In this document: positions 1 through 64,000 of the stretch, piece after piece
How positions within the stretch are numbered: the stretch's first letter is position 1
How the letters are laid out: each line of letters starts with the position of its first letter
IMG/VR virus record: IMGVR_UViG_3300017917_003893
Coordinates: 64,001-128,000 of that record
From: a virus
DNA length: 64,000 nt
Strand: one strand, 5' to 3'
Notes under the pieces: generated by a model
What the model saw: the letters and a program-made list of their open reading frames with translations, nothing else
The model's database searches: none
What the model was told of the DNA's origin: nothing
Translations under genes and position numbers: made by a program

Positions 1-2
1 CT

Positions 3-869
3 TACTCTGAATACATCGCTGAAAACTTAGACAAATCTATTAGCTATGCTGGTATGATTGCTGAGAAATTAAACACAAAACTTTCTGGTAAATTAAATGA
101 ATCTTGGGAAGAAGAAGAAGCTTTCCCTACATTAAATGCAGCAGGTTTCGAATCTCACGATGAAGAGGAAGAAGTATGTGGTCCAGATGCTGAAGAAGAA
201 TGTGGTCCAATGAATCAAGAAGAGGAAGAAGCAACTTATGAGAACTCACAAGAGGATGAAGAAGATTGTGGTCCAAATTCTTATGAAGAAAACAACGAAG
301 AAGAGGAAAATGAAGAAGAAGTACACAACTATGAAGTTAGTGGTAACTCTGATTCTGAATTATCTGAATCTATTGATAAATTAATTGAAGAAGCTAAAAA
401 ACGTAAAGTTTCTGAATCAAGTGACTTGAACTTCTTAAAGTTCTTAAATAAGTCGCAAGTAGATAGTTTCTATGCTTTGTCTGATGAAGACCAAGAGGCT
501 GTTAAATTTCACATAAGCGAAAGAAATTACTTCACATCTAAAGATGTGTTAAGCCTAATCGCAGAAGCTCTATCAACAAAAAACGAAACTCTTGAAGAAA
601 GAGTAATCAGATTAATGCCTGAAAACGTTAAGGCTATCTGGGGTCAAATGAACGAATCAGCTAAAAAATCTATCTTATCACAAGCTAGACTTTACCCAGC
701 TGAAGTTTTAATGACTGAATCACAAGTTGAGCATTTCTGGTTAACTAGAAATCTCAAGAAAAATGAGTCTGTAACTAAAAAGTTAGTAGCTCACGAAAGT
801 TTAATACAAGAAGATAAACTTTCTGATAATGATGTTACTGCTATTATGGAAAGATTCAAAAACATTTAA
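3..869 (+). CDS. Prohead core/scaffold protein (gp22-like), 5'-truncated by the window edge
   Basis: The frame is open from base 3 (YSEYIAENLDKSISYAG precedes the ATG at 54). The product is very acidic and Glu-rich and lies directly upstream of the major capsid gene, as in T4-like head modules. Confidence 0.65.
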   Translation, partial: YSEYIAENLDKSISYAGMIAEKLNTKLSGKLNESWEEEEAFPTLNAAGFESHDEEEEVCGPDAEEECGPMNQEEEEATYENSQEDEEDCGPNSYEENNEEEENEEEVHNYEVSGNSDSELSESIDKLIEEAKKRKVSESSDLNFLKFLNKSQVDSFYALSDEDQEAVKFHISERNYFTSKDVLSLIAEALSTKNETLEERVIRLMPENVKAIWGQMNESAKKSILSQARLYPAEVLMTESQVEHFWLTRNLKKNESVTKKLVAHESLIQEDKLSDNDVTAIMERFKNI

Positions 870-949
870 TCTATAAAAAATCCACACTTGAAAAAATCAA
901 GAAAATAAAGGATTATATATAGATCACAAAAAAAAATTAAAAACAAATT

Positions 950-2623
950 ATGTCACACATTAGAATAGACAAATCAAAAGCAGTTAAGAAATGGGCTCCG
1001 GTTCTTGAGAACATGGGCGTTTCAACTGAAAGAGTTGAGTGGATGTCAGAAATGGCTGAGTACCATTCAATCAACGAGAACGCATATGTTAATGCTGCTA
1101 ACGTAGCAGGTATGGGTGCTGTTCTTAACCCAGTATTAGGTAGTTTACCTGGTAATGTAACTGGTAACGGTAACGTAGCTGGTTCTGGTGATGTAGGTCA
1201 AAACTTACTTCCAGTAGCTATGAAAATTGCTGCTCAAACAATCGGTTTAGATTTAGTAGCAGTTAAACCAACTCCAGGTCCAAAAATCGACTTACTTTAT
1301 ATTGACTTCCAATATGATGATGTTGATTCTTCAGTAAATGAAAGACCTCAAGTTTTCAAAATCAACGCTGCTACTAACTTAGATGCAGTTGAGACAGTTT
1401 TAGGTCTTCAGTTAGTATCTAAAGGTATCACTGAAACTCAAGGTGGTTTAGCAGGTGGTAGATTATTCTGTGGTATCACAGCTTCTGCTACTTTCACAGC
1501 TACCGAGCCTGCAACTAAAACAGGTTGGGTTGAGTTCTTAGGTTTCTCTCGTATCGATGGTTTCCCAATGTTTAGAGCTTACAGACAAGCTAATACAGCT
1601 GGTCAAGCTAACTACTTTGCGTTTGATGCTACATTAAACACATTCTCAAATGATAGAACATCTACAATTGCTTCTCAAATCGCAAGCATCGGTACTCAAT
1701 CAACTGGTGGTAGTGTTTCAATCGAGTTAGTATCTGCTCTTGAAGACCACATCCCTGGTTTCTCTGCAAACTGGACTTCTGCTGCTTCAGGTCAAGCTGC
1801 TGGTCAATACCCAATGGGTCGTTTAGCTGATGACCAATCATATGCTGGTGTTATCGGTCCAAAAATTTCTTCTAAATCAGTTGCTGTTGGTACTATCGAA
1901 GTATCTTCTGCTCTTAGAAGAACTGAAATCGAAGATATTAAAGCTAACACAGGTATGGATATTGTTCAAAAAATGGAATCTATCCTTGTTAACGAATTAT
2001 CTCAAACAATTTCTAAGCAAATCGTTGCTAAGATTTTTGAAATGGGTGATCTTAACAGATCTTCAGCTCCTACATTTGGTGCTTCTGCTACTATCACTGG
2101 TCAAACTATCTTTGACTTAGATACAGCTTATGTAACTAACGGTCCTGGTGGTGAAACTACTCACGCTGTTCAACGTAAGTTAATCACTAAGATTGCTCAC
2201 GCTTCGAACTTCATCGCTACTGAAGGTCGTGTTGGTCCTGCTCAATACCTTATCACAAACGGAGGTCTTGCTGCTGCTTTACAAGATATCGCTGGTTACA
2301 CAATTAACCCAGTTAAATCTAAATTAAACGGACAAGGACAACTTTACCCAGTAGGTTCAATCGGTGATATTTCAATCTATGTTGACCCATACATGAAGTA
2401 CAACGATAACAGAATCGTTCTTGGTAGAAAGAACAATCCTGACCAACCAGGTATCATTTTCGTACCTTACTTAATGGCTCAGTCTATCTCAGTTATCTCT
2501 GAAGCTACATTCGCACCAAGAATGTTGTTACGTTCAAGATATGCTGTAACTGAAGTTGGTTGGTTCCCACAAAAACAATATATGACTATCAAAGTTAAAG
2601 ATAGCGCAAGCTACCTTAACTAA
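950..2623 (+). CDS. gp23: Major capsid protein, T4 gp23-like
   Basis: gp23-family motifs are present: KWAPVLE, DLVAVKPTPGP, ILVNELSQTI, IYVDPY, PGIIFVPY, FAPRMLLRSRY. Codon usage is strongly biased and a terminator follows. Confidence 0.93.
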   Translation: MSHIRIDKSKAVKKWAPVLENMGVSTERVEWMSEMAEYHSINENAYVNAANVAGMGAVLNPVLGSLPGNVTGNGNVAGSGDVGQNLLPVAMKIAAQTIGLDLVAVKPTPGPKIDLLYIDFQYDDVDSSVNERPQVFKINAATNLDAVETVLGLQLVSKGITETQGGLAGGRLFCGITASATFTATEPATKTGWVEFLGFSRIDGFPMFRAYRQANTAGQANYFAFDATLNTFSNDRTSTIASQIASIGTQSTGGSVSIELVSALEDHIPGFSANWTSAASGQAAGQYPMGRLADDQSYAGVIGPKISSKSVAVGTIEVSSALRRTEIEDIKANTGMDIVQKMESILVNELSQTISKQIVAKIFEMGDLNRSSAPTFGASATITGQTIFDLDTAYVTNGPGGETTHAVQRKLITKIAHASNFIATEGRVGPAQYLITNGGLAAALQDIAGYTINPVKSKLNGQGQLYPVGSIGDISIYVDPYMKYNDNRIVLGRKNNPDQPGIIFVPYLMAQSISVISEATFAPRMLLRSRYAVTEVGWFPQKQYMTIKVKDSASYLN

Positions 2624-2640
2624 TAGTTAAGCATATTAAA

Positions 2641-2669
2641 GAAAAAAGACCCTTAATGGGTCTTTTTTC
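2641..2669 (+). terminator. Intrinsic terminator after the capsid gene
   Basis: gaaaaaagaccc-ttaat-gggtcttttttc hairpin with a T tract. Confidence 0.85.
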
Positions 2670-2690
2670 ATTTTAAATAGTTTTATAATT

Positions 2691-2698
2691 AATATATA
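2691..2698 (+). promoter_or_regulatory. Putative phage late promoter AATATATA (representative copy)
   Basis: The motif recurs a short distance upstream of many starts, for example at 914, 2691, 3098, 12882, 26086, 28602, 34191, 41051, 44659, 45909, 51336 and 55191. It is analogous to the T4 late promoter TATAAATA. Confidence 0.6.
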
Positions 2699-2702
2699 CA
2701 CT

Positions 2703-3092
2703 ATGATAAAGAATTTCAAATTATTTAATGAAGGTAAAAAGGAAAAATTTCCTAATATTCAAAAATTAGACATAGATGGCTTTGTAGTTTATGTTGGAAA
2801 AGATGCTAAGTCAAACGACCATTTAACATTTAATGTTGCTGATAAAGAAGATATTTGGATGCATGTTAAAGGTGTTCCAGGAAGCCATGTTGTTATTCGT
2901 GTTAGAGAAAATTTACCTACAGAAACTGTTATTAAATCTGCTGCTTTATTGGCTAAAAAGAATAGTAAAGCATCTAAGGAAAATAGTGCAACTGTTGTTT
3001 ATTGTCAAAGAAGGTTTGTTAAAAAAGAATCAGGTATGAACGATGGTCAAGTTAAAGTTGATTATACTAATTCTTATCAAATTGTAGTTTAA
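2703..3092 (+). CDS. NFACT-R (DUF814) RNA-binding domain protein, RqcH/FbpA C-terminal-like
   Basis: Motifs VGKDAKSNDHLT, DIWMHVKGVPGSHVVI, AALLA and VVYCQRRFVKK. Confidence 0.85.
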   Translation: MIKNFKLFNEGKKEKFPNIQKLDIDGFVVYVGKDAKSNDHLTFNVADKEDIWMHVKGVPGSHVVIRVRENLPTETVIKSAALLAKKNSKASKENSATVVYCQRRFVKKESGMNDGQVKVDYTNSYQIVV

Positions 3093-3126
3093 TATTTAAT
3101 ATATACAATAATAAAATAACAAAGAG

Positions 3127-4533
3127 ATGGATAAATTATTAAGATATAATCAAATATTTGAAGCTGGTACTCAATCAGTCTCCGCTTCAAATGACCAAGT
3201 TAGAGTTAAGTTTACTCAAGATTTACATGATATTCTTAAAGTATTAGAAGATGAGAATAGTTATATAGCCTTTGAAATGCTTTGGTTAAATGAACCAAAT
3301 TCTAAATACTATAATGGATTAAAAATAGGTAAGGTTGATGTGTCTAAAACAAAATCCTGCTTAGATGTTACTATAGGTGAGAAGGTTCATCCTATGAAAA
3401 TAGAAAATTTTATTAAATTTTATTTTAAAAATTACTTTCAAGCCTCAGATATATCTGAATTCATTGAACAATATGATATTTTAGCTGGTGGTGGTTCTAT
3501 TGAAGACCACAGAGTTAAGATAACACCTGAGCCTTTTAGTTATAATCCAACTGATGTTAGAAGTACATTTATATCTTTAGTAACTAAAACTTATCCACAT
3601 GGTCATGAAGAAGAAGTTATGCAGTTTATGCCAAAACTTGATAAAGATTCTGTTGGTAATTATTATAAAATAATAGGTGAAAATCCAACAACTATGTTTA
3701 CATCTCACTTAGATACTGCTGATAGAAAACAAGGTATTACTAAACTCTTTAGTATGAAAGATGAAAATGGTGATGAAATAATATACACTGATGGATCTAC
3801 TATATTAGGTGCTGATGATAAATCTGGAGTTGCTGTTATGTTATACATGATGGCTAATAATGTTCCGGGTTTATATTATTTCTTTATGGGTGAAGAAAGA
3901 GGTGGTATTGGTTCTGGTTTATTATCATCAGTTTATGAACAAACACCATATTTGAAGGATATTAAAAGATGTGTTTCTTTTGATAGAAGAGATGTTCGTT
4001 CTGTTATTACATCTCAATTAGGTAGAGTTTGTTGTTCTAATCAATTTGGAACAGCTCTTTGTGAACAATATAATAAACAAGGTCTTAATCTTTCTTTAGA
4101 CCCTACTGGTATTTACACAGATTCTGCTTCATTTTTAGAACAAATACCTGAGTGTACTAATATATCTGTTGGATATTACAATGAACATACAGGTAAAGAA
4201 AAACAAAATATTAGTTATTTAGAAAGATTGGCTAAGGCTAGTGTATTAGTTGATTGGAATTCATTACCTACAGTTAGAAAAATAGGTGTAGATGAAGAGA
4301 TAATTAGAAAGTACAGTAAACTAATAAATGATATAAAAGCTAGTCCTTTTGGTATAGATGTTAAGATTACAGCTGAAGAAGGTGGTGGTACTGTTATTAG
4401 ATGTGATTTAGAAGATGGTCAAATAGATGATACATATGAATCTTTATCAACTTTACAATTCTTGTTAAATAAACATAAAGTAAATCAAACAGTTTACTTT
4501 GACGGAGAATATATAAAAATAGATTTATCGTAA
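3127..4533 (+). CDS. M28/M20-family zinc peptidase with N-terminal extension
   Basis: Metal-ligand motifs SHLDT, LGADDKSG, GEERG, SFDRR, YTDS and NEHT. Confidence 0.85.
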   Translation: MDKLLRYNQIFEAGTQSVSASNDQVRVKFTQDLHDILKVLEDENSYIAFEMLWLNEPNSKYYNGLKIGKVDVSKTKSCLDVTIGEKVHPMKIENFIKFYFKNYFQASDISEFIEQYDILAGGGSIEDHRVKITPEPFSYNPTDVRSTFISLVTKTYPHGHEEEVMQFMPKLDKDSVGNYYKIIGENPTTMFTSHLDTADRKQGITKLFSMKDENGDEIIYTDGSTILGADDKSGVAVMLYMMANNVPGLYYFFMGEERGGIGSGLLSSVYEQTPYLKDIKRCVSFDRRDVRSVITSQLGRVCCSNQFGTALCEQYNKQGLNLSLDPTGIYTDSASFLEQIPECTNISVGYYNEHTGKEKQNISYLERLAKASVLVDWNSLPTVRKIGVDEEIIRKYSKLINDIKASPFGIDVKITAEEGGGTVIRCDLEDGQIDDTYESLSTLQFLLNKHKVNQTVYFDGEYIKIDLS

Positions 4534-4988
4534 TGAAACTTAAAAAATTTAACTTATTTCAAGAAAGAGAAGGATTTGATGACATCTATGATTATGATGA
4601 TTATGGTGATGGTGATTATGGTGATGAATTTTCAACTGATGATAAAGAGTATGATCCAAATGAAGATGAAGACTCTGATGATATGGAGCACCTTTGTTAT
4701 TTACTTAGACAGATGATGTACAATTCGGGAATTGATGATGTTTCTGTAGAAAGTAGAGGACTAGATATATCTATTTCTGTTCAATTTAATAGAAAAGAAC
4801 AACTTAAAGATATAGTTAAAACTTTTGGTGTTATTAAAAAGATTAAGAGAGATATACTTGCTCAGTATGAAGACTCTTATGAGATTTGGGAAACAAAAAA
4901 AGGTAGTCCAGTAATCACATTTGATTTTAATTATGATGATGGTAATACTGAAAAATCATCTGATGGTGATGGTGATTATCCTTGGTAA
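4533..4988 (+). CDS. Hypothetical acidic protein with capsid-targeting-like N-terminus
   Basis: ORF translationally coupled to the upstream gene (taatg); begins MKLKKFNLFQE. Confidence 0.7.
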   Translation: MKLKKFNLFQEREGFDDIYDYDDYGDGDYGDEFSTDDKEYDPNEDEDSDDMEHLCYLLRQMMYNSGIDDVSVESRGLDISISVQFNRKEQLKDIVKTFGVIKKIKRDILAQYEDSYEIWETKKGSPVITFDFNYDDGNTEKSSDGDGDYPW

Positions 4989-5007
4989 TTAATTTTTTTC
5001 TAAACTT

Positions 5008-5039
5008 TTTGCTATTTTAAGATATTATATATACATTTG
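5008..5039 (+). promoter_or_regulatory. Bacteroidota-type sigma70 promoter for tmRNA, overlapped by a TATATATA late-type motif
   Basis: TTTG (5008-5011), 20-nt spacer, TACATTTG (5032-5039). Confidence 0.7.
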
Positions 5040-5058
5040 TAGTATAATTAACACACTT

Positions 5059-5438
5059 GGGGATGTTTTAGAATTGATTTGCGGGATGGTGGTGATTATG
5101 CAGGTATCGGCTGGTTAAGTATCCGATTAATAAATTAAGTGACGAATTTGTAAACGGCAACGTTAATGAAGTAGCAAGCAAAGAAGATTTAGTATTTGCT
5201 CTACAAAACAACATGCTCTTGGTAGAAGAGCCAGCAACTGTCTAACAACAGTTACTGTTCAAAAAATTCTCCAACCTGTCTCACACAGGAATAAAAGGGT
5301 GAAATGGTTTTTTGTTACTTATTAGAGTTTTTCAAAAAAAGTAAATATTTCGTAAGTTTAGAAAAAGTTACTATGCCTGTGAATGAATAATTATTAACAA
5401 CCGAAAAAGACACCAGGGGCAGTACCTGGTCATCTCCA
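5059..5438 (+). ncRNA. ssrA: tmRNA (transfer-messenger RNA)
   Basis: 5' GGGGATG pairs with 3' CATCTCC-A, including the G3.U alanine identity pair. T-arm CCAGG-GGCAGTA-CCTGG is preceded by GAC. It is about 380 nt long, has an internal tag ORF, and is flanked by a promoter and a terminator. CCA is not encoded. Confidence 0.9.
5156..5245 (+). other. tmRNA tag reading frame (A)GNVNEVASKEDLVFALQNNMLLVEEPATV*
   Basis: Resume codon GGC follows TAAAC, as in Bacteroidota tags that start with G. 29 codons to TAA. Confidence 0.7.
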
Positions 5439-5442
5439 CAAC

Positions 5443-5468
5443 AGTCCACTCTCAGAGTGGACTTTTTT
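5443..5468 (+). terminator. Terminator after tmRNA
   Basis: agtccact-ctcag-agtggact followed by a T run. Confidence 0.8.
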
Positions 5469-5504
5469 ATTTTAAACAATTTAAGTTATTATAATATAAT
5501 TATT

Positions 5505-6023
5505 ATGATTAATAAATTTGAAGGTAGATTTCGTTTCCTATCAAACTTTTATCCTTGTAAAATAGAACATAAAGGAATTAAATATCCTTCAGTAGAGCAT
5601 TTTTATGTTGCTATGAAAGTAACTGAGATGCAACTCTTAAATGGTATATACTATACAGCCGCTGACTTTAGAGAACTTATATCAAAAATATCAGAACCAG
5701 GTGATGTTAAAAAAATAGGTCAGCGTGTTAAAGTTAGAAAAGATTGGGATGATAAAAAGTTAGAATTTATGAATTGGTCAGTTAGAGAAAAATTTAAAGA
5801 TGAGACTCTTGCTGAAATGTTATTATCAACAGGTGATGAAGAGATAGTAGAAGGTAACTGGTGGCATGATAGATTTTGGGGAGTTTGTATCTGTCCAAAG
5901 TGTTCAAGTTCTGGTGATAATCACTTAGGAAAGATATTAATGTCAATTAGAGATGAAATAAAATTATCAAATCAAAAACCTTCAATAGAAGATTTTATAA
6001 AAGAAAAAAATAAATTAAAATAA
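5505..6023 (+). CDS. NADAR (YbiA-like) family hydrolase
   Basis: Motifs FLSNFY, YPSVEHFY, KFKD..LAEMLLSTG, EGNWWHDRFWG and NHLGKILM. Start moved to the ATG at 5505 because the upstream GTG lies inside the terminator. Confidence 0.9.
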   Translation: MINKFEGRFRFLSNFYPCKIEHKGIKYPSVEHFYVAMKVTEMQLLNGIYYTAADFRELISKISEPGDVKKIGQRVKVRKDWDDKKLEFMNWSVREKFKDETLAEMLLSTGDEEIVEGNWWHDRFWGVCICPKCSSSGDNHLGKILMSIRDEIKLSNQKPSIEDFIKEKNKLK

Positions 6024-6980
6024 ATGAGTGTAATTTCGTATTTCGGTGGTAAATCATCAAATGTATTCATTGAGTTTATTAACTCAAAGATACCAAAAGA
6101 TGGTTCTATTAAAACATACTTGGAGCCTTTTTCTGGCTCAATGGGAACGTATATGGACGACCCAAAATTAAAATTTGATGTAGTTGTCTACAATGATAAA
6201 AATCGCCACCAGGTGAACTTATATAAGTGTTGTTCAGAACCAGAAACTTTTGTACAATATTTACAAAACCTTAAAAACACTTTGCTACATACAACTGAAA
6301 CTGATCCTTTGAAAAAGTGGGATTTTTATAAAGGTATTTACAAAGAATACATCAAGAATGATTTCCTAGATGATATGAACTTTGAAATTGGTGATTATGA
6401 AAAAGCGGCTATTTATGCTTTCCTAATCACATCTGCTCATAATTCAGTTTATCCTCGTGGTGCTGGTTTCAATGGTTATAAAAAAGATAAAGATAGACTT
6501 AAATTAGAAGTTCTTATTGATAAATTAAAAAAGAATAAGTATACTGAAAAGTTGAAATCTATTACTGATTTTTATAATATTGATTTTGAAGAGCTTATTA
6601 CTAAATATGATTCTGAAGATACCTACTTGTATTTAGATCCTCCTTATGCTCGTTTTGATGAAGCTAAAGGTGAAGATGATGCTAAAAGATTATTTTGGTA
6701 TGGTGCTGATGCTGAAGGTGTTTTTGGTCCAGCTTCTCATAGAAGACTTTTAGAATTGATTAAGAAATCTAAATCTCGTTGGTCTTTATCATACTACTAT
6801 TTTCCTCTATTAGAGGAATTGTTACCAAGAGACCAATATATCTGGACTGAAAAAGAAGTATTCAGAAGTTCGGCTCAAGGTGGTAATAACCATGAGGGCA
6901 AAGGTGAACAAGCTAAAGGTGTTGAGTTGTTAATTTTAAATTATGACCCAATTACGGGTAAAAAAATAAATTTTGAATAA
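6024..6980 (+). CDS. dam: DNA adenine methyltransferase, Dam/D12 class
   Basis: Motifs YFGGKS, YLEPFSGS, VYNDKN and YLDPPY. Confidence 0.85.
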   Translation: MSVISYFGGKSSNVFIEFINSKIPKDGSIKTYLEPFSGSMGTYMDDPKLKFDVVVYNDKNRHQVNLYKCCSEPETFVQYLQNLKNTLLHTTETDPLKKWDFYKGIYKEYIKNDFLDDMNFEIGDYEKAAIYAFLITSAHNSVYPRGAGFNGYKKDKDRLKLEVLIDKLKKNKYTEKLKSITDFYNIDFEELITKYDSEDTYLYLDPPYARFDEAKGEDDAKRLFWYGADAEGVFGPASHRRLLELIKKSKSRWSLSYYYFPLLEELLPRDQYIWTEKEVFRSSAQGGNNHEGKGEQAKGVELLILNYDPITGKKINFE

Positions 6981-7572
6981 TATGTATAAATTTGAATCTG
7001 AAGAAATACTTGGTCTAATAAAAGAAATCCAAGAGACTAGAATATGTGATACTGACAAGGGATCTTATCATACTTACACTGGTATGTATGAAGAGATATT
7101 ATCACAATATAAAAATAGAGATTGTACATTATTAGAAATTGGTGTGCAATCTGGTGGATCTGCTTTACTTTGGAGTAGATATTTACCAAATGCTAAATTA
7201 TCTTTTTCTGATATTAATCAACTTAATCAAGTAGTAATTGATATGATTGGTGATAAGTGTATTTTTCATTTAGGTGATGCTTATTCGGATTATGGATCAA
7301 GTGCTATTAAAAGTGCTAGACCAGACGGATTTGATGTTATAATTGATGATGGTCCACATACCCTTCAATCAATGGTTGAATGCATTAGAAGATATTTACC
7401 TGTGGTTAAAAAAGGCGGATATCTTATAATTGAAGATATTCAAGATATTTCTTGGTGTGAAGTGTTAAGAAATGAAGTTCCTTTAGAATATAAAGAAAGT
7501 ATTGAGGTTTTTGATATAAGAAATTTCAAAGGTAGATATGACGATATTGTTTTTATAGTTAAAAAAAATTAA
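6973..7572 (+). CDS. Class I SAM-dependent methyltransferase (Methyltransf_24-like)
   Basis: Motifs LLEIGVQSGGS, FDVIIDDGPH and GGYLIIEDI. Confidence 0.85.
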   Translation: MNNMYKFESEEILGLIKEIQETRICDTDKGSYHTYTGMYEEILSQYKNRDCTLLEIGVQSGGSALLWSRYLPNAKLSFSDINQLNQVVIDMIGDKCIFHLGDAYSDYGSSAIKSARPDGFDVIIDDGPHTLQSMVECIRRYLPVVKKGGYLIIEDIQDISWCEVLRNEVPLEYKESIEVFDIRNFKGRYDDIVFIVKKN

Positions 7573-7573
7573 T

Positions 7574-7780
7574 ATGAGTTATCCCTTACCAAATCAAAAA
7601 TATAATCATTATAAAGGTGGTACATATGAAGTTATTTCTATGGCTACTCATACTGAAACAGGAGAAAAGTTGGTAGTTTATAAATCTATCAACTTTGGCT
7701 CTGTTTATGTTAGACCTTACGACCTGTGGTCTGAAACTTTAGAAGGCGGTCAAAAAAGATTTGAACTAATAAATGAATAA
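7574..7780 (+). CDS. DUF1653 family protein
   Basis: YNHYKGGTYEV..ATHTETGEKLVVYKS..VYVRP..RFE. Confidence 0.85.
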   Translation: MSYPLPNQKYNHYKGGTYEVISMATHTETGEKLVVYKSINFGSVYVRPYDLWSETLEGGQKRFELINE

Positions 7781-8513
7781 TATTATAAAAGATTTCAAAC
7801 AAAGAGGTGATATTATTAAAATTTATGATTGGATGAAAATTAATAAGAATCTAAATAATTTTGATAAGAAACAAGTTTCTATGAAAAATAATTCAGGCAT
7901 TGGTACTGCTTTTAATATAGATGTTACAAGCATTGTTACTAGTACACTTATCAATGAATTAAATCAAGATTTAATTAGAACTATTTTGAAATCAATGTTT
8001 AATACTCAAAATTTTGATTATTTAGATTTAAGACCAGATGGTTCTCTAATGACTGGTAGAGTTCATCTTGAGAGGTTAGTACAAATGATTTATCAAAGCG
8101 GTTATAAAAATGTTATCACAACTGGCATGATAGCTTCTGAACTTATGGATAGTGCTTACTTTTTATCCAATGGGTTTAAAAATGCTAGTATGAGTGCTAC
8201 TTCAACATTTTATAATTCAGGTAGTTTAAATGGTGTTAAAGTTTGGGTTGATCCATATATGAAATTTAACGATGGTAGATTATGTCTGTTCAATGAGGTT
8301 GATATCAACATTGAAGACGTTGACTTAGTTGAATTTATTGACCCAGTTGATGCACAGTCCACATTCAAGATTCAGTATAAATCCGACTTTATTGTAAATG
8401 ACTCTAAATTAATATTTGTAATTGAGAATGAAAACTCCGAGGCATATATTCAATATAAGTCGTTACAAAGAGATATAAAAATAGATAATATTTTAGATGG
8501 CAAATCTTTCTAA
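7773..8513 (+). CDS. Truncated major-capsid paralogue with C-terminal RDIKIDNIL peptide
   Basis: TLINELNQDL, NVITTGMIASELMD and GVKVWVDPYMKFNDGRL align with the capsid segments ILVNELSQTI, YLITNGGLAAALQD and DISIYVDPYMKYNDNRI. Confidence 0.8.
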   Translation: MNNIIKDFKQRGDIIKIYDWMKINKNLNNFDKKQVSMKNNSGIGTAFNIDVTSIVTSTLINELNQDLIRTILKSMFNTQNFDYLDLRPDGSLMTGRVHLERLVQMIYQSGYKNVITTGMIASELMDSAYFLSNGFKNASMSATSTFYNSGSLNGVKVWVDPYMKFNDGRLCLFNEVDINIEDVDLVEFIDPVDAQSTFKIQYKSDFIVNDSKLIFVIENENSEAYIQYKSLQRDIKIDNILDGKSF

Positions 8514-8715
8514 TACATTTCAAATAAATAGTACCTGTGGTTCAAGTGCTTTAACGATTGATTCTGATGGTAATACGGTTGTAAATAAGCTGGTTCTTTT
8601 GGATGAAAAAACAGGAAATAAATGGGAAGTTAAAATATCGCATGGTGAACTAGTGGTTGAGCCTTTAGAATTAGAAGATAAAAGAGAATTTAAATTAAAT
8701 AAAATATTGAAATGA
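8497..8715 (+). CDS. Small hypothetical protein ending KREFKLNKILK
   Basis: ORF overlaps both neighbours and carries the shared peptide. Confidence 0.65.
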   Translation: MANLSNTFQINSTCGSSALTIDSDGNTVVNKLVLLDEKTGNKWEVKISHGELVVEPLELEDKREFKLNKILK

Positions 8716-9257
8716 AATACACAGTCTCAGTTTATGGCTATGGAGCCGAAGTAACTATTGGTTCTGTTAATGAAGAATTAAAACAGATACTAAGTAATCC
8801 AGAAAAAGAGTTGATAGATATTGTCACTGAAGATATTGAAGATTTTGGTAGTTGGTATGAAATAGATGACCAATATCACAAATGGAGTGCCGCTGGAAAT
8901 TTTACAATTTTAGTTGAAGATGAAAATGGAAACGAAGTTTGTAAAATAGATTCAGAAAATATGCACAAACATGATACAGATAATTTTGAATTAGTAGAAT
9001 ATGATTGTATAGAAGTTGATGATTCTAAAGATTTGTTAATGTGTGTAGCCTATGAAAAAGGTTCATTTTTTGAAGGAGATATTGAAACTGATAGATTTGA
9101 AATATCAAAGTTAAAAATTAAAATAGATGGTGAGATAGGTATTGAAGAATGTTACTTTGGTGATATTATATCTGGTATCTATTATGATGATGAAGAAGTT
9201 GATAACTATGGTGGTGGTACCGATGGTAAATCATTTGAAGTTTATAAGAACTTTTAA
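8712..9257 (+). CDS. Hypothetical acidic phage protein
   Basis: 181-aa ORF coupled by atga; followed by a terminator. Confidence 0.7.
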   Translation: MKYTVSVYGYGAEVTIGSVNEELKQILSNPEKELIDIVTEDIEDFGSWYEIDDQYHKWSAAGNFTILVEDENGNEVCKIDSENMHKHDTDNFELVEYDCIEVDDSKDLLMCVAYEKGSFFEGDIETDRFEISKLKIKIDGEIGIEECYFGDIISGIYYDDEEVDNYGGGTDGKSFEVYKNF

Positions 9258-9261
9258 AAAG

Positions 9262-9292
9262 AAAAAACCTCAGAGAAATCTGAGGTTTTTTT
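9262..9292. terminator. Bidirectional intrinsic terminator
   Basis: A-run, cctcaga-gaaa-tctgagg, T-run, between convergent genes. Confidence 0.85.
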
Positions 9293-9299
9293 ATTTATT

Positions 9300-9764
9300 T
9301 TACTCTTCAGTATATATTTTAGCTGAGAACTTTGGTGACTTATAATCAACATCAGTTGTGTTTGTAACACAACTATCATCATCAGCCTCACCACTCTTTA
9401 CTATTCTCAAAGCCTCCTGCTCATTTTTTGCTTCTATGATATATTCACGATATGCTCTTACTGGATAATCAATAGTTACTATATAAGTTTCATTGCTTGA
9501 TTGACCTTCATTAGTGCCTTCTAATTCTTCAATTGCATCAATTTTATCTTCAATCTCAGCAGGACTTAAATCATCCATCTTACGAGTTACTTTATTGAAT
9601 TTATATCTTGAGTTAGCAAAATTCTTTTGATACTCATCAGAATTAGGCTTATTTTGTCTATTCATTTTCTTTAGTTCATCTTTCTCAGAATCTGCTGAGA
9701 AATCCTTAAAGTTTACTACTTTTCTATTTACATTGAATGTAGGTTGATTATCTTTATAAGTCAT
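9300..9764 (-). CDS. Hypothetical protein
   Basis: 154-aa ORF with an AATATATA motif upstream on the minus strand. Confidence 0.7.
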   Translation of the reverse strand: MTYKDNQPTFNVNRKVVNFKDFSADSEKDELKKMNRQNKPNSDEYQKNFANSRYKFNKVTRKMDDLSPAEIEDKIDAIEELEGTNEGQSSNETYIVTIDYPVRAYREYIIEAKNEQEALRIVKSGEADDDSCVTNTTDVDYKSPKFSAKIYTEE

Positions 9765-9872
9765 TTTATAGAATTACTTTTTTGTATATATTAAATTCAA
9801 TATTTCATTTATTTTATTTCAGAGACCTGGTTTTTTATATATACTTATGATGAAAACAAAAATCAAAAAGTA

Positions 9873-11219
9873 ATGTATAATAAAGACATGAGTAAGTTAA
9901 TAACACTAAATGGTAATAATGACCAAGAATTATTGAGTTCTATATTCGACAATGAAATAGTAGTATTTGAAGATGTACAAGGCTCAAAGATATGGGTTAA
10001 TTGGGATGGTAAAGAGTTTACTATAAAACCTAAATCAATGAATAGCGATCCTATAAATTTAATTGATTTGGCTATGCAAAACTATTATAATCCAGCAATT
10101 ATTTTTTTTAATTCACTTGATGTTAGAGTTAAGTCTTTATTGAATAAAAAATGGTGGTTTTGTTTTGAATATTTTCCTGATAATCAACCAGCTAATATTG
10201 AGTACTCTAGAGTTCCAAAAAATAATTTAGTTTTAATTACAGTTAATAAATCTGGAAAATATGATTTTGGTGTTGATGAACTAGATGAATATGCTAGACT
10301 TTTTGATGTGGATATGTTGCCTATTGTTTTTCAAGGTAAATTGACCGAAAGAATGATAGAGGCAATTAGATATTTTATAAACACAAGTGAAGAGGATTTA
10401 GAATATGTTTTTGGTGAAAAATCATTTGCTTTTTTCTTTTATAAAATATTGAATCCTAGTTCAAAGAATTCATTTTTAATGGAAACTGATGATTTTCAAA
10501 ACAATGTAGAAAAATTAATAGTTAGAACTGCTAAAGGTGATATTTCATTTGAAATATTAAATCCTTTATATAAAAGAATAAGTGATAATAATTCAACAGA
10601 ATTTGTTGAGATATACACTTTAATTCTAGTTAATTTCTTGAATTTCTGTCAATCATTTAACTTAGAAGAAATTAAGTTAAAGGGTGATAAAAGAGATGAG
10701 GTTTATATTTATTTAATGTCTAAGTTATTTAATGTTTATGTATCTGAGGTTAAGCAAGATTTATTAGACTTTGAATTTATAGTTCCTGAATTTTTCGACA
10801 AAGAGAAGTTTAAGATTAATATTGAATTAATACCAAATAAATTAACTAAAGACTATATTAAAGAATCAGATAAATTAGAATATATTTTCAAAGTTATTTT
10901 AGGCTCATTTAATAAAAAAAGAAAGAAGCCAATTGGTGTATTTACAGAAAATACAGTTATTCTTTTCAATGGATTTGTAACTGATATTAATAATTATATT
11001 GATAAATATTTAAATAAATTACACGAAGTTGAGTTAACAAGAGCTGGTCTTTTAGACTTTGGTGATTTCTTTGAAATTCAATATGATACAGACGGTGAAG
11101 GTGAAGTTTATCCAGATGTTTATACTGAATTTGAAAAAGGAGTTCCTTCTGATAAGAAGAAAAAAGGAAAAGGTGGTAAAATGTTACCAGTTGAAGAAAC
11201 GCCTAAATCTCCTAAATAA
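9873..11219 (+). CDS. RNA ligase-like nucleotidyltransferase-fold protein, apparently lacking the catalytic Lys
   Basis: VVFEDVQGS at the position of motif I (normally EKxDG), FCFEY (motif III), PIVFQG, and VEKLIVR (motif IV-like). Confidence 0.5.
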   Translation: MYNKDMSKLITLNGNNDQELLSSIFDNEIVVFEDVQGSKIWVNWDGKEFTIKPKSMNSDPINLIDLAMQNYYNPAIIFFNSLDVRVKSLLNKKWWFCFEYFPDNQPANIEYSRVPKNNLVLITVNKSGKYDFGVDELDEYARLFDVDMLPIVFQGKLTERMIEAIRYFINTSEEDLEYVFGEKSFAFFFYKILNPSSKNSFLMETDDFQNNVEKLIVRTAKGDISFEILNPLYKRISDNNSTEFVEIYTLILVNFLNFCQSFNLEEIKLKGDKRDEVYIYLMSKLFNVYVSEVKQDLLDFEFIVPEFFDKEKFKINIELIPNKLTKDYIKESDKLEYIFKVILGSFNKKRKKPIGVFTENTVILFNGFVTDINNYIDKYLNKLHEVELTRAGLLDFGDFFEIQYDTDGEGEVYPDVYTEFEKGVPSDKKKKGKGGKMLPVEETPKSPK

Positions 11220-11419
11220 TGAAATCTGTTAATCTTAATATAAAATCTGTCGAGGTAAAAGCAAGTGTAAGACCACTTAGAACTAAGTGGACTCGTGAAA
11301 TGGTCAATGATATACAAAGCCTTAGTGATATGGATTTAAGTTCTTTTGAGAGATATTTTACAAAAGAGTTAAGAAGAGAAAATAGGAAAAATTCTATAAA
11401 TAAAATCTTTAAAAAATAA
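11219..11419 (+). CDS. Mini-protein: gp23-family capsid fragment plus RKNSINKIF peptide
   Basis: IKSVEVKASVRPLRTKWTREMVNDI resembles the gp23-family segment IEK.TV.AKSR.LKA.[YW]T.ELAQDL. Confidence 0.6.
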   Translation: MKSVNLNIKSVEVKASVRPLRTKWTREMVNDIQSLSDMDLSSFERYFTKELRRENRKNSINKIFKK

Positions 11420-11450
11420 AAACATAGAACCGTTTTCGAGGTATAATTGT

Positions 11451-12689
11451 ATGACGGTTTCGAGTGTAGTTAAATTAAGTGATATTGAATCATACTCTTC
11501 AATTAAGAAGAGCTTAGAAAATAAAAAGTGCAGTTTACAGTTTCTTCCATTATCTATGGAGTCCTTATCCAAGGAAAAGAATTTTACCTATAAAGGTCAA
11601 AAGTTAAAGACATCATATCTTATTGATATAGTTCACAATCTTATATTAAAATACTATTTTAAGAAAGAGAATAAGTTTCATCTTATGTCTCCAATATTAA
11701 AAGAAAAGTATGGTTATTTATATAATTATTATATGGACTATCTTATTGAGAATAAGGTATTAATTTTACTATCTAAGCATCAAAAAGGTAAAAGTTCAAG
11801 AGTATATGCTATTAATGAGTTTATATTAAGAGGTACTATAATTCGATATAATAATTTTGACAAAGTTTTATTAAAAAAATACAAGAGTAAAGTTTCTCAA
11901 CTTAAAGAAGAAACTAAGTTTGAAAATTTACTGATTGATAATGATATTAAAATCAAACTTGTTGACGATTTGTTCAAGATTCAAATAGAATTTGATAGGT
12001 CTATATTCTATTTAGATTCACTAAAAGGAGATGATGTTGATATTTACAATAGAAATAAATATTCCGTTGAGTGTATAAATGATAAACACATATTCTATCA
12101 CTTTGATAACTATGGTAGAATGCACACAAACTTTACTATCCTAAAGTCTTTCATCAGAAAGAACTGTTTACTTATAAATGGTGAAGAAACACATGAGATT
12201 GATATTAAAAATAGTCAACCTTTGTTCTTAGCAAAGTTAATTAAGGATTCTGGAACTAAGTGGGTCAATGAAGATGAGTTTGAATTATTCAAAGACTTAA
12301 CGCTTAGTGGTAAGTATTACAACTACTTTATGGATTCTTGTGGTATTTCTGATAGAAATACTGCTAAAGAGTATACATATAAAGTTCTTTTTGGTAGAAA
12401 TGGTTCAAATAGTAAAGCAGATAAAATGTTTATTAAATTATTTCCCACTATACACAATTTTATCAAATTATATAAAAAAGAAAATGGTGATTATAAAGTT
12501 CTTGCCTATGAGTTACAGAAATCAGAAAGTAATCTTATATTTAACAAGATAATTAGACAAATTATGACATTATATCCTGAAATTAATTTAGTAACTGTAC
12601 ACGATAGTATAATTGTTCAAAGGTCTTATAAAGACTCTGTTTGGGCTATATTTCAGACTAAACTTTATGAAGAGTTTGGACTTATTTAA
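11451..12689 (+). CDS. Family-A (PolA/T7-type) polymerase-fold protein with no exonuclease domain
   Basis: GRMHT, motif A EIDIKNSQP, motif B R..AKEYTYKVLFG, LQKSES and motif C VTVHDSI. Confidence 0.7.
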   Translation: MTVSSVVKLSDIESYSSIKKSLENKKCSLQFLPLSMESLSKEKNFTYKGQKLKTSYLIDIVHNLILKYYFKKENKFHLMSPILKEKYGYLYNYYMDYLIENKVLILLSKHQKGKSSRVYAINEFILRGTIIRYNNFDKVLLKKYKSKVSQLKEETKFENLLIDNDIKIKLVDDLFKIQIEFDRSIFYLDSLKGDDVDIYNRNKYSVECINDKHIFYHFDNYGRMHTNFTILKSFIRKNCLLINGEETHEIDIKNSQPLFLAKLIKDSGTKWVNEDEFELFKDLTLSGKYYNYFMDSCGISDRNTAKEYTYKVLFGRNGSNSKADKMFIKLFPTIHNFIKLYKKENGDYKVLAYELQKSESNLIFNKIIRQIMTLYPEINLVTVHDSIIVQRSYKDSVWAIFQTKLYEEFGLI

Positions 12690-12713
12690 GAATAAATTTA
12701 AAATATATAAGAT

Positions 12714-12866
12714 ATGAAAATGTTCTATTTAACCGTTAACGGAAACAAGAAAGATGTTATATCTAAGGTCATGACAGAGACATTAGAACAAGCAGTTGTT
12801 TACTTCTCGGAAATTAAAAATCTGTCAATTGATGCTCTACTAAAAATCTATACCATTACTGAATAA
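12714..12866 (+). CDS. Small hypothetical protein (50 aa, not in ORF track)
   Basis: MKMFYLTVNGNKKD...IYTITE*; AATATATA directly upstream. Confidence 0.6.
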   Translation: MKMFYLTVNGNKKDVISKVMTETLEQAVVYFSEIKNLSIDALLKIYTITE

Positions 12867-12894
12867 GTGTTGTATATTTTTAATATATACAATT

Positions 12895-13434
12895 ATGATT
12901 GGATTAGAACATCAAAATGCAACCTTCATCTTACTATCTTCAAAAAGACTTGAAGATATGATTTCTATACTTTATGCTAAAGAATATACAGTTGTGCCAA
13001 TAAAGGGTTACTACAGAGGTCAGTTTGAAGACTCTGTTATGGCTTATGGTATGGTTGATAATGATACTTTAAGAAAAGATGTACTTTTTCTACTTAATCA
13101 TTTTGATGAAGAGTGTGCTATAATAAAATATCAAGGAGAATCTAATGCTAAAAAGATATTTAAAGATGGTTCTGAAAAACCACTTGGTATAGTTATGTAC
13201 AATACAGATGCTGACAATATGTCTTATCTATACAATGGTACTTCATTCTCATTCGTAGAGTCTAAGAGATATTGGAAGCCAACTAAGAAAGAAGATTTTA
13301 GAGTAGGTATGTTAGTTGAATACTTCAACAATAATAAATGGTATGAAAAACTTGTTGAGAATCCTAACGATGAATATGAAAAACTTTATAAGTTACTTAT
13401 AAAGTATGATAAAGTTAGAGTTGCTTCTAAATAA
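12895..13434 (+). CDS. Hypothetical protein
   Basis: 179-aa ORF behind AATATATA. Confidence 0.7.
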   Translation: MIGLEHQNATFILLSSKRLEDMISILYAKEYTVVPIKGYYRGQFEDSVMAYGMVDNDTLRKDVLFLLNHFDEECAIIKYQGESNAKKIFKDGSEKPLGIVMYNTDADNMSYLYNGTSFSFVESKRYWKPTKKEDFRVGMLVEYFNNNKWYEKLVENPNDEYEKLYKLLIKYDKVRVASK

Positions 13435-14221
13435 TTTCAAACCAATTTATTATTTTATGCCAATTTGGTGTTTCTTTTAAGAAGTATCTCATATCATTTG
13501 GACAATTTATTACATTCAATCCGTTTTCAGTTTTTTGAACATTTCTCATCATAATAATCTTATTTGATTTAATATAAGGAGAAGTTATAACATTTATTCC
13601 GTTAATATTTCCAGTTACAACACCGTTATTACTAGACACAATCATTCCATTAGATAATAGAAGATATTTATAAGCATCTAAACCAACTATAATTGTATTA
13701 GCTGGTCCGGTTCTACCTGATGATGCTATTAAGCTACTAACCATCATTATTCTAGTTATCACTCTTCTCGATAAAGCTATTTCGTTTTCAGAATCTGTTA
13801 AGTTAGAATCTTTTTGATAAATAACATTTAGATTTTGAGGAACACCCATTGGGTTTGATGTTAGTGTCTCTAATGTTTTCATAATATCTGTATAGATATC
13901 TGTTAAATCTAAATAGGTTTTACCTTGAACATTAATAGAATTTATTTTAGGAGAAATAACTGACATATAACCTTCATTATCCAAAGGGTTTGAAAATGTT
14001 TCTCTGTTCTTGAACTCTTCTACTTTACCATCAACGATAGCGTCAATAGCAAGATCTCTATTCTTTCTTTTTAATTCTCTTTGATATTCTTCGTTTGGTT
14101 CTTCAATCCAATCCATATATGTCATTACAACTTGAGGTAAAGAAGGTTTGGTAGATTCTACATAATTACAGATAGCAATTAAGTCATTATTAGAAATTAT
14201 CATATTTATTCTTCCATCCAA
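13427..14221 (-). CDS. Internally deleted major-capsid paralogue with RDLAIDAIV peptide
   Basis: YMSVISPKINSINV matches capsid YAGVIGPKISSKSV. LSRRVITRIMMVSSLIASSGRTGPANTII matches VQRKLITKIAHASNFIATEGRVGPAQYLI. Confidence 0.8.
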   Translation of the reverse strand: MDGRINMIISNNDLIAICNYVESTKPSLPQVVMTYMDWIEEPNEEYQRELKRKNRDLAIDAIVDGKVEEFKNRETFSNPLDNEGYMSVISPKINSINVQGKTYLDLTDIYTDIMKTLETLTSNPMGVPQNLNVIYQKDSNLTDSENEIALSRRVITRIMMVSSLIASSGRTGPANTIIVGLDAYKYLLLSNGMIVSSNNGVVTGNINGINVITSPYIKSNKIIMMRNVQKTENGLNVINCPNDMRYFLKETPNWHKIINWFEII

Positions 14222-14951
14222 TTTTTGGCATTTGGTTTAATATAACCTTCTGTAATTGTTCTTTATTCATAGTGGATGTTTTTTGTAACAATTGTAGATT
14301 TCTTTGATACCACTTCATGTCAGGTTGAACTCTTTCGTGGTATAAATGAAAGCATCTTGCTTGTAGTTCGGTCCAAGTTAAAAAGTTTTTAACTTTCATA
14401 GTTTGAAAATCATCTTCTCCACCCCAACCAATGAAGTCTTCATTCCAACCACCAATCTTTTGAATAGCTTCTCTTCTAAACATTGCTATACCACCAGAGA
14501 TGTTAATTTTTTGATTATCTGTTTCTCCTCTACCTGGTCTATTTATACTAATCATTTGTTCTAATTGTAGATTACTTTCTTGTTGGGTTAAATCTACAAC
14601 TGAATGATACGGACTCACCATATCATAACTTTGTAAAGCGTTTAAACCAGCTATGAATTGATTAGGTTCCATAATTAAATCAGAATCACCAAAAACAATA
14701 ATATTTGAGTTTGCCCATTTCATTGCTACATTAAATGCCCAGGATCTGTTGTAGGGCATATCTGATTTTGTAAATATGTGTTTGGCTTTTAAGTTTAGGT
14801 GAGATATTTTAGAGTGAGTATCTTGTTCAATTAGTAGCACTTCAACTCCTCCAAATCCGTTAATCCAATCGAGAACTCTTCTTAAATTTTGTAATCTTTC
14901 TAGATTGTGTCTATAACCTATTACATAGGTGAATGAATAGTTTGAACTCAT
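14190..14951 (-). CDS. Glycosyltransferase, GT2/GT7 (galactosyltransferase-like)
   Basis: Motifs YNRSWAFN, DSD and IGGWNEDFIGWGGEDDF. Confidence 0.85.
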   Translation of the reverse strand: MSSNYSFTYVIGYRHNLERLQNLRRVLDWINGFGGVEVLLIEQDTHSKISHLNLKAKHIFTKSDMPYNRSWAFNVAMKWANSNIIVFGDSDLIMEPNQFIAGLNALQSYDMVSPYHSVVDLTQQESNLQLEQMISINRPGRGETDNQKINISGGIAMFRREAIQKIGGWNEDFIGWGGEDDFQTMKVKNFLTWTELQARCFHLYHERVQPDMKWYQRNLQLLQKTSTMNKEQLQKVILNQMPKIGWKNKYDNF

Positions 14952-14995
14952 TAATGAATATTATTTTTTATTTATATTAAATATAATGAGTTTGT

Positions 14996-15610
14996 TTATA
15001 CTATATATGTTTTCCATTTATCATCTAATTCATCAAAATCAAACTGATATTTAAACATCTCAAAATCATCTTCCCAATAGCTATTTATATCGTGATTCCA
15101 TAGTAAGCACTTTTTAAGAGGATCTTTACCTCCATACTTTCTTTTAAACCAATTGTATGGATTATTTGGAATATTACATTCAATATTATTAAATGTGTGT
15201 CTTTTTAGAGGATATATCTCTTTTTCGGTTAGCTCTGATAGTCTACCATATGTTTCATCTTCAGTTCTTTCTAGAAAGAATATATCCACTCTTGGTTTGT
15301 AAATACTATACTCACCCTCATGTACTCTATATAATCTAGCATCAACATTAGAAAACGTCACATTAAGATTCATGTCTATGTTAAGAAAGTTTTCCAATTC
15401 ACTCCAAGGTATACATATGTCTATATCATCATCCCAAGGTATAAATCCGCCGTGTCTTATAGATCCAATTAGTGTTCCATATCCTAACCAGTATGTTATA
15501 TTGTTTTTTTCTAACTCATATATTAAGTCTTTGAGTATTCTCAAAGACTCTCTTTGTCTATTCACTAAATCAAAATCACATATTTCCTCAAGTTTAGTAT
15601 TTATGTTCAT
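14996..15610 (-). CDS. licD: LicD-family (fukutin-like) phosphotransferase
   Basis: YWLGYGTLIGSIRHGGFIPWDDDIDI. Confidence 0.9.
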   Translation of the reverse strand: MNINTKLEEICDFDLVNRQRESLRILKDLIYELEKNNITYWLGYGTLIGSIRHGGFIPWDDDIDICIPWSELENFLNIDMNLNVTFSNVDARLYRVHEGEYSIYKPRVDIFFLERTEDETYGRLSELTEKEIYPLKRHTFNNIECNIPNNPYNWFKRKYGGKDPLKKCLLWNHDINSYWEDDFEMFKYQFDFDELDDKWKTYIV

Positions 15611-15981
15611 AGTATTTTTTTAATTTCCGTTGAACTTACATTTTCAGTTCTTTTTAAGTAGATAACTTTACAGTTTAAGTCATCAAATTTGCCTTTCCAA
15701 TCATCCCCAATTACAAATATGTCAATTTTGTAATTCTCTATGTCTGTATTTTTTTGTTGCCAGTTTTCTTCCGGTATTATCTCATCAATATATTTGATTG
15801 ATTCTAACCACTCTTTTCTTTTATCATAGTTGAACTTACTTTCTTTACCTTTTATTCTATTAAAGTTATCAGTTGATAGTCCAACAATAAGATAATCACC
15901 TAGTTCTTTAGATCTTCTCAAAAGTTCTAAATGACCATAATGAAATGTGTCAAAAGTTCCATACGTTATTACTTTAGTCAT
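15607..15981 (-). CDS. tagD: Glycerol-3-phosphate cytidylyltransferase, TagD-like
   Basis: Motifs VITYGTFDTFHYGH, VGLSTD, GDDWKGKFD and RTENVSST. Confidence 0.9.
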   Translation of the reverse strand: MTKVITYGTFDTFHYGHLELLRRSKELGDYLIVGLSTDNFNRIKGKESKFNYDKRKEWLESIKYIDEIIPEENWQQKNTDIENYKIDIFVIGDDWKGKFDDLNCKVIYLKRTENVSSTEIKKIL

Positions 15982-18900
15982 TGATTGAATCTACTTTTTT
16001 AAGTTTATCTGAAATAATATTAAATTTCAAATTCTCTATTATTTCAAAATCTTGAATATCTCTGTTGTCAATTAAACCATCTCTACTTTCAAACTCATTC
16101 ATATCAAGTCTTTTTACTTCATAGAAACAAGGTTTTTCATATCTCATTGATATTGATGTGTTTGCGTATTCTCTGTCAATATATTCACACCTTTCAGCAT
16201 CTACCCATTTAACACCTTTCAATAAACTAAAAGATCTATACTCATCATAATATGAATCTGTGTTTATATACATTTCATTATCTTGTGTTATAAAAAGAGT
16301 TTCTCCGCTAAACCAAAGGGAAAACTTATCATCTCTATTAGAGATATCAAATTCTTTAATCATATCTGATAGATTTTTCCTGTTTGCTATAAAATCCGCA
16401 TCCCATTTTATAATTGTTGATTTTGTTGCTTTGCTTAAACAGAAATTATAATAACTTGATAAGCTGTTTCCTACTATCTTAATGTTTTTTGTATAATTTG
16501 GACCAGCTTTCGGTACCTCCTTGGTGTATTTGAATACCTTTATGTTTTCGTATTTTTTACTTAGTTCAAATGCTATTTCATATGTTTTATCTGTTGATAA
16601 ATGATCTACAAATATTACCTCATCGGCTATGTCAACTATAGATGTTAGACATTGTTCTACATTTTTTTCTTCATTTCTTGCTCTTATTATAAAGCTAGTT
16701 CCTTTTTTATAACCACCATATAAGTAATCAAGATAGTATTTACATTTCTCGTAACTTCTGTTGTATTTTATCTGGTCTTTTATTTTGTTTTTATCTAAAA
16801 CACCAATTTTGTAAAGTTTTTTTATTTCATTAACAAATATTATAATTTCGCCATCTCTGAATCTATTAAAAATGCAGTTATCTTTATCATTTATGTCAAA
16901 TGATTTTCTTTGATTTATGTTTACAACAGAACCATAATTATTTAAAACCATTGGTATTTCACCATGTGATGGATAAACACAATGAACTCCACAAGTCATT
17001 TGTTCAAGAAGTGATATTGGTAAGCCTTCACTGGGTGATGTGTTTAGTGATATACTAAAAGTAGATATGTATTTGTAAACATCACTGTTATTAACATAAC
17101 CTGTTATTATAACTTTATCTTCTAAGCCTAAATCTTTAATATAATCTAAAACTTCTTTTTTATAAGGTAGTGCTTCCGTTGTTTTTGGTGCATCACCTAC
17201 AATTAAGAGTTTGGCATTTTCAATATTTAATTCACTTAGTATTCTTATTGAATCAAGTATATTTTTATCAGGTGATATTCTGGTCACCATTCCTATTACA
17301 AAATCATCGTCTTTTATTCCAATTTTATTTTTGATTTCAGTATTGTCAAAATTTTGTATGCTGTTATCTATTGATTTATAATCTATAAAATTAGGAATAG
17401 TTATTATTCTTGTATTGCAAACTCCTTTTTTATTAAACTCATCTCTTATTTTGTCATGTATCACTACATACTTGTCTGTTATCTCGTCATATTCAAATAT
17501 AGAGTTAACTACCCATTCTATATCAGAATGGGCAATTGTGTAGTATTTAAAGTCTCTTAGTTCTTTGAGAGTTTTTATGTGTGGCGTTATTCCGAAATAG
17601 TTACAATTGTAAACTATTTCACAGTCATTTGATAGATTGTATAGTATGTCTATTAGTATATTGATATCAATATCATATAGCTTTGAATAATACAAATCAA
17701 CATCAAGATCTTTTATTTTATTAAAAAACATTCCTTTGTCTGCTGATAGTACAACCGGATGATATCCAAGTTCTTTACAAGCTTTTATATGTTGATAGGA
17801 TACATATTCGGCACCACCTATGTCATTTAGATACATTAAAAATAGTATCTTCTTGCCACCTTTATTTGATGATATATTAATAACCTCAAAGTGATTTGAA
17901 TTCTCATCTAAAGGCTTATTATATTTATTTATTTCATTAGATTTTTTTTCACCTTGTAAAAGAATATCTACAAACTTCTCAGTTTTTCTTCCTGTCCAGT
18001 TTTGATTAGTTGGTCCTAAGTGAACAACATAAGTGTCTAATTCTTTTTTAGATTTAAACATGTCTCTAAACTCTAAGTCACTAAAACTAGCATCATTATA
18101 ATTTTCAGGAAAAATATTTCTTTTGTTAAAGTTTCTAATATTAAATAGATGAAAAAAACCATAACCCTTAGCCCTTTCCATATTACCAACGTTTTCACCA
18201 TTTTTCCACTTTAAAAAATCATCATGATTATCTACAACAAGTCTTTTTGAAATAAAAAGATCTTTATATGTTAGATTTGTCGAATTTACTACATCTAAAA
18301 AATCATCTTTTAAATAAATATCAGCATCTAAAAGTAGTATCCAATCTGGATTTTGAATCGTTTTTATTCCATCATTTATGGCTTTACCTTTGTTAAATAC
18401 AGCTCCGTTTTCGTAAATTCTACTAGATATTACACAATTTACTCCAAATGATTCACAAATTTTTTGACACTCAGTATCTTTTTCGGTTGTTACTACAGTA
18501 ACTTTTATTTCTTTAGGTATATTACTCAGAGTTATAGGTAGTATATCATTATAGTCTACCGAAACCATAATAATATCTATTTTTGGTATTTTTTTATCTT
18601 CTTTTTTCTTAGATAGATAATTGCTAATTCTCTCTTTGTTTTTTAAGGATATCTTTGGTCTATTAATTACCATTTGTGTGTTATCCTCTTTAGTCCAAAT
18701 ATTTTTTTTATTAACTATTATTTTATTATTTGTTTCAAATGATTCAAAAATAGAATTAACATCTTGATTGTTATTAAATTGGTAGTTTCTATTAAATATG
18801 TAATAGTCTTCAGATTTTATAACACTTTTAAAATTTTTGTCAATGTGTATTAGACTATTGTTAAATATTGCAAATGGGTTGGCAAATATGAAAACTTCAT

Positions 18901-19123
18901 CATTATAAATTCTTTTACAGTATTCAATTATTTCTTTATCTGTGTAGCCATTTTTAACAACTAAATTAACTTTATTGTTTTTTGGTAATACAATATTTGT
19001 ATTATTATAAAAAACAACTATGTTGCTAATAAATCCAACGTCAGAGTTTTTCAGTAAGCATTCCATTAAATCTTTTTGAAATGCTTCGTTTAATAGCGGT
19101 GTTAATTTATTTATTAGAATCAT
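15974..19123 (-). CDS. Multidomain glycosyltransferase (GT2-like + GT4 + GT2-like)
   Basis: FNKGKAIN..LLDAD; IGGAE..RISPDKN..SEGLPISLLE; FIIRARNEE..VDHLSTD..KWDAD. Confidence 0.85.
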   Translation of the reverse strand: MILINKLTPLLNEAFQKDLMECLLKNSDVGFISNIVVFYNNTNIVLPKNNKVNLVVKNGYTDKEIIEYCKRIYNDEVFIFANPFAIFNNSLIHIDKNFKSVIKSEDYYIFNRNYQFNNNQDVNSIFESFETNNKIIVNKKNIWTKEDNTQMVINRPKISLKNKERISNYLSKKKEDKKIPKIDIIMVSVDYNDILPITLSNIPKEIKVTVVTTEKDTECQKICESFGVNCVISSRIYENGAVFNKGKAINDGIKTIQNPDWILLLDADIYLKDDFLDVVNSTNLTYKDLFISKRLVVDNHDDFLKWKNGENVGNMERAKGYGFFHLFNIRNFNKRNIFPENYNDASFSDLEFRDMFKSKKELDTYVVHLGPTNQNWTGRKTEKFVDILLQGEKKSNEINKYNKPLDENSNHFEVINISSNKGGKKILFLMYLNDIGGAEYVSYQHIKACKELGYHPVVLSADKGMFFNKIKDLDVDLYYSKLYDIDINILIDILYNLSNDCEIVYNCNYFGITPHIKTLKELRDFKYYTIAHSDIEWVVNSIFEYDEITDKYVVIHDKIRDEFNKKGVCNTRIITIPNFIDYKSIDNSIQNFDNTEIKNKIGIKDDDFVIGMVTRISPDKNILDSIRILSELNIENAKLLIVGDAPKTTEALPYKKEVLDYIKDLGLEDKVIITGYVNNSDVYKYISTFSISLNTSPSEGLPISLLEQMTCGVHCVYPSHGEIPMVLNNYGSVVNINQRKSFDINDKDNCIFNRFRDGEIIIFVNEIKKLYKIGVLDKNKIKDQIKYNRSYEKCKYYLDYLYGGYKKGTSFIIRARNEEKNVEQCLTSIVDIADEVIFVDHLSTDKTYEIAFELSKKYENIKVFKYTKEVPKAGPNYTKNIKIVGNSLSSYYNFCLSKATKSTIIKWDADFIANRKNLSDMIKEFDISNRDDKFSLWFSGETLFITQDNEMYINTDSYYDEYRSFSLLKGVKWVDAERCEYIDREYANTSISMRYEKPCFYEVKRLDMNEFESRDGLIDNRDIQDFEIIENLKFNIISDKLKKVDSIND

Positions 19124-19160
19124 AGTTTATATATAAAGAAACTTTGTTTTTGTCACAAAA

Positions 19161-19562
19161 ATGAGAAAAAAGATAGGAAGAACTGAAATTATATCATTAC
19201 CTGATTTTGGAATATTCGGGTTATCAGCAAAAGTTGACACCGGGGCCTATGGTGTAGCTTTACATGTTGATACTATAAAAATAGATAATGATAAGCTTTA
19301 CTTTACTATTGATAATAAAGAGTTTATATATGACAAGTTTAAAATGGTGTCCGTTAAAAGTTCTTTTGGTAAAGTTCAAAAAAGATTTTCTATTATGACT
19401 AAAATATTAATCGGTGACAAGATATATAAATTTTATGTATCTTTGACCAATAGAAAGAACATGAGATATCCTATTCTAATAGGTAGAAGATTTTTGTATA
19501 AATTTGACTATTTAGTAGATGTTAAGAAAAAGAATATAAATGATACAGTTAAAAAGATGTAA
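19161..19562 (+). CDS. RimK-associated retropepsin-like putative protease (DUF785-type)
   Basis: Motifs IGRTE, AKVDTGA and LTNRKNMRYPILIGRRFL. Confidence 0.8.
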   Translation: MRKKIGRTEIISLPDFGIFGLSAKVDTGAYGVALHVDTIKIDNDKLYFTIDNKEFIYDKFKMVSVKSSFGKVQKRFSIMTKILIGDKIYKFYVSLTNRKNMRYPILIGRRFLYKFDYLVDVKKKNINDTVKKM

Positions 19563-20079
19563 TTATATTACGGGTGATCCAAATGAATTAGGATTTGCTG
19601 TTTCTGATATCGTTAAGTTTCTTGAAACTGATGGTAGAAATGCTCTATTGTTTACTCCACCAAGAGCTACAACTGAAGATAAAAAAGGAGTTTCTACATC
19701 TATAAAATATATTTTTAGTAATCAATTCACTTTTGATAATTTTAATCAGTTTTCAGAGATAATTGCCAATAGGTCTAATTTATTTAGAGTTGATTTATTA
19801 GTCTTTGATTTTTATCACCTTTCTCCTTGGCAAATTTCTGATTATAAGAAATTAATAGATGAATTAAATATAGACCATATTATAATAGCCAAAGAATATC
19901 ATTACAAAACTTCTGATGATGTTAATGATTTTCGTGTTAGAAGAGAATACAAAGACCTAAATAAAAGTGAAACTCACATAACTGATAATATAAATAAGTG
20001 GACTTCTACACTTAAATCTTTATCTGTATCTTATATAAGAGATAAAAAAATCGACAATATATTTGGTAGTGATGAATAG
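19540..20079 (+). CDS. Degenerate P-loop/RecA-fold-like protein ending IRDKKIDNIF
   Basis: Remnant ITGDP and VDLLVFD segments; carries the shared peptide. Confidence 0.55.
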   Translation: MIQLKRCNYITGDPNELGFAVSDIVKFLETDGRNALLFTPPRATTEDKKGVSTSIKYIFSNQFTFDNFNQFSEIIANRSNLFRVDLLVFDFYHLSPWQISDYKKLIDELNIDHIIIAKEYHYKTSDDVNDFRVRREYKDLNKSETHITDNINKWTSTLKSLSVSYIRDKKIDNIFGSDE

Positions 20080-20093
20080 TATTACTATATTTG
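20062..20093 (+). promoter_or_regulatory. Bacteroidota-type sigma70 promoter
   Basis: TTTG-N20-TATATTTG. Confidence 0.65.
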
Positions 20094-20121
20094 CTTCATT
20101 AGCAATATAATATAAATATTA

Positions 20122-21222
20122 ATGAGAATTAGAAGAAAGTTTCTACAACTTACACGGTATACATATCCTTATGGTACCGAATCATTCCTTAAATCATACT
20201 TACCTGAAGGTATTAAAAAAGACCAATATGGTAACTATTACTATGTTATTGGTGATAAACCAACAACAATGTTTACCTGTCACTTAGATACGGCTTGTGG
20301 TAAACAAGATAAGGTTAAACACGTTATTAATAATAACATAATTAAGACAGATGGTAAAACTATACTTGGTGCTGATGATAAGGCAGGTATGGTTGTTTTG
20401 CTTTATATGATTGAAAATAAAATACCTGGACTATATTATTTCTTTATTGGTGAAGAAGTTGGTTGTATAGGTTCTGGTAATTTATCATCTACTTGGGCTG
20501 ATACTGAATTTAGTTATTATGTATCAAAAGTTGTTTCATTTGACAGAAGAAGTACTTGTTCTGTTATCACTCATCAATGGTATGGTCGTTGTTGCTCTAA
20601 TGAATTTGCTGAAGAATTGTCAAGTAGACTAAATGGTGCTGGTTTTAATCTTAAATTAAAGCCAGATGATACTGGTGTTCTAACAGATTCTGCTCAATTT
20701 ATGGATATTGTTCCAGAGTGTACAAATATATCAGTTGGTTACAATTATGAACACACAACATCTGAATATCAAGATATTGATTATTTAAGTAGACTATGTA
20801 AGTCAGTGTGTTTAATTGACTGGGAAACACTTCCTGTTGAAAGAGATCCCTATGAAGAATCTATTTTTAGTGATTCACCAGGTTGGGATGATGATATTAA
20901 TCACTCAAATGATTCTGAATTTGTAGAAGATTTCTATTCTTATTTTTCAGTAGATGGTGAGACTAAAAAGATGTATATTTCCAAGGATGTGATTACTAAA
21001 GAAATTGAATTAATTACTGATTGGCTCAAATCACAAGATGGATATAGTGATGTTTCAACTATTAACTGGAATGGAAATACTCTTTATGTCGATAGTGAGT
21101 CCGGTGGTTATAATTTTATAGGTAGTCGAACTGATATTATGGAGTTTATTACTGAATTATGTTCAGTTTCCAATTCAAAAGTAACTGATAAAATTAAGAC
21201 CAAGAAGAATATGGTTTTTTAA
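20122..21222 (+). CDS. M28/M20-family zinc peptidase, paralogue of 3127..4533
   Basis: Motifs TYPYGTE, CHLDT, LGADDKAG, GEEVG, SFDRR and ECTNISVGY. Confidence 0.85.
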   Translation: MRIRRKFLQLTRYTYPYGTESFLKSYLPEGIKKDQYGNYYYVIGDKPTTMFTCHLDTACGKQDKVKHVINNNIIKTDGKTILGADDKAGMVVLLYMIENKIPGLYYFFIGEEVGCIGSGNLSSTWADTEFSYYVSKVVSFDRRSTCSVITHQWYGRCCSNEFAEELSSRLNGAGFNLKLKPDDTGVLTDSAQFMDIVPECTNISVGYNYEHTTSEYQDIDYLSRLCKSVCLIDWETLPVERDPYEESIFSDSPGWDDDINHSNDSEFVEDFYSYFSVDGETKKMYISKDVITKEIELITDWLKSQDGYSDVSTINWNGNTLYVDSESGGYNFIGSRTDIMEFITELCSVSNSKVTDKIKTKKNMVF

Positions 21223-21383
21223 GACAATCTTGGTTTTTTATATGAGTCCTGAGAAACTATCTCTAGCATTTGTCTAGTTGATAGTTCTTTTGGATTCCAT
21301 CCTTTTTTTCTTGAATATTGATGGATGAATTTTTCTCTAAGCAGAGAAACTTCTTCTTTTGTGAGTCTTATTTTATTGTTCAT
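21219..21383 (-). CDS. Small hypothetical protein (54 aa, not in ORF track)
   Basis: MNNKIRLTKEEVSLLREKFIHQYSRKKGWNPKELS...; coupled to the upstream minus-strand gene. Confidence 0.6.
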   Translation of the reverse strand: MNNKIRLTKEEVSLLREKFIHQYSRKKGWNPKELSTRQMLEIVSQDSYKKPRLS

Positions 21384-21808
21384 AGTATAAATAAATAGAT
21401 AAATATTTGAAGTAGTAAACCAACTGACATTCCAATTGTTCTTCTTTTATATGTAGTTAATAGAGAAAATGGTGGAAATGTTTTTGATTCATCTGACCAT
21501 CTTTTAGGATATAAGTTACTATCAAGTTTATTTCTTGTGTAGTAATAAGTTCCATTGTGAAAGAAAGGAAACATTATAACCATACAAAACAAACTTAAAA
21601 GTGAGTAGGTCCCTAATGTGTAAAAAAGAAATCCGCTGGTTAGCAGTAAAACAAGTAATCTTTGTAAATTAAATATTCTATTTAAGTTAAAATCACAAAC
21701 TCTTTTACTTTTATTTTCATAGTTCCAGTAAAAACCTTCTCTAATACCTTCAGTTAGTGAGTATCCTATCCAGATAATATTTGTTATTAATAATGTTAAT
21801 AGAATCAT
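21380..21808 (-). CDS. Hypothetical membrane protein
   Basis: Several hydrophobic segments. Confidence 0.7.
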   Translation of the reverse strand: MILLTLLITNIIWIGYSLTEGIREGFYWNYENKSKRVCDFNLNRIFNLQRLLVLLLTSGFLFYTLGTYSLLSLFCMVIMFPFFHNGTYYYTRNKLDSNLYPKRWSDESKTFPPFSLLTTYKRRTIGMSVGLLLQIFIYLFIL

Positions 21809-21823
21809 TGTTTTTCGCTATTT

Positions 21824-21855
21824 TTTGTATATATTAATTTTTTATAGTATCTTTG
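21824..21855 (+). promoter_or_regulatory. Bacteroidota-type sigma70 promoter giving a near-leaderless mRNA
   Basis: TTTG-N20-TATCTTTG ending 4 nt before the ATG at 21860. Confidence 0.65.
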
Positions 21856-21859
21856 TTCT

Positions 21860-22333
21860 ATGTTAGAAATGAAAGGTATATTAGAATTTGACCCAGTTAA
21901 CGTAACTAGGAAGCACTTAGCACAGTCTTCTTGGAAGAGAACTGCTATGGTTCGTTTTGATTGTGACCTTTGGGCATACTACGCTTGGTTTATTGAAAGA
22001 CGATTCAACTTAAAGTTAAATAAACCTTTAAGAGGAACTCACTTGACTGTCATCAATGATAGATTTGAAAGTGATGAGCTTTACGCACAAGCCCGTCAAT
22101 TATTTCACGGTAAAGAAATTACTGTAAAATATGATCCTACTCTTATTCGTGCTAATAATAAAGGTCACTGGTGGATAAATGCGGATAGTGATGATGCTAG
22201 AAATATCAGAAGTGTTATTGGATTAGATCCTAATCCTTACTTTGGCTACCACATCACTATTGGTTTGGCTACTCACTTACAATTAGAACACTCTAAATAC
22301 ATCTTAGACCAATGTATAAGATTCAATCTTTAA
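21860..22333 (+). CDS. 2H phosphoesterase superfamily protein
   Basis: Two HxT motifs, HLTVI and HITIG, about 70 aa apart. Confidence 0.75.
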   Translation: MLEMKGILEFDPVNVTRKHLAQSSWKRTAMVRFDCDLWAYYAWFIERRFNLKLNKPLRGTHLTVINDRFESDELYAQARQLFHGKEITVKYDPTLIRANNKGHWWINADSDDARNIRSVIGLDPNPYFGYHITIGLATHLQLEHSKYILDQCIRFNL

Positions 22334-22803
22334 TAGACCATATTGAGAAAGTATATGGATTTGAAATTGTCCCTTGTTCAATACCAAGGGGCAATTTTCA
22401 ATATTTTAAAAGATATATCTACCTATTTATACTTCATAAAGTAAGTGAAAAGTTATTTTACTTTTTAAGAGATAAAGTCTCACCTATTAAATATTTAGAT
22501 GAAAGACCGGATAAAGAACTTTGGTTTCGTAAAAGAAACTCAGAGGGTAGAGTATCTATTGAAGTTGAAATAAGACCAGTTCCTGTTGAAGCTTGTATTT
22601 ATTTAAGTCATGATTCTGGTTTATTTAAGACTATGGATGAAAACTATAAAGTTAAAATATATTGTCAACTTAGTGATGTTGAACATATATCATTTCCATT
22701 AAATCACATCAACGGTAATGAACAGATTGATTATTACTTTTCTAAAATTAATGAACTTAAAGAAGAGTTGAGAAATTATAAATTAAATAATATTTTAAAG
22801 TGA
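22312..22803 (+). CDS. Hypothetical protein ending LRNYKLNNILK
   Basis: ORF carrying the shared peptide. Confidence 0.65.
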   Translation: MYKIQSLIDHIEKVYGFEIVPCSIPRGNFQYFKRYIYLFILHKVSEKLFYFLRDKVSPIKYLDERPDKELWFRKRNSEGRVSIEVEIRPVPVEACIYLSHDSGLFKTMDENYKVKIYCQLSDVEHISFPLNHINGNEQIDYYFSKINELKEELRNYKLNNILK

Positions 22804-22986
22804 TTTATTTTTCTTAAACTTAAATAGTTTAAATTTTCTTCTTTTCTTCTTCTTTTCTTCTTTCTTTGTAACTGATTTACTATAAAGACTGTCTATACTT
22901 GAGGTTATTTTTTTATCTATAACAATGTTTTCTTTTTCACATGAAGTAAGCAATAAAGTAAGTAGTATTATTATAAAAAATCTCAT
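22795..22986 (-). CDS. Small basic lipoprotein
   Basis: Signal peptide with lipobox LLTSC and a Lys-rich tail. Confidence 0.55.
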   Translation of the reverse strand: MRFFIIILLTLLLTSCEKENIVIDKKITSSIDSLYSKSVTKKEEKKKKRRKFKLFKFKKNKSL

Positions 22987-23054
22987 AATTCTTATATTTA
23001 ATTTAGTGGTAAAGGTTCTTAAACTAGATTATATATTAGACATATAATGATTAT

Positions 23055-23405
23055 ATGGATGATTTTTTTGATAGCTTTAAGGGTAAACCTAAATACGACC
23101 ATAAAGTGAGAGTAGTTCACTTTAAAAAAGAACCATATGACATTTACATTGGTCGTCTTCCGAATGGAAAATATAATAAGTGGGCTTATCCAAAAGAGTT
23201 AAGAGAAAGTTTTCCAGAAGGCACACCAAGAAAAGTTATTGTTGATGCTTATGAAGAATATCTTACTAATAATGAAGAATTGATGAATTCACTTTGTGAG
23301 TTAAAAGATAAAGTTCTTGGTTGTTGGTGTAAAAATCTAGGTGGTGGTGGAAAGTCATGTCACGGTGATATTTTAGTTAAGTGGGTTAAGAAAACTTGTA
23401 ATTAA
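23055..23405 (+). CDS. DUF4326 family protein
   Basis: YDIYIGR..KW, and ELKDKVLGCWCK..CHGDIL. Confidence 0.85.
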   Translation: MDDFFDSFKGKPKYDHKVRVVHFKKEPYDIYIGRLPNGKYNKWAYPKELRESFPEGTPRKVIVDAYEEYLTNNEELMNSLCELKDKVLGCWCKNLGGGGKSCHGDILVKWVKKTCN

Positions 23406-23435
23406 TTTTTTATATAACCTACATAATTTAATAAT

Positions 23436-24221
23436 ATGCCAGAACTTGCAGAAATAAAAATAATGTCAGATTACATCAACGAAAATTGTAAAAATAAAAC
23501 TTTTACAAAAGCATATCACGTTGAAAAAGGCAACAATCCTGTTGACTTTAATTTAATTGAAAACTTTAATGTTGAAGCCGAATCCAACGGTAAAGAACTC
23601 ATAGTCAAAATGTATCATGATGATACATGTATTAATCTATCAGTTTTTATGGGTATGTCTGGTAATTGGTTATTTACTCCAACTGAAACTTGGTCAGAAA
23701 GAAAATTCACAAGATTTAGATTAGATACAACTGATGGCAATTCACTACTTCTTTATGGTCTTTATATGGGTCCTAAATATAGAGTAGGTGGATTTACAGG
23801 AGTTAAAAGAGGCGTAGATCCTACAAAAGATTTTGAAGCATTTAAGAATACTGTTTTAGATAATCTAGATAAGAAGATATTTGATAAACCTATCTGTGAG
23901 GCACTATTAGACCAAAAGTATTTTAATGGAATTGGCAACTATCTTAGAAGTACTATTCTTTATTATTTAGATGTTAATCCATTTGAAACCGCTAGAACAG
24001 TCATTAAATCAAATACACAAGTTTTAGATATGTGTAGAGATATTCCTATGAAAGCATATGAACTAAACGGTGGTCAACTACAAGACTGGAAAAATCCATT
24101 TGATACTGATTATGAAGAATTTCAAAAATGGGTTTTTTATCAAAAAGGAATTTCTTGTAAAGATAAAACAGGTAGAACCTTTTGGTATAATGAAAAATGG
24201 AAAGAATATTGTCCTTACTAA
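23436..24221 (+). CDS. Fpg/Nei-family DNA glycosylase (NEIL1-like)
   Basis: Catalytic N-terminus MPELAE, GKEL, MGMSG, H2TH motif LLDQKYFNGIGNYL and GRTFW. Confidence 0.88.
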   Translation: MPELAEIKIMSDYINENCKNKTFTKAYHVEKGNNPVDFNLIENFNVEAESNGKELIVKMYHDDTCINLSVFMGMSGNWLFTPTETWSERKFTRFRLDTTDGNSLLLYGLYMGPKYRVGGFTGVKRGVDPTKDFEAFKNTVLDNLDKKIFDKPICEALLDQKYFNGIGNYLRSTILYYLDVNPFETARTVIKSNTQVLDMCRDIPMKAYELNGGQLQDWKNPFDTDYEEFQKWVFYQKGISCKDKTGRTFWYNEKWKEYCPY

Positions 24222-24251
24222 ACCATATTTAATTTATTTATATAATGTATA

Positions 24252-24734
24252 GTGTTTGATTTAAATTTTAATACTATACATGGTGATGATAAAACTGGTA
24301 GAACTAGATTTCTACTAGAGTTATCGTCTATTTTAAAATCATATGGTTTTAAAATATTCTTTTTAGGATGTACAAGTGAATTTGAAAACGCAAAAAGAAG
24401 TGGTGATTTATCTTCTTTTGATGACTTTAGAATAATATCAACAAGTGATGATTTTAATAATCTAAAAATAATTGAAGTTATAAATGAAATAACTGATACA
24501 AAAAGTTATGATTATCTAATAGTAGATGATATTGATTATTTATCAGATAACTGTATAAATTCAATAATTAAAACAAAAGTTAAAAAAGTTATTACTTGTT
24601 TAAGTGATAATAAAAAAAGATTACCAGAAAGTTCAACATTTTATAATATCACTGATATTAAAGATATGACTAAGATTAATGATTATATTAAAACTTTAGT
24701 CAGAGACCAAAAAATTAATTCTATACTTAAATGA
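24252..24734 (+). CDS. Small P-loop-like protein ending VRDQKINSILK
   Basis: Walker A-like GDDKTGRT and Walker B-like YLIVDD; carries the shared peptide. Confidence 0.6.
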   Translation: MFDLNFNTIHGDDKTGRTRFLLELSSILKSYGFKIFFLGCTSEFENAKRSGDLSSFDDFRIISTSDDFNNLKIIEVINEITDTKSYDYLIVDDIDYLSDNCINSIIKTKVKKVITCLSDNKKRLPESSTFYNITDIKDMTKINDYIKTLVRDQKINSILK

Positions 24735-25564
24735 TAAAAGCAGACAAGTACTATATAGACAATCTAAAAAGAATAGTCTATGGTGACGGAACTTGGGATG
24801 AAAATCCTAGACCAAAATATGCAGATGGTCAACCGGGTCACAGTAAATTTATAACTCAAATTTTTGAAGAGTATGATATCTCAAAAGGTGAGTTTCCAAT
24901 TACGACATTAAGAAATACAGCAATAAAAACAGGTATCAAAGAAGTTCTTTGGATTTATCAAAGACAATCTAACTCACTATCTGTGGCTCGTGAAATGGGT
25001 ATTAATTGGTGGGATGAATGGAATGTTGGTGATGATACAATTGGTCAAAGATATGGAGCCACTATTAAAAGATATGACTTAATTGATAAGTTACTTCATA
25101 ACCTAAAGTATGATCCATTTGGTAGAAGACATATTATGAATATGTATCAATATGCTGACTTAGAAGAGACTAATGGTTTATTTCCTTGTGCCTTTGAGAC
25201 TATGTGGTCTGTTAGAAGAGTAGATGATGATTTTTATTTAGACTTGACACTTAATCAAAGAAGTAATGATTACATCATGGCTGGTTATATAAACAAAGTT
25301 CAATATGTGGCTTTACAAATGATGATAGCTTCTCATTTAGAGTATAAAGTAGGTAAGTTTTGTCATTTTGTTCAGAACCTTCATGTTTATGATAGACATT
25401 TTGATGCTGCATCTGAATTATTGAATAGAATGCCATTAGATAAACAACCAAGGATTGAGTTGGTATCTAATAAATCTTTCTATGAATTTACAGTAGATGA
25501 TTTCAGAATTATTGATACTGATGGAATTAAGAAAATAGAAAGTAAGCTAGAGATAGCTATATAA
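24731..25564 (+). CDS. thyA: Thymidylate synthase
   Basis: Motifs FPITTLR, PFGRRHI, catalytic LFPCA, QRSND and NLHVYDRH. Confidence 0.93.
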   Translation: MIKADKYYIDNLKRIVYGDGTWDENPRPKYADGQPGHSKFITQIFEEYDISKGEFPITTLRNTAIKTGIKEVLWIYQRQSNSLSVAREMGINWWDEWNVGDDTIGQRYGATIKRYDLIDKLLHNLKYDPFGRRHIMNMYQYADLEETNGLFPCAFETMWSVRRVDDDFYLDLTLNQRSNDYIMAGYINKVQYVALQMMIASHLEYKVGKFCHFVQNLHVYDRHFDAASELLNRMPLDKQPRIELVSNKSFYEFTVDDFRIIDTDGIKKIESKLEIAI

Positions 25565-25577
25565 AATAATTATTGAT

Positions 25578-26057
25578 ATGGGAAGATATGATAGCTTATT
25601 AGAACAAATAAAAACAATTGATACTGAAGTTGTTAAAGATTGGGATTCAAATACAGATCCATCTATGAAAGTTGTAGAGGAACAAAAAGTTTATATTTGG
25701 ATAAGACTTTATTTGAAAAATGAATCTAACTTAGAGATTGGTGATGATATATTCATTAACTATACACCAAGTGGAGAGAAATTAGAGACTAAGTTTATTT
25801 GTTATGATAAAACTAGTTTAACAAAAGATCACGATGACTTAGAAAAAATAGTTAATTTCAATCCTGAAGATGATAAGAAAGTTCTTTGTCTTATGGTTGA
25901 CCAAGACAGAATCAACAAAGGAAATGATATACCTTTTATTAGAACACTGTTTAAATCAGGAATTCATTATCAACATCAACTTGTAAGAAGATCTGAACTT
26001 TTATTTGTGAATAGTAGAACTGGTGAGTCTTTAGACTATTTTGACTGTGATTATTAA
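25578..26057 (+). CDS. Hypothetical protein
   Basis: 159-aa ORF. Confidence 0.7.
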   Translation: MGRYDSLLEQIKTIDTEVVKDWDSNTDPSMKVVEEQKVYIWIRLYLKNESNLEIGDDIFINYTPSGEKLETKFICYDKTSLTKDHDDLEKIVNFNPEDDKKVLCLMVDQDRINKGNDIPFIRTLFKSGIHYQHQLVRRSELLFVNSRTGESLDYFDCDY

Positions 26058-26120
26058 AAAATAAAAAAAATGAGTTTTATAATGTAATATATACATTATA
26101 AAAAATTAACCTAAATAGAC

Positions 26121-26678
26121 ATGAGATATTTAAAAACTTATGAATCATTTTCAACAAACGAAGAGTTCTTAGGTGGACTTTGGAATAAAATTACCGCTGC
26201 GTTTGCTAATTGGAAAAATGAAAAAATGAAAAAAGCTGGTGAGACACTAGCTAAATCAATCGAAGAAAAAAAGGATGATCCTAAAATGCAAAAGGCTCTA
26301 GCTGACTTAAAGGTAGCTTATGATAAATTAGCTCCAGAAGATAAGGCTAAAGTTCAATCATTTAAAGATGAAAAAAATATTCCAGTAGAAACTGAAGTAA
26401 ATGCTGAAGAAGAAGTTATGGCTGAATCTTTACTTTTAGAAGAAGAAGGTATGGTAGCTAAAATTATCTCTTACCTAGGATTTACAGCAGGTGCTGCTTC
26501 ATTTGTTAGTCTAATTGTAACAGTTATTCAAATCGCTATGGCTGGTTCTGGTTATCCAACTACTTTATTTGGATTATCATTGGGTACTTTTGGTGCTATC
26601 TGTATGGTTGCTGTATTAGTATTTGGTGTTGGTGGAGCTATTGCTCAGTCTGTTGACCAAGGTGAATTTTCAAAATAA
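26121..26678 (+). CDS. Putative virion internal protein with two C-terminal TM segments
   Basis: N-terminus MRYLKTYESF, AATATATA upstream, hydrophobic C-terminus. Confidence 0.65.
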   Translation: MRYLKTYESFSTNEEFLGGLWNKITAAFANWKNEKMKKAGETLAKSIEEKKDDPKMQKALADLKVAYDKLAPEDKAKVQSFKDEKNIPVETEVNAEEEVMAESLLLEEEGMVAKIISYLGFTAGAASFVSLIVTVIQIAMAGSGYPTTLFGLSLGTFGAICMVAVLVFGVGGAIAQSVDQGEFSK

Positions 26679-26695
26679 TAATAAATTTATAAAAT

Positions 26696-26728
26696 AAAAA
26701 GGAGATAATTAATTATCTCCTTTTTTTT
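26696..26728. terminator. Bidirectional terminator
   Basis: aaaaaggagataat-ta-attatctcctttttt. Confidence 0.8.
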
Positions 26729-26939
26729 GTTCCTTATTTTTTAGCTTTTCAAATTCCGCATCTAAGCCACTTTTTCTCAAGCCAAAGTTTGAAGCAAAGT
26801 AAGCAGTTCCTAAAACAAGAATGCAGAATAGTGGATTTTTCATTTCATCACCAAAACCTGTTAATAGGAAAATGCCAAAAGTGATTGCTATTCCGATTAG
26901 GTGAAAAATTGCTTTGTAGTTGTTAACGATGAATTTCAT
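26709..26939 (-). CDS. Small membrane protein
   Basis: Two TM segments. Likely start MKFIVNNY, downstream of a TTTG-N19-TATATTTG promoter (26967-26997, minus strand). Confidence 0.65.
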   Translation of the reverse strand: MKFIVNNYKAIFHLIGIAITFGIFLLTGFGDEMKNPLFCILVLGTAYFASNFGLRKSGLDAEFEKLKNKEQKKGDN

Positions 26940-27055
26940 ATGTGTAGTGATTAATTTTATATTGAACAAATATAATACTTTTTATTTAATATCCAAAATA
27001 AAATAACTTTTTTCTAAAAAATATCTATAACTCATGTAAAAATAAATATGAATAG

Positions 27056-28582
27056 ATGTTAGTTGAAACACAATATTTAACAAATAGTAAGAAATTAGTA
27101 GTTAGTTACGTTGATAAAACCGGTGATATAAAGCTTAAATATTATAATTGGGATAATCCAATGAAGTATGTTGCTTGTGAGGACAACGATCCTCAAAGAC
27201 ACCCTGAATTTAGATCTTGGGATGGTAAATCAGTTAAACAAGTTGAAGTTAATCAACCTGATAGATATGCTATCTATGAATTCTTAGATGGCTTACCAGA
27301 ATCTGAAAAAAATGAAATATTTGAATTTAATCTACCTAAGATTTACTTTATAGATATCGAGACTGAAATCGTTGATGGTTTCCCTGAGGCGGCTGATGTT
27401 AAAGACCAAGATGGTAATATAACTAAAGAAGGAGCTTCAACACAAGTTCTTTCTATCTCTATTGTTTATGATGATAAAATCATTCTACTTGGTTTGAAAG
27501 AAATGCCTCAAGATATGCAGGATAGAATTATTACAAATACTAATAAGTATTTTGAGAAGTTCGGAACTGAATACAAGTTTAAGTATATTAAGTATGATGA
27601 TGAGTTTGATATGCTTTATGCTTTCTTCTATAAGATGATTCCTAAGATGCCAATTTTAACTGGTTGGAACTTCTTACAATATGACTGGTTGTATTTAGTA
27701 AATCGTTCTAGAAAGATTTCTAAGTGGGTAAATGGTAGAGAGTATAGAATTGATCCTGCTGTTTCATCTTTAACAAAAAGAATGAATAAGATTTGGTCAA
27801 CAGACTTTGAAGTTCCAGCACATAGAATGATTTTTGACTATATGCAACTTTATGAAATCTGTGATACTTCTATCAAAGTAAAAGAATCTTCATCATTAGA
27901 CTTCGTATCTAATAAATTAGTTGGTGTTGAAAAGATTAAGTATAATGGATCTTTACAAAAGTTATATGAAGATGATTTTGAGACATTTATGTACTATAAC
28001 GCAGTCGATAGTGTTCTTGTTCAAAAGATACACGATGCTCGTAACTACATTTCAATTATCTATGCGATTTCATCACTTGCTCAGATTAGAATCATTGACG
28101 TTGTTTCTCAAATGAATAATGCGTTAGGTTCCTTGGCTATTACAGAAGGTGTTTTAAGAAACAGATTTCGTAAGATGGACAATATTGTTCTATTCCGAGA
28201 TGAGCGAGGAGATGCAGAATCTACAATTGCAGGTGGTTGGGTAAAAGACCCTGTAGTTGGTATGAATCAGTGGTGTGTTACTTATGACTTTGCTTCACTT
28301 TATCCAACAACACAAAGACAATTCTTTATAGCACCTGAAACTTTTGTAGGTGTTCAAGATGAAAAAGATAAGTCTAAATGTACAAATGGTAGACCTATTG
28401 ATTTAGATAAACATGTTTTATGTGTAAATGGTGTAGTATTTGAAAAAAGAAAGTCACCAACGCTTAATATGCTTGAGGATGTTTATGCTGATAGAAAAAA
28501 AGCAAAGAAAGTGATGATGCAAAAGAAAGAAGACTTAAAAAAAGTTCTTGATGAGATTAAACAATTAGAGGCAGAAATATAA
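27056..28582 (+). CDS. Family-B DNA polymerase N-terminal subunit (split gp43A-like)
   Basis: Exonuclease motifs DIETE, GWNFLQYD and YNAVD, plus motif A YDFASLYP. It ends in the fingers helix (ADRKKAKK) with no motif B or DTDS. Confidence 0.88.
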   Translation: MLVETQYLTNSKKLVVSYVDKTGDIKLKYYNWDNPMKYVACEDNDPQRHPEFRSWDGKSVKQVEVNQPDRYAIYEFLDGLPESEKNEIFEFNLPKIYFIDIETEIVDGFPEAADVKDQDGNITKEGASTQVLSISIVYDDKIILLGLKEMPQDMQDRIITNTNKYFEKFGTEYKFKYIKYDDEFDMLYAFFYKMIPKMPILTGWNFLQYDWLYLVNRSRKISKWVNGREYRIDPAVSSLTKRMNKIWSTDFEVPAHRMIFDYMQLYEICDTSIKVKESSSLDFVSNKLVGVEKIKYNGSLQKLYEDDFETFMYYNAVDSVLVQKIHDARNYISIIYAISSLAQIRIIDVVSQMNNALGSLAITEGVLRNRFRKMDNIVLFRDERGDAESTIAGGWVKDPVVGMNQWCVTYDFASLYPTTQRQFFIAPETFVGVQDEKDKSKCTNGRPIDLDKHVLCVNGVVFEKRKSPTLNMLEDVYADRKKAKKVMMQKKEDLKKVLDEIKQLEAEI

Positions 28583-28635
28583 TTTCTGTCTTTTTTATTT
28601 TAATATATATTGTTGTAAAAAAATATCTTCTTCTA

Positions 28636-30843
28636 ATGAAAATTGAAAAATACTCAGATTTCAACAATCAAAATATATCCGAAGAAATAGATTGGGAAAA
28701 TATAAAATATAAACTAGGTAAACTAGGATCTATTACTAAAGGTGGTAAATTTTTTGGTAGAAAAAAACAAGATGCTAAGGCTAAAGAGGAAATTGAAGCC
28801 TTACTTAAAGATGCTAATAATAAATTTATTAGCGATATGGATAAAAAACTAAAAGAGGTAGCACCTGAGTTTCCAAACAATAAAAGTAGAGACCAGTTCT
28901 TAGAAGCACTTTCAATAATTTCAGCTACATATGACTCAATAATTCAAGCTTGTCATAAAACATACGAAATACACGCATACTCAAGTAGTCGTGAAGATTT
29001 AAAAGATGAAGATAATAAAGGTTTTTTGAAAACAGATAAAGATGGTAATATAATTACCACTCTTAAACCAGGTGATGAGAATTATATGACAATTGAAATG
29101 GCTAATGCTTTAATTCAGTCATTACAAAAATATATGAAAAAACTAATAGACTATGATTTATCAACATCTTACACAGTTTTTGAAAAAAATACTATAACAG
29201 AAGAAGAAGCTGAATATTTAATTAATAAGTTAAATGAAGAGATATCATTAAATCCTTTTAATTGGTTTAAAAAGAAACAAGAATCACCTGCTCTTACTTC
29301 AGGTACTGATACGGCTACTAAAAAAATGGTACACTCTACTAAATATGAAAAGATATTTGGTGGTTTAGGTGTTGCTTTAGGTGTATTTGGTTGGGTTGTT
29401 CAAACAGAATGGTTTAGAACAATGATGGAGTCTTGGTTGAATAAACCAGAAATAACAAAAGATGTTATAAGTAAAGATATTAAAAATATAGGAATGGAAG
29501 TTAAAGATGGTGAAGGTTTAACTCAGGCACTTAACAGAACATTAGGTACAGATTTTAATAAGAATACACCCGTTTCAGAATTTGTTAGTACTCTTAGAGA
29601 TAAGGGATTTGGTAATAATCCTACTGAGATATTTAATAATTTAGGTATTGATTCTTTATCACCAAATGCTAATTTTAATGCAGATGCTGTTACAGCTTTA
29701 AGTGGTGGTGGTAATTTACAAAATGCTTTTTCAGGAATTTTTCACGGTAGAGGTGGTACTTTATTGGCTCTTAATCCAGGGGAATTTTTAGCAAAACAAA
29801 TAACAACACAAGTAACAAAGGTTGTTGTTCAACAAGCTGTTAAAGTAGGAACAACTATTGCTACTGGTTTAGCGGCAGCAGGTCCTTTTATTACTGGTTT
29901 AGGTATAGCTATGGTTGCTGGTGCTATAACATCTTGGTTGTTAAAAAGAAAGGCTAAGAAATCTTCTAGATATAAAGACTTACAAGAACTTTTAGAGAAA
30001 TTCAAGCTAATTGAGTTACAACAAGGTTATAGAAAGAGTCCTATTAAATATGAAGATGGTGAAGAGTTTACACCAATTGGTAATGATGAAACTGGTGGTA
30101 CTGTTGAGTCATCTGGTGTTAGTGAGAAGTCAATTTATTCTTTAATGATTAAAAACTTAACTCAGTTAAGAAGTTTAATTAGCACTTCAGAAGGTGTTAG
30201 ATTAGAAGGCGAAAAAGACTCAATTAAAGGTGCTGAACTTGGAAAATCAAAAAGACAAAAAGAAGTATCTAAAAGAAGAGTTAATAAACCAGCACTTGCT
30301 GAAAATTTAATATTAAGATATAATGATTTGATAACTGAGGAAGATAGATTTGGTCAGCAACGTAATGTTGAGATAATGAAGACTGAAGAATATTTAACTC
30401 AAGCTTTCACTAATATTAGAAAGTCTTTAAAGTCATTAAAAGATGAAAAAGATAAAGGTATTGGAGTTACATATGATTTCATAGGTGATATTCTTGATAA
30501 GAAAATGGATTCTGGCACAAAAGAACCAATTAAGAACTTATATTCTGAAATATATGATTATCTATATGGTTCTAAATCTAAAACTGTAAGTGATTTAGGA
30601 GCTTTATATAAAGAAAGTGTTGAAGTTATTTCTAATAAGGCTAAAAGACAAGTTGTTGCTGAAAAAATAGCTAGATTCTCAAAAAGATCTTTACAGTTTG
30701 AAGGTGAAGGTTTTTATGGTGGTATGGGTCAGTTTGGATCAGACTTACAGGATTTTAATAAATCACTTAAAGATATAATGAATTACTTTAAAGAAAATAG
30801 TCAAGTAAAAGAATCTAAAATACAAAGATTCAAAGATATGTAA
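28636..30843 (+). CDS. Large putative virion internal/ejection protein with TM segments
   Basis: N-terminus MKIEKYSDF, late motif upstream, two hydrophobic regions. Confidence 0.6.
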   Translation: MKIEKYSDFNNQNISEEIDWENIKYKLGKLGSITKGGKFFGRKKQDAKAKEEIEALLKDANNKFISDMDKKLKEVAPEFPNNKSRDQFLEALSIISATYDSIIQACHKTYEIHAYSSSREDLKDEDNKGFLKTDKDGNIITTLKPGDENYMTIEMANALIQSLQKYMKKLIDYDLSTSYTVFEKNTITEEEAEYLINKLNEEISLNPFNWFKKKQESPALTSGTDTATKKMVHSTKYEKIFGGLGVALGVFGWVVQTEWFRTMMESWLNKPEITKDVISKDIKNIGMEVKDGEGLTQALNRTLGTDFNKNTPVSEFVSTLRDKGFGNNPTEIFNNLGIDSLSPNANFNADAVTALSGGGNLQNAFSGIFHGRGGTLLALNPGEFLAKQITTQVTKVVVQQAVKVGTTIATGLAAAGPFITGLGIAMVAGAITSWLLKRKAKKSSRYKDLQELLEKFKLIELQQGYRKSPIKYEDGEEFTPIGNDETGGTVESSGVSEKSIYSLMIKNLTQLRSLISTSEGVRLEGEKDSIKGAELGKSKRQKEVSKRRVNKPALAENLILRYNDLITEEDRFGQQRNVEIMKTEEYLTQAFTNIRKSLKSLKDEKDKGIGVTYDFIGDILDKKMDSGTKEPIKNLYSEIYDYLYGSKSKTVSDLGALYKESVEVISNKAKRQVVAEKIARFSKRSLQFEGEGFYGGMGQFGSDLQDFNKSLKDIMNYFKENSQVKESKIQRFKDM

Positions 30844-30849
30844 AAAAAG

Positions 30850-30877
30850 AAAACCTCTGATAAATCAGAGGTTTTTT
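30850..30877. terminator. Bidirectional terminator
   Basis: aaaacctctga-taaa-tcagaggtttttt. Confidence 0.8.
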
Positions 30878-31527
30878 TAATTTATTTTAATAGGTTCCCA
30901 AATTACTTCAGGCATTTTTTCTTTAACAACTTTAGTTGCTCTTTTTAGATATTTTGGATTATCATCATAAAAAATAGCTTTTTTGAAACCGGTTTCTTTT
31001 AATATTTCAACTATTTTTTCACCTTTCCAAATTCCCAAATTTCTTGAACCTTTAGGTGCCATATGTAATCCATATTTAGGTAGTTTTAGTCCTAGTTGTA
31101 ATAATCTATCAACTATTTTACCTCTTATAGTTTCTTCTCTTGCTGTAACAATACATTTATTTTCAACTGATTTGTATAAGTCTGATACTTCTTTTAATGT
31201 ATTAGGTAAGCTTATGTTTGATGTGTGAAATAAATTAGGTGTTGTTAAATACATTCTATCACCTTTTCTAACCCAGTTTCCGAACTCTTTAATTTGTTTA
31301 TTTGGATCTGGTATATAAATTCTATTATCCTGCCATTTTAAGTCATTTAATGATACGCCAATTCTATTAACTGATTGTATCAATAGGTCTTTAATAGTTA
31401 CATCTTCTTTTAAATATTGAATAGCTAGTTCTTCAAATGATGGTGAATTTACAAGTGTGTCATCAAAATCAAATACATGAAGCGTTTCTTCATCACTTGT
31501 AAATTCATTATAGGTTTTAATTTTCAT
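30877..31527 (-). CDS. HAD-superfamily phosphatase (RNA-repair/Swiss-army-knife type)
   Basis: Motifs VFDFDDTLV, IVTAR, K and FYDD; probable start MKIKTYNEF. Confidence 0.75.
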   Translation of the reverse strand: MKIKTYNEFTSDEETLHVFDFDDTLVNSPSFEELAIQYLKEDVTIKDLLIQSVNRIGVSLNDLKWQDNRIYIPDPNKQIKEFGNWVRKGDRMYLTTPNLFHTSNISLPNTLKEVSDLYKSVENKCIVTAREETIRGKIVDRLLQLGLKLPKYGLHMAPKGSRNLGIWKGEKIVEILKETGFKKAIFYDDNPKYLKRATKVVKEKMPEVIWEPIKIN

Positions 31528-31705
31528 TGACTTCAAAAAATATATCTATTATATCTTGAAACTCTTTACCAAAGTGTTCAACACATAATGTATATATTTC
31601 TTCTTTCAATTCAAAACCTTGCTCAAAGAGCTGTTCTACATAATATTCAACATCATCTACTGATGTATAAATATTAAACTCATCATAATCTGGTACTAGC
31701 AACAT
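31517..31705 (-). CDS. Small acidic hypothetical protein
   Basis: 62-aa ORF coupled to the HAD gene. Confidence 0.55.
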   Translation of the reverse strand: MLLVPDYDEFNIYTSVDDVEYYVEQLFEQGFELKEEIYTLCVEHFGKEFQDIIDIFFEVNEN

Positions 31706-31814
31706 AAAATGGAAGATATTTTTACTTATATATTATTAAAAACCTTTGAAAATTCAATTTTTTCAAACAATTTTGAAAAAAATAATATAAATTTTACAAA
31801 AAGTTTAAAGAAAT

Positions 31815-33482
31815 ATGTCTCTAAAAAAAGATCTTGCTAAATATAAGCCCCGTAAAGAACAAAGAGAAGCTCTCGATTTTATAGAAAGTGAGTATCTAAA
31901 GAATAAAATGAACAAGTTTTTTTTATTAAATCTTCCAGTTGGAAGTGGAAAATCACACTTAGCATTAATGATTGCTGACTGGTATAAAAAGAATGTTAAT
32001 AAAACTGCAAAAGTAGATATAATCACTAATAGTAAAATATTACAAGACCAGTATTCTGGTACTTATGAGTCAATTAGTGATTTAAAGGGAAAAGAAAATT
32101 ACGAATGTGAACAATATTCTTGTTCTTGTGCTCAAGGTGCTGAGTTTAATAGATTAAATAAAACATCTTGTGAAAGTTGTCCTTATACCTATGCTAAGGA
32201 GTCTTTTATTAGTGGTGGTATTTCTTTAACTAACTTTTATCTTTATATACTTTATGCTATCTATAATCAAAAACTACTTGAGAGTAGAGATTCTAGAGTT
32301 TTAATAGTTGATGAGGCTCATGAGTTTGATGATGTAATGTCTGACTTTATTACTATTAAAATAACTGAAGGTATAGTGAAGAAGTATAAATTTTCAAATG
32401 AGTATGAGATAATGAAACAGTTAAAATCTGTTACAACAATATCTCAGTACGTTGATTTTTTAAGATTTCTTAACGGTGAAGTTATATCTACAATTGAAGA
32501 TATGGAGAAAGGTTTGTCTAAATCACCAAGAAATGTTAGACAAGACAAACGTGATTTAAAAATTAATAAAATTATTGGTGGTAAAAACTCAGATGTTAAG
32601 ACAATGCAGTTAGCAACCGATTTAAGACAATTACAATTAAAGATTGAAGTTTTTTTAAAAGAGTATAAAGATAATCCAAACAACTGGGTTCTTGAGTCTT
32701 CCTATAATGAAAAGGCTAAACAAAAAGAGCTATCACTTGAGCCAATATGGGCATATGATTACTTAGATAAATATGTATTTAGTAACTATGATATGGTTAT
32801 AATGATGTCGGGTACTATTTTAGATAAAAATCTATTTTGTCAGTTAAATGGCTTAGATGTTACTAAAGCAGTTTACTATTCAATAAGAAGTCCTTTCTCA
32901 TTAAAGAATAGACCTATTTACTATATGCCACTTGGTAAGATGTCCTATAAGTCAAAAGACGAGACATTTAAGAGATATATTCCTTACATAAAAAAACTAC
33001 TTGATAAGTATAAAAATAAGAAAGGTATAATACATACTAACTCTTTTGAACTAGCTAAATGGATTCAAGAATCAATTAAAGATCCAAGATTAATTTTTCA
33101 TGATTCTCAGAATAAAGATGAGATGTTAAAGATGCATAAAGATTCGGAAGAGCCAACAGTAATAGTTAGTCCTTCTATGGACACTGGAGTTTCATTTGAT
33201 AATGATGATGCTAGATTTCAAATAATAGCTAAAGTTCCTTATCCAAGTTTAGCATCTCAGAAAAATAAACTTAGACAGTCTAATAATCCTGATTGGTATT
33301 CTTGGAAAACAGTTGCTGGTTTAGTTCAAATGACTGGTAGACCTGTTAGATCTGAAATTGACTATGCTGATACTATTATACTAGATGGTTCTTTTGGTGA
33401 TGTTATTAAACATAGTTCACAATTTATTCCAGATTGGATTCAAGAGGCTATTAAAAAAGTTAATGTTAAAATTGAGGCATAA
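31815..33482 (+). CDS. DinG/Rad3-like SF2 helicase
   Basis: Q motif, PVGSGKS, Cys cluster, DEAH, MSGT, GVSF, KVPYP and QMTGRPVR. Confidence 0.88.
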   Translation: MSLKKDLAKYKPRKEQREALDFIESEYLKNKMNKFFLLNLPVGSGKSHLALMIADWYKKNVNKTAKVDIITNSKILQDQYSGTYESISDLKGKENYECEQYSCSCAQGAEFNRLNKTSCESCPYTYAKESFISGGISLTNFYLYILYAIYNQKLLESRDSRVLIVDEAHEFDDVMSDFITIKITEGIVKKYKFSNEYEIMKQLKSVTTISQYVDFLRFLNGEVISTIEDMEKGLSKSPRNVRQDKRDLKINKIIGGKNSDVKTMQLATDLRQLQLKIEVFLKEYKDNPNNWVLESSYNEKAKQKELSLEPIWAYDYLDKYVFSNYDMVIMMSGTILDKNLFCQLNGLDVTKAVYYSIRSPFSLKNRPIYYMPLGKMSYKSKDETFKRYIPYIKKLLDKYKNKKGIIHTNSFELAKWIQESIKDPRLIFHDSQNKDEMLKMHKDSEEPTVIVSPSMDTGVSFDNDDARFQIIAKVPYPSLASQKNKLRQSNNPDWYSWKTVAGLVQMTGRPVRSEIDYADTIILDGSFGDVIKHSSQFIPDWIQEAIKKVNVKIEA

Positions 33483-33508
33483 AAAAACCCACCAATTGGT
33501 GGGTTTTT
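33481..33508. terminator. Bidirectional terminator
   Basis: aaaaaaacccacc-aatt-ggtgggttttt. Confidence 0.85.
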
Positions 33509-33529
33509 CTTTTTATTTTAAGTTAAAAA

Positions 33530-34051
33530 TTATTTCTTTTTTGCTAAAATTGACTTTTGAAGAGCCGCTGGTAACTTCTTTTGTGCTGCAGTTAAACCTT
33601 TAGTTTCTTTTTTATCATCTTTCTTATCTTCTTTAGCTTCTTTAGCCGCTTTTTTCATAGGCTCTTTTTTATCACCATCTTTATCTAAGTCTAAAAAATC
33701 AGGTTTAGCTTTTTTACCACCTTTTTCTTCTTTCTTGTCATCTTTTTTATCTTTCTTAGCTTTTTGTTTGTCTAAGAATGCTTGGAATCCAGCGTTTACT
33801 TTTTTCTTTTCAACAACTTCATCGCCCCAAACTCTACCTTTTTCATCTTCTCTTTCATCTTCAAAAGTTTCTTCTTCTTCTCTTTCTTCTCTTTCTTCCA
33901 TTTCTTCTTCAAAATCTTCTGAGTTATAGATTTCTTCCTCTTCTTGATCGAACGCTTGTTCGTTTTCGTAAGGGTTGTTAATTTCTTCTTCTTCGGAGAA
34001 TCTTCCTAAGTCTTGTCCTGAGAAGTTTTCAAATTTTTTTAAGTATTTCAT
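33530..34051 (-). CDS. Acidic/basic bipartite putative virion internal protein with EF-hand-like DLDKDGD motif
   Basis: N-terminus MKYLKKFENF; Glu-rich first half, Lys-rich second half; KPDFLDLDKDGDKKEPMKKA. Confidence 0.7.
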   Translation of the reverse strand: MKYLKKFENFSGQDLGRFSEEEEINNPYENEQAFDQEEEEIYNSEDFEEEMEEREEREEEETFEDEREDEKGRVWGDEVVEKKKVNAGFQAFLDKQKAKKDKKDDKKEEKGGKKAKPDFLDLDKDGDKKEPMKKAAKEAKEDKKDDKKETKGLTAAQKKLPAALQKSILAKKK

Positions 34052-34203
34052 TTTAGCGTAAATAATTTTTTATAACTTATATATTAAGTATATAAAGCCA
34101 TTTTCTTGTTTTTTATATATACTTATATTAAACTTTTAAATTTTTTTGAATTTACTCAATAATTAAAAGTGAAATTTGAAAATTGAAATTAATATATAGA
34201 TTT

Positions 34204-34998
34204 ATGAAGGTACAAAGATTTTCTGAATATGAGTTTGAGATAGAAGCCGCTCAACTTTTTTTAAATTCATTTGATAACATGGTAAATGAATCTGATGAAT
34301 CTCATCTTAAAAAAATAATGAGAAAGGTTATTTCTGACTTAAAATTAAATACTAGTCTTGTATTTACATTTGGTGCTGGTATTGGTGCTTGTTATCCAGT
34401 TGTTCAAAGTCTTATGCAAAATATGGGTGTTGACTCTTTTGTACTTTCTGAAGAATCTATTTTACTCTTAACAATTACTGCTTTAACAATACTATACTTA
34501 GAAGAAAAAAAGTGTAAAAGTATAGATGAAGAAGAACGTCTAACAAAAGATGCTAAGTCTATGTTAGAAGAATTAAAGATGAAAGGTATTGGTAACGGTA
34601 TAGTTAAAAAGGTTATCGCATCACTAAAATCTATTAAAAACATATTTAATGTTATAGGTAAACACATCGGTGCTGTTATAGGTGGTGTTGTTGATATGTT
34701 TGCTTACACTTCACTTTTAATTCCTATCATGAATGGTATTTTGGCTATCATTAAAAAATATGATTTAAATTTAGAAACACTAACTCAGAACCTTATAGGA
34801 CTTGCTGCTGGTATAGGTACTATAATAGCAAAGCATGGTATTGTTGAAATACTTAAAAGAATAAAGGATAAATTTAATATTAAAGTTGATCAAAAAGAAA
34901 TCATAGATGACTTAGAAACACCTTCTATTCAGAAGTTTTCGACATTTGGTGACGCTGAAAAAGAAGAACAACCTGGTGATTTAATCAAAGAGCAATAA
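34204..34998 (+). CDS. Hypothetical membrane-associated protein
   Basis: Start placed at the ATG just after AATATATA (MKVQRFSEYE); several hydrophobic helices. Confidence 0.65.
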   Translation: MKVQRFSEYEFEIEAAQLFLNSFDNMVNESDESHLKKIMRKVISDLKLNTSLVFTFGAGIGACYPVVQSLMQNMGVDSFVLSEESILLLTITALTILYLEEKKCKSIDEEERLTKDAKSMLEELKMKGIGNGIVKKVIASLKSIKNIFNVIGKHIGAVIGGVVDMFAYTSLLIPIMNGILAIIKKYDLNLETLTQNLIGLAAGIGTIIAKHGIVEILKRIKDKFNIKVDQKEIIDDLETPSIQKFSTFGDAEKEEQPGDLIKEQ

Positions 34999-35053
34999 GT
35001 TAATTAAAACTTAACTCTTACATTTCATATAATATAAAAATGAAATTGATTAA

Positions 35054-36385
35054 ATGACTCCTCAACTGGAAAAAGTATTCTTTAATTTTGTTCTTAGAAA
35101 TAAGAAGTACTTTGATATTGTAAAGCCTTACTTTTTCAGAAATTCTGAAATTCAATTTGTTTATGGTGTCATAAGAGAGTACATGAATAAAGGTACAGAT
35201 GCTCAAATACCTTCACCTAGACAAATTTTAGATATGGTCACTCTTGAAGATAAAGAGGGTATTATTACAAAAGAAATATTAAAATCTATATTACAAGTCG
35301 ACTTAAAAGAGTATGATGAGAAAAACTTTATTGAGCCAAAATTCAATGCTTGGGTTCTTTCAAATCGACTAAAAACAGGAACTGTTGATATTATAGATGA
35401 AACTAGAAATTTAGATACTATTTCTGATTTTGAAAAGGCTATAGAGACCGCTGATAGAATTAAAAGTATTGTAGACGAAATGTCTTCAACTAATTTTGTT
35501 CAAGATGATGATATGGGTTCTGACTTTGATGACCCTGAGATGCACGTTCAAGATTCTTCTAAATTTAAAGTTAAATGTGGATTTGACTCGATTGACCATA
35601 TGTTAGGTGGTGGTTGGGATATATCTACATTAAATGTGATAATGGCTGAAACTAATAACGGTAAGTCATTATGGATGCAAAACTTTGCTGTTAAGTCTGC
35701 TAATATGGGTCATAACGTTCTTTATATAACACTTGAAATGAGTGAAAGAAAAGTTATGAAGAGATTAGGTGCTATGCGTTTAAGAATTCCAATTAACGAT
35801 TATGATGTTATGTCAAAAGACGTTGATATGATTAAGAACAAAATATCTAATTTAAGTAAAACCGAAGGTAGTGCTGATCTTTTTGATAGAAAGGTCGGTA
35901 AAATAATAACTAAGTTTTGGGCGGCAGGTACTGCCACTATTTCGGATTTTGATTATTATATTCAAAAACTAAAAGAGAAAAAAGATATAAAAATTGATAT
36001 GGTTATTGTTGACTATATCACATTAGTTGCTGCTGGAAAAGGTACAGCGGCTGATAATCTTTACACAAAAGGAAAACATTTAGCTGAGGGTTTAAGAGCC
36101 TTAGGTGCTAAGTATAAATGTCCAGTTTTAACTGGTGTTCAAGTTGCTAAGGATGCTTGGAACTCATCTGATATAACATTAGAAAGTGTTCCTGAATCTA
36201 AAGCTATAGCAGAAACTGCTGACACATTTTTTGCTATAATAAGAACTGAGGAAATGAAAAGGCAAAATATTTATAGATTTAAACTTCTAAAACAAAGAGA
36301 TGGAGATTTTTTGAAATCTCAGATTAGACTTAATTTGAATCCTACATATTTGACTTTAGAAAACGATCAGTTTATAGACCAATAA
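35054..36385 (+). CDS. Replicative DnaB-like helicase (gp41-like)
   Basis: Motifs AETNNGKS, YITLEMSE, IVDYI, TGVQ, ESKAIAETAD and LKQRDG. Confidence 0.92.
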   Translation: MTPQLEKVFFNFVLRNKKYFDIVKPYFFRNSEIQFVYGVIREYMNKGTDAQIPSPRQILDMVTLEDKEGIITKEILKSILQVDLKEYDEKNFIEPKFNAWVLSNRLKTGTVDIIDETRNLDTISDFEKAIETADRIKSIVDEMSSTNFVQDDDMGSDFDDPEMHVQDSSKFKVKCGFDSIDHMLGGGWDISTLNVIMAETNNGKSLWMQNFAVKSANMGHNVLYITLEMSERKVMKRLGAMRLRIPINDYDVMSKDVDMIKNKISNLSKTEGSADLFDRKVGKIITKFWAAGTATISDFDYYIQKLKEKKDIKIDMVIVDYITLVAAGKGTAADNLYTKGKHLAEGLRALGAKYKCPVLTGVQVAKDAWNSSDITLESVPESKAIAETADTFFAIIRTEEMKRQNIYRFKLLKQRDGDFLKSQIRLNLNPTYLTLENDQFIDQ

Positions 36386-36415
36386 TTGGTTTAAAAAAAA
36401 TTAATAAAAAACTCT

Positions 36416-37384
36416 ATGGCTAAAAAAGTTAGAGATGAAGACGAATTTGATGATTTAGATAATGAACTTGATGATGAGTTAAATGACGATGTTTTATCTG
36501 ATGATGACTCTGATGAAGATGATTCTATATCTGATGATGAGATTAACATATCTGATGATGATGATAATTTAGATATTATCATTGAAATTGACGAGGACGA
36601 CCTTGATATAATAGAACCTAATTCTGATTCTGAATCAAAACCTGAAGAATCTGAGTCTGATGGTGTTATTCTTTCTAAACATAAAATAGAAGGAAAACAC
36701 TCATTAAAATATGACTCTATCTTTAAGGGTAAAAAAGAAGACCCTTTAGATGAAGAAGAAGGAACTACAATTGATATGTATCAAAAAGATACTATCGAGG
36801 TTGATAGATCATCTAATTACTATTTTGAATCAATTGATAATGAAAAGTATATTAGATCAAAACAAGTAAAAGAAAAAGTTTATGAAGTTTTATCAGAAAA
36901 CACAACAATTAACTTCTTAAACAATCGTAGAAAGCCTTCAAGGTCAGATTTTAATCAATATTATAATATTTTAAAGTCTAATCTTCAAACAGAAAGTTTT
37001 ACGAATGTTGAACTTTTTAATGAACTGGCGGTTTACTTTTCTGATAACTTATTCAACATGTTTAAGCTTCTTGATAAGAAGTGGAGAAATCTAATAATTC
37101 TTGAGTTACAAGATCATATTGGTAAAAACACAAATTCAAAAGAAATAACAAATAGAAATATCTATGAAGGTACAGAAGTTGAATTTGAATGGGAAGATGA
37201 TTTTACTGAACATAAAATTTTTATAACAGGTGATGTTGTTGAAGTTGATTATGAAAATTCAACTTTTAAAGTTAACTCATATGAGAGAATTTATGATGTT
37301 GAGATAACAATGATAACTAAAATTCTCAATAACACTAAGTTCAAATATAATTTAAATAAACTTAATAATATAGATTTTCTATAA
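36416..37384 (+). CDS. Hypothetical protein with Asp/Glu-rich N-terminus
   Basis: 322-aa ORF between the helicase and nrdA. Confidence 0.7.
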   Translation: MAKKVRDEDEFDDLDNELDDELNDDVLSDDDSDEDDSISDDEINISDDDDNLDIIIEIDEDDLDIIEPNSDSESKPEESESDGVILSKHKIEGKHSLKYDSIFKGKKEDPLDEEEGTTIDMYQKDTIEVDRSSNYYFESIDNEKYIRSKQVKEKVYEVLSENTTINFLNNRRKPSRSDFNQYYNILKSNLQTESFTNVELFNELAVYFSDNLFNMFKLLDKKWRNLIILELQDHIGKNTNSKEITNRNIYEGTEVEFEWEDDFTEHKIFITGDVVEVDYENSTFKVNSYERIYDVEITMITKILNNTKFKYNLNKLNNIDFL

Positions 37385-37483
37385 TTTTTTTGAGTGCTAT
37401 AAAAAACTCAAAAAAAAACAAAATGTGAACTTTTAAATAAAAAAACAGTCGGATATATAAAAGACAAAAAAAATTAAAAAAGT

Positions 37484-40030
37484 ATGAATATAAAAGTAAT
37501 AAAGAGAAACGGCAAGAAAGAACCAGTAATGTTGGATAAAATTTTAGACAGGATTACACAACAAACTTATGGCTTAGATAAACTAATTATTCCTTTTGAA
37601 GTTGCTCAGAAAGTAATCGAAGGTATTACTCCTGATATCAAGACTTCAACATTGGATCAATTAGCAATGGAAACAGCGGCATCATTGGCTACAAAACACC
37701 CAGACTATTCGATATTAGCTGCTAGATTAGCAATTACGAATTTACATAAAGAAACTAAAAAGAGTTTTTCAGAGACTGTTGAGGATTTATATAAATATAT
37801 CGATCCTAAAACAAGTAAACACTCACCTATTGTTTCAGAGAACTTCCGTAATTTAGTTAAAAAATACGCTGATGAGTTAGATTCAGCAATCGTACATTCT
37901 CGTGACCATAACTTTGACTATTTTGGTTTTAAAACGTTAGAGAAATCTTACTTATTAAAGATTAATGGTAAAGTAGCAGAACGTCCTCAGTATATGTACA
38001 TGAGAACCGCTATTCAAGTATGGGGTGATAACTTAGAAAAAGTTATTGAAACATATAATTCTTTATCAGAGGGATATTATACTCACGCAACTCCTACCTT
38101 ATTTAACTCAGGTACAACAAGACCTCAATTGTCATCTTGTTTCTTGTTAGATTTAGAATCTGACTCTATTGAAGGTATTTTTAATACACTTAAAGAGTCT
38201 GCTCAAATTTCTAAGAACGCTGGTGGTATTGGTATTGCTTTTACTAAAGTTAGAGCAAAAGGCACATACATTGCTGGTACAAATGGTACTTCAAATGGTA
38301 TTATTCCTTTCTTAAAGATTTATAATGAAACTGCCAGAGCCGTTGACCAAGGTGGTGGTAAACGTAAAGGTTCAATTGCTATCTATATGGAGCCTTGGCA
38401 TTCTGATATTATGGAGTTCTTAGACCTTCGTAAAAACCAAGGTAAAGATGAGGTTCGTGCTCGTGACTTATTCTTAGCTATGTGGATGAATGACTTATTC
38501 ATGGAAAGAGTTGAGTTAGACGAAGATTGGACTTTAATGTGTCCTCATGAATGTTCTGGTTTAACAGAAACTTATGGTGAAGAGTTTAGAGAACTTTACA
38601 CTAGATATGAAAGAGAAGGTAAAGGTAAGAAAACTTTAAAAGCTCGTGAAGTTTGGAATAAAATTCTTGAGTCTCAGATTGAGACAGGTACTCCTTACAT
38701 TCTTTACAAAGATTCAATTAATGAAAAATCAAATCAATCAAATATTGGTGTGATTCGTTCATCTAACCTTTGTGCTGAAATTGTTGAAGCTACAGGTGTT
38801 ACTAAGACACAAGCTGAAATTCTTCAGAATAAAGAATTACTTGAAAAGTTAGGATTAAGTGAGTTTTATGGTGAGGAATCTGTAAATGAAACAGCTGTTT
38901 GTAACTTGGCTTCAATTGCGCTTCCTAAATTTGTAAATAAGAATAAGACTTATAACTTTAATAAGTTATATGAAGTTGCTTATCAAGCCACTATCAACTT
39001 AAACAATGTAATTGATGTTAACTTCTATCCTTCTCCTGCTGCTAAGTTTTCTAACTTATTACACAGACCAATTGGTTTAGGTGTTCAAGGTTTGGCTGAT
39101 GTATTCTTTATGCTAGGATTACCGTATGAGTCAGATGAGGCTAAGTCAATAAACAAAGAAATTTTTGAGACTATTTACTATGCTTCTATTAAGGCTTCTT
39201 GTGATTTAGCAAAAACAGATGGTTCTTATGCTACATATCAAGGTTCTCCTATTTCTCAAGGTAAGTTTCAGTTTGATTTATGGGGTGTTACTCCAACTAA
39301 GAGATGGGATTGGGATAAATTAAGAGAAGATGTTAAGAAACATGGTGTTAGAAACTCTTTAACAACTTGTATTATGCCTACGGCTTCAACAGCCTCTATT
39401 TTAGGTAACGAGGCATCTTGTGAAGCACAAACATCAAATATGTATACTCGTTCAGTATTATCTGGTACATTTATCCTAGTTAATAAATATCTTGTTAAGG
39501 AGTTAGTTAAATTAGGTATTTGGAATGATACTATTAGAAAGAAGATTATTACTGAAAATGGTTCTGTTCAAAACATTCCTGAGATTCCAACAAATCTTAA
39601 AGAAATATTCAAGACAGTTTATGAAATTAAACAAAGAGATGTTATTGATATGGCGGCTGATAGAGGTGCTTTCATTGACCAAACACAGTCTATGAATATC
39701 TTTATGGATTCACCTAACTTTGCTAAGTTAACAGCTATGCATTTTTATGGATGGGGTCGTAGAAACTTTATTATGAACTCAGATGGAACTCCAAATATTC
39801 CACAAGGTGAAAACATTGAAATTATTTACGATAAAGATGGTAAGCCAAGATGTTATCGTGATAAGAGATTCAATCTTAAAACAGGAATCTATTATTTAAG
39901 AAATAAGGGTGCCGCTGATGCTGTTAAGTTCACAATTCAAGAAGAACAAAAGAAATCTGTTGAAGAACAAATGGCTGAAATTAGCTGTTCACTTGATAAT
40001 CCAGATGACTGCTTAGCTTGTGGATCATAA
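37484..40030 (+). CDS. nrdA: Class Ia ribonucleotide reductase large subunit with ATP cone
   Basis: VIKRNG ATP cone, ATPTLFN, SSCFL, SNLCAEI, PTAST and C-terminal CLACGS. Confidence 0.96.
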   Translation: MNIKVIKRNGKKEPVMLDKILDRITQQTYGLDKLIIPFEVAQKVIEGITPDIKTSTLDQLAMETAASLATKHPDYSILAARLAITNLHKETKKSFSETVEDLYKYIDPKTSKHSPIVSENFRNLVKKYADELDSAIVHSRDHNFDYFGFKTLEKSYLLKINGKVAERPQYMYMRTAIQVWGDNLEKVIETYNSLSEGYYTHATPTLFNSGTTRPQLSSCFLLDLESDSIEGIFNTLKESAQISKNAGGIGIAFTKVRAKGTYIAGTNGTSNGIIPFLKIYNETARAVDQGGGKRKGSIAIYMEPWHSDIMEFLDLRKNQGKDEVRARDLFLAMWMNDLFMERVELDEDWTLMCPHECSGLTETYGEEFRELYTRYEREGKGKKTLKAREVWNKILESQIETGTPYILYKDSINEKSNQSNIGVIRSSNLCAEIVEATGVTKTQAEILQNKELLEKLGLSEFYGEESVNETAVCNLASIALPKFVNKNKTYNFNKLYEVAYQATINLNNVIDVNFYPSPAAKFSNLLHRPIGLGVQGLADVFFMLGLPYESDEAKSINKEIFETIYYASIKASCDLAKTDGSYATYQGSPISQGKFQFDLWGVTPTKRWDWDKLREDVKKHGVRNSLTTCIMPTASTASILGNEASCEAQTSNMYTRSVLSGTFILVNKYLVKELVKLGIWNDTIRKKIITENGSVQNIPEIPTNLKEIFKTVYEIKQRDVIDMAADRGAFIDQTQSMNIFMDSPNFAKLTAMHFYGWGRRNFIMNSDGTPNIPQGENIEIIYDKDGKPRCYRDKRFNLKTGIYYLRNKGAADAVKFTIQEEQKKSVEEQMAEISCSLDNPDDCLACGS

Positions 40031-40054
40031 GATTAAATAAAACAAATTAAATTA

Positions 40055-40081
40055 AAAGGGAGATGAACATCTCCCTTTTTT
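40055..40081 (+). terminator. Terminator after nrdA
   Basis: aaaagggagatg-aa-catctcccttttt. Confidence 0.8.
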
Positions 40082-40108
40082 GTTATATAATAAAAAAGAT
40101 TTTTTAAT

Positions 40109-40753
40109 ATGAATAAAATTGAAATAGAAGGTAAATTAAATAAATCTTGGGTTAATAGTCTATTAGCTGAGGGTTATACAACATATGATATTGTATCAAA
40201 CTATGAAATAGATGAAGATGTTATTTTAGAGTGTTATGAGTTTTTAGATAAAAATGTAATAATACAAGGTCTTAATTTATCAGAAGATTTTATAAACAAG
40301 TCTATTGAAATACAATATTTAGACTTAGAAGATATAAAGGAACTAAGTATGTCTACTTATGCTAATTTGTCTCCGGAATTTATATCTAAATATAAAGAGT
40401 ATATCAACTGGAATAGAATGATTCTCTACATTTCAACTCAGTCAAATTCATTTGATGAATATGTTGAGGTTATTAATGATAAAGACTTATGGCAAGTTAT
40501 TAGTGCTAATGATTTACCATTAGAGTTTATAAGAGAATATAAAGATAAATTAGATTGGTCTTATTTATCAATGGTTAAGTGTTTTACAGATGAGGAAAAA
40601 GAAGAGTTTGGTGATTATATTCTTACACCTGTACAAAAAGAAATAAGCGATGAGTCATTTATTAATCAAGATGATTTAAAATTCTCAGATAAGATGACTG
40701 ATGAAGAGTTAGAAGATTTAATTAATGAAATCTCAAAACATATAGGAAAGTAA
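40109..40753 (+). CDS. Hypothetical protein with tryptophan-repeat-like units
   Basis: LSPEFISKYKEYINW and LPLEFIREYKDKLDW repeats. Confidence 0.65.
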   Translation: MNKIEIEGKLNKSWVNSLLAEGYTTYDIVSNYEIDEDVILECYEFLDKNVIIQGLNLSEDFINKSIEIQYLDLEDIKELSMSTYANLSPEFISKYKEYINWNRMILYISTQSNSFDEYVEVINDKDLWQVISANDLPLEFIREYKDKLDWSYLSMVKCFTDEEKEEFGDYILTPVQKEISDESFINQDDLKFSDKMTDEELEDLINEISKHIGK

Positions 40754-40754
40754 A

Positions 40755-40913
40755 ATGTCAAATTATCAATTAAAAATTTTAGAAAAGTTAGATGATGAGG
40801 ATTGGAATTATCCAAGCGTGGTAAAGGTTGTAATGAAACCTAAATCTGCTATAAACAATCCACCTTTGAAAAAAACGAAATTTTCGAGGTTGATATATAC
40901 TGAACAAAAATAA
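40755..40913 (+). CDS. Small hypothetical protein (52 aa, not in ORF track)
   Basis: MSNYQLKILEKLDDEDWNYP...; starts right after the upstream stop. Confidence 0.45.
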   Translation: MSNYQLKILEKLDDEDWNYPSVVKVVMKPKSAINNPPLKKTKFSRLIYTEQK

Positions 40914-40949
40914 TTAAAAATATTTTTTACAAGATTTAAAACTTTTTCA

Positions 40950-40957
40950 TATCTTTG
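40950..40957 (+). promoter_or_regulatory. Bacteroidota-type -7 element upstream of the ncRNAs
   Basis: TATCTTTG about 27 nt before RNA 1. Confidence 0.55.
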
Positions 40958-40983
40958 TATAAAATAAAAACAAATAAAAAAAC

Positions 40984-41048
40984 CCAGTAGCGAATTGAAG
41001 TGTTACTTCGTATGGATTGAAAAAACACACTTTAATGATTTACTCTGG
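40984..41048 (+). ncRNA. Ro60-associated Y-like RNA 1 (about 65 nt)
   Basis: CCAG/CTGG closing stem, TAGCGA internal loop, ATTGAAGTGT/ACACTTTAAT stem, then TACTTCG. Same architecture as RNA 2. Confidence 0.65.
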
Positions 41049-41066
41049 TCAATATATAGGCTAAAC

Positions 41067-41332
41067 CGCAAGCATAGCGATAGTTTGAGATACTTCGATA
41101 AATATCAATTAAACTATGACAGCCAAAGTGCCGAGCTAACAGCAAAGCTACCTTTCAATCTCCAATTGGCTGATTGATAAAAAGGTGAAAAAGTTCGAAA
41201 AGTACCTCGTAAAGGGCTAAGGAATTCAGAAACTTCCTTTAAATAAAGAACTGAGTGAGATAGTCACTTCAACCATCGGCAAAGTTTCGGGAGAATTCTT
41301 TGTAACGCTTAGGCTAAATTTTCTTGCTTGCG
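41067..41332 (+). ncRNA. Ro60-associated Y-like RNA 2 (about 266 nt) with a large structured insert
   Basis: CGCAAGCA/TGCTTGCG terminal stem, TAGCGA, TAGTTTGAG/CTTAGGCTA stem, TACTTCG, and many internal helices. AATATATA lies at 41051 and a terminator follows. Confidence 0.7.
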
Positions 41333-41344
41333 ATTAACATATAT

Positions 41345-41384
41345 GACCAGATTAACTTTACTGTTAGTCTGGTCTTTTTTTTTT
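41345..41384 (+). terminator. Strong terminator after the Y-like RNAs
   Basis: gaccagattaac-tttact-gttagtctggtc followed by T10. Confidence 0.85.
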
Positions 41385-41394
41385 GAACAAACTC

Positions 41395-41465
41395 GGACAA
41401 GCTCGTGTATCTCGAAAGAGTGAACGGTTTCTAGAGCCAAGGTGGTATCCCACGAGCCTCTGTCC
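41395..41465 (+). ncRNA. Structured multi-way-junction element in the Ro60 leader
   Basis: GGACA/TGTCC and GCTCGTG/CACGAGC stems enclose a CTC-GAAA-GAG hairpin and a GGTT/AGCC hairpin; GC-rich island in an AT-rich background. Confidence 0.55.
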
Positions 41466-41500
41466 CTTAAATAGAAATTAATAAAAATTAAAACGATATT

Positions 41501-42952
41501 ATGTCAAAATTTAACACAACAATGCCAAAGGCAAAAACTCTTACTGAAAACCTAGCAGGTGGTCAAGCTTACTCTCAATCAAATGAGTTAGCTTTAGTTT
41601 CTCTTCTTTTAACATCTTTTGTTAATGATCAGTTCTATAGGAATGCTCAAACGACTCTTGATGAATTGAGAAGCCTTATCACTAAGGTTAAAGATAAAGA
41701 ATTTGTTGCTAAGGCGGCTATATTTGCTCGTGACCGTTTTGGTATGAGAAGTATTACTCATGCTCTTGCTGGTGAATTAACTTCACAACTATCGGGTGCG
41801 GAGTGGGGTAAAAACTTCTACGACAAAGTAGTTGTTCGTGTTGATGATATGACTGAAATCATGTCATACTACTTGGCTTATAAGACATCTAAAGATAGTC
41901 CTAAGTTTCCAAACTCTTTGAAGAAGGGTTTTGCTAAGGCTTTTGATAAGTTTGATGGTTATCAACTTGCTAAGTACAAAGGTGATAACAAAGAAGTTAA
42001 ACTTGTTGACCTTGTTAACATTGTTCACCCAGTTCCAACTGAAAGAAACAAATCTGCTCTTGAGTCACTTGTTAAAGGTGAACTAAAGAACACTCAAACT
42101 TGGGAAGCTAAACTTTCACAAGCAGGGCAAATGGCTGAATCTGAAGAAGATTTGGCTCAACTGAAGGCTGATGCTTGGCAAGAACTTATCTCTACAAGAA
42201 AGATTGGTTACTTTGCTCTTCTTAGAAACTTGAGAAATATCATCACTCAATCACCATCTGCTGTTAAGTCAGCATGTGAGTTGTTAGTTGATGAGAGAAT
42301 GATTAAGAATTCAAGAGTTCTTCCATTCCGTTTCTCAACTGCATATGAAGAAATCTCTAAGTTAGGTTCTTCTAAAGAAGTTCGTGATGTTCTTGTTGCT
42401 ATTAACCAAGCATTGGATATCTCAGTATGTAACGTTCCTAAGTTTGACGGTGAAACACTTGTTGTTATGGACGTTTCTGGTTCAATGAGTGGTAAACCAT
42501 CTGAGATTGCTTCTTTGTTTGGTGCTATTTTAGCTAAAGTTAATAACTGTGATGTTATGACTTTCTCTACTGATGCTCAATATAAGCAATACAATCCAAT
42601 GGATTCAGTGTTGACTATTAGAGGTTCTTTTAGATACTCTGGTGGTGGTACAAACTTTAAGTCTATCTTTCAGAAGGCTAACAAAAAGTATGACAGAGTA
42701 ATTATCTTGTCAGATATGCAAGGTTGGATGGGGTACACTACACCATCTTCTGAGTTTGCTCAGTACAAAAAGAAATACAATGCTAATCCATTTGTATATT
42801 CTTGGGACCTTGCTGGATTGGGTACTTTACAGTTCCCAGAACAAAATGTCTTTGCTTTGGCTGGCTTCAGTGATAAAGTATTTGACATCATGAAAATGAT
42901 GGAGTTAGACAAGAAGGCTCTTTACAATGAGATTAAAGCTATACAGCTTTAA
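41501..42952 (+). CDS. rsr: Ro60/TROVE domain RNA-binding protein with vWA domain
   Basis: NLAGGQAY, DQFY, FARDRFGMRS, YQLAKY, TWE, ALLRNLRNI, LPFRF, MIDAS motif DVSGSM, GGTN and ILSDMQ. Confidence 0.93.
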   Translation: MSKFNTTMPKAKTLTENLAGGQAYSQSNELALVSLLLTSFVNDQFYRNAQTTLDELRSLITKVKDKEFVAKAAIFARDRFGMRSITHALAGELTSQLSGAEWGKNFYDKVVVRVDDMTEIMSYYLAYKTSKDSPKFPNSLKKGFAKAFDKFDGYQLAKYKGDNKEVKLVDLVNIVHPVPTERNKSALESLVKGELKNTQTWEAKLSQAGQMAESEEDLAQLKADAWQELISTRKIGYFALLRNLRNIITQSPSAVKSACELLVDERMIKNSRVLPFRFSTAYEEISKLGSSKEVRDVLVAINQALDISVCNVPKFDGETLVVMDVSGSMSGKPSEIASLFGAILAKVNNCDVMTFSTDAQYKQYNPMDSVLTIRGSFRYSGGGTNFKSIFQKANKKYDRVIILSDMQGWMGYTTPSSEFAQYKKKYNANPFVYSWDLAGLGTLQFPEQNVFALAGFSDKVFDIMKMMELDKKALYNEIKAIQL

Positions 42953-42954
42953 TT

Positions 42955-42984
42955 AAAAAACCCACTTAATGAGTGGGTTTTTTT
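42955..42984. terminator. Bidirectional terminator
   Basis: aaaaaacccact-taatg-agtgggtttttt. Confidence 0.85.
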
Positions 42985-43819
42985 ATTTCTTAAATGAGTT
43001 ATTTCTTAGTATCATTTTAGTATGAGTTGGATGACTTAGTATTATATTAAAGTCTTTCTTAACTTCATTTCTTAAATATGGTAGAACAAAGTTGTCTTCA
43101 TATAATATTGAGTACGAACCAGGTATCTTAGATTTTAATGTTTCAAGTGTTATTGGTAAATAGTTTTCATTAACTTCTCTTTCCCAGTTGTCTGTGTATT
43201 TATACTTTAATAAAAAATGTACAAAGCTTCTGTAGTCTGAGTTTATACTACCCCATACTTCTTCAAATGAAGTTAGGCTTTTCGTATCAGCCATTCTTCT
43301 TAATTTTTTAGCATCTTCTTTGAAGTTATTTATTTCATTTCTAGTTAGAGTAACTGACGGTATCATATCTCTTATTGTAATATATTTGAATTTTCCACCA
43401 AATACTTGTTGATTCCAAAACTTACTAACAACTAATGAACTTGAATATGAGTAAACTTCATGTATTACAGAGCTTAGATTAAGTAGAGGATTTTTATATC
43501 CTGATATTTCTTTTAACACTTCATTCCAATCGTCTGTTAGAACTGCATTACTAGGTAGTTTTCCTCTAGCAATTTCAAGCATTTTTGAATCTAAGTCATA
43601 ACCTATAATTTTAACATTTGGTCTCACACTTGAAACACTCTTTAAGAATGTTCCGTCAGCACATCCAAAATCAACTATAACATCAAATTTAAATTCATTT
43701 ACAAAGAATAGCTTATCAGACATAGTTGTATTCATGTCTGATATGTATTGATCGTAATTTGATATTGGATTTTCTCCTACTAGTTCTTCTAGAAATAGTT
43801 GCCAAGATAGTATTCTCAT
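42983..43819 (-). CDS. Class I SAM-dependent methyltransferase
   Basis: Motifs IVDFGCADG, IGYDLD and LSSVIHEVYSY. Confidence 0.8.
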   Translation of the reverse strand: MRILSWQLFLEELVGENPISNYDQYISDMNTTMSDKLFFVNEFKFDVIVDFGCADGTFLKSVSSVRPNVKIIGYDLDSKMLEIARGKLPSNAVLTDDWNEVLKEISGYKNPLLNLSSVIHEVYSYSSSLVVSKFWNQQVFGGKFKYITIRDMIPSVTLTRNEINNFKEDAKKLRRMADTKSLTSFEEVWGSINSDYRSFVHFLLKYKYTDNWEREVNENYLPITLETLKSKIPGSYSILYEDNFVLPYLRNEVKKDFNIILSHPTHTKMILRNNSFKK

Positions 43820-43835
43820 AGACTTATATATTAAA

Positions 43836-44606
43836 TTATTTCCAGATTTTTTCTAAATCAATTTTAGATGTTATTTCTATAACTTTGTTTCCTGTTTTAA
43901 GAGAATATTTTTGAATAGGTTGAAATAGTTTTACAATTTTTTTAATTTTTTTACTATCTTCTATATCTATATCTTCGTTAAAAATTTGAATTAAGTTTTC
44001 TATTTCATTAAAAGTTATACTTCTTTTATTGCCTAAAAAGAATATAAAATCATAACTATAATCGTTGTATTTGATTGCATCATGTTCATCTGATTTACTT
44101 ATTAAATAGTTAGTTATGCAGTTCTCAACACCAATTGATGGTAAACTAAACTTAAATCCATCTATTGTAAATTCTTTTTTAGATTCATTATAGTTTTTTT
44201 TCATCTCTTCATTTATAATAAAATAGTTAAAATAATTAGATGAGAATTCAATTGCATTTTCTTTACCGATTTCATCATCAAAATATGTCAAACTTACAGC
44301 TTTTCCTTTTGTAAATCTTACAATCTCTAAAAATAAAAATACAACATCTATACTTTTTAAATCATTGAATTCATAACCCTTTGAGAATATAGAGTTTTTT
44401 TCAACTACCTTTTTTAGTTTATTGATTATTGAACCTAAATCATCTTTAATATAATCATGTTCATATTCTATTATATCTTCTATATTGGCTTTTTTTATTG
44501 TAATTTCAAAATCATCATTGTAAAAAAGTCCTTGCGATGGTAAAGATTTAACATCAACTACCTTTTGAAGATTTAATAACCCTTTTAATAAATTTACTAA
44601 GCTCAT
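43836..44606 (-). CDS. Baseplate hub protein (gp26-like)
   Basis: LPSQGLFY and DLKSIDVVFLFLEI, typical of T4-like hub proteins. Confidence 0.55.
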   Translation of the reverse strand: MSLVNLLKGLLNLQKVVDVKSLPSQGLFYNDDFEITIKKANIEDIIEYEHDYIKDDLGSIINKLKKVVEKNSIFSKGYEFNDLKSIDVVFLFLEIVRFTKGKAVSLTYFDDEIGKENAIEFSSNYFNYFIINEEMKKNYNESKKEFTIDGFKFSLPSIGVENCITNYLISKSDEHDAIKYNDYSYDFIFFLGNKRSITFNEIENLIQIFNEDIDIEDSKKIKKIVKLFQPIQKYSLKTGNKVIEITSKIDLEKIWK

Positions 44607-44668
44607 TTTCTTGGTTATATTTTATGTATATATTATTTATATGAAGGTCATGTTGTCTAATATATACT

Positions 44669-45397
44669 TTGATGATTTTACAAGGTGATTGTTTTGAATT
44701 AATTAAAAATATTGATAGTAAGTCAATAGACTTAATTTTAGTAGATCCACCTTATCTTATTTCTAGAGATTCTAACTTTGACAAATATTCAGGTGATACC
44801 TCAAAGGAAATGGTGACCAAGTATGGTGGTATTTCTATAGATTTTGGTGATTGGGATAAATCAGAATTAAATTGGGATTTTTTATTTAAACAATATAATA
44901 GAATTTTAAAAGATGGTGGTACATTAATTATATTCTATGATATATGGAAGTCAAACGAAATTAAGTTAATGGCTGATAAGTATAAGTTCAAACAACCTAG
45001 AGTTTGTCAGTGGCAAAAAACAAATCCTGTTCCAATAAATTCAAAAGTTAATTATTTATCAAATGCTATTGAGTATTTTTTTACTTTTGTTAAAGGTAAG
45101 AAACCAACATTTCACTCAGTTTATGATAATGGTGTTTATAAATATCCAATTTGTCACGGTAAAGAAAGATATGAGCATCCTACTCAAAAACCACTTCAAT
45201 TAATTTTAGATATTGTAAATAAACATTCTAATAAAGGTGATGTTGTTTTAGATAATTTTGCAGGAACTGGAACTACAGCACACGCTTGTATTTTATCCGA
45301 AAGAAATTACATAGTTATAGAAAAAGATGAAAAATATTTTAATATTTTGAAGTCTAGAATAGAATCAACAACATTAGAAATAAATAATATAAAATAA
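44669..45397 (+). CDS. DNA methyltransferase, N4-C/N6-A beta class
   Basis: Motifs GDC, LVDPPY, HPTQKP and VLDNFAGTGTT. Confidence 0.9.
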   Translation: MMILQGDCFELIKNIDSKSIDLILVDPPYLISRDSNFDKYSGDTSKEMVTKYGGISIDFGDWDKSELNWDFLFKQYNRILKDGGTLIIFYDIWKSNEIKLMADKYKFKQPRVCQWQKTNPVPINSKVNYLSNAIEYFFTFVKGKKPTFHSVYDNGVYKYPICHGKERYEHPTQKPLQLILDIVNKHSNKGDVVLDNFAGTGTTAHACILSERNYIVIEKDEKYFNILKSRIESTTLEINNIK

Positions 45398-45413
45398 AAA
45401 ATAAACAATAAAA

Positions 45414-45815
45414 ATGTCTATTATAGTAAGAAACTCACAATTAAATGATGAAACTATGACTTCTTTGAATAAGTTAGTCGATGTTGATATTAATGCTAAT
45501 GTTGCATTTAAGTTAATGAGAATCATCAAAGAAATATCTTCAATAGTTGAAGATAAAAATAAAATGGAGCAAATGATTATAAACAAACATGCTGAAAAGG
45601 ATGAATCTGGTAAAGTAATACAAGCAAAAGATGACAATGGTAATCCTATACCAGGTGGTGTTAATATAAAAGATATGGATGCATTTTCAGCTGATATGGC
45701 TAATCTTATGGAAGTTGAAAACGAAATCGGATATGATAAGATAAATTTTGAAGATTTAAATCTTAAAACTGCTAAAGTCAAAGATTTAATAAAACTAGAA
45801 TTCTTATTTAATTGA
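45414..45815 (+). CDS. Hypothetical protein, possibly tail-fibre-associated
   Basis: 133-aa helical ORF upstream of the tail genes. Confidence 0.6.
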   Translation: MSIIVRNSQLNDETMTSLNKLVDVDINANVAFKLMRIIKEISSIVEDKNKMEQMIINKHAEKDESGKVIQAKDDNGNPIPGGVNIKDMDAFSADMANLMEVENEIGYDKINFEDLNLKTAKVKDLIKLEFLFN

Positions 45816-45852
45816 TATCTTTAGAAGAAAAACACCAGTTGTTAAAATATTT

Positions 45853-45884
45853 AAAAAGTCTGATAATAATTATCAGACTTTTTT
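45853..45884. terminator. Terminator
   Basis: aaaaagtctgataat-a-attatcagactttt. Confidence 0.7.
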
Positions 45885-45936
45885 ATTAATAGTTGGTCTT
45901 GTTTTTTTAATATATACAAAAAAAGATTAAGACTAA

Positions 45937-47547
45937 ATGCCGGCTACATACAGTATAAATGTTGGACAACCAACAGAAGCTTTTAGAAAGCAAGATATTA
46001 ATAGTGTTTTATTAGAACTTCCTGATAATACTCAAAAATTAATATCTCCAAAAGATGTAAGAGATGCTTTTTTAACATCTTGGGCTAACTCTGCTTTTAA
46101 ACAAACAATCGGTCAAGCCGGTATTGAATATTTAGGTATTGATTCAGGAAATCCTTCTGATAGAGATATAAAACAAAAAATATTTATTGGTAAAAGAAGT
46201 TATACAGGTTCTGATATAATGACTAGTAACTTACTTAATAACAGTAGCTCAGATATTTATATTTATAATACAAAGCCTGATAATTATTTAACACAAAGTA
46301 CATCAATAGTTATATTAGCTGGTACAAATTCTACATTACATGAATATGCGCCTTATATACATTCAAGTGTGGTTAATTCTGACACAGCTTTAAGTTTAGA
46401 TTTTATTAACCCTTCATTGTATTCTGGTCCTATAAATATTTTTAGTCCAACTGGTAGAGTATCCGTTAACGGTATATTGTTTCCAACTTTATCTGAGACA
46501 TCAGCTTCTGCTTCAAATGGTAAAATATTAAAATATTTTGGTAGTTATCCAAATGGTGTTCTTAGATGGTCAGAGCCTACTGTTAGTTTGGCTTCAATTG
46601 GTTCAATTGGTTCACCTACTAATATCTATGGTACTGTTAGTGTAAATGGATTTCAAGGTAATTCTTTAGAATTTGTTAATTCTAATATTGTTCCTCAAAC
46701 AATAGGTGGAGTTTCTATAGGTGACTCTTTTGCTTCTGGTAGTTTTAATGGTCAGAATTGGCCCTTATCAGAGGTTTTAAGAAAAGTTCTTTATCCTTAT
46801 GTTCCGCCTACTTTATCAATTTCAGTTACAAACGGTGGTGTTAATTACTTCTCGACAGGTTTAAGTCAGTCAGCCTTATTTAGTTATTCTGTTTTTAGAT
46901 ATTCTAATGCTGTTTCAAACTATAGAATACTAGATAACTCTTTAAGTGTTTTAGGAACTTTTTCAAACTTATCATATAATGGTGCTGTTGGAACCGGAGT
47001 AAATGCTACATTTTCTTACAATATTTACTCAAATAGTGATGCTACACAAAGCTATTATATATCCGCTAGAGATAATCAAACATTAATTACTTTTTCACAC
47101 AGTGCAACGGCTTCTATTAGATTTGCTCATCCAATTTTTTATGGATTTAGTACTACTTTTATAGACCTATTTGCGTCTGGTGGTGCTGCTGCGACTTTAA
47201 GAGCCACACAGAGTGGTGCTTTTATGAATAGCTCAACGAGATATATTTATCCTTATTTAGGTCCTTCACAATCTATGTCATTTAAAATAAATGGCTCAGG
47301 ATATATTTATTTTATGATACCAAATGGAACAGGAAATTCTGCTTTTCCTTTGTTATCATTTATTAAAGATCCTAATGGTTTTGTGATACATGACTCTAAT
47401 AATTTGAGCTTATCTGCATTTACTTACTCTTCTAGCGTCGCAAATCAAGGTGCTAATAATGTACCTAGTGGTTTAAGTTATAAAGTTTATAGAACAATTG
47501 CAACTTGTAGCTATACCGGAAATGGTAATTTTGAATTTATATTTTAA
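45937..47547 (+). CDS. Virion structural protein (tail/baseplate-associated)
   Basis: Ser/Thr/Gly/Asn-rich beta composition; paralogue of the next gene. Confidence 0.7.
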   Translation: MPATYSINVGQPTEAFRKQDINSVLLELPDNTQKLISPKDVRDAFLTSWANSAFKQTIGQAGIEYLGIDSGNPSDRDIKQKIFIGKRSYTGSDIMTSNLLNNSSSDIYIYNTKPDNYLTQSTSIVILAGTNSTLHEYAPYIHSSVVNSDTALSLDFINPSLYSGPINIFSPTGRVSVNGILFPTLSETSASASNGKILKYFGSYPNGVLRWSEPTVSLASIGSIGSPTNIYGTVSVNGFQGNSLEFVNSNIVPQTIGGVSIGDSFASGSFNGQNWPLSEVLRKVLYPYVPPTLSISVTNGGVNYFSTGLSQSALFSYSVFRYSNAVSNYRILDNSLSVLGTFSNLSYNGAVGTGVNATFSYNIYSNSDATQSYYISARDNQTLITFSHSATASIRFAHPIFYGFSTTFIDLFASGGAAATLRATQSGAFMNSSTRYIYPYLGPSQSMSFKINGSGYIYFMIPNGTGNSAFPLLSFIKDPNGFVIHDSNNLSLSAFTYSSSVANQGANNVPSGLSYKVYRTIATCSYTGNGNFEFIF

Positions 47548-47550
47548 TAT

Positions 47551-49071
47551 ATGATGACTTATAGTATTAATACAGGAACTTCTACACAAGCAACCACTTA
47601 TGATATAATTGGTGCAACTTCTGTTGATCTAACCTCAGTTCTTGAAGCTTTACATGATAATACTAATAAGGAGATAAGCCCTTCGGTTATAAGAAACTCT
47701 ATTCTAACTGCTTGGTCAAGTTCAGCATTTAAACAAACATTGGCTTCTCAATCAAATATTGATTATATAGGAATTGATAATGGTGATACTGATTATACTA
47801 ATAAAGATGTTAAAAGTAAAATTTATATAGGAAAAAGATCTTATAATGGTACTTATTCATATTCAGCTAGTGGTGATATTATGACATCTGACATATTGAA
47901 TAGAACAGAAGATGTATTTTTATTTAATACAAAAAAAGATACAGTTTCTAATAATAGAACCAGAATATCTATTTTATCTGGTACAAAATCATCTTTATTT
48001 ACACAGTCTCCTTATATACAATCTCAAATTATAACAGTTGGTACAAATTCTACACTTTCATTAGATATTGTAAATGATACTACTAGTGGTGGTACTGCTT
48101 CTGTTATTTCTTTTAGAAGTGACACTGGTACTGTATCAATCAATGATATTGTTTTTCCAACAATACAGGATTCAATTTCAAATGCTTCTGATGATAAAGT
48201 TTTAAGTTGGAATAATGGTAATATGATTTGGGATGTTATGTCATTTTCAGCAGTAAACTATATCGGTGTTACTGGCGGTACAACTAATATATTTGGTTCA
48301 CCTATTAACATCAACGGTTATCCTTTAGAGTTTACAGATTCTAATCCGTGTCCAATATCAATAGGTGATATTCAATATGGTGAAACTTTTAATTCAGAGT
48401 CTATTATTGATATGTTAACAAGAATAATATATCCTTATTTACCACCTAGTTGTTCAATTAGTATAAGACCTCCTTATTCTTCGGGTTATGTTGAAGTTGG
48501 TACATCACCAATAGTTGGTATTGATTATAGTATAACAAAAAGAAGTCTTCCTACTTTAACAACAGTGTTATCTTATATGATACCTAGTGCATATCCACCA
48601 ATAACAACTCCTGGTCAAGTAACTATAAATGGATCAGCTTCAGGTGTTGTTATAACACCTGTTACTAGTGCAACCACATCATTCTCAATTACAGTTAGTG
48701 ATGGTACTCAATCAGCTTCAGCTAGTACTAATATAAAAGGAATATATCCTTATTTTTATGGATTTAGTTCTATTTCCACAATGAATACAGCTGGGTTACT
48801 TCCACTTACTAAAGTAGTTGAACCACTTGGTGATAAGTCTGTTGATATTGTTGGTAGTGGTAATTTTTATTTTATGTATGATAGTAATTACCCTGTTTTG
48901 AGTAATATATTTGACGAGTTAGGAAATACTGTTTCTTCTTCTTTTACATCATCTATTGTTACTTTATCATCACCAACCGGTTTATGGGCATCTAAACAAT
49001 TTAGAGTTTATCAATGGAATGGTGTTTCACAAATTGGACCACCATCTGTAAATTATCAATTCAAATATTAA
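47551..49071 (+). CDS. Virion structural protein, paralogue of 45937..47547
   Basis: Shared segments TYSIN.G, DNT.K.ISP, W..SAFKQT, IGKRSY and LYPY.PP. Confidence 0.7.
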   Translation: MMTYSINTGTSTQATTYDIIGATSVDLTSVLEALHDNTNKEISPSVIRNSILTAWSSSAFKQTLASQSNIDYIGIDNGDTDYTNKDVKSKIYIGKRSYNGTYSYSASGDIMTSDILNRTEDVFLFNTKKDTVSNNRTRISILSGTKSSLFTQSPYIQSQIITVGTNSTLSLDIVNDTTSGGTASVISFRSDTGTVSINDIVFPTIQDSISNASDDKVLSWNNGNMIWDVMSFSAVNYIGVTGGTTNIFGSPININGYPLEFTDSNPCPISIGDIQYGETFNSESIIDMLTRIIYPYLPPSCSISIRPPYSSGYVEVGTSPIVGIDYSITKRSLPTLTTVLSYMIPSAYPPITTPGQVTINGSASGVVITPVTSATTSFSITVSDGTQSASASTNIKGIYPYFYGFSSISTMNTAGLLPLTKVVEPLGDKSVDIVGSGNFYFMYDSNYPVLSNIFDELGNTVSSSFTSSIVTLSSPTGLWASKQFRVYQWNGVSQIGPPSVNYQFKY

Positions 49072-49089
49072 AAATTTTATATATACAAT

Positions 49090-50646
49090 ATGGCAATACA
49101 AATTATAGATGGTTTTCAAGTAAACATCGCATCACCGATAGATAATAGAATAGTAGCTTCTGGTTCTTCTGCTAGAAATTCAATACCTTATAAATATGAA
49201 GGTTTAAGAGTTTTTGATTTATCAAATGGAATTCCTTATGTTTGGTATAATGGTGCTTGGGTATCTGAAAATGCTACAGGTGTTGCTGGTGTTGGTACTA
49301 CTACTAATTATATTCCTAGATACACATCAACAAATGTTATAGGTAACAGTATTATTTATCAGTTAGGTTCAAGTATAGGTATTAATACATTAGTACCTAG
49401 TGCTACTTTTTCAGTTAATGGTTCTTTAAGTGCTACAACTTTAAGTGGTGATGGACAATCACTTACAAATTTAAATGCTTCAAATTTAGCAACAGGAACT
49501 GTTGCTCTCAATAGATTACCAAATGGATCTAACGGTTGGATTTTATCTGGTGGTTCTGGAGTTCCAGCCTATGTTAATCCCACTCAAATAACAGTTGGTA
49601 CTTCTTCAGTTGCTAACAGTATTGCTATAAATAATACAACAACAAACGCTACACATTATTTAACATTTATTTCATCTGGTGCTTGGTCATCAACAAATGC
49701 TAATGCGATTATTAGAGCTAATTTAGGTATCGGATATAACCCAAGTACTAATATTTTAACTACTGGTGGTATTACAGCGAGTAATTATGTCTCAACACTA
49801 AATGGTTTTTACTCATATGGTGGTACACTTTCTAATACCCTTAATACTAAAAAAATATTAATGAATTTGTATATTAATACCGGAAATAATGATAATTTAG
49901 AGTTCTCAAAAATAAGAACTACTGGTTCATCTGGTTGGCAAAATGCTGGTTATAGAATACAGTCTAAAGTTGATTCAAGTGATTTGGGTTATATACAATT
50001 TAATGGTAATAACGATACTGGTATTTCATTTGGTACTGGATATAGCGCAACTGAAAGATTAAGAATTGATATACTTGGTCGAGTTTTAGCAAATACCACA
50101 ACTCCAATAAGTAGTAATTGTATCTTACACTTAAAAAGTGATTCTAGCCTTTATGATGGTTTAGTTCATCAATCTTTTAATGATTCTCATACTATATTTG
50201 AATTTAAAAATACATCAGGTGTTCAAAGAGGTCGTATAGTTGGTAATGGAACAGGTGCTGTGCTGTATAATACTTCTTCTGATAGAAGATTGAAAGATAA
50301 TATACAAGAAATGCCTAGTATGTATAATGTGATAAAAGAATTAAAACCTTCAAAGTTTAACTGGAAATCAGGTAATAAAGAAGACTATGGTTTTATAGCT
50401 CAAGATGTATATAGATTAATACCTAATCTTAGAGGTGAGATAGCATATTGTGATGTTAATAGTGAAGACTTTGATATTGAAAATCCAATTAAAACAGATG
50501 GCGATCCTTATTACTATGGTTTAGACTATGGTAAATTAACACCATTCTTAACTAAGGCATTACAAGAGACTATTGAAAGGCTTGAGACACTAACTGATAA
50601 GATTAAGAACGCTAGTTCTTTAGATGAGTTAAAAAGTAGTTTATAA
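49090..50646 (+). CDS. Tail fibre with C-terminal intramolecular chaperone (peptidase S74)
   Basis: YNTSSDRRLKDNI, GFIAQDV and LDYGKLTPFLTKALQE coiled coil. Confidence 0.85.
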   Translation: MAIQIIDGFQVNIASPIDNRIVASGSSARNSIPYKYEGLRVFDLSNGIPYVWYNGAWVSENATGVAGVGTTTNYIPRYTSTNVIGNSIIYQLGSSIGINTLVPSATFSVNGSLSATTLSGDGQSLTNLNASNLATGTVALNRLPNGSNGWILSGGSGVPAYVNPTQITVGTSSVANSIAINNTTTNATHYLTFISSGAWSSTNANAIIRANLGIGYNPSTNILTTGGITASNYVSTLNGFYSYGGTLSNTLNTKKILMNLYINTGNNDNLEFSKIRTTGSSGWQNAGYRIQSKVDSSDLGYIQFNGNNDTGISFGTGYSATERLRIDILGRVLANTTTPISSNCILHLKSDSSLYDGLVHQSFNDSHTIFEFKNTSGVQRGRIVGNGTGAVLYNTSSDRRLKDNIQEMPSMYNVIKELKPSKFNWKSGNKEDYGFIAQDVYRLIPNLRGEIAYCDVNSEDFDIENPIKTDGDPYYYGLDYGKLTPFLTKALQETIERLETLTDKIKNASSLDELKSSL

Positions 50647-51330
50647 TTAATCCTCTATCTTTTCAAACCACCAGTTAAAGTAAATAAAGTTGTCATTTAT
50701 TAGATTGTAATAATCAGACTCATGTTTTATTATTATCTTGTTTTCATGAGACCTTACTAATTCAACTTCAATTCCTTTTTCCATTCTTAATTGTTTACCA
50801 GTTTCTGTTGAATAACAAGTAATTTCATCATTTAACAATCTATACTTACCTGGTTCGGGTTTTAACCAAGTTTTAATTGTTTTTATAATAATACCTTTTA
50901 TTTTAACAACCCATTCCTTTGTTTGATATAAATCATAGTCTTTGAATACTTCTGAGGTTAATTCTGGACTTAAACTTGTTATGTTTTCAACAACTCCCCA
51001 ATATTCATAGTCATCAATAACAAAAGTTATATAAACATCATAGTTAATATTATTTGATTTAACTATTCTAAGAATCTTCATTTTTTGTACATCTTGATGT
51101 TCTAATGCTAATTTACTTTTAAGATTTCTATAAGCACTTGTTCCTGATAAGTTATACAATATGTCATTGATTCTAGACATTGCTTGTCTTAAAGCATCTT
51201 GATTTTTATCAAATGCGTTTGTTGATAATTGTGGATCATCAACATGTACAGATGCTTGTGCTGAATCAGGATTCATTCTTTGAAGATTGAATTCTGTGAA
51301 TTCTAGAATTAGTCTATTTCTACCTTTCAT
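50647..51330 (-). CDS. Hypothetical protein
   Basis: 227-aa ORF; shares a palindromic AATATATATATT (51336-51347) with the divergent gene. Confidence 0.7.
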   Translation of the reverse strand: MKGRNRLILEFTEFNLQRMNPDSAQASVHVDDPQLSTNAFDKNQDALRQAMSRINDILYNLSGTSAYRNLKSKLALEHQDVQKMKILRIVKSNNINYDVYITFVIDDYEYWGVVENITSLSPELTSEVFKDYDLYQTKEWVVKIKGIIIKTIKTWLKPEPGKYRLLNDEITCYSTETGKQLRMEKGIEVELVRSHENKIIIKHESDYYNLINDNFIYFNWWFEKIED

Positions 51331-51367
51331 AATTAAATATATATATTAAAATACCAAACTATTAATT

Positions 51368-51685
51368 ATGAAAATAAGAAGATTTAATGAAGATGAACAA
51401 GTAGATATTTCATCTGAAAGAGTTAATGAAATTATAGAAGAGTTAAAAGACTTCTCAGCTATTATGAGTGATAAGTCAAAATATGTAGATGCTTTATTAA
51501 ATGAACTTAATAATTATAAGAGTGATTCCACTAAAGGAAATGACCAAATAGATGATTCTATAGCGGCTTTGCAAATTGTAAAAAAAGATGCTGATGATTG
51601 TAATGATAAGATTGATACAATTGTTAATAATCTTTTAGATTATAATGATAGTGGTAGAAAGTATATGTATACTGAAAACAAGTAA
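51368..51685 (+). CDS. Coiled-coil putative internal protein
   Basis: N-terminus MKIRRFNE. Confidence 0.65.
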   Translation: MKIRRFNEDEQVDISSERVNEIIEELKDFSAIMSDKSKYVDALLNELNNYKSDSTKGNDQIDDSIAALQIVKKDADDCNDKIDTIVNNLLDYNDSGRKYMYTENK

Positions 51686-51706
51686 TCAAATTTACTGTAT
51701 AATCTT

Positions 51707-51841
51707 ATGTCTGTTTGGGAAAATATACCTCTCATTGATAGAGAATCTATAAAAAAATCTTTGTATAGATTGAATAGAATTCAAAGTAGGAAAAATAAAA
51801 TTAATAGTATATTTAATGAAGTTAGGAAAGAAGTCAAGTAA
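51707..51841 (+). CDS. 44-aa mini-protein carrying SRKNKINSIF (not in ORF track)
   Basis: MSVWENIPLIDRESIKKSLYRLNRIQSRKNKINSIFNEVRKEVK*. Confidence 0.55.
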   Translation: MSVWENIPLIDRESIKKSLYRLNRIQSRKNKINSIFNEVRKEVK

Positions 51842-52085
51842 TTTAGAACCTGGTTATGTTTTTGCTCCTTATATTCCAGTGACTTCATCACAAGTAATAG
51901 TTGATTACAGTTCTTCTAAAAGAGTTAACAGAAAAAGAAAGATTAATAACATATTTGATTTGGGTTTAGATATTAAAGATTATGATATATTCTCACCAAG
52001 TAAATCAATTATGAGTAGATATTCTAAAAAGATTATAAATGCTAATTATTACGGAACTATAGAAATAAAAAAACCCACTTATTAA
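51816..52085 (+). CDS. Mini-protein: gp23-family C-terminal fragment with RKRKINNIF peptide inserted
   Basis: EPGYVFAPYIP and FSPSKSIMSRYSKK..YYGTIEIK match the capsid segments PGIIFVPY and FAPRMLLRSRY..YMTIKVK. Confidence 0.7.
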   Translation: MKLGKKSSNLEPGYVFAPYIPVTSSQVIVDYSSSKRVNRKRKINNIFDLGLDIKDYDIFSPSKSIMSRYSKKIINANYYGTIEIKKPTY

Positions 52086-52095
52086 GTGGGTTTTT
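52068..52095. terminator. Bidirectional terminator
   Basis: aaaaaacccactt-att-aagtgggttttt. Confidence 0.8.
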
Positions 52096-52098
52096 AGT

Positions 52099-52659
52099 TT
52101 ATTTGTTATAAGTTAATTTGTAGATTGTTTTATATTGTAAAGCTATTAGCTCATCAACTATGTTGTGTATATGTGTATCTTCATCTTTTATACAAGTTCT
52201 TTCAGATTTAACAAACTCAACAACTTCTTTGAAATAGTCTAATCTATCTTTTGATTTAGAATCTGTTGTATCAATTACATCATATCCTTCGATAAGACCG
52301 TATTGACCTTGATAAATTTCAACGATATCATCAATGAATCCAATAACACCATCGTAGTAAGCCTCTAAAGCTAAATGTGCGGCGTGTGAACCCATATCAC
52401 CTTTAACAGTCCAGTGATAAACTTGTGCCATTTCTCTACTTTCTAAAAGTTTAGAAATAAATTTTGATATATCTGTAGAATTTGAATTTTCAGGTTTGTC
52501 TTCAACCTTTTCTTCATTATCAGTTTCTGGCTTTTGTTGTTGACCAGACATTAACTTTAATAGTTCTTCTTTTGACATATCTTCATAGTTAGAAGGTAGA
52601 TTTGATTCTGCCTCAAATATTTTCTTCTTAACCGGTTTGAATTCAGAAAATTTTCTCAT
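52099..52659 (-). CDS. Ferritin/Dps-like four-helix protein (DUF5856-like)
   Basis: AQVYHW, HLALEAYYD..IDDIVEIYQG and NIVDELI..TIYKL. Confidence 0.75.
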   Translation of the reverse strand: MRKFSEFKPVKKKIFEAESNLPSNYEDMSKEELLKLMSGQQQKPETDNEEKVEDKPENSNSTDISKFISKLLESREMAQVYHWTVKGDMGSHAAHLALEAYYDGVIGFIDDIVEIYQGQYGLIEGYDVIDTTDSKSKDRLDYFKEVVEFVKSERTCIKDEDTHIHNIVDELIALQYKTIYKLTYNK

Positions 52660-52701
52660 ATTTCTTTTTAATTTTTATGTTTTATATATTATTTTTCAAT
52701 A

Positions 52702-53100
52702 TTACTTTAGTGTGTTTAAAAAATGATTGTAATCAAATTTTATATCTTCTCTTTTGAATTGAGATATCATATCATTAGCAATCTCCATTCTATTTTCTTT
52801 ATCTTTTACTTTTTTAAGTATATCTATAATACCAGAAACCATTTGATAATCATTTCCTTTAATTTCCTTTTTAATTTCTGATTTAGATTCTTTTATAAAT
52901 GACTCAGAGATTCTATCATCTGTACTTTCAATAAGTTGAATTGTATAATCATAATTATTTTCAACAGATGCTAGTATAGAGTCAGCAATATATCCAGCTT
53001 CTCCTTCATTTTCGGCTGGAATTATTAACTCTACTTTAGCAAATACTTTATAGTATTTTTCATTTAAGTTATTTTCTAAAATTTTAGTAAATTTTTTCAT
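52702..53100 (-). CDS. Hypothetical putative internal protein
   Basis: N-terminus MKKFTKILE. Confidence 0.65.
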   Translation of the reverse strand: MKKFTKILENNLNEKYYKVFAKVELIIPAENEGEAGYIADSILASVENNYDYTIQLIESTDDRISESFIKESKSEIKKEIKGNDYQMVSGIIDILKKVKDKENRMEIANDMISQFKREDIKFDYNHFLNTLK

Positions 53101-54208
53101 TTTGTATATCTGATTTTATTTTTGCAATTTTTTTCTTCATGTAAGTTCCATTTTGATTAAATTGTTTACCCCAATAATCTATGAATTGTTTACAACTCAT
53201 TTTCTTTAAAGTATTAATTGATATTATAGGTTCACCTTTCTGTTCTTTTAACTCTTTCTCATAAACAGAAACCCACATATCTTTTAATCTATCAGCAACA
53301 TCATCAGGACTATCATTGTCAACTAATAGTGCGTTTCCTAAATCTTTCCAATTGTGAGATGATATTTCATTTATCAATGATACATAAAAAGAATCAGCAT
53401 CAAAGTTTTGCATTTCACTAGCCGTTCTGTATATCTTAAAACTACTTAAATCTTTTTCAGGATATTTTCTTATAAAATAGTGTATTTCTTGTATGTTTGC
53501 ATTTAGTTCTTGAGCCTCACTTATGTATATATACCTAAGAAATTCATCACTCCATTTATACCATATTGATTTTGGAAATTTCCATATATTATTTTCAGCA
53601 TAAGTTAAAGCTGTGTTAAAAGATCTACCATATATGGGTTTTCTATATTCACCTCTTTTAGGTGACCTAATAGTTCTTTTATAATGCTCGTAGCAATGAT
53701 TTAACTCATGATATAGTGTTGACCTTATACCATCTAGTAATTCTTTTTTGTTACTTGGATTATTAATATCAAAATTATTTTTATCTACATCAATACCTAC
53801 GCTTAATTGTATAATTAAACCAACATCTGCTATTTTTCTCATTGGTTTTACAATTTTAGAATAGTTTTTCCAATTTTTATTTCCAAATCCTGAGGCATAT
53901 CCACCTATTGCGACATGGTCGGGATAGTCATACAAACTATTAAACTTTCTTTCTGTCATTTTTTTGAATTCAAGTATTAACTCAAATCCAACTACAGGAA
54001 AGTCTGCATATTTTTGTTTATCTATAAATGGCGCTAATTGTCTATATTTTATATTTAATGTCTCATCTAATGATTTTTCAGATGATTCTAAGAATTCTAT
54101 AAATTTATAATAAGTTTTCTTATCAAGTAGATCTACAAACATGATACTTGATTCTGAGAGACCTTGTCTTTCATTTATTAGAAACTGTTTAAAATTAAAA
54201 ATCCCCAT
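53084..54208 (-). CDS. Putative zincin metallopeptidase
   Basis: LYHELNH (HExxH) with downstream QELNA; N-terminus MGIFNFKQFLINE. Confidence 0.6.
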   Translation of the reverse strand: MGIFNFKQFLINERQGLSESSIMFVDLLDKKTYYKFIEFLESSEKSLDETLNIKYRQLAPFIDKQKYADFPVVGFELILEFKKMTERKFNSLYDYPDHVAIGGYASGFGNKNWKNYSKIVKPMRKIADVGLIIQLSVGIDVDKNNFDINNPSNKKELLDGIRSTLYHELNHCYEHYKRTIRSPKRGEYRKPIYGRSFNTALTYAENNIWKFPKSIWYKWSDEFLRYIYISEAQELNANIQEIHYFIRKYPEKDLSSFKIYRTASEMQNFDADSFYVSLINEISSHNWKDLGNALLVDNDSPDDVADRLKDMWVSVYEKELKEQKGEPIISINTLKKMSCKQFIDYWGKQFNQNGTYMKKKIAKIKSDIQNEKIY

Positions 54209-54236
54209 AGACTATATATAAAAATCTATGGGGATT
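54200..54236 (-). promoter_or_regulatory. Hairpin/terminator enclosing a late-promoter motif and the start codon of 53084..54208
   Basis: 12-bp inverted repeat aatccccataga/tctatggggatt with TATATATA in the loop. Confidence 0.6.
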
Positions 54237-54251
54237 AATTTTACTTAATGT

Positions 54252-54680
54252 TTAATTTAATATCTCGTTTATTTGATTTTCTCTTAGTGATTGTAAATCA
54301 ATATCAGTTTCAACAGCTTCATAGAAGCTCATTCTAACCATTTTGTAATACTTTTCACATTCTTCTTCATTAGCCATAGGATGTAGTTTGTTTTCGTAAT
54401 TATCCCATCTGTTTTTTGATTCTGGCTTGCCGTATTTGGCTATTAATGATTCATTAAACTCTTCATATTCACTTACATCAACATTTAAAGAATCTTCTAA
54501 ATCATATGAATATTCTGATAGTGAACACTCTTTATATTCTTTTATGTTTAATTCATATACTTTTTTTTCAGCTTCTTGTTTTGTGAATACAATTAAGCTA
54601 GGACTACCACCTTCTGTTTCACTGTAGATGTTATCATCATACTCAAATCCTTTTTTTAAAATTACAAATCCTTTTTTCAT
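54252..54680 (-). CDS. Hypothetical protein ending LRENQINEILN
   Basis: ORF carrying the shared peptide. Confidence 0.7.
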   Translation of the reverse strand: MKKGFVILKKGFEYDDNIYSETEGGSPSLIVFTKQEAEKKVYELNIKEYKECSLSEYSYDLEDSLNVDVSEYEEFNESLIAKYGKPESKNRWDNYENKLHPMANEEECEKYYKMVRMSFYEAVETDIDLQSLRENQINEILN

Positions 54681-54686
54681 ATTATT

Positions 54687-55172
54687 TTATTTTATTTCAA
54701 TATTTTTCATCCATTTATTTACTTGACTTTCCGCCATATCACAAATTTGTTCTTTTGTAAATCCCATTTGTGACATAATATCAAATATCATAATCAAACA
54801 ATCTGTCGACTCTAATAGAATATTTTTCTCTATTTGTTGTTTACTTTCAGTTGTTCTTTTATAATTAATAAGTTTTAATACCTCTGCTGAAAGCTCACCA
54901 TATTCTTCTCCTAATTTTAGACATCTTTCAATTAAACCTGGGTTTTCAAACTTTGAGGCATTCATTACTAAATCATAAACATAATCTATTATAGGCTCAA
55001 CCTCAACATTTTCATTTGAAAAATCTCCTTTTCTTTCAAAATCTTCAATTAGAATCTCTAATACAGCTACATTGTTTGATTCTTCTTCTGATAATTCTTT
55101 ATGAAATATAGACTCTAAATATTCTTGAGCCTTTTTGTAGTCGTATATTGTTTTTATTGGTTTAATTTTCAT
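54687..55172 (-). CDS. HigA-like N-terminal segment fused to a MazG-like NTP pyrophosphatase
   Basis: MKIKPIKTIYDYKKA..LEILIEDFE, then KLGEEYGELS..ESTD. Start reassigned to 55172. Confidence 0.7.
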   Translation of the reverse strand: MKIKPIKTIYDYKKAQEYLESIFHKELSEEESNNVAVLEILIEDFERKGDFSNENVEVEPIIDYVYDLVMNASKFENPGLIERCLKLGEEYGELSAEVLKLINYKRTTESKQQIEKNILLESTDCLIMIFDIMSQMGFTKEQICDMAESQVNKWMKNIEIK

Positions 55173-55224
55173 TTTTAACAATTGGAATTTAATATATATG
55201 TTGTAAAAAATATAAAGTTTATAT

Positions 55225-55428
55225 ATGGGATTAATTAAAAAGTTTGACTCTTTTGTATCTGAAAAATTAGTTGCAGAAGCACCTGTCAGTAAGACCATTT
55301 CTAAGCCAGTAGTTGAGCCTGAGGTTTCTAGTGAAGAATCGGCTAAACAAGTAATTGATAGATTATCAAGAATCTATAATGAATTACCAACTGATGAGAA
55401 AAAAGAAATAGATAAATATTTCCAATAA
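55225..55428 (+). CDS. Small putative internal protein
   Basis: N-terminus MGLIKKFDSFVSE; late motif upstream. Confidence 0.65.
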   Translation: MGLIKKFDSFVSEKLVAEAPVSKTISKPVVEPEVSSEESAKQVIDRLSRIYNELPTDEKKEIDKYFQ

Positions 55429-55441
55429 ATTATTTTAAGAT

Positions 55442-57181
55442 ATGAAAAATTTCAAAGATTTTATAAAAGAAGAAGTAGATTTAAGAGGAAGTAAAGGTAT
55501 TCCTTCTGATTTTATTTCTAAAGCAGACCAAGAAGCAAGAGCATCTTTAGGTATTAGACCTGATGATGAATCACAAATGATGAGAATTTGGCCTGAGTTT
55601 GAAAGAAACATGAGAGAATCTAGTCAGTTATTAACAACTGGTCCTAATGGTCAAAGACTACCTCAAAATGAAGTTAAAGAAAGAGTTGAAAAACTTGAAA
55701 AACTAGCTGAGAAAGTAGTTAGAGATCAATTTGATGAAATATTAGATACTGCTGTTAAGCCAATTGAGTTAAAGATTAAATTAGTTCCTATGGGTGAGGT
55801 TTCTTCAGAGATATCTGATATTACAAAAGTCCCTAAACAAGCTAAACAGCCTACTGAAGAACAACAAGAAGAACAAGACGAGAAAGACGAAGAAAATAGA
55901 AAAAAAGAACAAGAAGAACAATCTGAAGAAGAAAAAAGACAACAGGCAGAAGAAGGTGAAGAAACACCGGGTACTGACTTAGTTGCTGCTGTTGATAAGA
56001 AGAAAATTCTTAATATGATAACTCAAGCTGCTGGTAAATCTACTAAAGATATTATCAGAGCCTCTGATATTGTTGATGAGGGATTACAAGAAATATTTGG
56101 TGATTCTGCTAGAAGAATTTTAGATTGTTGGGTTAGAATGTCTGACTTAGCTGATAAAATGGACTGGGTTATTCCAATTGGTAGAAAATCACAAATGATG
56201 AAAGATATGCCAGGCGGTATGGCGGGTGCTGTACAACTTAAATGGGAAAGTCATTCAGGTAATTTTTATGATATGAAACTTCTTTTAGAAAAAGAAGCTA
56301 CTAAAATTGTTATTCACGCTACTGGTGTTGATTTTCCTATGTTAATACATGAAACAATTAAAGGTATTTATCTTTTCTTACAATCTGGTGCTATCAAAAA
56401 AGATAAGGAAACAGCTAAAATTGTAAAAGCAGCAACTTCTTCATTTGAAGATGAGGCTCAAGATTTTAGATATGGTCCTCCAGCTTTACAAATGTTACTA
56501 AACTTTGTTAATATGTTCCCTGAATCTAATCAATATAAAAGACTTGATACTAGAGTATTTACAATTTTAGCGGTTGATAAAGAAAGAGCTATGGCTGAAG
56601 CTAAGAATGCTAGTGAAGAACATAAAGAATTCTTAGAAAAGAAAGCAAATGTAGCAAGAACAGATGAACAATTTTTAGAAATTATGAAAAGTTTATTTTC
56701 TGTATTTGATCTTCAAGGCTCTAACTATGTTGTTAATGAAGAAAGATTCAATACATCTTTAGCTAAAAGAGAAATCAAAAAGATTATTGATTATATAGTT
56801 GAGGATATTGAAGAATATAAGAGAGAAATTGAAGAGTGGGAACAAGAACAAAGAGAAAGAGAAGAAGAGTCTAAATATCGTCAAGAATATAATGATGATG
56901 AAGGTACAATTGAACCTGGTCAAGAAGAAGAATCTGAAATAGACGCTTTAATTAAACAAACTTTATATGGTCAAGAAGATGAAACTCCAACATCTAATGA
57001 AATTGATTATTCTGAATTAACTCAAAGAGAGTTACAAGAGTTAATCGATGATGCTTTAGATGCTGGTGATTATGAAAGAGTTAAAATGCTAGCTCAGTAC
57101 ATGAAAGAAGGTAAAGAAGTTTATATGAAAGAACTTGAGAGAATAAATGAATCTCATAGTTTTCATACAAGAAGAAAATAA
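55442..57181 (+). CDS. Large acidic putative virion protein
   Basis: N-terminus MKNFKDFIKEE; FPMLIHETIKG; C-terminal UVR-like LIDDALDAGDYERVK. Confidence 0.7.
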   Translation: MKNFKDFIKEEVDLRGSKGIPSDFISKADQEARASLGIRPDDESQMMRIWPEFERNMRESSQLLTTGPNGQRLPQNEVKERVEKLEKLAEKVVRDQFDEILDTAVKPIELKIKLVPMGEVSSEISDITKVPKQAKQPTEEQQEEQDEKDEENRKKEQEEQSEEEKRQQAEEGEETPGTDLVAAVDKKKILNMITQAAGKSTKDIIRASDIVDEGLQEIFGDSARRILDCWVRMSDLADKMDWVIPIGRKSQMMKDMPGGMAGAVQLKWESHSGNFYDMKLLLEKEATKIVIHATGVDFPMLIHETIKGIYLFLQSGAIKKDKETAKIVKAATSSFEDEAQDFRYGPPALQMLLNFVNMFPESNQYKRLDTRVFTILAVDKERAMAEAKNASEEHKEFLEKKANVARTDEQFLEIMKSLFSVFDLQGSNYVVNEERFNTSLAKREIKKIIDYIVEDIEEYKREIEEWEQEQREREEESKYRQEYNDDEGTIEPGQEEESEIDALIKQTLYGQEDETPTSNEIDYSELTQRELQELIDDALDAGDYERVKMLAQYMKEGKEVYMKELERINESHSFHTRRK

Positions 57182-57190
57182 TTAATAAAA

Positions 57191-59143
57191 ATGAAGTTAT
57201 TTAAGTACAACCAATTTTTAGGTGAGAATCCAATAAATGAAAACCTTGATAAGGCAAAAAAATACATGAAAGAAAGATACCTTTTAAATAAGGTTGCTAA
57301 TGATTTAGGTTTTGTTCAAGGTGAGTTAAAAGCTCAGATGGATCACAAAGAGAAAAGAAGTTTAACTTTAGGTGATTTTACGCCTGAACAACAAGAACAG
57401 ATAAAACAAGGTTTAAGAACTATTAAGTTAACTGACCAAGAGGTTAGAAATATTGAAAGAGAACCCGATTTCTTAAAAATAAGAGAACTTTTGGGTCAAC
57501 AATATATTGGTTGGACTTTTCCGTTTACTTATTTTTATTTTGTTGAGATGGTATCATTGGATGAGTTATTCAATAATGAGGGTTCTATATTAAATAAACT
57601 TATAGAATATAGAGGTCTTTTGGATAAATTACCTAAGAAATTTGACCAAAACTTTATTGATCCTAATATTCCAAATAATGCTGAGGTTTTAGTTGATGGT
57701 TTAGATTCACTTGAAGATTATAGAAAAGTTAAGAAAGTTTTTGATAAATTAACTCCTGTATTGAAAAAAGATTATAATGATTCACCTGAAGTTATTAAAC
57801 AACAATTTGCTGAAGTTGCTCGTGGCTTTGACCAATTAGGTGGTGAAGATGAAGCAAAGAAAGAAAAACTTTGGAAATCATTCTTTGGTGAAGTTAGAAC
57901 AATTGATGCGGATCAAGTAATACATGGTAAAGCTTATAAAAGAGGTGATAAAAGATATTTTGGTCCACTTAACAGATACACTAACATTAGAGAGTTTATC
58001 AAGGCTGGTCAAAACTACTTAAAATCTTCTGAGAACGAATCTATTATTGCTTTTTATGATAAGATTAATAACTGTAATGATAAATATGGTACACAAGGTG
58101 CTGATACGGTATTTGAAGAAAATGGTATATTGATTATTGAAGTTAAATCATTCCAAGCTAACCAATACTTAAATGGACACACAAGACACTGTATTAAAGA
58201 TTATTCATCTCAGTGGGAAAACTATGTTGCTAGTCATGATAATAAACAATATTATATCTATAACTTTAACATACCACAATATGACAATAAGTCAACAATT
58301 GGTATTACTATTGAGCCTGGTCAGAGAATTAGAGCTTGTCACTTAAAAGATGATGCTGGATATTCTAGCAACATTAAATCTCTTTTATCTAGTTGGGAAA
58401 AAGAATATGGTATTAAAGAAGATCTTTTTGCTCAACTTAAACCAATGACTAGTGAAGAAGTTGAGAAAAGAAGAAGAGCTAAAGTGGCAGAAAGAGAAAT
58501 TGTTAAAAAAGGTCTTACGATTGATCAAATTAACAAGTATGTTAAAGAAGATGGTGCTAATATCAATAAAGATAATTGCGTTGCTCTTTTACATGCTGTT
58601 GAAGAAGATGATCTTGAAAAGGCAAAAGTTATTCTTGGTTTAGGTGGTTCACCAAACTTGAGAAGTAAATCTGATGCTATTATTAATAAAGCTCAGTCAC
58701 TTGATATGATTAAAATATTGGTATCTAATGGTTCTGAATTGACTGGAGAAGTATTCAATAATATTTGTAATGATTTAGATGCGGTTGAATACTGTTTGAA
58801 ACAAGGATTAGATCCTAACTTTGATAATTCACTTCCTTTTAGAAGAAGTTGTAAAGGTTCTTGGAAAACTAAAGATGATATTGGAGAAGGATATTTTGAC
58901 GTAATGAAGTTGTTAGTTAAGTATGGTGCTAAATTAACAGACGATAATGGTAGAAATATGCAACTTAAATGGGCAGCAGAGTACGGTAGATTGGACTTTA
59001 TTGACTATATGATAGAGAAAGGTGTTAAGACAGGATTCAAGGCGGCTCTTTCTTGGTTAAATCACAGTAGAAAAATTCCAGATACTAAGAAACAAGAAGT
59101 TGTTGCTTATTTAAATGATAAAGTTAAACAATATGAATCATAA
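57191..59143 (+). CDS. Protein with C-terminal ankyrin repeats
   Basis: GANINKD..ALLHAV, KLLVKYGA and LKWAAEYGRLDFIDYMIEKG. Confidence 0.75.
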   Translation: MKLFKYNQFLGENPINENLDKAKKYMKERYLLNKVANDLGFVQGELKAQMDHKEKRSLTLGDFTPEQQEQIKQGLRTIKLTDQEVRNIEREPDFLKIRELLGQQYIGWTFPFTYFYFVEMVSLDELFNNEGSILNKLIEYRGLLDKLPKKFDQNFIDPNIPNNAEVLVDGLDSLEDYRKVKKVFDKLTPVLKKDYNDSPEVIKQQFAEVARGFDQLGGEDEAKKEKLWKSFFGEVRTIDADQVIHGKAYKRGDKRYFGPLNRYTNIREFIKAGQNYLKSSENESIIAFYDKINNCNDKYGTQGADTVFEENGILIIEVKSFQANQYLNGHTRHCIKDYSSQWENYVASHDNKQYYIYNFNIPQYDNKSTIGITIEPGQRIRACHLKDDAGYSSNIKSLLSSWEKEYGIKEDLFAQLKPMTSEEVEKRRRAKVAEREIVKKGLTIDQINKYVKEDGANINKDNCVALLHAVEEDDLEKAKVILGLGGSPNLRSKSDAIINKAQSLDMIKILVSNGSELTGEVFNNICNDLDAVEYCLKQGLDPNFDNSLPFRRSCKGSWKTKDDIGEGYFDVMKLLVKYGAKLTDDNGRNMQLKWAAEYGRLDFIDYMIEKGVKTGFKAALSWLNHSRKIPDTKKQEVVAYLNDKVKQYES

Positions 59144-59156
59144 AAATATTAAAAAT

Positions 59157-59501
59157 ATGAAATACATTAATTTATTTGAAGAGTTTCAAGAAGGACCAAT
59201 GCAAAAACCAAAAAGTTTTTTTAGTAAAATTGTTAAAGGTGCTAAAGATGTAATGGGTGTGGAAAATAAAGAGGATAGAAAATCACTAGAATCTTTACAT
59301 AAAACCATTTCTGATATGCCTAGTTTTGTGAAAAATGTCAGAGAGATTAAACCAGGTGTTATTGTTGCTTGGATTCTTGACAATTCTATTACTGTTGATA
59401 AGAATACTCCAGAGATTATCTACAAAGGTAAAACACTTGATTTGCATAATACAACTAGTGAAGCTGAGTATCTTTATAATAAATTAATTAATAGACTTTA
59501 A
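59157..59501 (+). CDS. Putative internal protein
   Basis: Start reassigned to MKYINLFEEFQE. Confidence 0.65.
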   Translation: MKYINLFEEFQEGPMQKPKSFFSKIVKGAKDVMGVENKEDRKSLESLHKTISDMPSFVKNVREIKPGVIVAWILDNSITVDKNTPEIIYKGKTLDLHNTTSEAEYLYNKLINRL

Positions 59502-60227
59502 TTATTTACCAAGAATTTGATAAATTAAATAGGCATCATCAACATCTTCATAGGGTTTGGGAGTTGTACTTACTGAAAGTACTTCATCTTTTACAGATTT
59601 ACAGTGCTTAGACCAAAAGTCATCTAATTTTTCATTTTCGACAATAGCTCTAAACATATCTGGTTTTTGAAACTTACCACCAGGTATTCCTAGTTTGTTT
59701 CTATATTCTTCAACTATCTTAATCTTTTTGATTCCGGTTTCCTTTCTAATTGGTTCGTAACTAAACTTACAAGCTTCTAATTTAAGAGTTGATGGAGACA
59801 TTACCCATATATTTTCAGATACTTTATCAAATAGTTTTTTTCTTAAAAGTGTTGAGAAAGTTACCAGGTCAATAAGGTCACCTACTTGAGCACCAAAGTT
59901 ATAACCTTCAATTCCTATTTTAGTTTCTTTTGTTGGATCAATGTTCAAAAGAATATCATCTATTATTTGGTCTGTAATTGCGTCATAATCTTTTAGCTTA
60001 GTTAACTCGCCTTCTGAGTAATCTTCAAATTCTCTATATTCAATGAATTTGTAAGTTACATATTGTTCAGCGGATTTGAACCACTTAGTTATTCCTTTTT
60101 TGCCAAATACTTTGGATTCTCTACAATAGTTGTAGATTTTAAAACTATCACCAGAACTTACTACAAGTGCTGTTGATATTAATGATGGATCAATTGCTAC
60201 TATATTCATAATTCTATATAGTAACAA
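59502..60227 (-). CDS. RuvC-like (RNase H fold) nuclease / Holliday junction resolvase
   Basis: Motifs IVAIDPSL, IGIEGY, SPSTLK and DVDDAY; the real start may be MNIVAID. Confidence 0.7.
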   Translation of the reverse strand: MLLYRIMNIVAIDPSLISTALVVSSGDSFKIYNYCRESKVFGKKGITKWFKSAEQYVTYKFIEYREFEDYSEGELTKLKDYDAITDQIIDDILLNIDPTKETKIGIEGYNFGAQVGDLIDLVTFSTLLRKKLFDKVSENIWVMSPSTLKLEACKFSYEPIRKETGIKKIKIVEEYRNKLGIPGGKFQKPDMFRAIVENEKLDDFWSKHCKSVKDEVLSVSTTPKPYEDVDDAYLIYQILGK

Positions 60228-60234
60228 TTCATGT

Positions 60235-60636
60235 CTACCACCTCTTAGTTGTGTCTTTTGGAGTGTGTCCTATTTTAGATATTACTAATTCGTAGTATGC
60301 GTCAGTTTGTCCAAAGTCTGATGCATATACATATAAGTTAAATTCTTTAAGATGTTCATTTACATCATTAATCAATTCAAATATCTTTGGTTCAACATAA
60401 TGTAAAACGGGCATATCACTTGGAAAATCTATGCCTTTTTCCATAAATTCAATAATAAAACAATTATCATCTTTTTCAATTAAAGATGATTGTAAAGAGT
60501 CTTCTACATAATAATCTAAATTAGGAAACTCATCAGTGATATGATAAAGTATCTCAGTTAAATCTTGATATGATATACCAAAATCATTTTGTAGAGAGAA
60601 TCTTTCTGTTATAAATTGATTGTATTTTTTAATCAT
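60235..60636 (-). CDS. Putative internal protein
   Basis: Start reassigned to MIKKYNQFITE, which is close to the T4 IP capsid-targeting sequence. Confidence 0.65.
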   Translation of the reverse strand: MIKKYNQFITERFSLQNDFGISYQDLTEILYHITDEFPNLDYYVEDSLQSSLIEKDDNCFIIEFMEKGIDFPSDMPVLHYVEPKIFELINDVNEHLKEFNLYVYASDFGQTDAYYELVISKIGHTPKDTTKRW

Positions 60637-60746
60637 TACATCATTCTTAATGTTTGTATAAATGCTACTTTTATTCTTATCCAAGCTCTTTTCTTCCAAG
60701 GTAAAGATTTGAATTCTTCTGTTAAAAAAATATCTTCTAGTTCCAT
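60636..60746 (-). CDS. 36-aa mini-protein (not in ORF track)
   Basis: MELEDIFLTEEFKSLPWKKRAWIRIKVAFIQTLRMM*; directly behind AATATATA and coupled by taatg to the next gene. Confidence 0.55.
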   Translation of the reverse strand: MELEDIFLTEEFKSLPWKKRAWIRIKVAFIQTLRMM

Positions 60747-60763
60747 AATTTCTATATATTAAT

Positions 60764-60794
60764 TTTGACATTATAAGTATTTTCCTTATTTTTG
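60764..60794 (+). promoter_or_regulatory. Bacteroidota-type sigma70 promoter
   Basis: TTTG-N19-TATTTTTG. Confidence 0.55.
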
Positions 60795-60813
60795 TATAAA
60801 TAATCACTACAAA

Positions 60814-61266
60814 ATGGAAGGTCGTAAGTTAAAAAATTCAGATGCTCTTAAATTTATGTTTGCTGGTAAATCTATTTTTACTTTTGTAAACACACAATCT
60901 GGTAATCGTTTTACTTTTAAAATTAAAGCCGCAAAGGATTCTAATTTATTCTTTGTTAGTGTATTAACTAATCCTGATACTTATACTTATATTGGTACTT
61001 GTATTGAAGGTAACTTCAAACATGGTCGTAAATCAAGTGTTTCTCAAGACGCTCAATCAGTAAAAGTATTTCAATATGTTTTGGCTAAATTAAAACTAGG
61101 TACTTTACCTGATTTTATTGAAGTTTGGCACGAGGGTCACTGCGGTAAATGTGGAAGACGTTTAACAGTTCCTTCTTCTATTGAAAATGGCTTGGGTCCT
61201 GAGTGTATTAAAACTTTGTCTAAGTCAGAAAAGCGTGATAAATTTTTAGAACTAATATTAGCATAA
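60814..61266 (+). CDS. DUF6011-like zinc-finger protein
   Basis: CGKCGRRLTVPSSIENGLGPEC; ends KRDKFLELILA. Confidence 0.75.
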   Translation: MEGRKLKNSDALKFMFAGKSIFTFVNTQSGNRFTFKIKAAKDSNLFFVSVLTNPDTYTYIGTCIEGNFKHGRKSSVSQDAQSVKVFQYVLAKLKLGTLPDFIEVWHEGHCGKCGRRLTVPSSIENGLGPECIKTLSKSEKRDKFLELILA

Positions 61267-61748
61267 TGCAATCGATAGTCAGTATTTTATTTTCCTTATT
61301 ACCATTTATTTTTATCTCATATTACTTTTTTAATGTGAGAAAGACAAAGTATATTTCACTTGACTTAAAAACTGGACAAAGATGTTATTCTTGTAAAGAC
61401 AAAATAGAAATAGACCAAGTTGATTTACTTGATATACTTTTAAAAGAAAAAAAGAACTATCGTCTTTGTCATGCTTGTCAACGTGAAGAAAAGCTCGATG
61501 GCTTAATTAATAAAAATAAATCGTCTATCTTACATAAGTTTAATCTTAAACTTATCGATGAAAGATTTGATAAGACATCAAAAATTTTATTAACCTCTAT
61601 TGTTTTCTTATTAATTGTAGATCTTACATTAAAGATTGTATTTGGTATTAAGTGGTTTTCATATTGTTATAATATATTTTTGGCACTTTATTGGTGTTTT
61701 ATGATTTATAGACACAAGTTAATATCAATAAAAAAACCCTCAGAATAA
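61266..61748 (+). CDS. Membrane protein with CxxC..CxxC
   Basis: Three hydrophobic segments, CYSC and CHAC, and an internal QREEKLDGLI. Confidence 0.65.
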   Translation: MQSIVSILFSLLPFIFISYYFFNVRKTKYISLDLKTGQRCYSCKDKIEIDQVDLLDILLKEKKNYRLCHACQREEKLDGLINKNKSSILHKFNLKLIDERFDKTSKILLTSIVFLLIVDLTLKIVFGIKWFSYCYNIFLALYWCFMIYRHKLISIKKPSE

Positions 61749-61761
61749 TCTGAGGGTTTTT
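61731..61761. terminator. Bidirectional terminator
   Basis: aaaaaaccctcaga-ataa-tctgagggttttt. Confidence 0.8.
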
Positions 61762-61800
61762 AGGGCCGACCGGATTCGAAACCGTTCAGTATCCACCACC

Positions 61801-62019
61801 TTATTTTTCTAAACAAGGAAACTTATTATTTTCGATATAACTAATTATACCTCTAATAAATAATTCTTTTATTACAGATTCACAAGTATATGTTTTATCT
61901 GAATAAAATTCAATGTTATTTCTAACATTGTCCATTCCAACTTTATATAAGATATCCATTGGAAAGTTTTTAATTTCTACATTTCTTTCTAATAGTAATT
62001 CTCTTATCATGTGTTTCAT
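61801..62019 (-). CDS. Small hypothetical protein
   Basis: 72-aa ORF in the uvsX operon. Confidence 0.55.
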   Translation of the reverse strand: MKHMIRELLLERNVEIKNFPMDILYKVGMDNVRNNIEFYSDKTYTCESVIKELFIRGIISYIENNKFPCLEK

Positions 62020-62040
62020 TGGAATGTTTTATTTTTTTAA

Positions 62041-62217
62041 TTATTTACCAGCTTTACCTTCTTCAGTAGATGCTGCTCTATATGGAGTAACTAATTTCTT
62101 AATCTCACCTAAAGCTTTTCTTGCTCTTGAGTCTGATACTTTACTTGTAGCTTTGTGATTAGCTTCAAATTCAGCCCAAAGTTTTGCTAGTTGTTCAAAA
62201 ATTTCATTCTTGTTCAT
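62041..62217 (-). CDS. Histone H1-like Hc1 family protein (58 aa, not in ORF track)
   Basis: MNKNEIFEQLAKLWAEFEANHKATSKVSDSRARKALGEIKKLVTPYRAAS...; RARKA..E..K...R..S signature. Confidence 0.7.
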   Translation of the reverse strand: MNKNEIFEQLAKLWAEFEANHKATSKVSDSRARKALGEIKKLVTPYRAASTEEGKAGK

Positions 62218-62265
62218 TTTATTTTATTTTATTTTTGTAATCCCTTAGTATTAAAGGGATTTATT

Positions 62266-63492
62266 TTATCCGAAAATATCATCAGCATCAGATGCATCAG
62301 TGAATCCATTAGAGTCGTCATCATCACCTATCATTTCATTAAACTGGCTTTCTACTTTATCCATCTCGTCAATTGACTTAAATCTAAAGTAATCATTTAC
62401 AATTGGAGCCATCTTATCAAGAACTTCTTTTGTAAAGATATCAGAGTTAAATAATTGTTTAGTTGTAAAAGACTTATCTAAATGTCTTACATACCAACGA
62501 TTACCACCTGGTGTAAAAGTCATTTCTCCTGTTTTCTTATCAACATCCATTTTACCTTGAGCAATACCAATTTGTTCAAAGAACTCAGGACGACAGAAAG
62601 CATCTAATCCTGTATATGGATTAAGACCATTTAAGAAAGATATATCAAATCTAATTTTCTTAGGCTTAGCTAAACGGTTCTTTTGAGTTTTGAAAAGAAC
62701 TGAGATACCAGATTGACCTAAGTCCATATCATCTTCTTCACCAGTTTTTAATTTTGACTTTGAAAGGAATCCTAAAACTGAAGCAGAGTAAACAAGACCC
62801 ATACCACCTTTAGAGATTTCTTTAGGAAATAAATCTTGAGTTAAATAAGTGTGGTTACAACAAACCATAGGAATATCAAGATAACCTAAGTCAGAACTAA
62901 TACTTCTGAAAAGAGCATTTAACTGTTTAGCTCTTGTCATATCTTGTTTGATATCACCTTTTAATAAGTCAGCTTTCTCCTTATTAGATGACATCATACC
63001 GATTGAGTCAAGTACTACTAAGATTTTTGGAATTTCATATCCACCCATTTTAGCTTCTTTTAACTCATCTAATAATTGAGTTAAAGAGATGTTAATATCT
63101 TCAACTTTGTTAGATCTAATTAATCTAAATTTATTTGGATCATTATCAATACCCATTTTAGTAATACCTTCTAAGTCAATTGAGTTTTCAGTGTCAATGT
63201 AGATAACTGAATAACCATCTTTTTGAGCTGATTTACATATTGAGTAAGCAATAAATGATTTACCTGCTCCTGATTCACCTAATAGACCAAAAATACGACC
63301 TGCTAAGATACCACCACCTACTAATTTAGCTGATAAGGCAGCATCAAGTAAGTAAACACCTGTTGAGATGTAACTTCTTTCTTTAATTTCTTTTTCGATT
63401 TGAATTGGAACTGACTTTGCTATGTTGTCCAAAATAGTTCCTACTTTACTGAATTCAAACTTCTTTGTTTCTTTTCCTGTTGTCTTTGCCAT
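62266..63492 (-). CDS. uvsX: RecA/UvsX-like recombinase
   Basis: Motifs ISTG, GESGAGKS, YIDTE, VLDSIG, DMTRAK, NHTY and GGMG. Confidence 0.92.
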   Translation of the reverse strand: MAKTTGKETKKFEFSKVGTILDNIAKSVPIQIEKEIKERSYISTGVYLLDAALSAKLVGGGILAGRIFGLLGESGAGKSFIAYSICKSAQKDGYSVIYIDTENSIDLEGITKMGIDNDPNKFRLIRSNKVEDINISLTQLLDELKEAKMGGYEIPKILVVLDSIGMMSSNKEKADLLKGDIKQDMTRAKQLNALFRSISSDLGYLDIPMVCCNHTYLTQDLFPKEISKGGMGLVYSASVLGFLSKSKLKTGEEDDMDLGQSGISVLFKTQKNRLAKPKKIRFDISFLNGLNPYTGLDAFCRPEFFEQIGIAQGKMDVDKKTGEMTFTPGGNRWYVRHLDKSFTTKQLFNSDIFTKEVLDKMAPIVNDYFRFKSIDEMDKVESQFNEMIGDDDDSNGFTDASDADDIFG

Positions 63493-63536
63493 TTTATTAA
63501 TTTTTATTTTATAATTTATATATTAAGAAACTTACT

Positions 63537-63575
63537 CCCCCTTTCAAAAAAAATTAAAATAATTTTGAAAGGGGG
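63537..63575. repeat. 13-bp inverted repeat in a divergent promoter region
   Basis: ccccctttcaaaa / ttttgaaaggggg. Confidence 0.6.
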
Positions 63576-63598
63576 TTAGGATTTTTTATATATACTTT

Positions 63599-64000
63599 AT
63601 GACAAGGTTCGAATTTTTAGAAAAAGCCAGGAATATACACGCTTATAAATACAATTATTTAAATTTATCAAATAAGGTTACACTTAATGATAGAATTGAG
63701 ATTGAGTACAAAGGTGAGATTTACAGACAATCTGTTTCTAAACATTTAATGGGTAGATGTCCAGAAAAAACTACTAAGAAAAAAACAACTGAAGAGTTTA
63801 TATCGGAATCTAAAAATATTTGGGGAGATAAATATGACTACTCAATTACTGAGTATACTGGTGCTTTGAATAATATTCAAGTTATTTATAATGGAATTAT
63901 TTATGAACAAAGAGCTAGTTCTCATTTATTAGGACTAGCTCCAGAGTTTAGAAGTAACGAAGATAGTTTATTGAGAGATAGGATATATCAGTCTGACTAT
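63599..64000 (+). CDS. Partial ORF with DUF723-like repeats, probable homing-endonuclease-associated protein (3'-truncated)
   Basis: Repeats FLEKARNIHAYKYNY..HLMG.CP and TTEEFISESKNIWGDKYDYS..HLLG; open to the window end. Confidence 0.65.
   Translation, partial: MTRFEFLEKARNIHAYKYNYLNLSNKVTLNDRIEIEYKGEIYRQSVSKHLMGRCPEKTTKKKTTEEFISESKNIWGDKYDYSITEYTGALNNIQVIYNGIIYEQRASSHLLGLAPEFRSNEDSLLRDRIYQSDY

What the first reader, a model, noticed from the sequence alone, without database searches (positions are those of the whole stretch)
7773..52085. Four scattered pieces of the major capsid protein, each joined to the same short peptide: candidate capsid-decoy system
Seen in sequence: 7773..8513, 11219..11419, 13427..14221 and 51816..52085 each align to a different, partly overlapping part of gp23-type capsid protein. 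Each also carries an R-x-x-[KSA]-I-[DN]-x-I-[LFV] peptide that the real capsid lacks (RDIKIDNIL, RKNSINKIF, RDLAIDAIV, RKRKINNIF). None lies in the head operon and none can form a full HK97 fold. Established: capsid proteins trigger host defences such as CapRel-SJ46 and Lit. Inference: these are baits that titrate capsid-sensing immune proteins or poison a co-infecting phage's head assembly, with the peptide recruiting a common partner. I do not know of a described system like this.
Basis: partly seen in the sequence, partly recalled or inferred. Interest (0 to 1): 0.92.

Follow-up and report, generated by a model that had tools for sequence, protein, structure and literature searches.

The report
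Tagged capsid mimics in a megaphage
A giant phage of Bacteroidota keeps four small genes that copy parts of capsid proteins, two of its own type and two of another phage lineage's type, each fused to a short helix that about a tenth of its proteins carry; this points to an undescribed bait-and-handle system whose targets are untested.

Summary
All four ORFs are capsid-derived and carry the peptide, but three corrections apply. (1) The peptide is a genome-wide protein tag, on 114 of about 1,000 ORFs in a complete relative against 0.7 by chance; it is not capsid-specific. (2) A (7773) and C (13427) are not pieces. They model as compact, near-complete HK97 folds (Z 13-15) of the phage's own capsid type and are under purifying selection (dN/dS about 0.2). 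A is deleted in close relatives, and a complete, more distant relative lacks both. (3) B (11219) and D (51816) resemble the capsid of another lineage (Immutovirus-type), not the phage's own (D profile 32-38 versus 7 bits). Relatives also tag pieces of protease, scaffold, portal and sheath, and a 735-kb sister phage does so with an unrelated tag. Best reading (33%): tagged baits that catch host sensors of unassembled virion proteins. Rivals: poisoning a competitor's assembly (22%), own-head accessory proteins (18%). A headless phage ClpC-ClpP is a candidate tag reader, by co-occurrence only. No binding was tested. The scan noted similar tagged pieces in other genomes; my literature searches found no description.

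The parts
950..2623 (+). True major capsid protein (557 aa), Mahaphage type, behind a late-type TTATATATA box
   Evidence: Pfam Gp23 97 bits; 73% identical to LR745206 and 72% to LR756502 capsids; promoter box
7773..8513 (+). ORF A, 246 aa: compact HK97 core of own type (short E-loop hairpin, spine helix, A- and P-domain) plus C-terminal tag helix; in the NADAR/Dam operon, no late box
   Evidence: hhalign 99.4% to own capsid 289-557; Z 13.1 over 201 aa to T4 gp23; dN/dS 0.14-0.23; cleanly absent at the syntenic site in L083, L084, G009
8469..8495 (+). Tag of A (aa 233-241)
   Evidence: R233, K236, I237 invariant in 72 sequences; block 221-240 is the most conserved of the protein, 0.89; helix 223-241 in the model
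9831..9844 (+). Late-type box ahead of the 448-aa gene to which B is coupled (TAATG overlap)
   Evidence: in G009 the same box sits directly before B
11219..11419 (+). ORF B, 66 aa: P-domain strand plus spine helix of a foreign, Immutovirus-type capsid, ending in the tag (aa 56-64, 11384-11410)
   Evidence: Pfam over cut-off; family profile 45-57 bits on Immutovirus-type capsids versus 12 on own; 87 of 87 long hits are foreign-type; tree 100/100
13427..14221 (-). ORF C, 264 aa (probably 258 from the ATG at 14203): HK97 core of own type with the tag helix at the E-loop tip in place of the insertion domain; last gene of a glycosyltransferase operon
   Evidence: Z 15.2, 198 aa to T4 gp24 and Z 14.9, 210 aa to gp23; dN/dS 0.14-0.25; R55 and D60 invariant
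14033..14059 (-). Tag of C (aa 55-63), internal, between the two E-loop strands
   Evidence: helix 44-64 between strands 30-41 and 88-102
14969..14998 (-). Middle-type box (AAAC, spacer, TATAA) ahead of the operon that ends in C
   Evidence: class inferred from the same box before replication genes
51816..52085 (+). ORF D, 89 aa: the C-terminal P-domain strands of a foreign, Immutovirus-type capsid with the tag (aa 39-47, 51930-51956) inserted in the hairpin loop
   Evidence: 335 relatives; 120 of 120 tagged, foreign diagnostic motifs in 103-106 and own in 0, profile 32-38 versus 7 bits; dN/dS 0.32-0.81
51707..51841 (+). 44-aa tagged ORF overlapping the start of D; source of its N-terminal part not identified
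8497..8715 (+). Non-capsid tagged protein, 72 aa, next to A
   Evidence: dN/dS 0.19-0.29; no family
19540..20079 (+). Non-capsid protein with C-terminal tag (179 aa)
   Evidence: no Pfam
22312..22803 (+). Non-capsid protein with C-terminal tag (163 aa)
24252..24734 (+). Non-capsid protein with C-terminal tag (160 aa, weak AAA-like hit)
54252..54680 (-). Non-capsid protein with C-terminal tag (142 aa)

Best explanation
The phage runs a bait-and-handle library. A portable amphipathic helix, R-[DENK]-x-K-[IL]-x-x-I-[LF], is fused to about a tenth of its proteins and docks on one common partner. The four capsid-derived genes put capsid-shaped surfaces on that handle: two monomer-sized HK97 cores of the phage's own type (A, C) and two peptides of a widespread foreign type (B, D). 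They catch host proteins that recognise unassembled capsid subunits, chiefly immune sensors, and hand them to the handle reader for sequestration or destruction before the sensor oligomerises. The best candidate reader is the phage's own ClpC lacking its N-domain, with ClpP. Shown: capsid origin, folds (predicted), selection, tag statistics, promoter context, tag swap.
For: The tag is protein-level (codon use follows the genome; 41 of 165 tags have no close downstream gene). It is mobile in position: C-terminal in A and B, loop-inserted in C, D and the N-arm pieces. It is the most conserved block of A and D. Other tagged pieces copy prohead protease (48% id), scaffold repeats (59%), and weakly portal and DNA polymerase motifs. 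LR756501 has 89 proteins with an unrelated DPYGEE tag, among them pieces of protease, portal, capsid, sheath, scaffold and a foreign-type capsid piece, so the pairing of virion pieces with a genome-wide tag exists with two tags. Capsid, portal and DNA polymerase are among the ligands of Avs sensors, and Avs7, 8 and 10 bind the A-domain of an MCP monomer by fold complementarity (10.64898/2026.01.04.697583); A and C keep that core. A is dispensable, and complete LR756504 lacks A and C. Tag-bearing genomes encode ClpS and a ClpC without Clp_N, and the three complete ones also 2-3 ClpP; the DPYGEE genome has no ClpP or ClpS and a Clp ATPase with N-domain. Flanks: 14 tags in 396 ORFs versus 0 in 596.
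Against: A folded capsid core should activate such sensors rather than block them unless it is removed fast. Baits for the phage's own capsid should track its own sequence, and B and D do not. B drifts: dN/dS 0.16-0.85, about 2 in three close pairs on few changes. The Clp link rests on one complete-genome contrast and is confounded by clade. Most tagged proteins match nothing known, so an adaptor role for the tag is itself inferred. A later check of a similar finding in another genome priced the mimicry claim at 13 in 100 (e1-4035658).
Confidence: 0.33

Rival explanations
1. Anti-competitor weapons. B and D, and the E-type pieces of relatives, bind folding or unassembled capsid subunits of co-infecting Immutovirus-type phages by fragment complementation, and the tag routes the complex to degradation or blocks assembly. 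A and C do the same against kin or are a separate story.
For: B, D and E match Immutovirus-type capsids far better than the phage's own. D's capsid parts are conserved at 0.86-0.89 against 0.72-0.74 for its linkers. B is more conserved where it equals the foreign consensus (0.61 versus 0.43). Both lineages infect Bacteroidota (PMC7162821; TAnnTTTG boxes). The scaffold of these foreign phages ends in a helix with the same R-x-x-K-L-x-x-I register. LR756501 also holds a foreign-type piece.
Against: Shared hosts are not shown. B and probably D sit behind late-type boxes, which is late for exclusion. It does not explain own-type pieces of protease, scaffold, portal and sheath. For B an ancestral state kept from an older capsid cannot be excluded without a root (cyanophage capsid scores 52 bits); D is specifically Immutovirus-type.
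Confidence: 0.22
2. Accessory proteins of the phage's own head. A and C are minor shell or vertex-type paralogues like short gp24 proteins. C displays the tag outside the shell at the E-loop tip, and the small pieces tune assembly, as T4 Inh does for the protease.
For: Near-complete HK97 folds, with gp24 the top structural hit of C; short gp24 proteins of about 300 aa among the hits of A; A lies 5 kb downstream of the capsid gene in many relatives; dN/dS like the capsid's own; untagged A-like and C-like paralogues in LR756500; C was found wherever its flanking genes were fetched.
Against: A is deleted in close relatives, and both are missing from complete LR756504. Neither has a late box, whereas 115 of 166 leader-bearing genes lie in operons with one. 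A relatives fall to 30-47% identity where capsids stay above 73%. Foreign-type B and D are unexplained.
Confidence: 0.18
3. Passengers of tag-driven gene birth. The tag gives any fused fragment solubility, location or timed turnover, so captured scraps of abundant genes persist under selection on the tag, with little capsid-specific function.
For: The tag is the most conserved part of A and D. B and D have high dN/dS in some pairs. Only 31 of 114 tagged LR745206 genes have a homologue in G009 and 8 in LR756504.
Against: A and C keep a whole fold under dN/dS about 0.2. D keeps its capsid strands at 0.86-0.89 across 120 clusters. The recognisable pieces come mostly from virion proteins, in two tag systems.
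Confidence: 0.15
4. A or C builds an encapsulin-like mini-shell and the tag is its cargo-loading peptide; or the tag is a second capsid-packaging signal for proteins injected at the next infection.
For: A and C have the size and fold of encapsulins. The tag resembles scaffold C-terminal helices of other phages.
Against: LR756504 has the tag but neither A nor C. The phage already has a separate late class with a T4-like N-terminal leader that never overlaps the tag (0 of 114, p 5e-6). C-terminally tagged genes have no TAATATATA box directly upstream (0 of 164).
Confidence: 0.09
5. Pseudogene debris of the capsid gene.
For: Low identity to the capsid; scattered positions.
Against: Intact frames of constant length in hundreds of relatives, purifying selection, conserved synteny, in-frame tag insertion.
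Confidence: 0.02

Closest known systems
T4 gp23 / vertex protein gp24 (Pfam PF07068, HK97 fold; PDB 1yue, 7vrt)
   Same: Origin and fold: A and C superpose at Z 13-15 over about 200 residues; gp24 is also a diverged capsid paralogue near gp23.
   Different: Dispensable, no late promoter box, no insertion domain, and fused to a tag shared with about 100 unrelated proteins; B and D are 66-89 aa peptides of a foreign capsid type.
DSAD1, inhibitor of the tail-tube sensor DSR2 (PMC11087589, abstract)
   Same: A phage protein that counters a sensor of a virion protein.
   Different: From my own knowledge it occupies the sensor and is not a tagged copy of the trigger; it is one protein against one sensor, with no common handle.
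Capsid-sensing defences Avs7/8/10 (10.64898/2026.01.04.697583), CapRel-SJ46, Lit/Gol
   Same: Define the plausible targets: monomeric HK97 core, A-domain interface, N-arm peptide.
   Different: These are host sensors; no tagged capsid-derived decoy is described in the passages read. None of the four window ORFs holds the Gol-equivalent N-arm segment (relatives' N pieces do).
SPO1 Gp53, phage adaptor-like protein of ClpCP (PMC6873191)
   Same: Phage redirection of ClpCP through an adaptor, a model for the proposed handle reader.
   Different: One protein acting on host ClpC; here about 100 proteins share one helix and the phage encodes its own N-domain-less ClpC. No binding shown.
Satellite assembly-interference proteins (P4 Sid, SaPI CpmB, PLE TcaP; own knowledge)
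   Same: Small proteins that bind another phage's capsid subunits and divert assembly, as rival 1 proposes for B and D.
   Different: They are scaffold-like proteins of satellites, not copies of the target capsid, and carry no shared tag.
T4 capsid targeting sequence of internal proteins
   Same: A short address label on many unrelated phage proteins.
   Different: N-terminal and late; this phage has such a class separately, and it excludes the tag.

Membership tests
Gp23 major capsid protein (PF07068) | Sequence match to the family profile | tested here: met
   All four match; only B passes the curated cut-off
Gp23 major capsid protein (PF07068) | HK97 fold with P-domain, A-domain, spine helix and E-loop | tested here: met
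   For A and C by predicted model; B and D are too short
Gp23 major capsid protein (PF07068) | Full-length gene beside protease/scaffold under a late promoter | tested here: not met
   That gene is 950-2623
gp24-type vertex protein | Diverged HK97 paralogue near the capsid gene | tested here: met
   A 5 kb and C 11 kb downstream; C's top hit is gp24
gp24-type vertex protein | Kept in all close relatives | tested here: not met
   A deleted in L083, L084, G009; A and C absent from LR756504. C was present wherever its neighbourhood was fetched in the near clade.
gp24-type vertex protein | Late transcription | tested here: not met
   No late box for the operons of A and C; motif-based, no RNA data
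gp24-type vertex protein | Pentamer at capsid vertices | not testable with these tools
T4 CTS-bearing internal proteins | N-terminal targeting leader, late gene | tested here: not met
   Tag and leader are mutually exclusive; promoter classes differ
Sensor decoys / anti-defence proteins (DSAD1-like) | Binds a defence sensor without activating it | not testable with these tools
   Needs co-expression or binding assay
ClpCP adaptors (MecA, Gp53) | Binds ClpC and delivers substrates | tested here: inconclusive
   Co-occurrence only; binding not testable
Family 1/2 encapsulins | Self-assembling HK97 shell with cargo-loading peptide | tested here: inconclusive
   Fold matches at Z 10-11, below T4 capsid proteins; tag persists in a genome without A and C
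Gol peptide (Lit trigger) | N-arm segment of gp23 | tested here: not met
   Window ORFs map to Pfam positions 132-335; N-arm pieces occur only in relatives

The most novel reading that the evidence does not exclude
Megaphages carry a programmable targeted-removal system: one docking helix on about 100 proteins couples variable baits to a phage-encoded headless ClpC-ClpP. The baits include self-type capsid cores that soak up host pattern sensors and captured pieces of a rival lineage's capsid that sabotage its assembly.
Probability: 0.15. Interest if true: 0.95.

Novelty: categorically new. Interest (0 to 1): 0.8.

Why it matters
Core virion proteins cannot easily mutate away from pattern sensors, so how large phages avoid capsid-triggered abortive infection is an open question. 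These genes are small, cloneable candidates that can be tested against known sensors. The foreign-type pieces offer a direct test of lytic phage-versus-phage interference through copied capsid segments. The tag itself groups about a tenth of a 630-kb phage's unknown proteins under one handle, so finding its reader would assign a common mechanism to about 100 orphan genes per genome. Two unrelated tags in sister phages suggest a general design.

Tried and rejected
DNA-level or translation-initiation origin of the tag: rejected (19 in-frame versus 6 out-of-frame matches). Tag specific to capsid pieces: rejected. Pseudogenes: rejected. Longer fused forms of B: none found by word search (weak); the profile search found capsids instead. 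Stand-alone Clp_N domain as tag reader: none in four tag-bearing genomes. A or C as universal tag reader: LR756504 has tags without them. PADLOC: no hit for A or C. ESM Atlas for the 72-aa tagged neighbour: nothing at 0.9. Ten literature searches found no description of either tag or of tagged capsid pieces; the library omits most subscription papers. Portal and polymerase pieces in the RxxKI clade are weak matches (E 0.048, 0.01, 5) and are leads only. Promoter classes are motif-based, and 72 of 164 tagged genes could not be classed.
Full report
Setting. The window is 64001-128000 of a 143-kb virus record. Its capsid gene (950-2623) is 72-73% identical to those of the complete 635- and 642-kb genomes LR745206 and LR756502. 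Al-Shayeb et al. place their genomes over 634 kb in the Mahaphage clade with predicted Bacteroidetes hosts (PMC7162821); I take these accessions to be those genomes by their sizes. TAnnTTTG boxes before early genes fit such a host (box identity from my own knowledge).

The observation. ORFs A (7773-8513), B (11219-11419), C (13427-14221, minus) and D (51816-52085) all match Pfam Gp23 and are the only extra matches in the record. The peptides are as quoted. But the same motif is on 19 or more proteins of the record, 13 near the C-terminus, against 0.9 and 0.04 in shuffles. It is C-terminal on 37 of 464 ORFs in G009 and on 114 of 998 in LR745206 against 0.7. The modal position is 10 residues from the end. 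Synonymous codon use follows the genome, apart from a mild A-rich excess near the stop, and a quarter of the tags have no close downstream gene, so selection is on the peptide. Tagged genes never overlap the second class, which starts with a T4-like capsid-targeting leader (0 of 114, p 5e-6). That class has the late box TAATATATA directly upstream (68 of 166 versus 0 of 164), while tagged genes favour the host-type box (26 versus 8). A short R-K subtype (median 62 aa) is the exception: 11 late-type against 1 early. B and D belong to it.

A and C are small whole folds. A has 92 relatives, most of 242-264 aa, with R233, K236 and I237 invariant in the 72 aligned. Its model (pLDDT 85) matches T4 gp23 105-521 at Z 13.1 over 201 residues, with the tag on an added C-terminal helix. 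C (pLDDT 83) matches gp24 at Z 15.2 over 198 residues and gp23 99-519 at Z 14.9. Its tag helix lies between the two E-loop strands, where the true capsid has its insertion domain. Both score best on the phage's own capsid lineage (72 versus at most 20 bits; 35-46 versus 1-14). Both are under purifying selection (dN/dS 0.14-0.25). A is cleanly deleted in close relatives L083 and L084 and absent at the syntenic site in G009. Complete LR756504 lacks both. Neither operon has a late box. Untagged paralogues exist in LR756500, so the cores may predate the tag.

B and D copy a foreign capsid. The best phage-database hits of a B homologue and of D are the capsids of Flavobacterium phage immuto, Mel-JY01, LR756508 and LR756511, not the own lineage. 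The B profile scores 45-57 bits on these and 12 on the own capsid. Among the top 150 hits in 1.8 billion representatives, 63 are short proteins (48 tagged by a strict pattern; a few may be cut ends) and all 87 longer ones are foreign-type capsids. A 59-column tree puts B on the foreign side of a 100/100 branch, unrooted. D has 335 relatives; of the best 120, all are tagged, 103-106 carry foreign diagnostic motifs and none the own ones, and the profile scores 32-38 bits against 7. In D the tag is inserted in frame into the loop between two capsid-derived segments, which are conserved at 0.86-0.89 against 0.72-0.74 for the linkers. B is looser (dN/dS 0.16-0.85), though more conserved where it equals the foreign consensus (0.61 versus 0.43, rho 0.35, p 0.016, with ascertainment bias). 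For D horizontal capture is the simplest reading; for B ancestral retention is not excluded.

The pattern is wider than capsid. Relatives add tagged N-arm, spine-helix, A-domain-helix and insertion-domain pieces, a prohead-protease segment around its conserved motif and scaffold repeats, and weaker portal and DNA polymerase motifs. The 735-kb LR756501 has only 2 such tags but 89 proteins with DPYGEE, including pieces of protease, portal, capsid, sheath, scaffold and one foreign-type capsid piece. Immutovirus has neither tag nor pieces.

Mechanism. Shown: origin, predicted folds, selection, tag statistics, tag swap, dispensability. Inferred: that the tag docks on one partner and that the pieces bind what capsid subunits bind. 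Avs7, 8 and 10 recognise the A-domain interface of an MCP monomer by fold, and related sensors read portal, tail proteins and DNA polymerase (10.64898/2026.01.04.697583). That list overlaps the tagged pieces, and A and C keep the recognised core. A bare core should trigger such a sensor, so a decoy needs a disposal route, which the tag could supply. A genome comparison gave one candidate. LR745206, LR756502 and LR756504 encode ClpS, two or three ClpP and a Clp ATPase without the Clp_N domain; in the near clade it is a ClpC with an acidic leader instead. G009 has the ClpC and ClpS, with no ClpP in its partial record. LR756501 has no ClpP or ClpS and an N-domain-bearing ATPase. Tags occur in the flanks of the near, mostly headless ClpC loci and not of the distant ones (14 of 396 versus 0 of 596), but this follows clade. 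A second lead is the likeness of the tag to the C-terminal helix of Immutovirus-type scaffolds.

Verdict. The feature is real, conserved and, in the literature I could search, undescribed. It needs three corrections: a genome-wide tag, whole small folds for A and C, and foreign origin for B and D. Odds: sensor bait 0.33, competitor poison 0.22, own-head accessory 0.18, passenger 0.15, shell or packaging signal 0.09, debris 0.02; the first two are not exclusive. The scan has noted tagged capsid pieces in several other genomes, and one later check priced mimicry at 13 in 100, which I weighed. The foreign origin of B and D did not appear in the notes I saw.

Noticed in passing
window 41501-42952 (+): Phage-encoded Ro60/TROVE protein (Pfam TROVE E 7e-19), conserved in G009.
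   Followed up: no
window 5457-6023 (+): NADAR-domain protein (real start probably near 5505) in the operon of A, with a Dam-type methylase; a possible counter to DNA ADP-ribosylation defences.
   Followed up: no
whole record, G009, LR745206: About 10% of genes start with a T4 CTS-like leader and carry a TAATATATA late box; the class excludes the tag.
   Followed up: partly
L115:12157-14292 (G009) and L344-L375: ClpC without Clp_N domain, with an acidic leader; at least 28 such proteins in viral contigs.
   Followed up: partly
G000 C1 44979-45263 (outside window): Phage ClpS, present in tag-bearing genomes and absent from LR756501.
   Followed up: partly
LR756501 (W03): Second genome-wide tag DPYGEE on 89 proteins, including virion-protein pieces.
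   Followed up: partly
L189:373-1614 (Flavobacterium phage immuto26A_204): Annotated as DNA polymerase phi-like, but position and ending suggest the head scaffold; its last ten residues share the tag's register.
   Followed up: partly
G000 C1 132934-133098; G009 146518-146682; LR745206 83154-83393: Tiny tagged ORFs resembling family B DNA polymerase motifs B and A; the LR745206 one also holds a ribonucleotide reductase-like stretch. Weak matches.
   Followed up: partly
window 31815-33482 (+): 555-aa helicase-like protein with an internal tag at residue 246, kept at the same position in G009 and LR745206.
   Followed up: no
window 9873-11219 and 11451-12689: Two conserved genes without family flanking B; the 412-aa one has dN/dS 0.05-0.11 and is B's most constant neighbour.
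   Followed up: no
LR745206, LR756502, LR756501, LR756504, G009: Two to three stand-alone UVR-motif proteins per genome besides ClpC, possible ClpC partners.
   Followed up: no
G000 C1 59824-60264 and G009 35436-35870: Tagged 144-146 aa protein beside the portal gene with a weak match to the prohead protease in both genomes (E 0.015, 0.035).
   Followed up: no

Follow-up and report, generated by a model that had tools for sequence, protein, structure and literature searches.

A short, mostly C-terminal peptide tag on many small proteins of an uncultured megaphage lineage

Why would many small proteins of one phage, otherwise unlike each other, carry the same short peptide, most often at their very end? 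This question is raised by a window of 64,000 nucleotides (positions 64,001 to 128,000 of the virus record IMGVR_UViG_3300017917_003893), for which the original prediction listed at least 12 copies of such a peptide and proposed that it docks a variable library of cargo domains on one hub. The recurrence is real and far beyond chance, since approximately one gene in ten (~9-11% of the proteins) is tagged in this uncultured ~600-kb megaphage lineage. The tag, in short R-D-x-K-I-N-x-I-L, spans ~13 residues ([K]-[SQ]-x-[IL]-R-[DEN]-x-K-[IL]-[NDK]-x-[IL]-[LIF]) and is trailed by 0-9 residues, most of them polar or acidic, such that its end lies 0-9 codons from the stop codon. We saw no conservation beyond position -4. 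When the arginine position was left free, it was occupied by Arg in 60 of 62 cases and never by Lys. Two subtypes can be distinguished, R-[DEN]-x-K-[IL]-x-x-[IL]-[LIV] and R-K-x-K-I-x-x-I-F, the latter found on microproteins of 44-83 aa; a genome with both may therefore have two readers.

A strict regular expression gave 10 matches in the 174 crudely called genes of the 143-kb contig, eight of them at most 10 residues from the C-terminal end, against 0.037 expected overall and 0.0015 near that end in whole-protein shuffles; the reversed motif had no match in the same genes. Under a stricter null, in which only the last 20 residues were shuffled and the tag's own composition was thus preserved, the contig had 8 strict matches versus 0.005 expected and 14 relaxed matches versus 0.047. 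The corresponding figures for LR745206, a complete relative, were 31 versus 0.03 and 84 versus 0.47, so that 84 of its 961 proteins have the motif within their last 20 residues where ~0.5 would be expected. No match occurred in the first 20 residues of proteins and two in the middle 20. Both the frequency of the motif and its C-terminal enrichment consequently exceed the shuffled null, and the predicted C-terminal placement applies to 84 of the 103 motif matches in LR745206 (at most 10 residues from the C-terminus) but not to two copies in the window (genes at 13427 and 51816), which are internal. Ten of the 12 sites initially listed were verified and two (genes at 60814 and 61266) are doubtful. 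They had been located by the starts of their carrier genes; genes and peptide positions in the window are as follows.

950..2623, + strand: true major capsid protein of the Gp23 family (557 aa; PF07068, 97 bits), source of the truncated copies.
7773..8513, + strand, tag RDIKIDNIL at 8469-8495: p1 (246 aa), compact capsid-protein copy with the HK97 fold; tag five residues before the stop.
8497..8715, + strand, tag REFKLNKIL at 8683-8709: p2 (72 aa), small beta domain; tag one residue before the stop.
11219..11419, + strand, tag RKNSINKIF at 11384-11410: p3 (66 aa), capsid-protein fragment (strand and spine helix); RK...IF subtype.
13427..14221, - strand, RDLAIDAIV at 14033-14059: p4 (264 aa), second capsid-protein copy; tag-like helix near the N-terminus, not C-terminal.
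19540..20079, + strand, tag RDKKIDNIF at 20038-20064: p5 (179 aa), orphan; overlaps the end of the RimB-like retropepsin gene (19161-19562).
22312..22803, + strand, tag RNYKLNNIL at 22771-22797: p6 (163 aa), orphan; tag one residue before the stop.
24252..24734, + strand, tag RDQKINSIL at 24702-24728: p7 (160 aa), degenerate P-loop-like body.
31815-33482, + strand, internal copy RDLKINKII at 32550-32576: XPD/DinG-like helicase (Pfam); copy in a variable segment.
51707..51841, + strand, tag RKNKINSIF at 51788-51814: microprotein (44 aa); RK...IF subtype.
51816..52085, + strand, RKRKINNIF at 51930-51956: 89 aa, copied from the C-terminal end of the capsid protein; tag inserted, internal.
54252..54680, - strand, tag RENQINEIL at 54258-54284: acidic orphan (142 aa); tag one residue before the stop.
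60814-61266, + strand, doubtful RDKFLELIL at 61234..61260: C-terminus of a DUF6011 protein, with Phe in place of the near-invariant Lys.
61266-61748, + strand, doubtful internal REEKLDGLI at 61482..61508: membrane protein; site after a zinc-ribbon-like CxxC.

The notion that the carriers are otherwise unrelated survives a BLAST comparison with the tag masked, which found only one pair alike, but needs qualification because four of those in the window derive from the capsid protein, itself 70-86% identical in 80 IMG/VR loci. p1 matches residues 330-491 of that protein (BLASTP E 3e-8), and its AlphaFold2 model (pLDDT 86.6), with a C-terminal helix at 223-241, has T4 gp24 and gp23 as top Foldseek matches (TMq 0.54-0.55); R233 and I237 are invariant across 19 orthologues of 21-48% identity. 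p3 matches Pfam Gp23 above the cut-off (25.4 bits, profile positions 132-194) and its orthologues retain RK..I.KI. p4 matches capsid residues 396-493 (BLASTP E 3e-5), with a weak Pfam Gp23 match, and its motif is retained in the LR756502 and LR745206 orthologues. The 89-aa carrier corresponds to capsid residues 491-525 by BLASTP and to Gp23 profile positions 308-335. Among the other carriers, all 25 orthologues of p2 in IMG/VR loci have the tag as their end, with R63 invariant. p5 has no family matches and a protein atlas search gave nothing useful for it, and its orthologues at 45-59% identity retain RDKKI. The p6 orthologue in LR756502 (48% identity) has the C-terminus RDYKLKKLFNE, and p7, with weak AAA_24 and Sak4 matches, has orthologues at 30-35% identity that retain R..K.N..L. 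At the two doubtful sites, the DUF6011 protein has no LR745206 homologue, and the LR745206 orthologue of the membrane protein is half conserved, keeping R-D-E-K-I-N and losing the hydrophobic pair.

The internal copy in the XPD-like helicase, omitted from the original list, occurs only in the three closest genomes; the helicases of LR756504, LR756501, LR756500, Lak-B1, and PTm1 lack it. Its gain in the closest genomes implies that the tag does not require a free C-terminus.

These observations show that the tag is under strong selection at the protein level, on unrelated bodies. As originally claimed, the copies differ in DNA; their flanking DNA is also unrelated, TAA, TGA, and TAG all serve as stop codons after the tag, the Arg is encoded by both AGA and CGT, and synonymous codons at the tag positions follow the usage of the genome except for an excess of ATA at the second Ile. 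The lack of conservation in orthologues that might have been feared is not what we found, the tag being kept at identities as low as 22%. The proposed amphipathic helix is likewise borne out by prediction in two unrelated bodies, p1 and p2, and by a hydrophobic moment that is greater for a helix than for a strand. The p1 tag helix is modelled with high pLDDT and may not be free but packed against the body. By contrast, the p2 model, with a beta body at pLDDT 82-90 and a tag helix (62-71) at only about 55, indicates a helix that is not packed on its body.

As a set, the carriers are small, acidic-leaning, fast-evolving, and mostly orphans. Their median identity to LR745206 is 44%, versus 61% for other genes; 50% of them are retained in that genome, versus 72% of other genes, and LR756504 has homologues of only 6 of 104. 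Carrier genes lean toward host-type (early) promoters: the ratio of the host-type TAnnTTTG word to the AATATATA word was 27:21 for the transcription units of tagged genes versus 162:343 (odds ratio 2.7, p 0.0012), both promoter classes being crude word matches, and 21 carrier transcription units look late. A capsid-type N-terminal leader, MKxLKxFExF, sits on late genes in the same phage (21 late, none early), and it never co-occurs with the tag on one protein, in agreement with the earlier statement that no carrier has the capsid-targeting N-terminus.

The tag is specific to a lineage, and sister lineages differ by a concerted change of its consensus: LR745206 has R-D-x-K-I-N-x-I-L-x whereas LR756504 has a shifted version, R-K-x-K-I-[ED]-x-L-[LI]-stop, in which D/N gives way to K/E jointly at positions 1 and 5 (i, i+4). 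LR756501, a 735-kb phage, has none of the R-D-x-K-I-N-x-I-L tag; it carries instead a different C-terminal tag, DPYGEExW, on 40 proteins, despite the 54% identity between its capsid protein and that of LR756504. In the Lak phage (Lak-B1), PTm1, and LR756500, the first tag and its variant are at background level.

A concerted shift of this kind is expected if all copies are read by one common partner. We therefore favor, with somewhat better than even confidence, a short helical docking peptide that has been added, mostly C-terminally, to many proteins and is read by one co-evolving partner, our best guess being a protein-handling machine encoded by the phage. A single trans-acting reader would bind the hydrophobic face of the tag (I, I/L, L), flanked by the invariant Arg and the Lys, and would thereby treat the whole tagged set as a group. 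It could be an AAA+ protease or chaperone, with the PrkA-YeaH pair and a Clp system as candidates, perhaps acting together with the RimB-like aspartic protease. Such a machine would control the turnover or location of accessory proteins biased to early expression, among which those that are truncated versions of head proteins of the phage itself could be adaptors or decoys. The idea of one hub thus gains from the concerted shift, its scaffold or capsid version is weakened by the early-leaning promoters, and the proposed "cargo library" is conjectural.

The phages with the tag code for ClpP, an Hsp100 ATPase, and PrkA. ClpP, Hsp100, and Hsp70 show no specificity for genomes with the tag; PrkA is present in 3/3 tag-bearing complete genomes and 0/4 genomes without the tag, and the RimB-like protease in 3/3 versus 0/2. 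This co-occurrence links the tag weakly to the PrkA-YeaH module and the RimB-like protease, the same phyletic pattern being shared by 58 of the 198 genes common to LR745206 and LR756504. In LR745206 and 8 IMG/VR contigs, prkA and the DUF444 gene have between them a gene for a 36-46-aa microprotein that bears the RK...IF tag. The flanks of about 60 loci in PrkA-bearing viral contigs of other lineages contain no tags. We found no published description of the tag's partner. AAA+ degrons and adaptor tails (ssrA, MuA RRKKAI, the C-terminal ClpX-binding tail of SspB) similarly hand unrelated proteins to one machine through C-terminal peptides, but the tag matches no known degron in sequence, ends 0-9 residues from the free end, and has conserved internal copies. 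The small precursors of bacterial peptide-processing systems (Kaur et al. 2020, PMC7159879) likewise combine a variable, fast-evolving body with a C-terminal peptide that is conserved (of the FxSxx-COOH, RxD, or acidic type), and are linked to a dedicated peptidase or AAA+-vWA machine; there, single precursors lie beside the peptidase, whereas here ~100 carriers are dispersed along a viral genome of 600 kb. The PRANC F-box-like and BC/SOCS-box helices of viral adaptors in eukaryotes, which join a variable binding body to a short constant hub helix, are a functional analogy without homology, their hub being a host ubiquitin ligase. We know of nothing comparable to these adaptors in phages.

The tag might instead be a second loading signal for head packaging, which would dock its carriers to the inner surface of the HK97-fold shell or to the scaffold; we consider this improbable. 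Several carriers represent fragments of the capsid protein or of a repeat protein encoded just upstream, and the capsid protein's own spine helix ends in SKQIVAKIF, resembling the RK...IF subtype. The phage clearly employs a T4-like leader on its late genes, with which the tag is mutually exclusive. In T4, the capsid-targeting sequence of internal proteins is an N-terminal leader cleaved by the prohead protease. It resembles the tag as one short address peptide on many unrelated proteins, but the tag is C-terminal, lacks the L/I-x-E cleavage context, and marks a separate, early-leaning gene set. The P22 scaffold C-terminal helix and encapsulin cargo peptides dock on shell or scaffold. Encapsulin cargo-loading peptides and microcompartment encapsulation helices are likewise terminal peptides on unrelated cargo, read by shell proteins, and encapsulin shells share the HK97 fold with the capsid protein here, but their consensus is unrelated and the expression bias of the carriers points away from the head. 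The internal copies in replication helicases, the carriers being the fastest-evolving genes, and the wholly different tags of two phages with 54% identical capsid proteins also argue against this option.

Comparably low is the likelihood that the tag has no dedicated reader and is a self-associating amphipathic helix, which makes its carriers oligomerize or stick together in a single assembly or condensate. The predicted helix, with its hydrophobic face and moment and its charged flanks, would suit this role, as would the tolerance of internal and N-terminal placement and the co-change at positions 1 and 5, expected of an intrahelical or interhelical salt pair. An invariant Arg never replaced by Lys and a fixed register nevertheless suggest specific recognition, the motif has only ~3 turns with non-heptad spacing, and a sister phage fills the same niche with the wholly non-helical-looking DPYGEExW.

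A sliding clamp is an unlikely reader, more so than either of the preceding options. T4 gp43, gp33, and gp55 end in S/T-L-D-F-L-F/L/Y. The tag, with K-I-D-N-I-F-G in that role, could bring many clients to the replication clamp: its spacing (hydrophobic-D/N-x-hydrophobic-F/L) and short acidic tail fit the T4 motif, a gp44-like clamp loader is encoded, two DNA helicases have internal copies, and p7 has a Sak4-like body. Clamp-binding peptides (those of T4, bacterial QL[SD]LF, and the PIP box) are also near-C-terminal, with a hydrophobic pair after D/N, tolerate a short tail, and serve one hub with many clients. However, they differ from a tag with invariant Arg and Lys on ~100 mostly orphan carriers, an implausible number of clients that includes capsid fragments. 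The phage's own polymerase and recombinase share a different ending without Arg or Lys (VVMDIFGGFK in the C-terminal half of the split polymerase of LR745206, DADDIFG in the UvsX/RecA-like protein), the short gp55-like late sigma factor (121 aa) lacks the tag, and Pfam found no gp45-family clamp in the contig or two complete relatives.

It is very improbable that the tag works inside the ribosome tunnel, as a nascent peptide that modulates termination or couples to an overlapping downstream gene and plays no part in the finished protein: it does lie 0-9 codons from the stop, and 62% of carriers overlap the next gene versus 40% of other small genes, but gene-start calls were crude, 17 of 83 carriers have no downstream gene on the same strand, internal and N-terminal copies are conserved, and the motif has an amphipathic-helix pattern. 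Equally remote is a membrane-targeting helix of the MinD/FtsA C-terminal type, which the C-terminal position, amphipathicity, and basic residues would suit, and which the acidic or amide residues conserved at positions 1 and 5, the invariant Arg, the acidic tails after the tag, the lineage-dependent consensus, and the acidic aromatic tag of the sister lineage speak against. Seven further carriers, missed in the original prediction, lie just past the end of the window.

Our analysis confirms that, in one megaphage lineage, about one protein in ten bears a short motif, conserved at the protein level, helical by prediction, and mostly C-terminal, with the core R-D-x-K-I-N-x-I-L (hereafter the tag, numbered from Arg as 0 through Lys at +3 to the last core residue at +8; proteins bearing it are called carriers). 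The 12 coordinates that the original prediction attached to this peptide are gene starts, the peptides themselves lying at the opposite gene ends, as verified for each position. Among 174 crudely called genes of the 143-kb IMG/VR contig (29% GC, ~25% complete according to CheckV), of which the window covers bases 64001-128000, the strict motif is matched 10 times, 8 of them no more than 10 residues from the C-terminus, compared with 0.037 matches overall and 0.0015 near the C-terminus in whole-protein shuffles and 0 with the reversed motif. When only the last 20 residues were shuffled, which keeps the tag composition, we observed 8 strict matches versus 0.005 expected and 14 relaxed matches versus 0.047. 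Since the observed counts far exceed those of both types of shuffled control, the motif is real and does not merely reflect K/I/N-rich composition. The closest complete relatives are two uncultured phages, LR745206 and LR756502 (635-642 kb), with ~75% DNA identity to the window and the same gene order. Crude gene calling in LR745206 yielded 961 genes (94% coding), in which the relaxed motif has 103 matches, 84 of them at most 10 residues from the C-terminal end (3.0 and 0.19, respectively, in shuffles), in agreement with the predicted mostly C-terminal position; the tag never occurs in the first 20 residues. A broader pattern retrieves 105-117 carriers in this genome (~11% of genes), which are scattered genome-wide with denser arrays close to both ends. 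Outside the nine core positions, conservation extends only to positions -4 to -1 (K, S/Q, x, I/L), with nothing further upstream. When positions were freed one by one, Arg was retained in 60 of 62 cases, never replaced by Lys, and Lys at +3 in 60 of 83. The tag is followed by a tail of 0-9 residues, most commonly one, rich in D, E, N, and K. Carriers are short (median 108 aa versus 147 aa for all LR745206 genes) and their bodies are slightly more acidic than other small proteins. The window features discussed below are the following:

950-2623, Gp23-family major capsid protein
7773-8513, carrier p1
8497-8715, carrier p2
11219-11419, carrier p3
13427-14221, carrier p4
19161-19562 (+), RimB-like retropepsin aspartic protease (NCBIfam E 3e-20, below the family cut-off)
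19540-20079, carrier p5
24252-24734, carrier p7
starting at 51707 and at 51816, two further carriers

The window also encodes a Dam methylase, glycosyltransferases, the N-terminal half of a split family-B DNA polymerase, XPD-like and DnaB-like helicases, ribonucleotide reductase, Ro60, thymidylate synthase, and a RecA/UvsX-like protein.

Few genes evolve faster than the carriers, which have 30-59% identity to their LR745206 or LR756502 orthologues versus 70-85% for neighboring core genes (median identity 44% for carriers versus 61%), and a homologue was found for only half of the carriers. Nevertheless, no block is better conserved than the tag in any of the orthologue alignments. Among 19 IMG/VR orthologues of p1 only four columns are invariant, two of which are the tag Arg and first Ile, and 25 of 25 p2 orthologues have the tag as their ending, so that the peptide is kept in orthologues despite their fast-evolving bodies. 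Across 80 loci, on contigs with a capsid protein 70-86% identical, we counted 64 C-terminal tag copies in 1806 genes. The IMG/VR search with p7, which is too divergent for exact peptide seeds, retrieved no relative, and tblastn a single partial match. The DNA differs between copies: codons vary and, across the 84 LR745206 proteins with a C-terminal tag, the choice among synonymous codons at conserved tag positions follows genome usage (for Arg, AGA 65, AGG 12, and CGN 7), the sole departure within the tag being Ile at +7 (ATA 45 versus 29 expected, p 7e-5). Such codon usage, together with unrelated flanks, rules out a DNA-level signal and therefore places the conservation at the protein level. 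An alternative genetic code is likewise ruled out by the mixture of TAA, TGA, and TAG stops after the tag copies and the normal starts of the next genes.

The carrier bodies had been described as otherwise unrelated, which holds for most of them: with the tag masked, BLAST joins just one carrier pair in LR745206 and the remainder are unrelated at BLAST sensitivity. It does not hold for four window carriers (those at 7773, 11219, 13427, and 51816), which all duplicate parts of the capsid protein of the phage itself; BLASTP ties p1, p4, and the 51816 carrier to that protein, and p3 scores above the Pfam Gp23 cut-off. In addition, an 83-aa carrier of LR745206 copies repeats of a 707-aa protein encoded directly upstream of the capsid gene. 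The AF2 model of p1, built from 19 orthologues (pLDDT 86.6), is a compact HK97-fold protein, with T4 gp24 and gp23 among its best structural matches in Foldseek and the tag inside the C-terminal helix 223-241. In contrast, p2 is modeled as a small beta domain (pLDDT 82-90) with the tag helix 62-71 at low confidence (~55), as would be the case for a helix appended to the body without packing against it. The p7 body is degenerate P-loop-like, and internal motif copies occur in two helicases, XPD-like in the window and UvsW-like in LR745206; these internal copies, like that of p4, are conserved. A single diverged paralogue family is thus rejected, since masked BLAST joins almost no carriers and their folds differ (HK97, small beta domain, P-loop-like, helicases). 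Two forms of the tag coexist within one genome, Lys at +1 being associated with Phe at +8 (odds ratio 78, p 4e-8). The resulting R-K-x-K-I-x-x-I-F form, found in the window on the 11219 and 51707 carriers and as an internal copy in the 51816 carrier, occurs on microproteins (median 52 aa versus 116 aa for the main form), several of which are head-protein fragments, and resembles the end of the spine helix of the capsid protein (SKQIVAKIF).

Outside the closest relatives, the capsid protein is 54% identical to that of LR756504, 54% to that of LR756501, and 35% to that of LR756500, with further remote relatives in Tenacibaculum, Lak/Prevotella, Chryseobacterium, and Flavobacterium jumbo phages. 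We searched these and other genomes with a degenerate DNA pattern for the tag, using the same pattern read backwards as control.

Matches to the degenerate DNA pattern for the tag
LR745206: 100 matches, counted directly, no control figure
LR756504: 27 matches, control 9
LR756501: 7 matches, control 3
LR756500: 7 matches, control 9
Lak-B1: 11 matches, control 7
PTm1: 1 match, control 1

LR756504 and LR756501 were then examined as whole genomes. In LR756504, the broad pattern identifies 55 carriers, and R...I..L occurs in the last 14 residues of 109 proteins, so that 55 is probably an underestimate. The consensus of this genome differs: Lys takes the place of Asp at +1 and Leu that of Ile at +7, while +5 is Glu/Asp/Lys, and about half of the tags finish exactly at the stop. 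The whole LR756501 genome (735 kb) has no carrier; there, an unbiased search for C-terminal gapped triplets showed that 40 proteins bear another tag, DPYGEExW with 0-3 residues after it. This second peptide is very uniform (DPYGEE[DEN]W), and many of its copies belong to same-strand arrays (e.g., 500330-503452 and 552409-555773 in LR756501.1). Thus, although their capsid proteins are equally distant, two sister lineages mark comparable sets of genes with different tags, as would be expected if the peptide co-evolved with a single reader, that is, a partner that recognizes it. Only 2-6 of 104 tag carriers have any homologue in the sister lineages. In support of such co-evolution, the internal copy of the XPD-like helicase is present in the three closest genomes only, in a variable segment that holds other sequences in LR756504, LR756501, LR756500, Lak-B1, and PTm1; like other short linear motifs, the tag therefore originates de novo at sites that tolerate it.

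The tag is conserved on diverging unrelated bodies and has changed in concert between lineages, as a docking motif does. A putative docking label for one hub, as the original prediction proposed, is the best reading and on balance a probable one, although a capsid or scaffold is the less likely option for that hub. Much more tentatively, each megaphage lineage might possess a private C-terminal address code (R-D-x-K-I-N-x-I-L, R-K-x-K-I-E-x-L-L, or DPYGEExW) that directs 4-11% of its proteome (in each genome ~40-120 rapidly evolving accessory proteins) to one protein-handling machine encoded by the virus, here maybe a PrkA-YeaH AAA+/vWA pair plus a retropepsin-like protease, with the truncated capsid and scaffold copies acting as adaptors or decoys. 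If true, the virus would have its own system for sorting or turning over proteins, of a type that has not been described in phages. Huge phages have hundreds of orphan genes that offer no handle for study, and the tag groups about one-tenth of them into one functional class readable from sequence. Should the reader be a phage-owned protease or chaperone, large phages would organize their accessory proteome by a private sorting or turnover code, one that sister lineages appear to have invented anew using other peptides. The tagged truncated capsid copies also raise the question of why fast-evolving, labeled mimics of the phage's own shell protein are retained.

A capsid or scaffold loading signal would agree with the fact that some carriers are head-protein fragments and that, as originally noted, none of the carriers has the N-terminal capsid-type leader found on other proteins of this phage, but it is less likely than a docking label. 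The two protein sets differ in their promoters. Two words are enriched upstream of genes in the whole of LR745206 and in the window: TAnnTTTG, the Bacteroidota -7 promoter element, which therefore points to a member of Bacteroidota as the probable host, and AATATATA, which looks like a late-promoter word (178 upstream regions observed versus 16 expected). With early and late classes defined by crude word matches, carrier transcription units have TAnnTTTG versus AATATATA in a ratio of 27:21, compared with 162:343 for other genes (odds ratio 2.7, p 0.0012), whereas leader-bearing genes are found only behind AATATATA (21 late, 0 early). The T4 capsid-targeting sequence is N-terminal with a prohead-protease cleavage site, unlike the C-terminal tag, which is never found in the first 20 residues.

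That the tag is a T4-type clamp-binding tail appears very improbable. T4 clamp-binding tails read S/T-L-D-F-L-F/L/Y, with the same spacing as K-I-D-N-I-F-G, and a gp44-like clamp loader is encoded, so a divergent clamp may exist. However, replication, recombination, and late-transcription proteins lack the tag: the C-terminal polymerase half of LR745206 ends in VVMDIFGGFK, the UvsX/RecA-like protein (window 62266-63492, minus strand) in DADDIFG, and the gp55-like late sigma factor (phrog_234, only 121 aa) in GQGLHSL. No equivalent of gp33 was identified. Profiles of the gp45-family clamp (PF02916 and PF09116) had no match in the contig, LR745206, or LR756502. DIFG, a second ending common to replication and recombination proteins, is more likely to contact a clamp or SSB. 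Among other known peptides, ssrA-like degrons are fixed at the free C-terminus, whereas the tag has 0-9-residue tails and conserved internal copies, and encapsulin cargo peptides have a GSL-type consensus, unrelated to that of the tag, on cargo encoded beside the HK97-fold shell gene, whereas carriers are scattered genome-wide. Together with clamp-binding tails, degrons or adaptor tails, and encapsulin cargo peptides, the nearest published analogies are bacterial systems in which variable precursors share a conserved C-terminal peptide (PMC7159879). In the literature searched, no account of a comparable huge-phage tag was encountered.

Returning to the docking label, its reader was sought among genes whose distribution follows the tag. 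LR745206 has homologues of 198 of its 961 genes in LR756504 and of 190 in LR756501, and 58 are common to LR756504 but absent from LR756501. Pfam searches on 30 of these 58 pattern-matching genes revealed no obvious peptide-binding scaffold but several proteases and chaperone factors (PrkA, DUF444/YeaH, ClpP, GrpE, and a RimB-like retropepsin); the rest include tRNA synthetases, NUDIX, NAMPT, adenylate kinase, and RNase II/R, and three proteins (653, 378, and 987 aa) without Pfam match. PrkA (AAA+ plus PrkA C-terminal domain), reportedly an ATP-dependent protease in Bacillus subtilis (title of PMC9512850), is encoded next to a DUF444/YeaH gene (LR745206 480112-483419), the pair being 65% identical between LR745206 and LR756504. 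It is present in LR745206, LR756502, and LR756504 and not in LR756501, LR756500, Lak-B1, or PTm1, and a 36-46-aa frame with an RK...IF tag lies between the two genes in LR745206 and 8 of 13 clade contigs. However, in other lineages ~60 viral loci encode a PrkA (60-71% identical) but have no tag in their flanks, and 29% of the genes common to LR745206 and LR756504 have this phyletic pattern, so that PrkA, which follows the tag within the clade, stays a lead only. The gene for the RimB-like protease overlaps the start of the p5 gene and is found in 3 of 3 tag-bearing complete genomes versus 0 of 2 without the tag. RimB is described in PMC11957791. Judging from gene content and distribution, PrkA-YeaH and the RimB-like protease are candidate readers, to be taken as leads and not as findings. 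A protein atlas search with p5 retrieved hypothetical proteins only, with scores < 0.8. ClpP, Hsp100, and Hsp70 were discarded as specific readers because their distribution does not follow the tag.

Several other traits of these genomes emerged. The LR745206 and LR756504 megaphages encode ClpP (2-3 copies), an Hsp100-type ATPase of ~710 aa, Hsp70, and GrpE, as well as several aminoacyl-tRNA synthetase-like proteins, an RNase II/R-like enzyme, and NAMPT/NUDIX genes. The gp55-like factor (contig 53954-54319) is 95% identical to that of LR756502 and lacks the C-terminal part that contacts the clamp in T4. Two PepT-like (M20) peptidase paralogues, 52% identical, are encoded in the window at 3127-4533 (+) and 20122-21222 (+); only the one adjoining the capsid gene has an N-terminal leader of the capsid type. 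The family-B DNA polymerase is encoded by two distant genes, the exonuclease and N-terminal palm half at window 27056-28582 and the remainder elsewhere (C-terminal half at LR745206 130568-131992, minus strand). In this genome, a 735-aa gene with a capsid-type leader (28636-30843), missing at the same spot in both relatives, is inserted after the first polymerase half.

What the first reader, a model, noticed from the sequence alone, without database searches (positions are those of the whole stretch)
40950..42952. Phage Ro60 locus with two co-varying Y-like RNAs
Two elements upstream of the TROVE gene share one architecture: closing stem, TAGCGA, a 10-nt stem strand, TACTTCG, variable region, the complementary strand, an 8-nt loop strand (GATTTACT or AATTTTCT), and the closing stem. 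The stem sequences differ but pairing is kept, which is direct covariation. RNA 1 (65 nt) follows a host-type promoter and RNA 2 (266 nt) follows the late motif. Established: bacterial Ro60 binds adjacently encoded Y RNAs that tether it to effectors such as PNPase. Inference: a phage Ro RNP with exchangeable RNA adaptors for RNA decay, RNA repair or anti-defence.
Basis: partly seen in the sequence, partly recalled or inferred. Interest (0 to 1): 0.85.

Follow-up and report, generated by a model that had tools for sequence, protein, structure and literature searches.

The report
Huge-phage Ro60 gene with two Y RNAs
A very large uncultured phage carries a gene for the ring-shaped RNA-binding protein Ro60, and just upstream of it lie two conserved structured RNAs built on one shared "handle": these are the phage's version of the Y RNAs that partner Ro60 in bacteria, and one of them carries an undescribed 210-base domain where bacterial Y RNAs have a tRNA mimic.

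Summary
Two elements (40984-41050 and 41068-41331, + strand) share one architecture:
- a closing stem;
- a bulged U;
- an AG:CU step;
- an asymmetric loop (CGA opposite a U-rich strand);
- a 9-10 bp stem;
- an invariant UACUUCG.

Both elements, a strong terminator and the TROVE+vWA gene are conserved in more than 25 distinct related huge-phage contigs.

Covariation is strong. In RNA1, 9 of 10 upper-stem pairs show compensatory changes. In the RNA2 closing helix, 7 of 9 do.

The same handle encloses tRNA-like domains next to TROVE genes that are only 29-60% identical. There the Rfam YrlA model (below its threshold) and the tRNA model do hit. So these are divergent Y RNAs.
- RNA1 is a minimal hairpin form, comparable to YrlB or Yrn2.
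- RNA2 replaces the tRNA mimic with a conserved ~210-nt multi-helix domain that matches no Rfam family.

Rfam and ARAGORN find nothing in the window itself.

RNA2 is preceded by the phage's own promoter motif, AATATATA. The "late" and "host-type" promoter labels are not shown. Binding, transcript ends and function are untested.

Phage Ro60 with Y RNAs is already published, and this scan has noted similar handle-RNA loci on many other genomes. I class it as a new variant of a known kind, of moderate interest.

The parts
40936..40965 (+). Conserved promoter-like block upstream of RNA1: TTAAAACTTTTT (40936-47), about 10 nt, then TATAAAAT (40958-65). A phage-type GATATATA motif lies further upstream at 40892-99.
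   Evidence: The block is conserved across 15 related loci. The sigma-70 scan lists it at 9/12 matches, which is not above chance. A similar TAAACTTTT-N13-TTATAAAAT arrangement occurs once more in the genome, before a gene. Promoter function is inferred.
40984..41050 (+). RNA1, a minimal Y-like RNA: the handle (closing stem, bulged U, AG:CU, 3/6 loop, 10-bp stem) capped by UACUUCG and a short A-rich loop.
   Evidence: The covariance model R1 finds it at 85 bits and finds one copy in each of 26 distinct related loci. 97.8% of cells are paired, 9 of 10 upper-stem pairs have compensatory changes, and 0 of 500 shuffles reach the observed values. G-U pairs place the RNA on the + strand.
41051..41058 (+). 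AATATATA, the phage's own upstream (promoter-type) motif, 9 nt before the RNA2 closing stem.
   Evidence: AATATATA is the most enriched 8-mer upstream of genes. It occurs in 47 of 150 upstream 80-nt regions and 59 times in the whole 143-kb record. Its distance to the ATG clusters at 4-5 nt and at about 17-32 nt. TATA-like variants sit at the same place in relatives.
41068..41331 (+). RNA2, a long Y-like RNA: the same handle (41068-41097 with 41308-41331) enclosing a multi-helix domain of about 209 nt (41098-41306).
   Evidence: The closing helix plus the RG:CY step is 98.4% paired, with 7 of 9 pairs changed on both sides. The upper stem covaries between lineages: UAGUUUGAG/CUUAGGCUA, UAAAUUGAG/CUCAGUUUA and UAGAUUGAG/CUCAGUCUA. 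Internal helices are supported. No Rfam match.
41345..41384 (+). Strong intrinsic terminator: a 12-bp hairpin (GACCAGA.../...TCTGGTC) followed by T10. Its 5' arm is complementary to the 3' strand of RNA1 (41044-41051).
   Evidence: Found by the terminator scan and conserved in all relatives. Alternative helix: duplex -15.2 kcal/mol; the full transcript folds to -103.3 with the terminator against -95.7 with the alternative helix forced; a nascent RNA ending at 41362 folds into the alternative helix.
41395..41465 (+). Lineage-specific GC-rich 71-nt insert in the Ro60 leader. It is not part of the conserved core.
   Evidence: Present only in the window and in the L015/L019/L022 lineage and absent from the other relatives. 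Single copy in the genome. Fold z-score only -1.6. No Rfam match.
41501..42952 (+). Ro60 homologue of 483 aa: TROVE domain plus vWA domain with a DVSGS (DxSxS) MIDAS-type motif.
   Evidence: Pfam TROVE 7e-19, with weak VWA_CoxE and vWA_Ro60 matches. PDB hits 9KOP/9L5Y (Thermus phage Ro60) at E 5e-22 and human/Xenopus Ro60 at 6e-6/9e-5. Translation. More than 4800 homologues, some named 60 kDa SS-A/Ro by their source.
42955..42983 (+). Terminator of the Ro60 gene.
   Evidence: 13-bp hairpin with a T tract.

Best explanation
This is a phage Ro60 ribonucleoprotein locus: two Y RNA genes followed by the Ro60 gene.

The handle. Both RNAs are built on one conserved handle, which I infer to be the Ro60-binding module. 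It consists of:
- a closing stem;
- a single bulged U;
- two RG:CY pairs;
- an asymmetric loop, YRA opposite a U-rich strand;
- a 9-10 bp stem;
- UACUUCG at the junction.

Its layout parallels the bulged, loop-interrupted 5'/3' stem of known Y RNAs.

The two RNAs.
- RNA1 is the handle alone, closed by a short loop. It is comparable to the hairpin-type second Y RNAs (YrlB, Yrn2) and would act as a gate or decoy on Ro60.
- RNA2 carries a conserved ~210-nt multi-helix domain in the position where YrlA-type RNAs carry a tRNA mimic. It would tether Ro60 to an effector that is not yet known.

Transcription, as I read it.
- One start lies upstream of RNA1.
- A second start follows the phage motif AATATATA just before RNA2.
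- Most transcripts stop at the strong terminator at 41345-41384, so the RNAs would be made in excess.
- Ro60 mRNA would arise by read-through, or from a start within the terminator region.

Shown: the sequence architecture, its conservation, its covariation, its linkage to TROVE, and the homology of the handle to that of tRNA-mimic Y RNAs.

Inferred: Ro60 binding, transcript ends, the effector, and the biological role (handling of structured or damaged RNA during infection).
For: - The motif pair is far above chance.
- RNA1, RNA2, the terminator and TROVE are syntenic in 19 IMG/VR loci and in LR745206.1.
- Covariation is strong.
- Of 30 strong R1 matches in IMG/VR, 28 have TROVE within about 600 nt downstream. 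One is cut by the end of its locus and one lacks TROVE.
- The same handle encloses T-arm/D-arm domains beside TROVE genes of 29-60% identity. YrlA RF02553 hits these at 30-41 bits, and tRNA RF00005 hits them above its threshold.
- In total 61 distinct handles were compiled. At score >=16 there were 79 observed against 2 in the shuffled control.
- The handle RNAs lie upstream of TROVE in most loci but downstream in L023, so they are genes rather than only a leader.
- The protein is a full-length Ro60 homologue.
- Published precedent: bacterial species have two or more Y RNAs near rsr on the same strand, often processed from one precursor, one tRNA-like and one a long hairpin (PMC4201824). A Thermus phage Ro60 binds two upstream Y-like RNAs (PMC12135203).
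Against: - No Rfam Y_RNA or YrlA match in the window, even at E<=10, and no tRNA-like domain.
- The published GNCGAAN0-1G motif is only approximated. The window has AGCGAAUUG, while orthologues have UAGUGA, UAGUAA or UGGUCA.
- One related phage contig (L051, 32.8 kb with terminal repeats) has RNA1 plus the terminator but no TROVE gene.
- No phage-encoded PNPase/RNase PH or RtcB was found in four near-complete relatives, so the effector is unknown.
Confidence: 0.75

Rival explanations
1. The RNA1-RNA2-terminator unit is mainly a cis-acting leader, an attenuator that sets Ro60 expression. The 3' strand of RNA1 (UCUGGUCA, 41044-51) can pair with the 5' arm of the terminator (UGACCAGA, 41344-51) and so prevent termination. 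If Ro60 binds the RNA1 handle it would hold that strand, let the terminator form and repress its own mRNA. This can coexist with the Y RNA reading.
For: - Only about 33-42 nt with no clear promoter separate the T tract from the ATG in most relatives.
- The complementarity (7-12 bp) is present in all 22 distinct full loci.
- It changes together in the L015/L022 lineage, from CUGGUC/GACCAG to CUGAUU/AAUCAG, giving a 12-bp helix.
- A nascent transcript ending before the terminator's 3' arm folds into the alternative helix. The full-length alternative is only 7.6 kcal/mol above the minimum-energy fold.
Against: - The complementarity follows automatically if the RNA1 closing stem and the terminator stem are sequence duplicates.
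- The flanking AT-rich complementarity is between copies of a palindromic TATA-like promoter motif.
- Only one lineage is informative for covariation.
- Handle RNAs occur downstream of TROVE (L023) and without TROVE (L051).
- A TATA-like motif just before the terminator could instead start Ro60 mRNA inside the hairpin.
- No read-through data exist.
Confidence: 0.2
2. The handle RNAs are partners of some other protein, or are free-standing regulatory RNAs or tRNA-derived relics, and their adjacency to TROVE is only genomic hitch-hiking within RNA-gene clusters.
For: - L051 has RNA1 without TROVE.
- In distant loci the handle RNAs sit inside tRNA arrays and next to GOLLD RNA.
- The canonical Ro60-binding motif is not conserved.
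Against: - The linkage to TROVE holds from 100% down to 29% protein identity, while the flanking genes differ.
- 28 of 30 strong RNA1 matches are TROVE-adjacent.
- Nine of 35 motif hits in the bacterial and archaeal genome collection are TROVE-adjacent, although the pattern is short.
- Purifying selection on structure argues against relics.
Confidence: 0.05

Closest known systems
Bacterial Rsr (Ro60) with YrlA/YrlB (Salmonella, Mycobacterium smegmatis) and Yrn1/Yrn2 (Deinococcus radiodurans); Chen et al. 2014, PMC4201824; Rfam RF02553
   Same: - Two or more small RNAs lie within 2 kb of the Ro60 gene on the same strand, upstream in M. smegmatis and D. radiodurans, where they are processed from one precursor.
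- The 5' and 3' ends pair into a long stem interrupted by a bulge and a loop.
- One RNA is a simple long hairpin and the other carries an effector module.
- Distant members of the handle family found here do carry the T-arm/AS/D-arm module and are hit by RF02553 at 30-41 bits.
   Different: - Neither window RNA has a tRNA-like domain or reaches any Rfam score.
- The handle has its own conserved signature (bulged U, RG:CY, UACUUCG) in place of GNCGAAN0-1G.
- RNA2, at 264 nt, is about twice the published Y RNA size and carries a different multi-helix domain.
- The RNA1 loop is A-rich, not pyrimidine-rich.
Thermus phage phiLo Ro60 with Yrl1/Yrl2 (PMC12135203; PDB 9KOP, 9L5Y)
   Same: - It is the closest solved protein (E 5e-22, full length).
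- It is a phage Ro60 with two Y-like RNAs directly upstream of the gene.
- The RNAs have a stem-bulge-stem layout with a CGAA-type motif in the internal loop. The window's RNA1 has UAGCGAA.
- The paper reports that the phage Ro60, its Yrl RNAs and the host PNPase form ternary complexes.
   Different: - The host and phage type are different.
- The phiLo RNAs were picked by a CGAA motif plus folding, not by comparative analysis.
- No 210-nt domain is described there.
- The CGA here is not conserved among orthologues.
Metazoan Y RNAs (Ro60-binding bulged helix; Stein et al. 2005 and Green et al. 1998, as cited in PMC4201824)
   Same: - A terminal stem is formed by the 5' and 3' ends.
- A single bulged pyrimidine is followed by a short helix and an internal loop.
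- A variable effector region lies beyond the stem.
   Different: - There is no sequence similarity to GGUCCGA.
- The 3' U tract here belongs to a separate terminator hairpin, not to the Y RNA stem.
- The transcription machinery is bacterial or phage.

Membership tests
Ro60 / TROVE proteins | TROVE (HEAT-repeat ring) domain | tested here: met
   Pfam PF05731, E 7e-19, 68.7 bits against a cut-off of 23.
Ro60 / TROVE proteins | C-terminal vWA domain with a MIDAS DxSxS motif | tested here: met
   VWA_CoxE at 1.8e-5 and vWA_Ro60 at 1.7e-4, both just under their cut-offs. A DVSGS motif is present in the translation.
Ro60 / TROVE proteins | Full-length similarity to a structurally solved Ro60 | tested here: met
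   9KOP/9L5Y at E 5e-22 over residues 12-476; human and Xenopus Ro60 at 6e-6 and 9e-5. The ring fold itself was not modelled.
Bacterial/phage Y RNAs (broad sense) | Encoded within 2 kb of the Ro60 gene on the same strand | tested here: met
   RNA1 lies 517 nt and RNA2 433 nt upstream of the ATG, both on the + strand. The same holds in 28 of 30 related matches.
Bacterial/phage Y RNAs (broad sense) | 5' and 3' ends pair into a long stem interrupted by a bulge or internal loop | tested here: met
   Shown by covariation.
Bacterial/phage Y RNAs (broad sense) | GNCGAAN0-1G motif near the 5' end | tested here: inconclusive
   The window's RNA1 has AGCGAAUUG and RNA2 has AGCGAUAG. Orthologues have UAGUGA, UAGUAA or UGGUCA, so only R-G-Y-R-A is conserved.
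Bacterial/phage Y RNAs (broad sense) | Bound and stabilised by Ro60 | not testable with these tools
   Needs RIP, EMSA or a deletion mutant.
YrlA (Rfam RF02553) | tRNA-like module with conserved T and D arms, and a score at or above the gathering score of 69 bits | tested here: not met
   No match at the gathering threshold or at E<=10, and ARAGORN finds nothing. Distant handle RNAs do have the module but score only 30-41 bits.
Hairpin-type second Y RNAs (YrlB, Yrn2) | [quoted passage not shown] | tested here: inconclusive
   RNA1 is a long interrupted hairpin with a 23-nt apical loop, made of UACUUCG, a variable stretch and an A-rich run.
Terminator/antiterminator attenuators | Intrinsic terminator plus a mutually exclusive upstream helix whose formation is controlled by a ligand or protein | tested here: inconclusive
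   The terminator and the competing helix exist in silico and are conserved. Control by Ro60 is untestable here.

The most novel reading that the evidence does not exclude
Two readings remain open.

First, RNA2 may be a new class of Y RNA. Its ~210-nt non-tRNA domain would recruit an effector other than the one, still unknown, that recognises tRNA-like YrlA modules.

Second, the locus may regulate itself. Ro60 binding to the nascent RNA1 handle would decide between the antiterminator helix (41044-51 with 41344-51) and the terminator. That would be a Ro60-sensing attenuator built from its own Y RNA.
Probability: 0.2. Interest if true: 0.7.

Novelty: new variant of a known kind. Interest (0 to 1): 0.45.

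Why it matters
Ro60-Y RNA particles are conserved from bacteria to humans, yet what their variable RNA modules recruit is largely unknown. It is not known even for the tRNA-like YrlA module.

This locus contributes three things.
- A sharply defined, covarying handle shared by minimal, tRNA-mimic and large-domain RNAs. It could serve as a search model for Ro60 partners that the current Rfam model misses.
- A natural case in which the tRNA mimic has been exchanged for another folded domain, which supports the idea of exchangeable adaptors.
- Near-complete relatives of this phage (385-635 kb) that keep the system without their own PNPase or RtcB, which points to host factors or to new effectors.

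It is not a new principle. Phage Ro60 with Y-like RNAs is published, and this scan has already flagged many similar loci.

Tried and rejected
- Rfam at the gathering threshold on the whole window, and at E<=10 on 40850-41550, gave only noise: mir-2160 and CRISPR-DR47, both far under their thresholds.
- ARAGORN found no tRNA or tmRNA.
- The sigma-70 scan found 5 promoter-like sites against 8.0 expected, so it gives no support for a 'host-type' promoter.
The partner loop lies in a hairpin that varies in length and sequence among close relatives, so I treat it as chance.
- I considered a local hairpin AUAGUUU/AAACUAU in RNA2 that would compete with the handle stem. AACU is conserved, but its partner shifts between lineages, whereas the handle stem covaries, so I kept the handle.
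- The 60-aa TTG ORF at 40995-41177 is rejected as a gene. The region shows RNA-type covariation and indels that are not multiples of three.
- The 71-nt GC-rich element is lineage-specific, single-copy and weakly structured, so it is not part of the core.
- RtcB and RNase PH/PNPase domains were sought in the 143-kb record and in four large relatives (three 95-98% complete by CheckV, plus the 635-kb LR745206.1). None was found. Rnl2-type RNA ligases are present but not linked to this locus.
- A covariance model of the whole RNA2 was not built, because calibration would probably have taken too long at that length.
Full report
**What is in the sequence**

The 587-nt gap between a 52-aa ORF (it ends at 40913) and the 483-aa ORF at 41501-42952 holds two elements on the + strand. 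Both contain TAGCGA, ten bases, then TACTTCG. The pattern occurs only at 40988 and 41075 in the 64-kb window. Shuffles expect 0.03 matches.

Each motif is framed by complementary strands.
- RNA1 is 40984-41050.
- RNA2 is 41068-41331.

Above this sit a 9-10 bp stem and UACUUCG. I call this unit the handle.

**Conservation and covariation**

The region matches LR745206.1, a 634,780-bp uncultured phage, at 76% DNA identity. The protein matches 19 IMG/VR loci at 69-94% identity, on contigs of up to 483 kb. The window's own record is a 143-kb fragment that CheckV rates 25% complete.

In every locus the same order holds: RNA1, a spacer of 11-21 nt, RNA2, a terminator hairpin, then TROVE. UACUUCG is invariant in both RNAs.

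RNA1:
- In 15 sequences, 98.8% of cells pair, 7 of 10 upper-stem pairs show compensatory changes, and 0 of 500 shuffles reach the observed score. RNAalifold predicts the same fold.
- In 26 distinct sequences aligned to the model R1, 9 of 10 upper-stem pairs are compensatory and 97.8% of cells pair. Slid controls drop to 33-55%.
- Frequent G-U pairs show that the structure is read on the + strand.

RNA2:
- The closing helix plus the RG:CY step is 98.4% paired, with 7 of 9 pairs changed on both sides. For example GCAAGCA/UGCUUGC becomes GAGGACA/UGUCCUC, and AG:CU becomes GG:CC.
- The upper stem is mis-registered in that alignment by a 1-nt indel. It covaries clearly between lineages when read directly.

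**What the handle is**

A scan of IMG/VR for CAGTAGYRA-N10-TACTTCG gave 116 stretches. Many are chance matches. All 30 that match model R1 strongly (above 60 bits) belong to the RNA1 family:
- 28 have TROVE about 550-680 nt downstream;
- one is cut by the end of its locus;
- one (L051) lacks TROVE.

The same motif also lies next to TROVE genes that are only 29-38% identical (L095, L126, L075). It is also present in L023 and L062, whose records encode TROVE proteins. In these loci the handle encloses tRNA-like domains with canonical T and D arms.

Rfam aligns YrlA (RF02553) end to end to these RNAs. The score is 28-34 bits, E 1e-5 in a local search, which is below the gathering score of 69. It calls others tRNA above threshold.

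A scan of one genome per prokaryotic species found 35 hits. Nine of them lie next to TROVE genes that are 46-60% identical to the window protein. These sit mostly in contigs labelled Bacteroidota, inside tRNA arrays that may be phage DNA. They include both minimal handle hairpins and YrlA-type RNAs scoring 36-41 bits.

A simple handle finder compared real sites with the same sites after shuffling the downstream sequence. At score >=16 it gave 79 against 2. I compiled 61 distinct handles, with inserts from 12 nt to about 300 nt. All stem positions vary, yet 87-100% of them pair, apart from the two end positions.

So the handle is a common scaffold of RNAs linked to Ro60. It can be capped (RNA1), carry a tRNA mimic (distant loci) or carry another domain (RNA2).

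**The protein**

- Pfam finds TROVE at 7e-19, plus weak vWA matches.
- The translation has a DVSGS MIDAS-type motif.
- The best solved relative is the Ro60 of Thermus phage phiLo, E 5e-22 over residues 12-476, followed by human and Xenopus Ro60.
- Thousands of homologues exist, and some are named 60 kDa SS-A/Ro by their source.

**RNA2 insert**

The ~209-nt interior matches no Rfam family and no tRNA model.

In the closest 14 sequences, RNAalifold keeps the handle and predicts the following:
- a 4-bp helix between UUCG of the junction motif and CGRR at 41196-99, supported by one-sided changes only;
- a hairpin of variable length closed by UACC/GGUG;
- hairpins at 41219-39, 41254-68 and 41277-41307.

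Across lineages two hairpins change on both strands: AAGGAA/UUCCUU becomes CAAGAA/UUCUUG, and AGUGA/UCACU becomes AGGAU/AUCCU. Some lineages lack the 41219-39 hairpin.

The domain is therefore a conserved fold. Its detailed topology is only partly established.

**Transcription signals**

AATATATA is the most enriched 8-mer upstream of genes in this genome. It occurs in 47 of 150 upstream regions and 59 times in all. Its distance to the ATG clusters at 4-5 nt and at about 17-32 nt.

One copy lies at 41051-58, 9 nt before RNA2, so RNA2 probably has its own start. The motif also precedes replication, methylase and tail-fibre-like genes, so calling it 'late' is not justified.

Upstream of RNA1 there is a conserved block, TTAAAACTTTTT followed by TATAAAAT, and a GATATATA motif at 40892. 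The sigma-70 scan gives no signal above chance.

Neither RNA1 nor RNA2 ends in a U tract. A 12-bp hairpin plus T10 at 41345-84 ends the unit. In most relatives only 33-42 nt separate it from the ATG.

I infer that the RNAs are made in excess and that Ro60 mRNA comes from read-through or from a start within the terminator region. Published bacterial Y RNAs are likewise processed from polycistronic precursors upstream of rsr (PMC4201824).

**Possible switch**

The 3' strand of RNA1 (41044-51) is complementary to the 5' arm of the terminator (41344-51). A helix of 7-12 bp is possible in all 22 distinct loci. In the L015/L022 lineage both the RNA1 stem and the terminator changed together.

Energies are compatible with a kinetic antiterminator.

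The evidence is weak, for three reasons:
- the two stems may simply be sequence duplicates;
- the neighbouring AT-rich complementarity is between copies of a palindromic TATA-like motif;
- only one lineage is informative.

I give this 0.2.

**Context**

The neighbours are phage replication and nucleotide-metabolism genes, methylases and tail-fibre-like genes: DnaB-type helicase, ribonucleotide reductase, DNA and SAM methyltransferases, and an S74 chaperone domain.

Four large relatives (three rated 95-98% complete, 385-483 kb, plus the 635-kb LR745206.1) encode neither RtcB nor an RNase PH/PNPase domain. Most encode Rnl2-type RNA ligases elsewhere in the genome. Any effector is therefore a host protein or is unknown.

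**Comparison and novelty**

Chen et al. 2014 (PMC4201824) reported YrlA-like RNAs beside Ro60 in 254 bacterial species and 22 phages. They also reported that each studied species has a second, hairpin-type Y RNA. A 2025 paper (PMC12135203) showed that a Thermus phage Ro60 binds two upstream Y-like RNAs and forms complexes with host PNPase. A jumbo-phage survey (PMC7824862) notes TROVE proteins with a tRNA-like partner.

So the kind is known. What I did not find described is:
- this handle signature;
- its use without any tRNA mimic;
- the RNA2 domain.

Earlier notes of this scan report the same sort of handle-RNA arrays beside Ro60-like genes in many other genomes, including close relatives of this phage. 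The finding is therefore not unique within the scan.

Noticed in passing
window 40855-40905: An imperfect inverted repeat (ATCCACCTTTGAAA ... TTTCGAGGTTGAT) directly abuts a GATATATA promoter-type motif. It is conserved at the DNA level in nearly all relatives, with compensatory changes (CCACCUU/AGAGGU against CCACCCU/AGGGU), and there it often follows a terminator. In the window it overlaps the end of the 52-aa ORF 40755-40913, which may therefore be spurious. It could be an operator or a small RNA element.
   Followed up: partly
window 41395-41465: A GC-rich 71-nt element lies in the Ro60 leader. It is present only in this phage and in the distant L015/L019/L022 lineage. It is single-copy in the genome, weakly structured (z -1.6) and has no Rfam match. 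Either it was lost repeatedly or it was inserted twice.
   Followed up: partly
L051:7616-7760 (IMGVR_UViG_3300045911_000135, 32.8 kb, direct terminal repeats): An RNA1-type handle RNA (63.5 bits) is followed after 9 nt by the same GAUCAGA.../...UCUGGUC terminator. There is no RNA2 and no TROVE gene anywhere in the record. This is an orphan Y-like RNA in a much smaller phage.
   Followed up: partly
L075:3190-3605 (- strand) and L174:5471-5949: GOLLD RNA (RF02032; 288 bits in L075, 146 bits in L174) lies in the same RNA-gene cluster as the handle/YrlA-type RNAs, the tRNAs and the TROVE gene.
   Followed up: no
L075, between the second handle RNA and the TROVE gene: An ORF starting MVSFILESMKR sits between a handle RNA (whose 3' half is not evident) and the TROVE gene. 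It may be an inserted gene, possibly a homing endonuclease. I did not check this.
   Followed up: no
L095 and L126, about 450 nt upstream of TROVE: Three tandem handle RNAs. One has the YrlA order (T arm, stem-loop, D arm). The other two have the normal tRNA order (D arm, anticodon-like arm, T arm), with the handle replacing the acceptor end.
   Followed up: partly
whole 143-kb record (window and flanks): The AATATATA motif is often only 4-5 nt from the ATG (for example window 2691, 12882, 34191, 43832-, 49078 and 63587). This implies many leaderless or near-leaderless mRNAs in this phage.
   Followed up: partly
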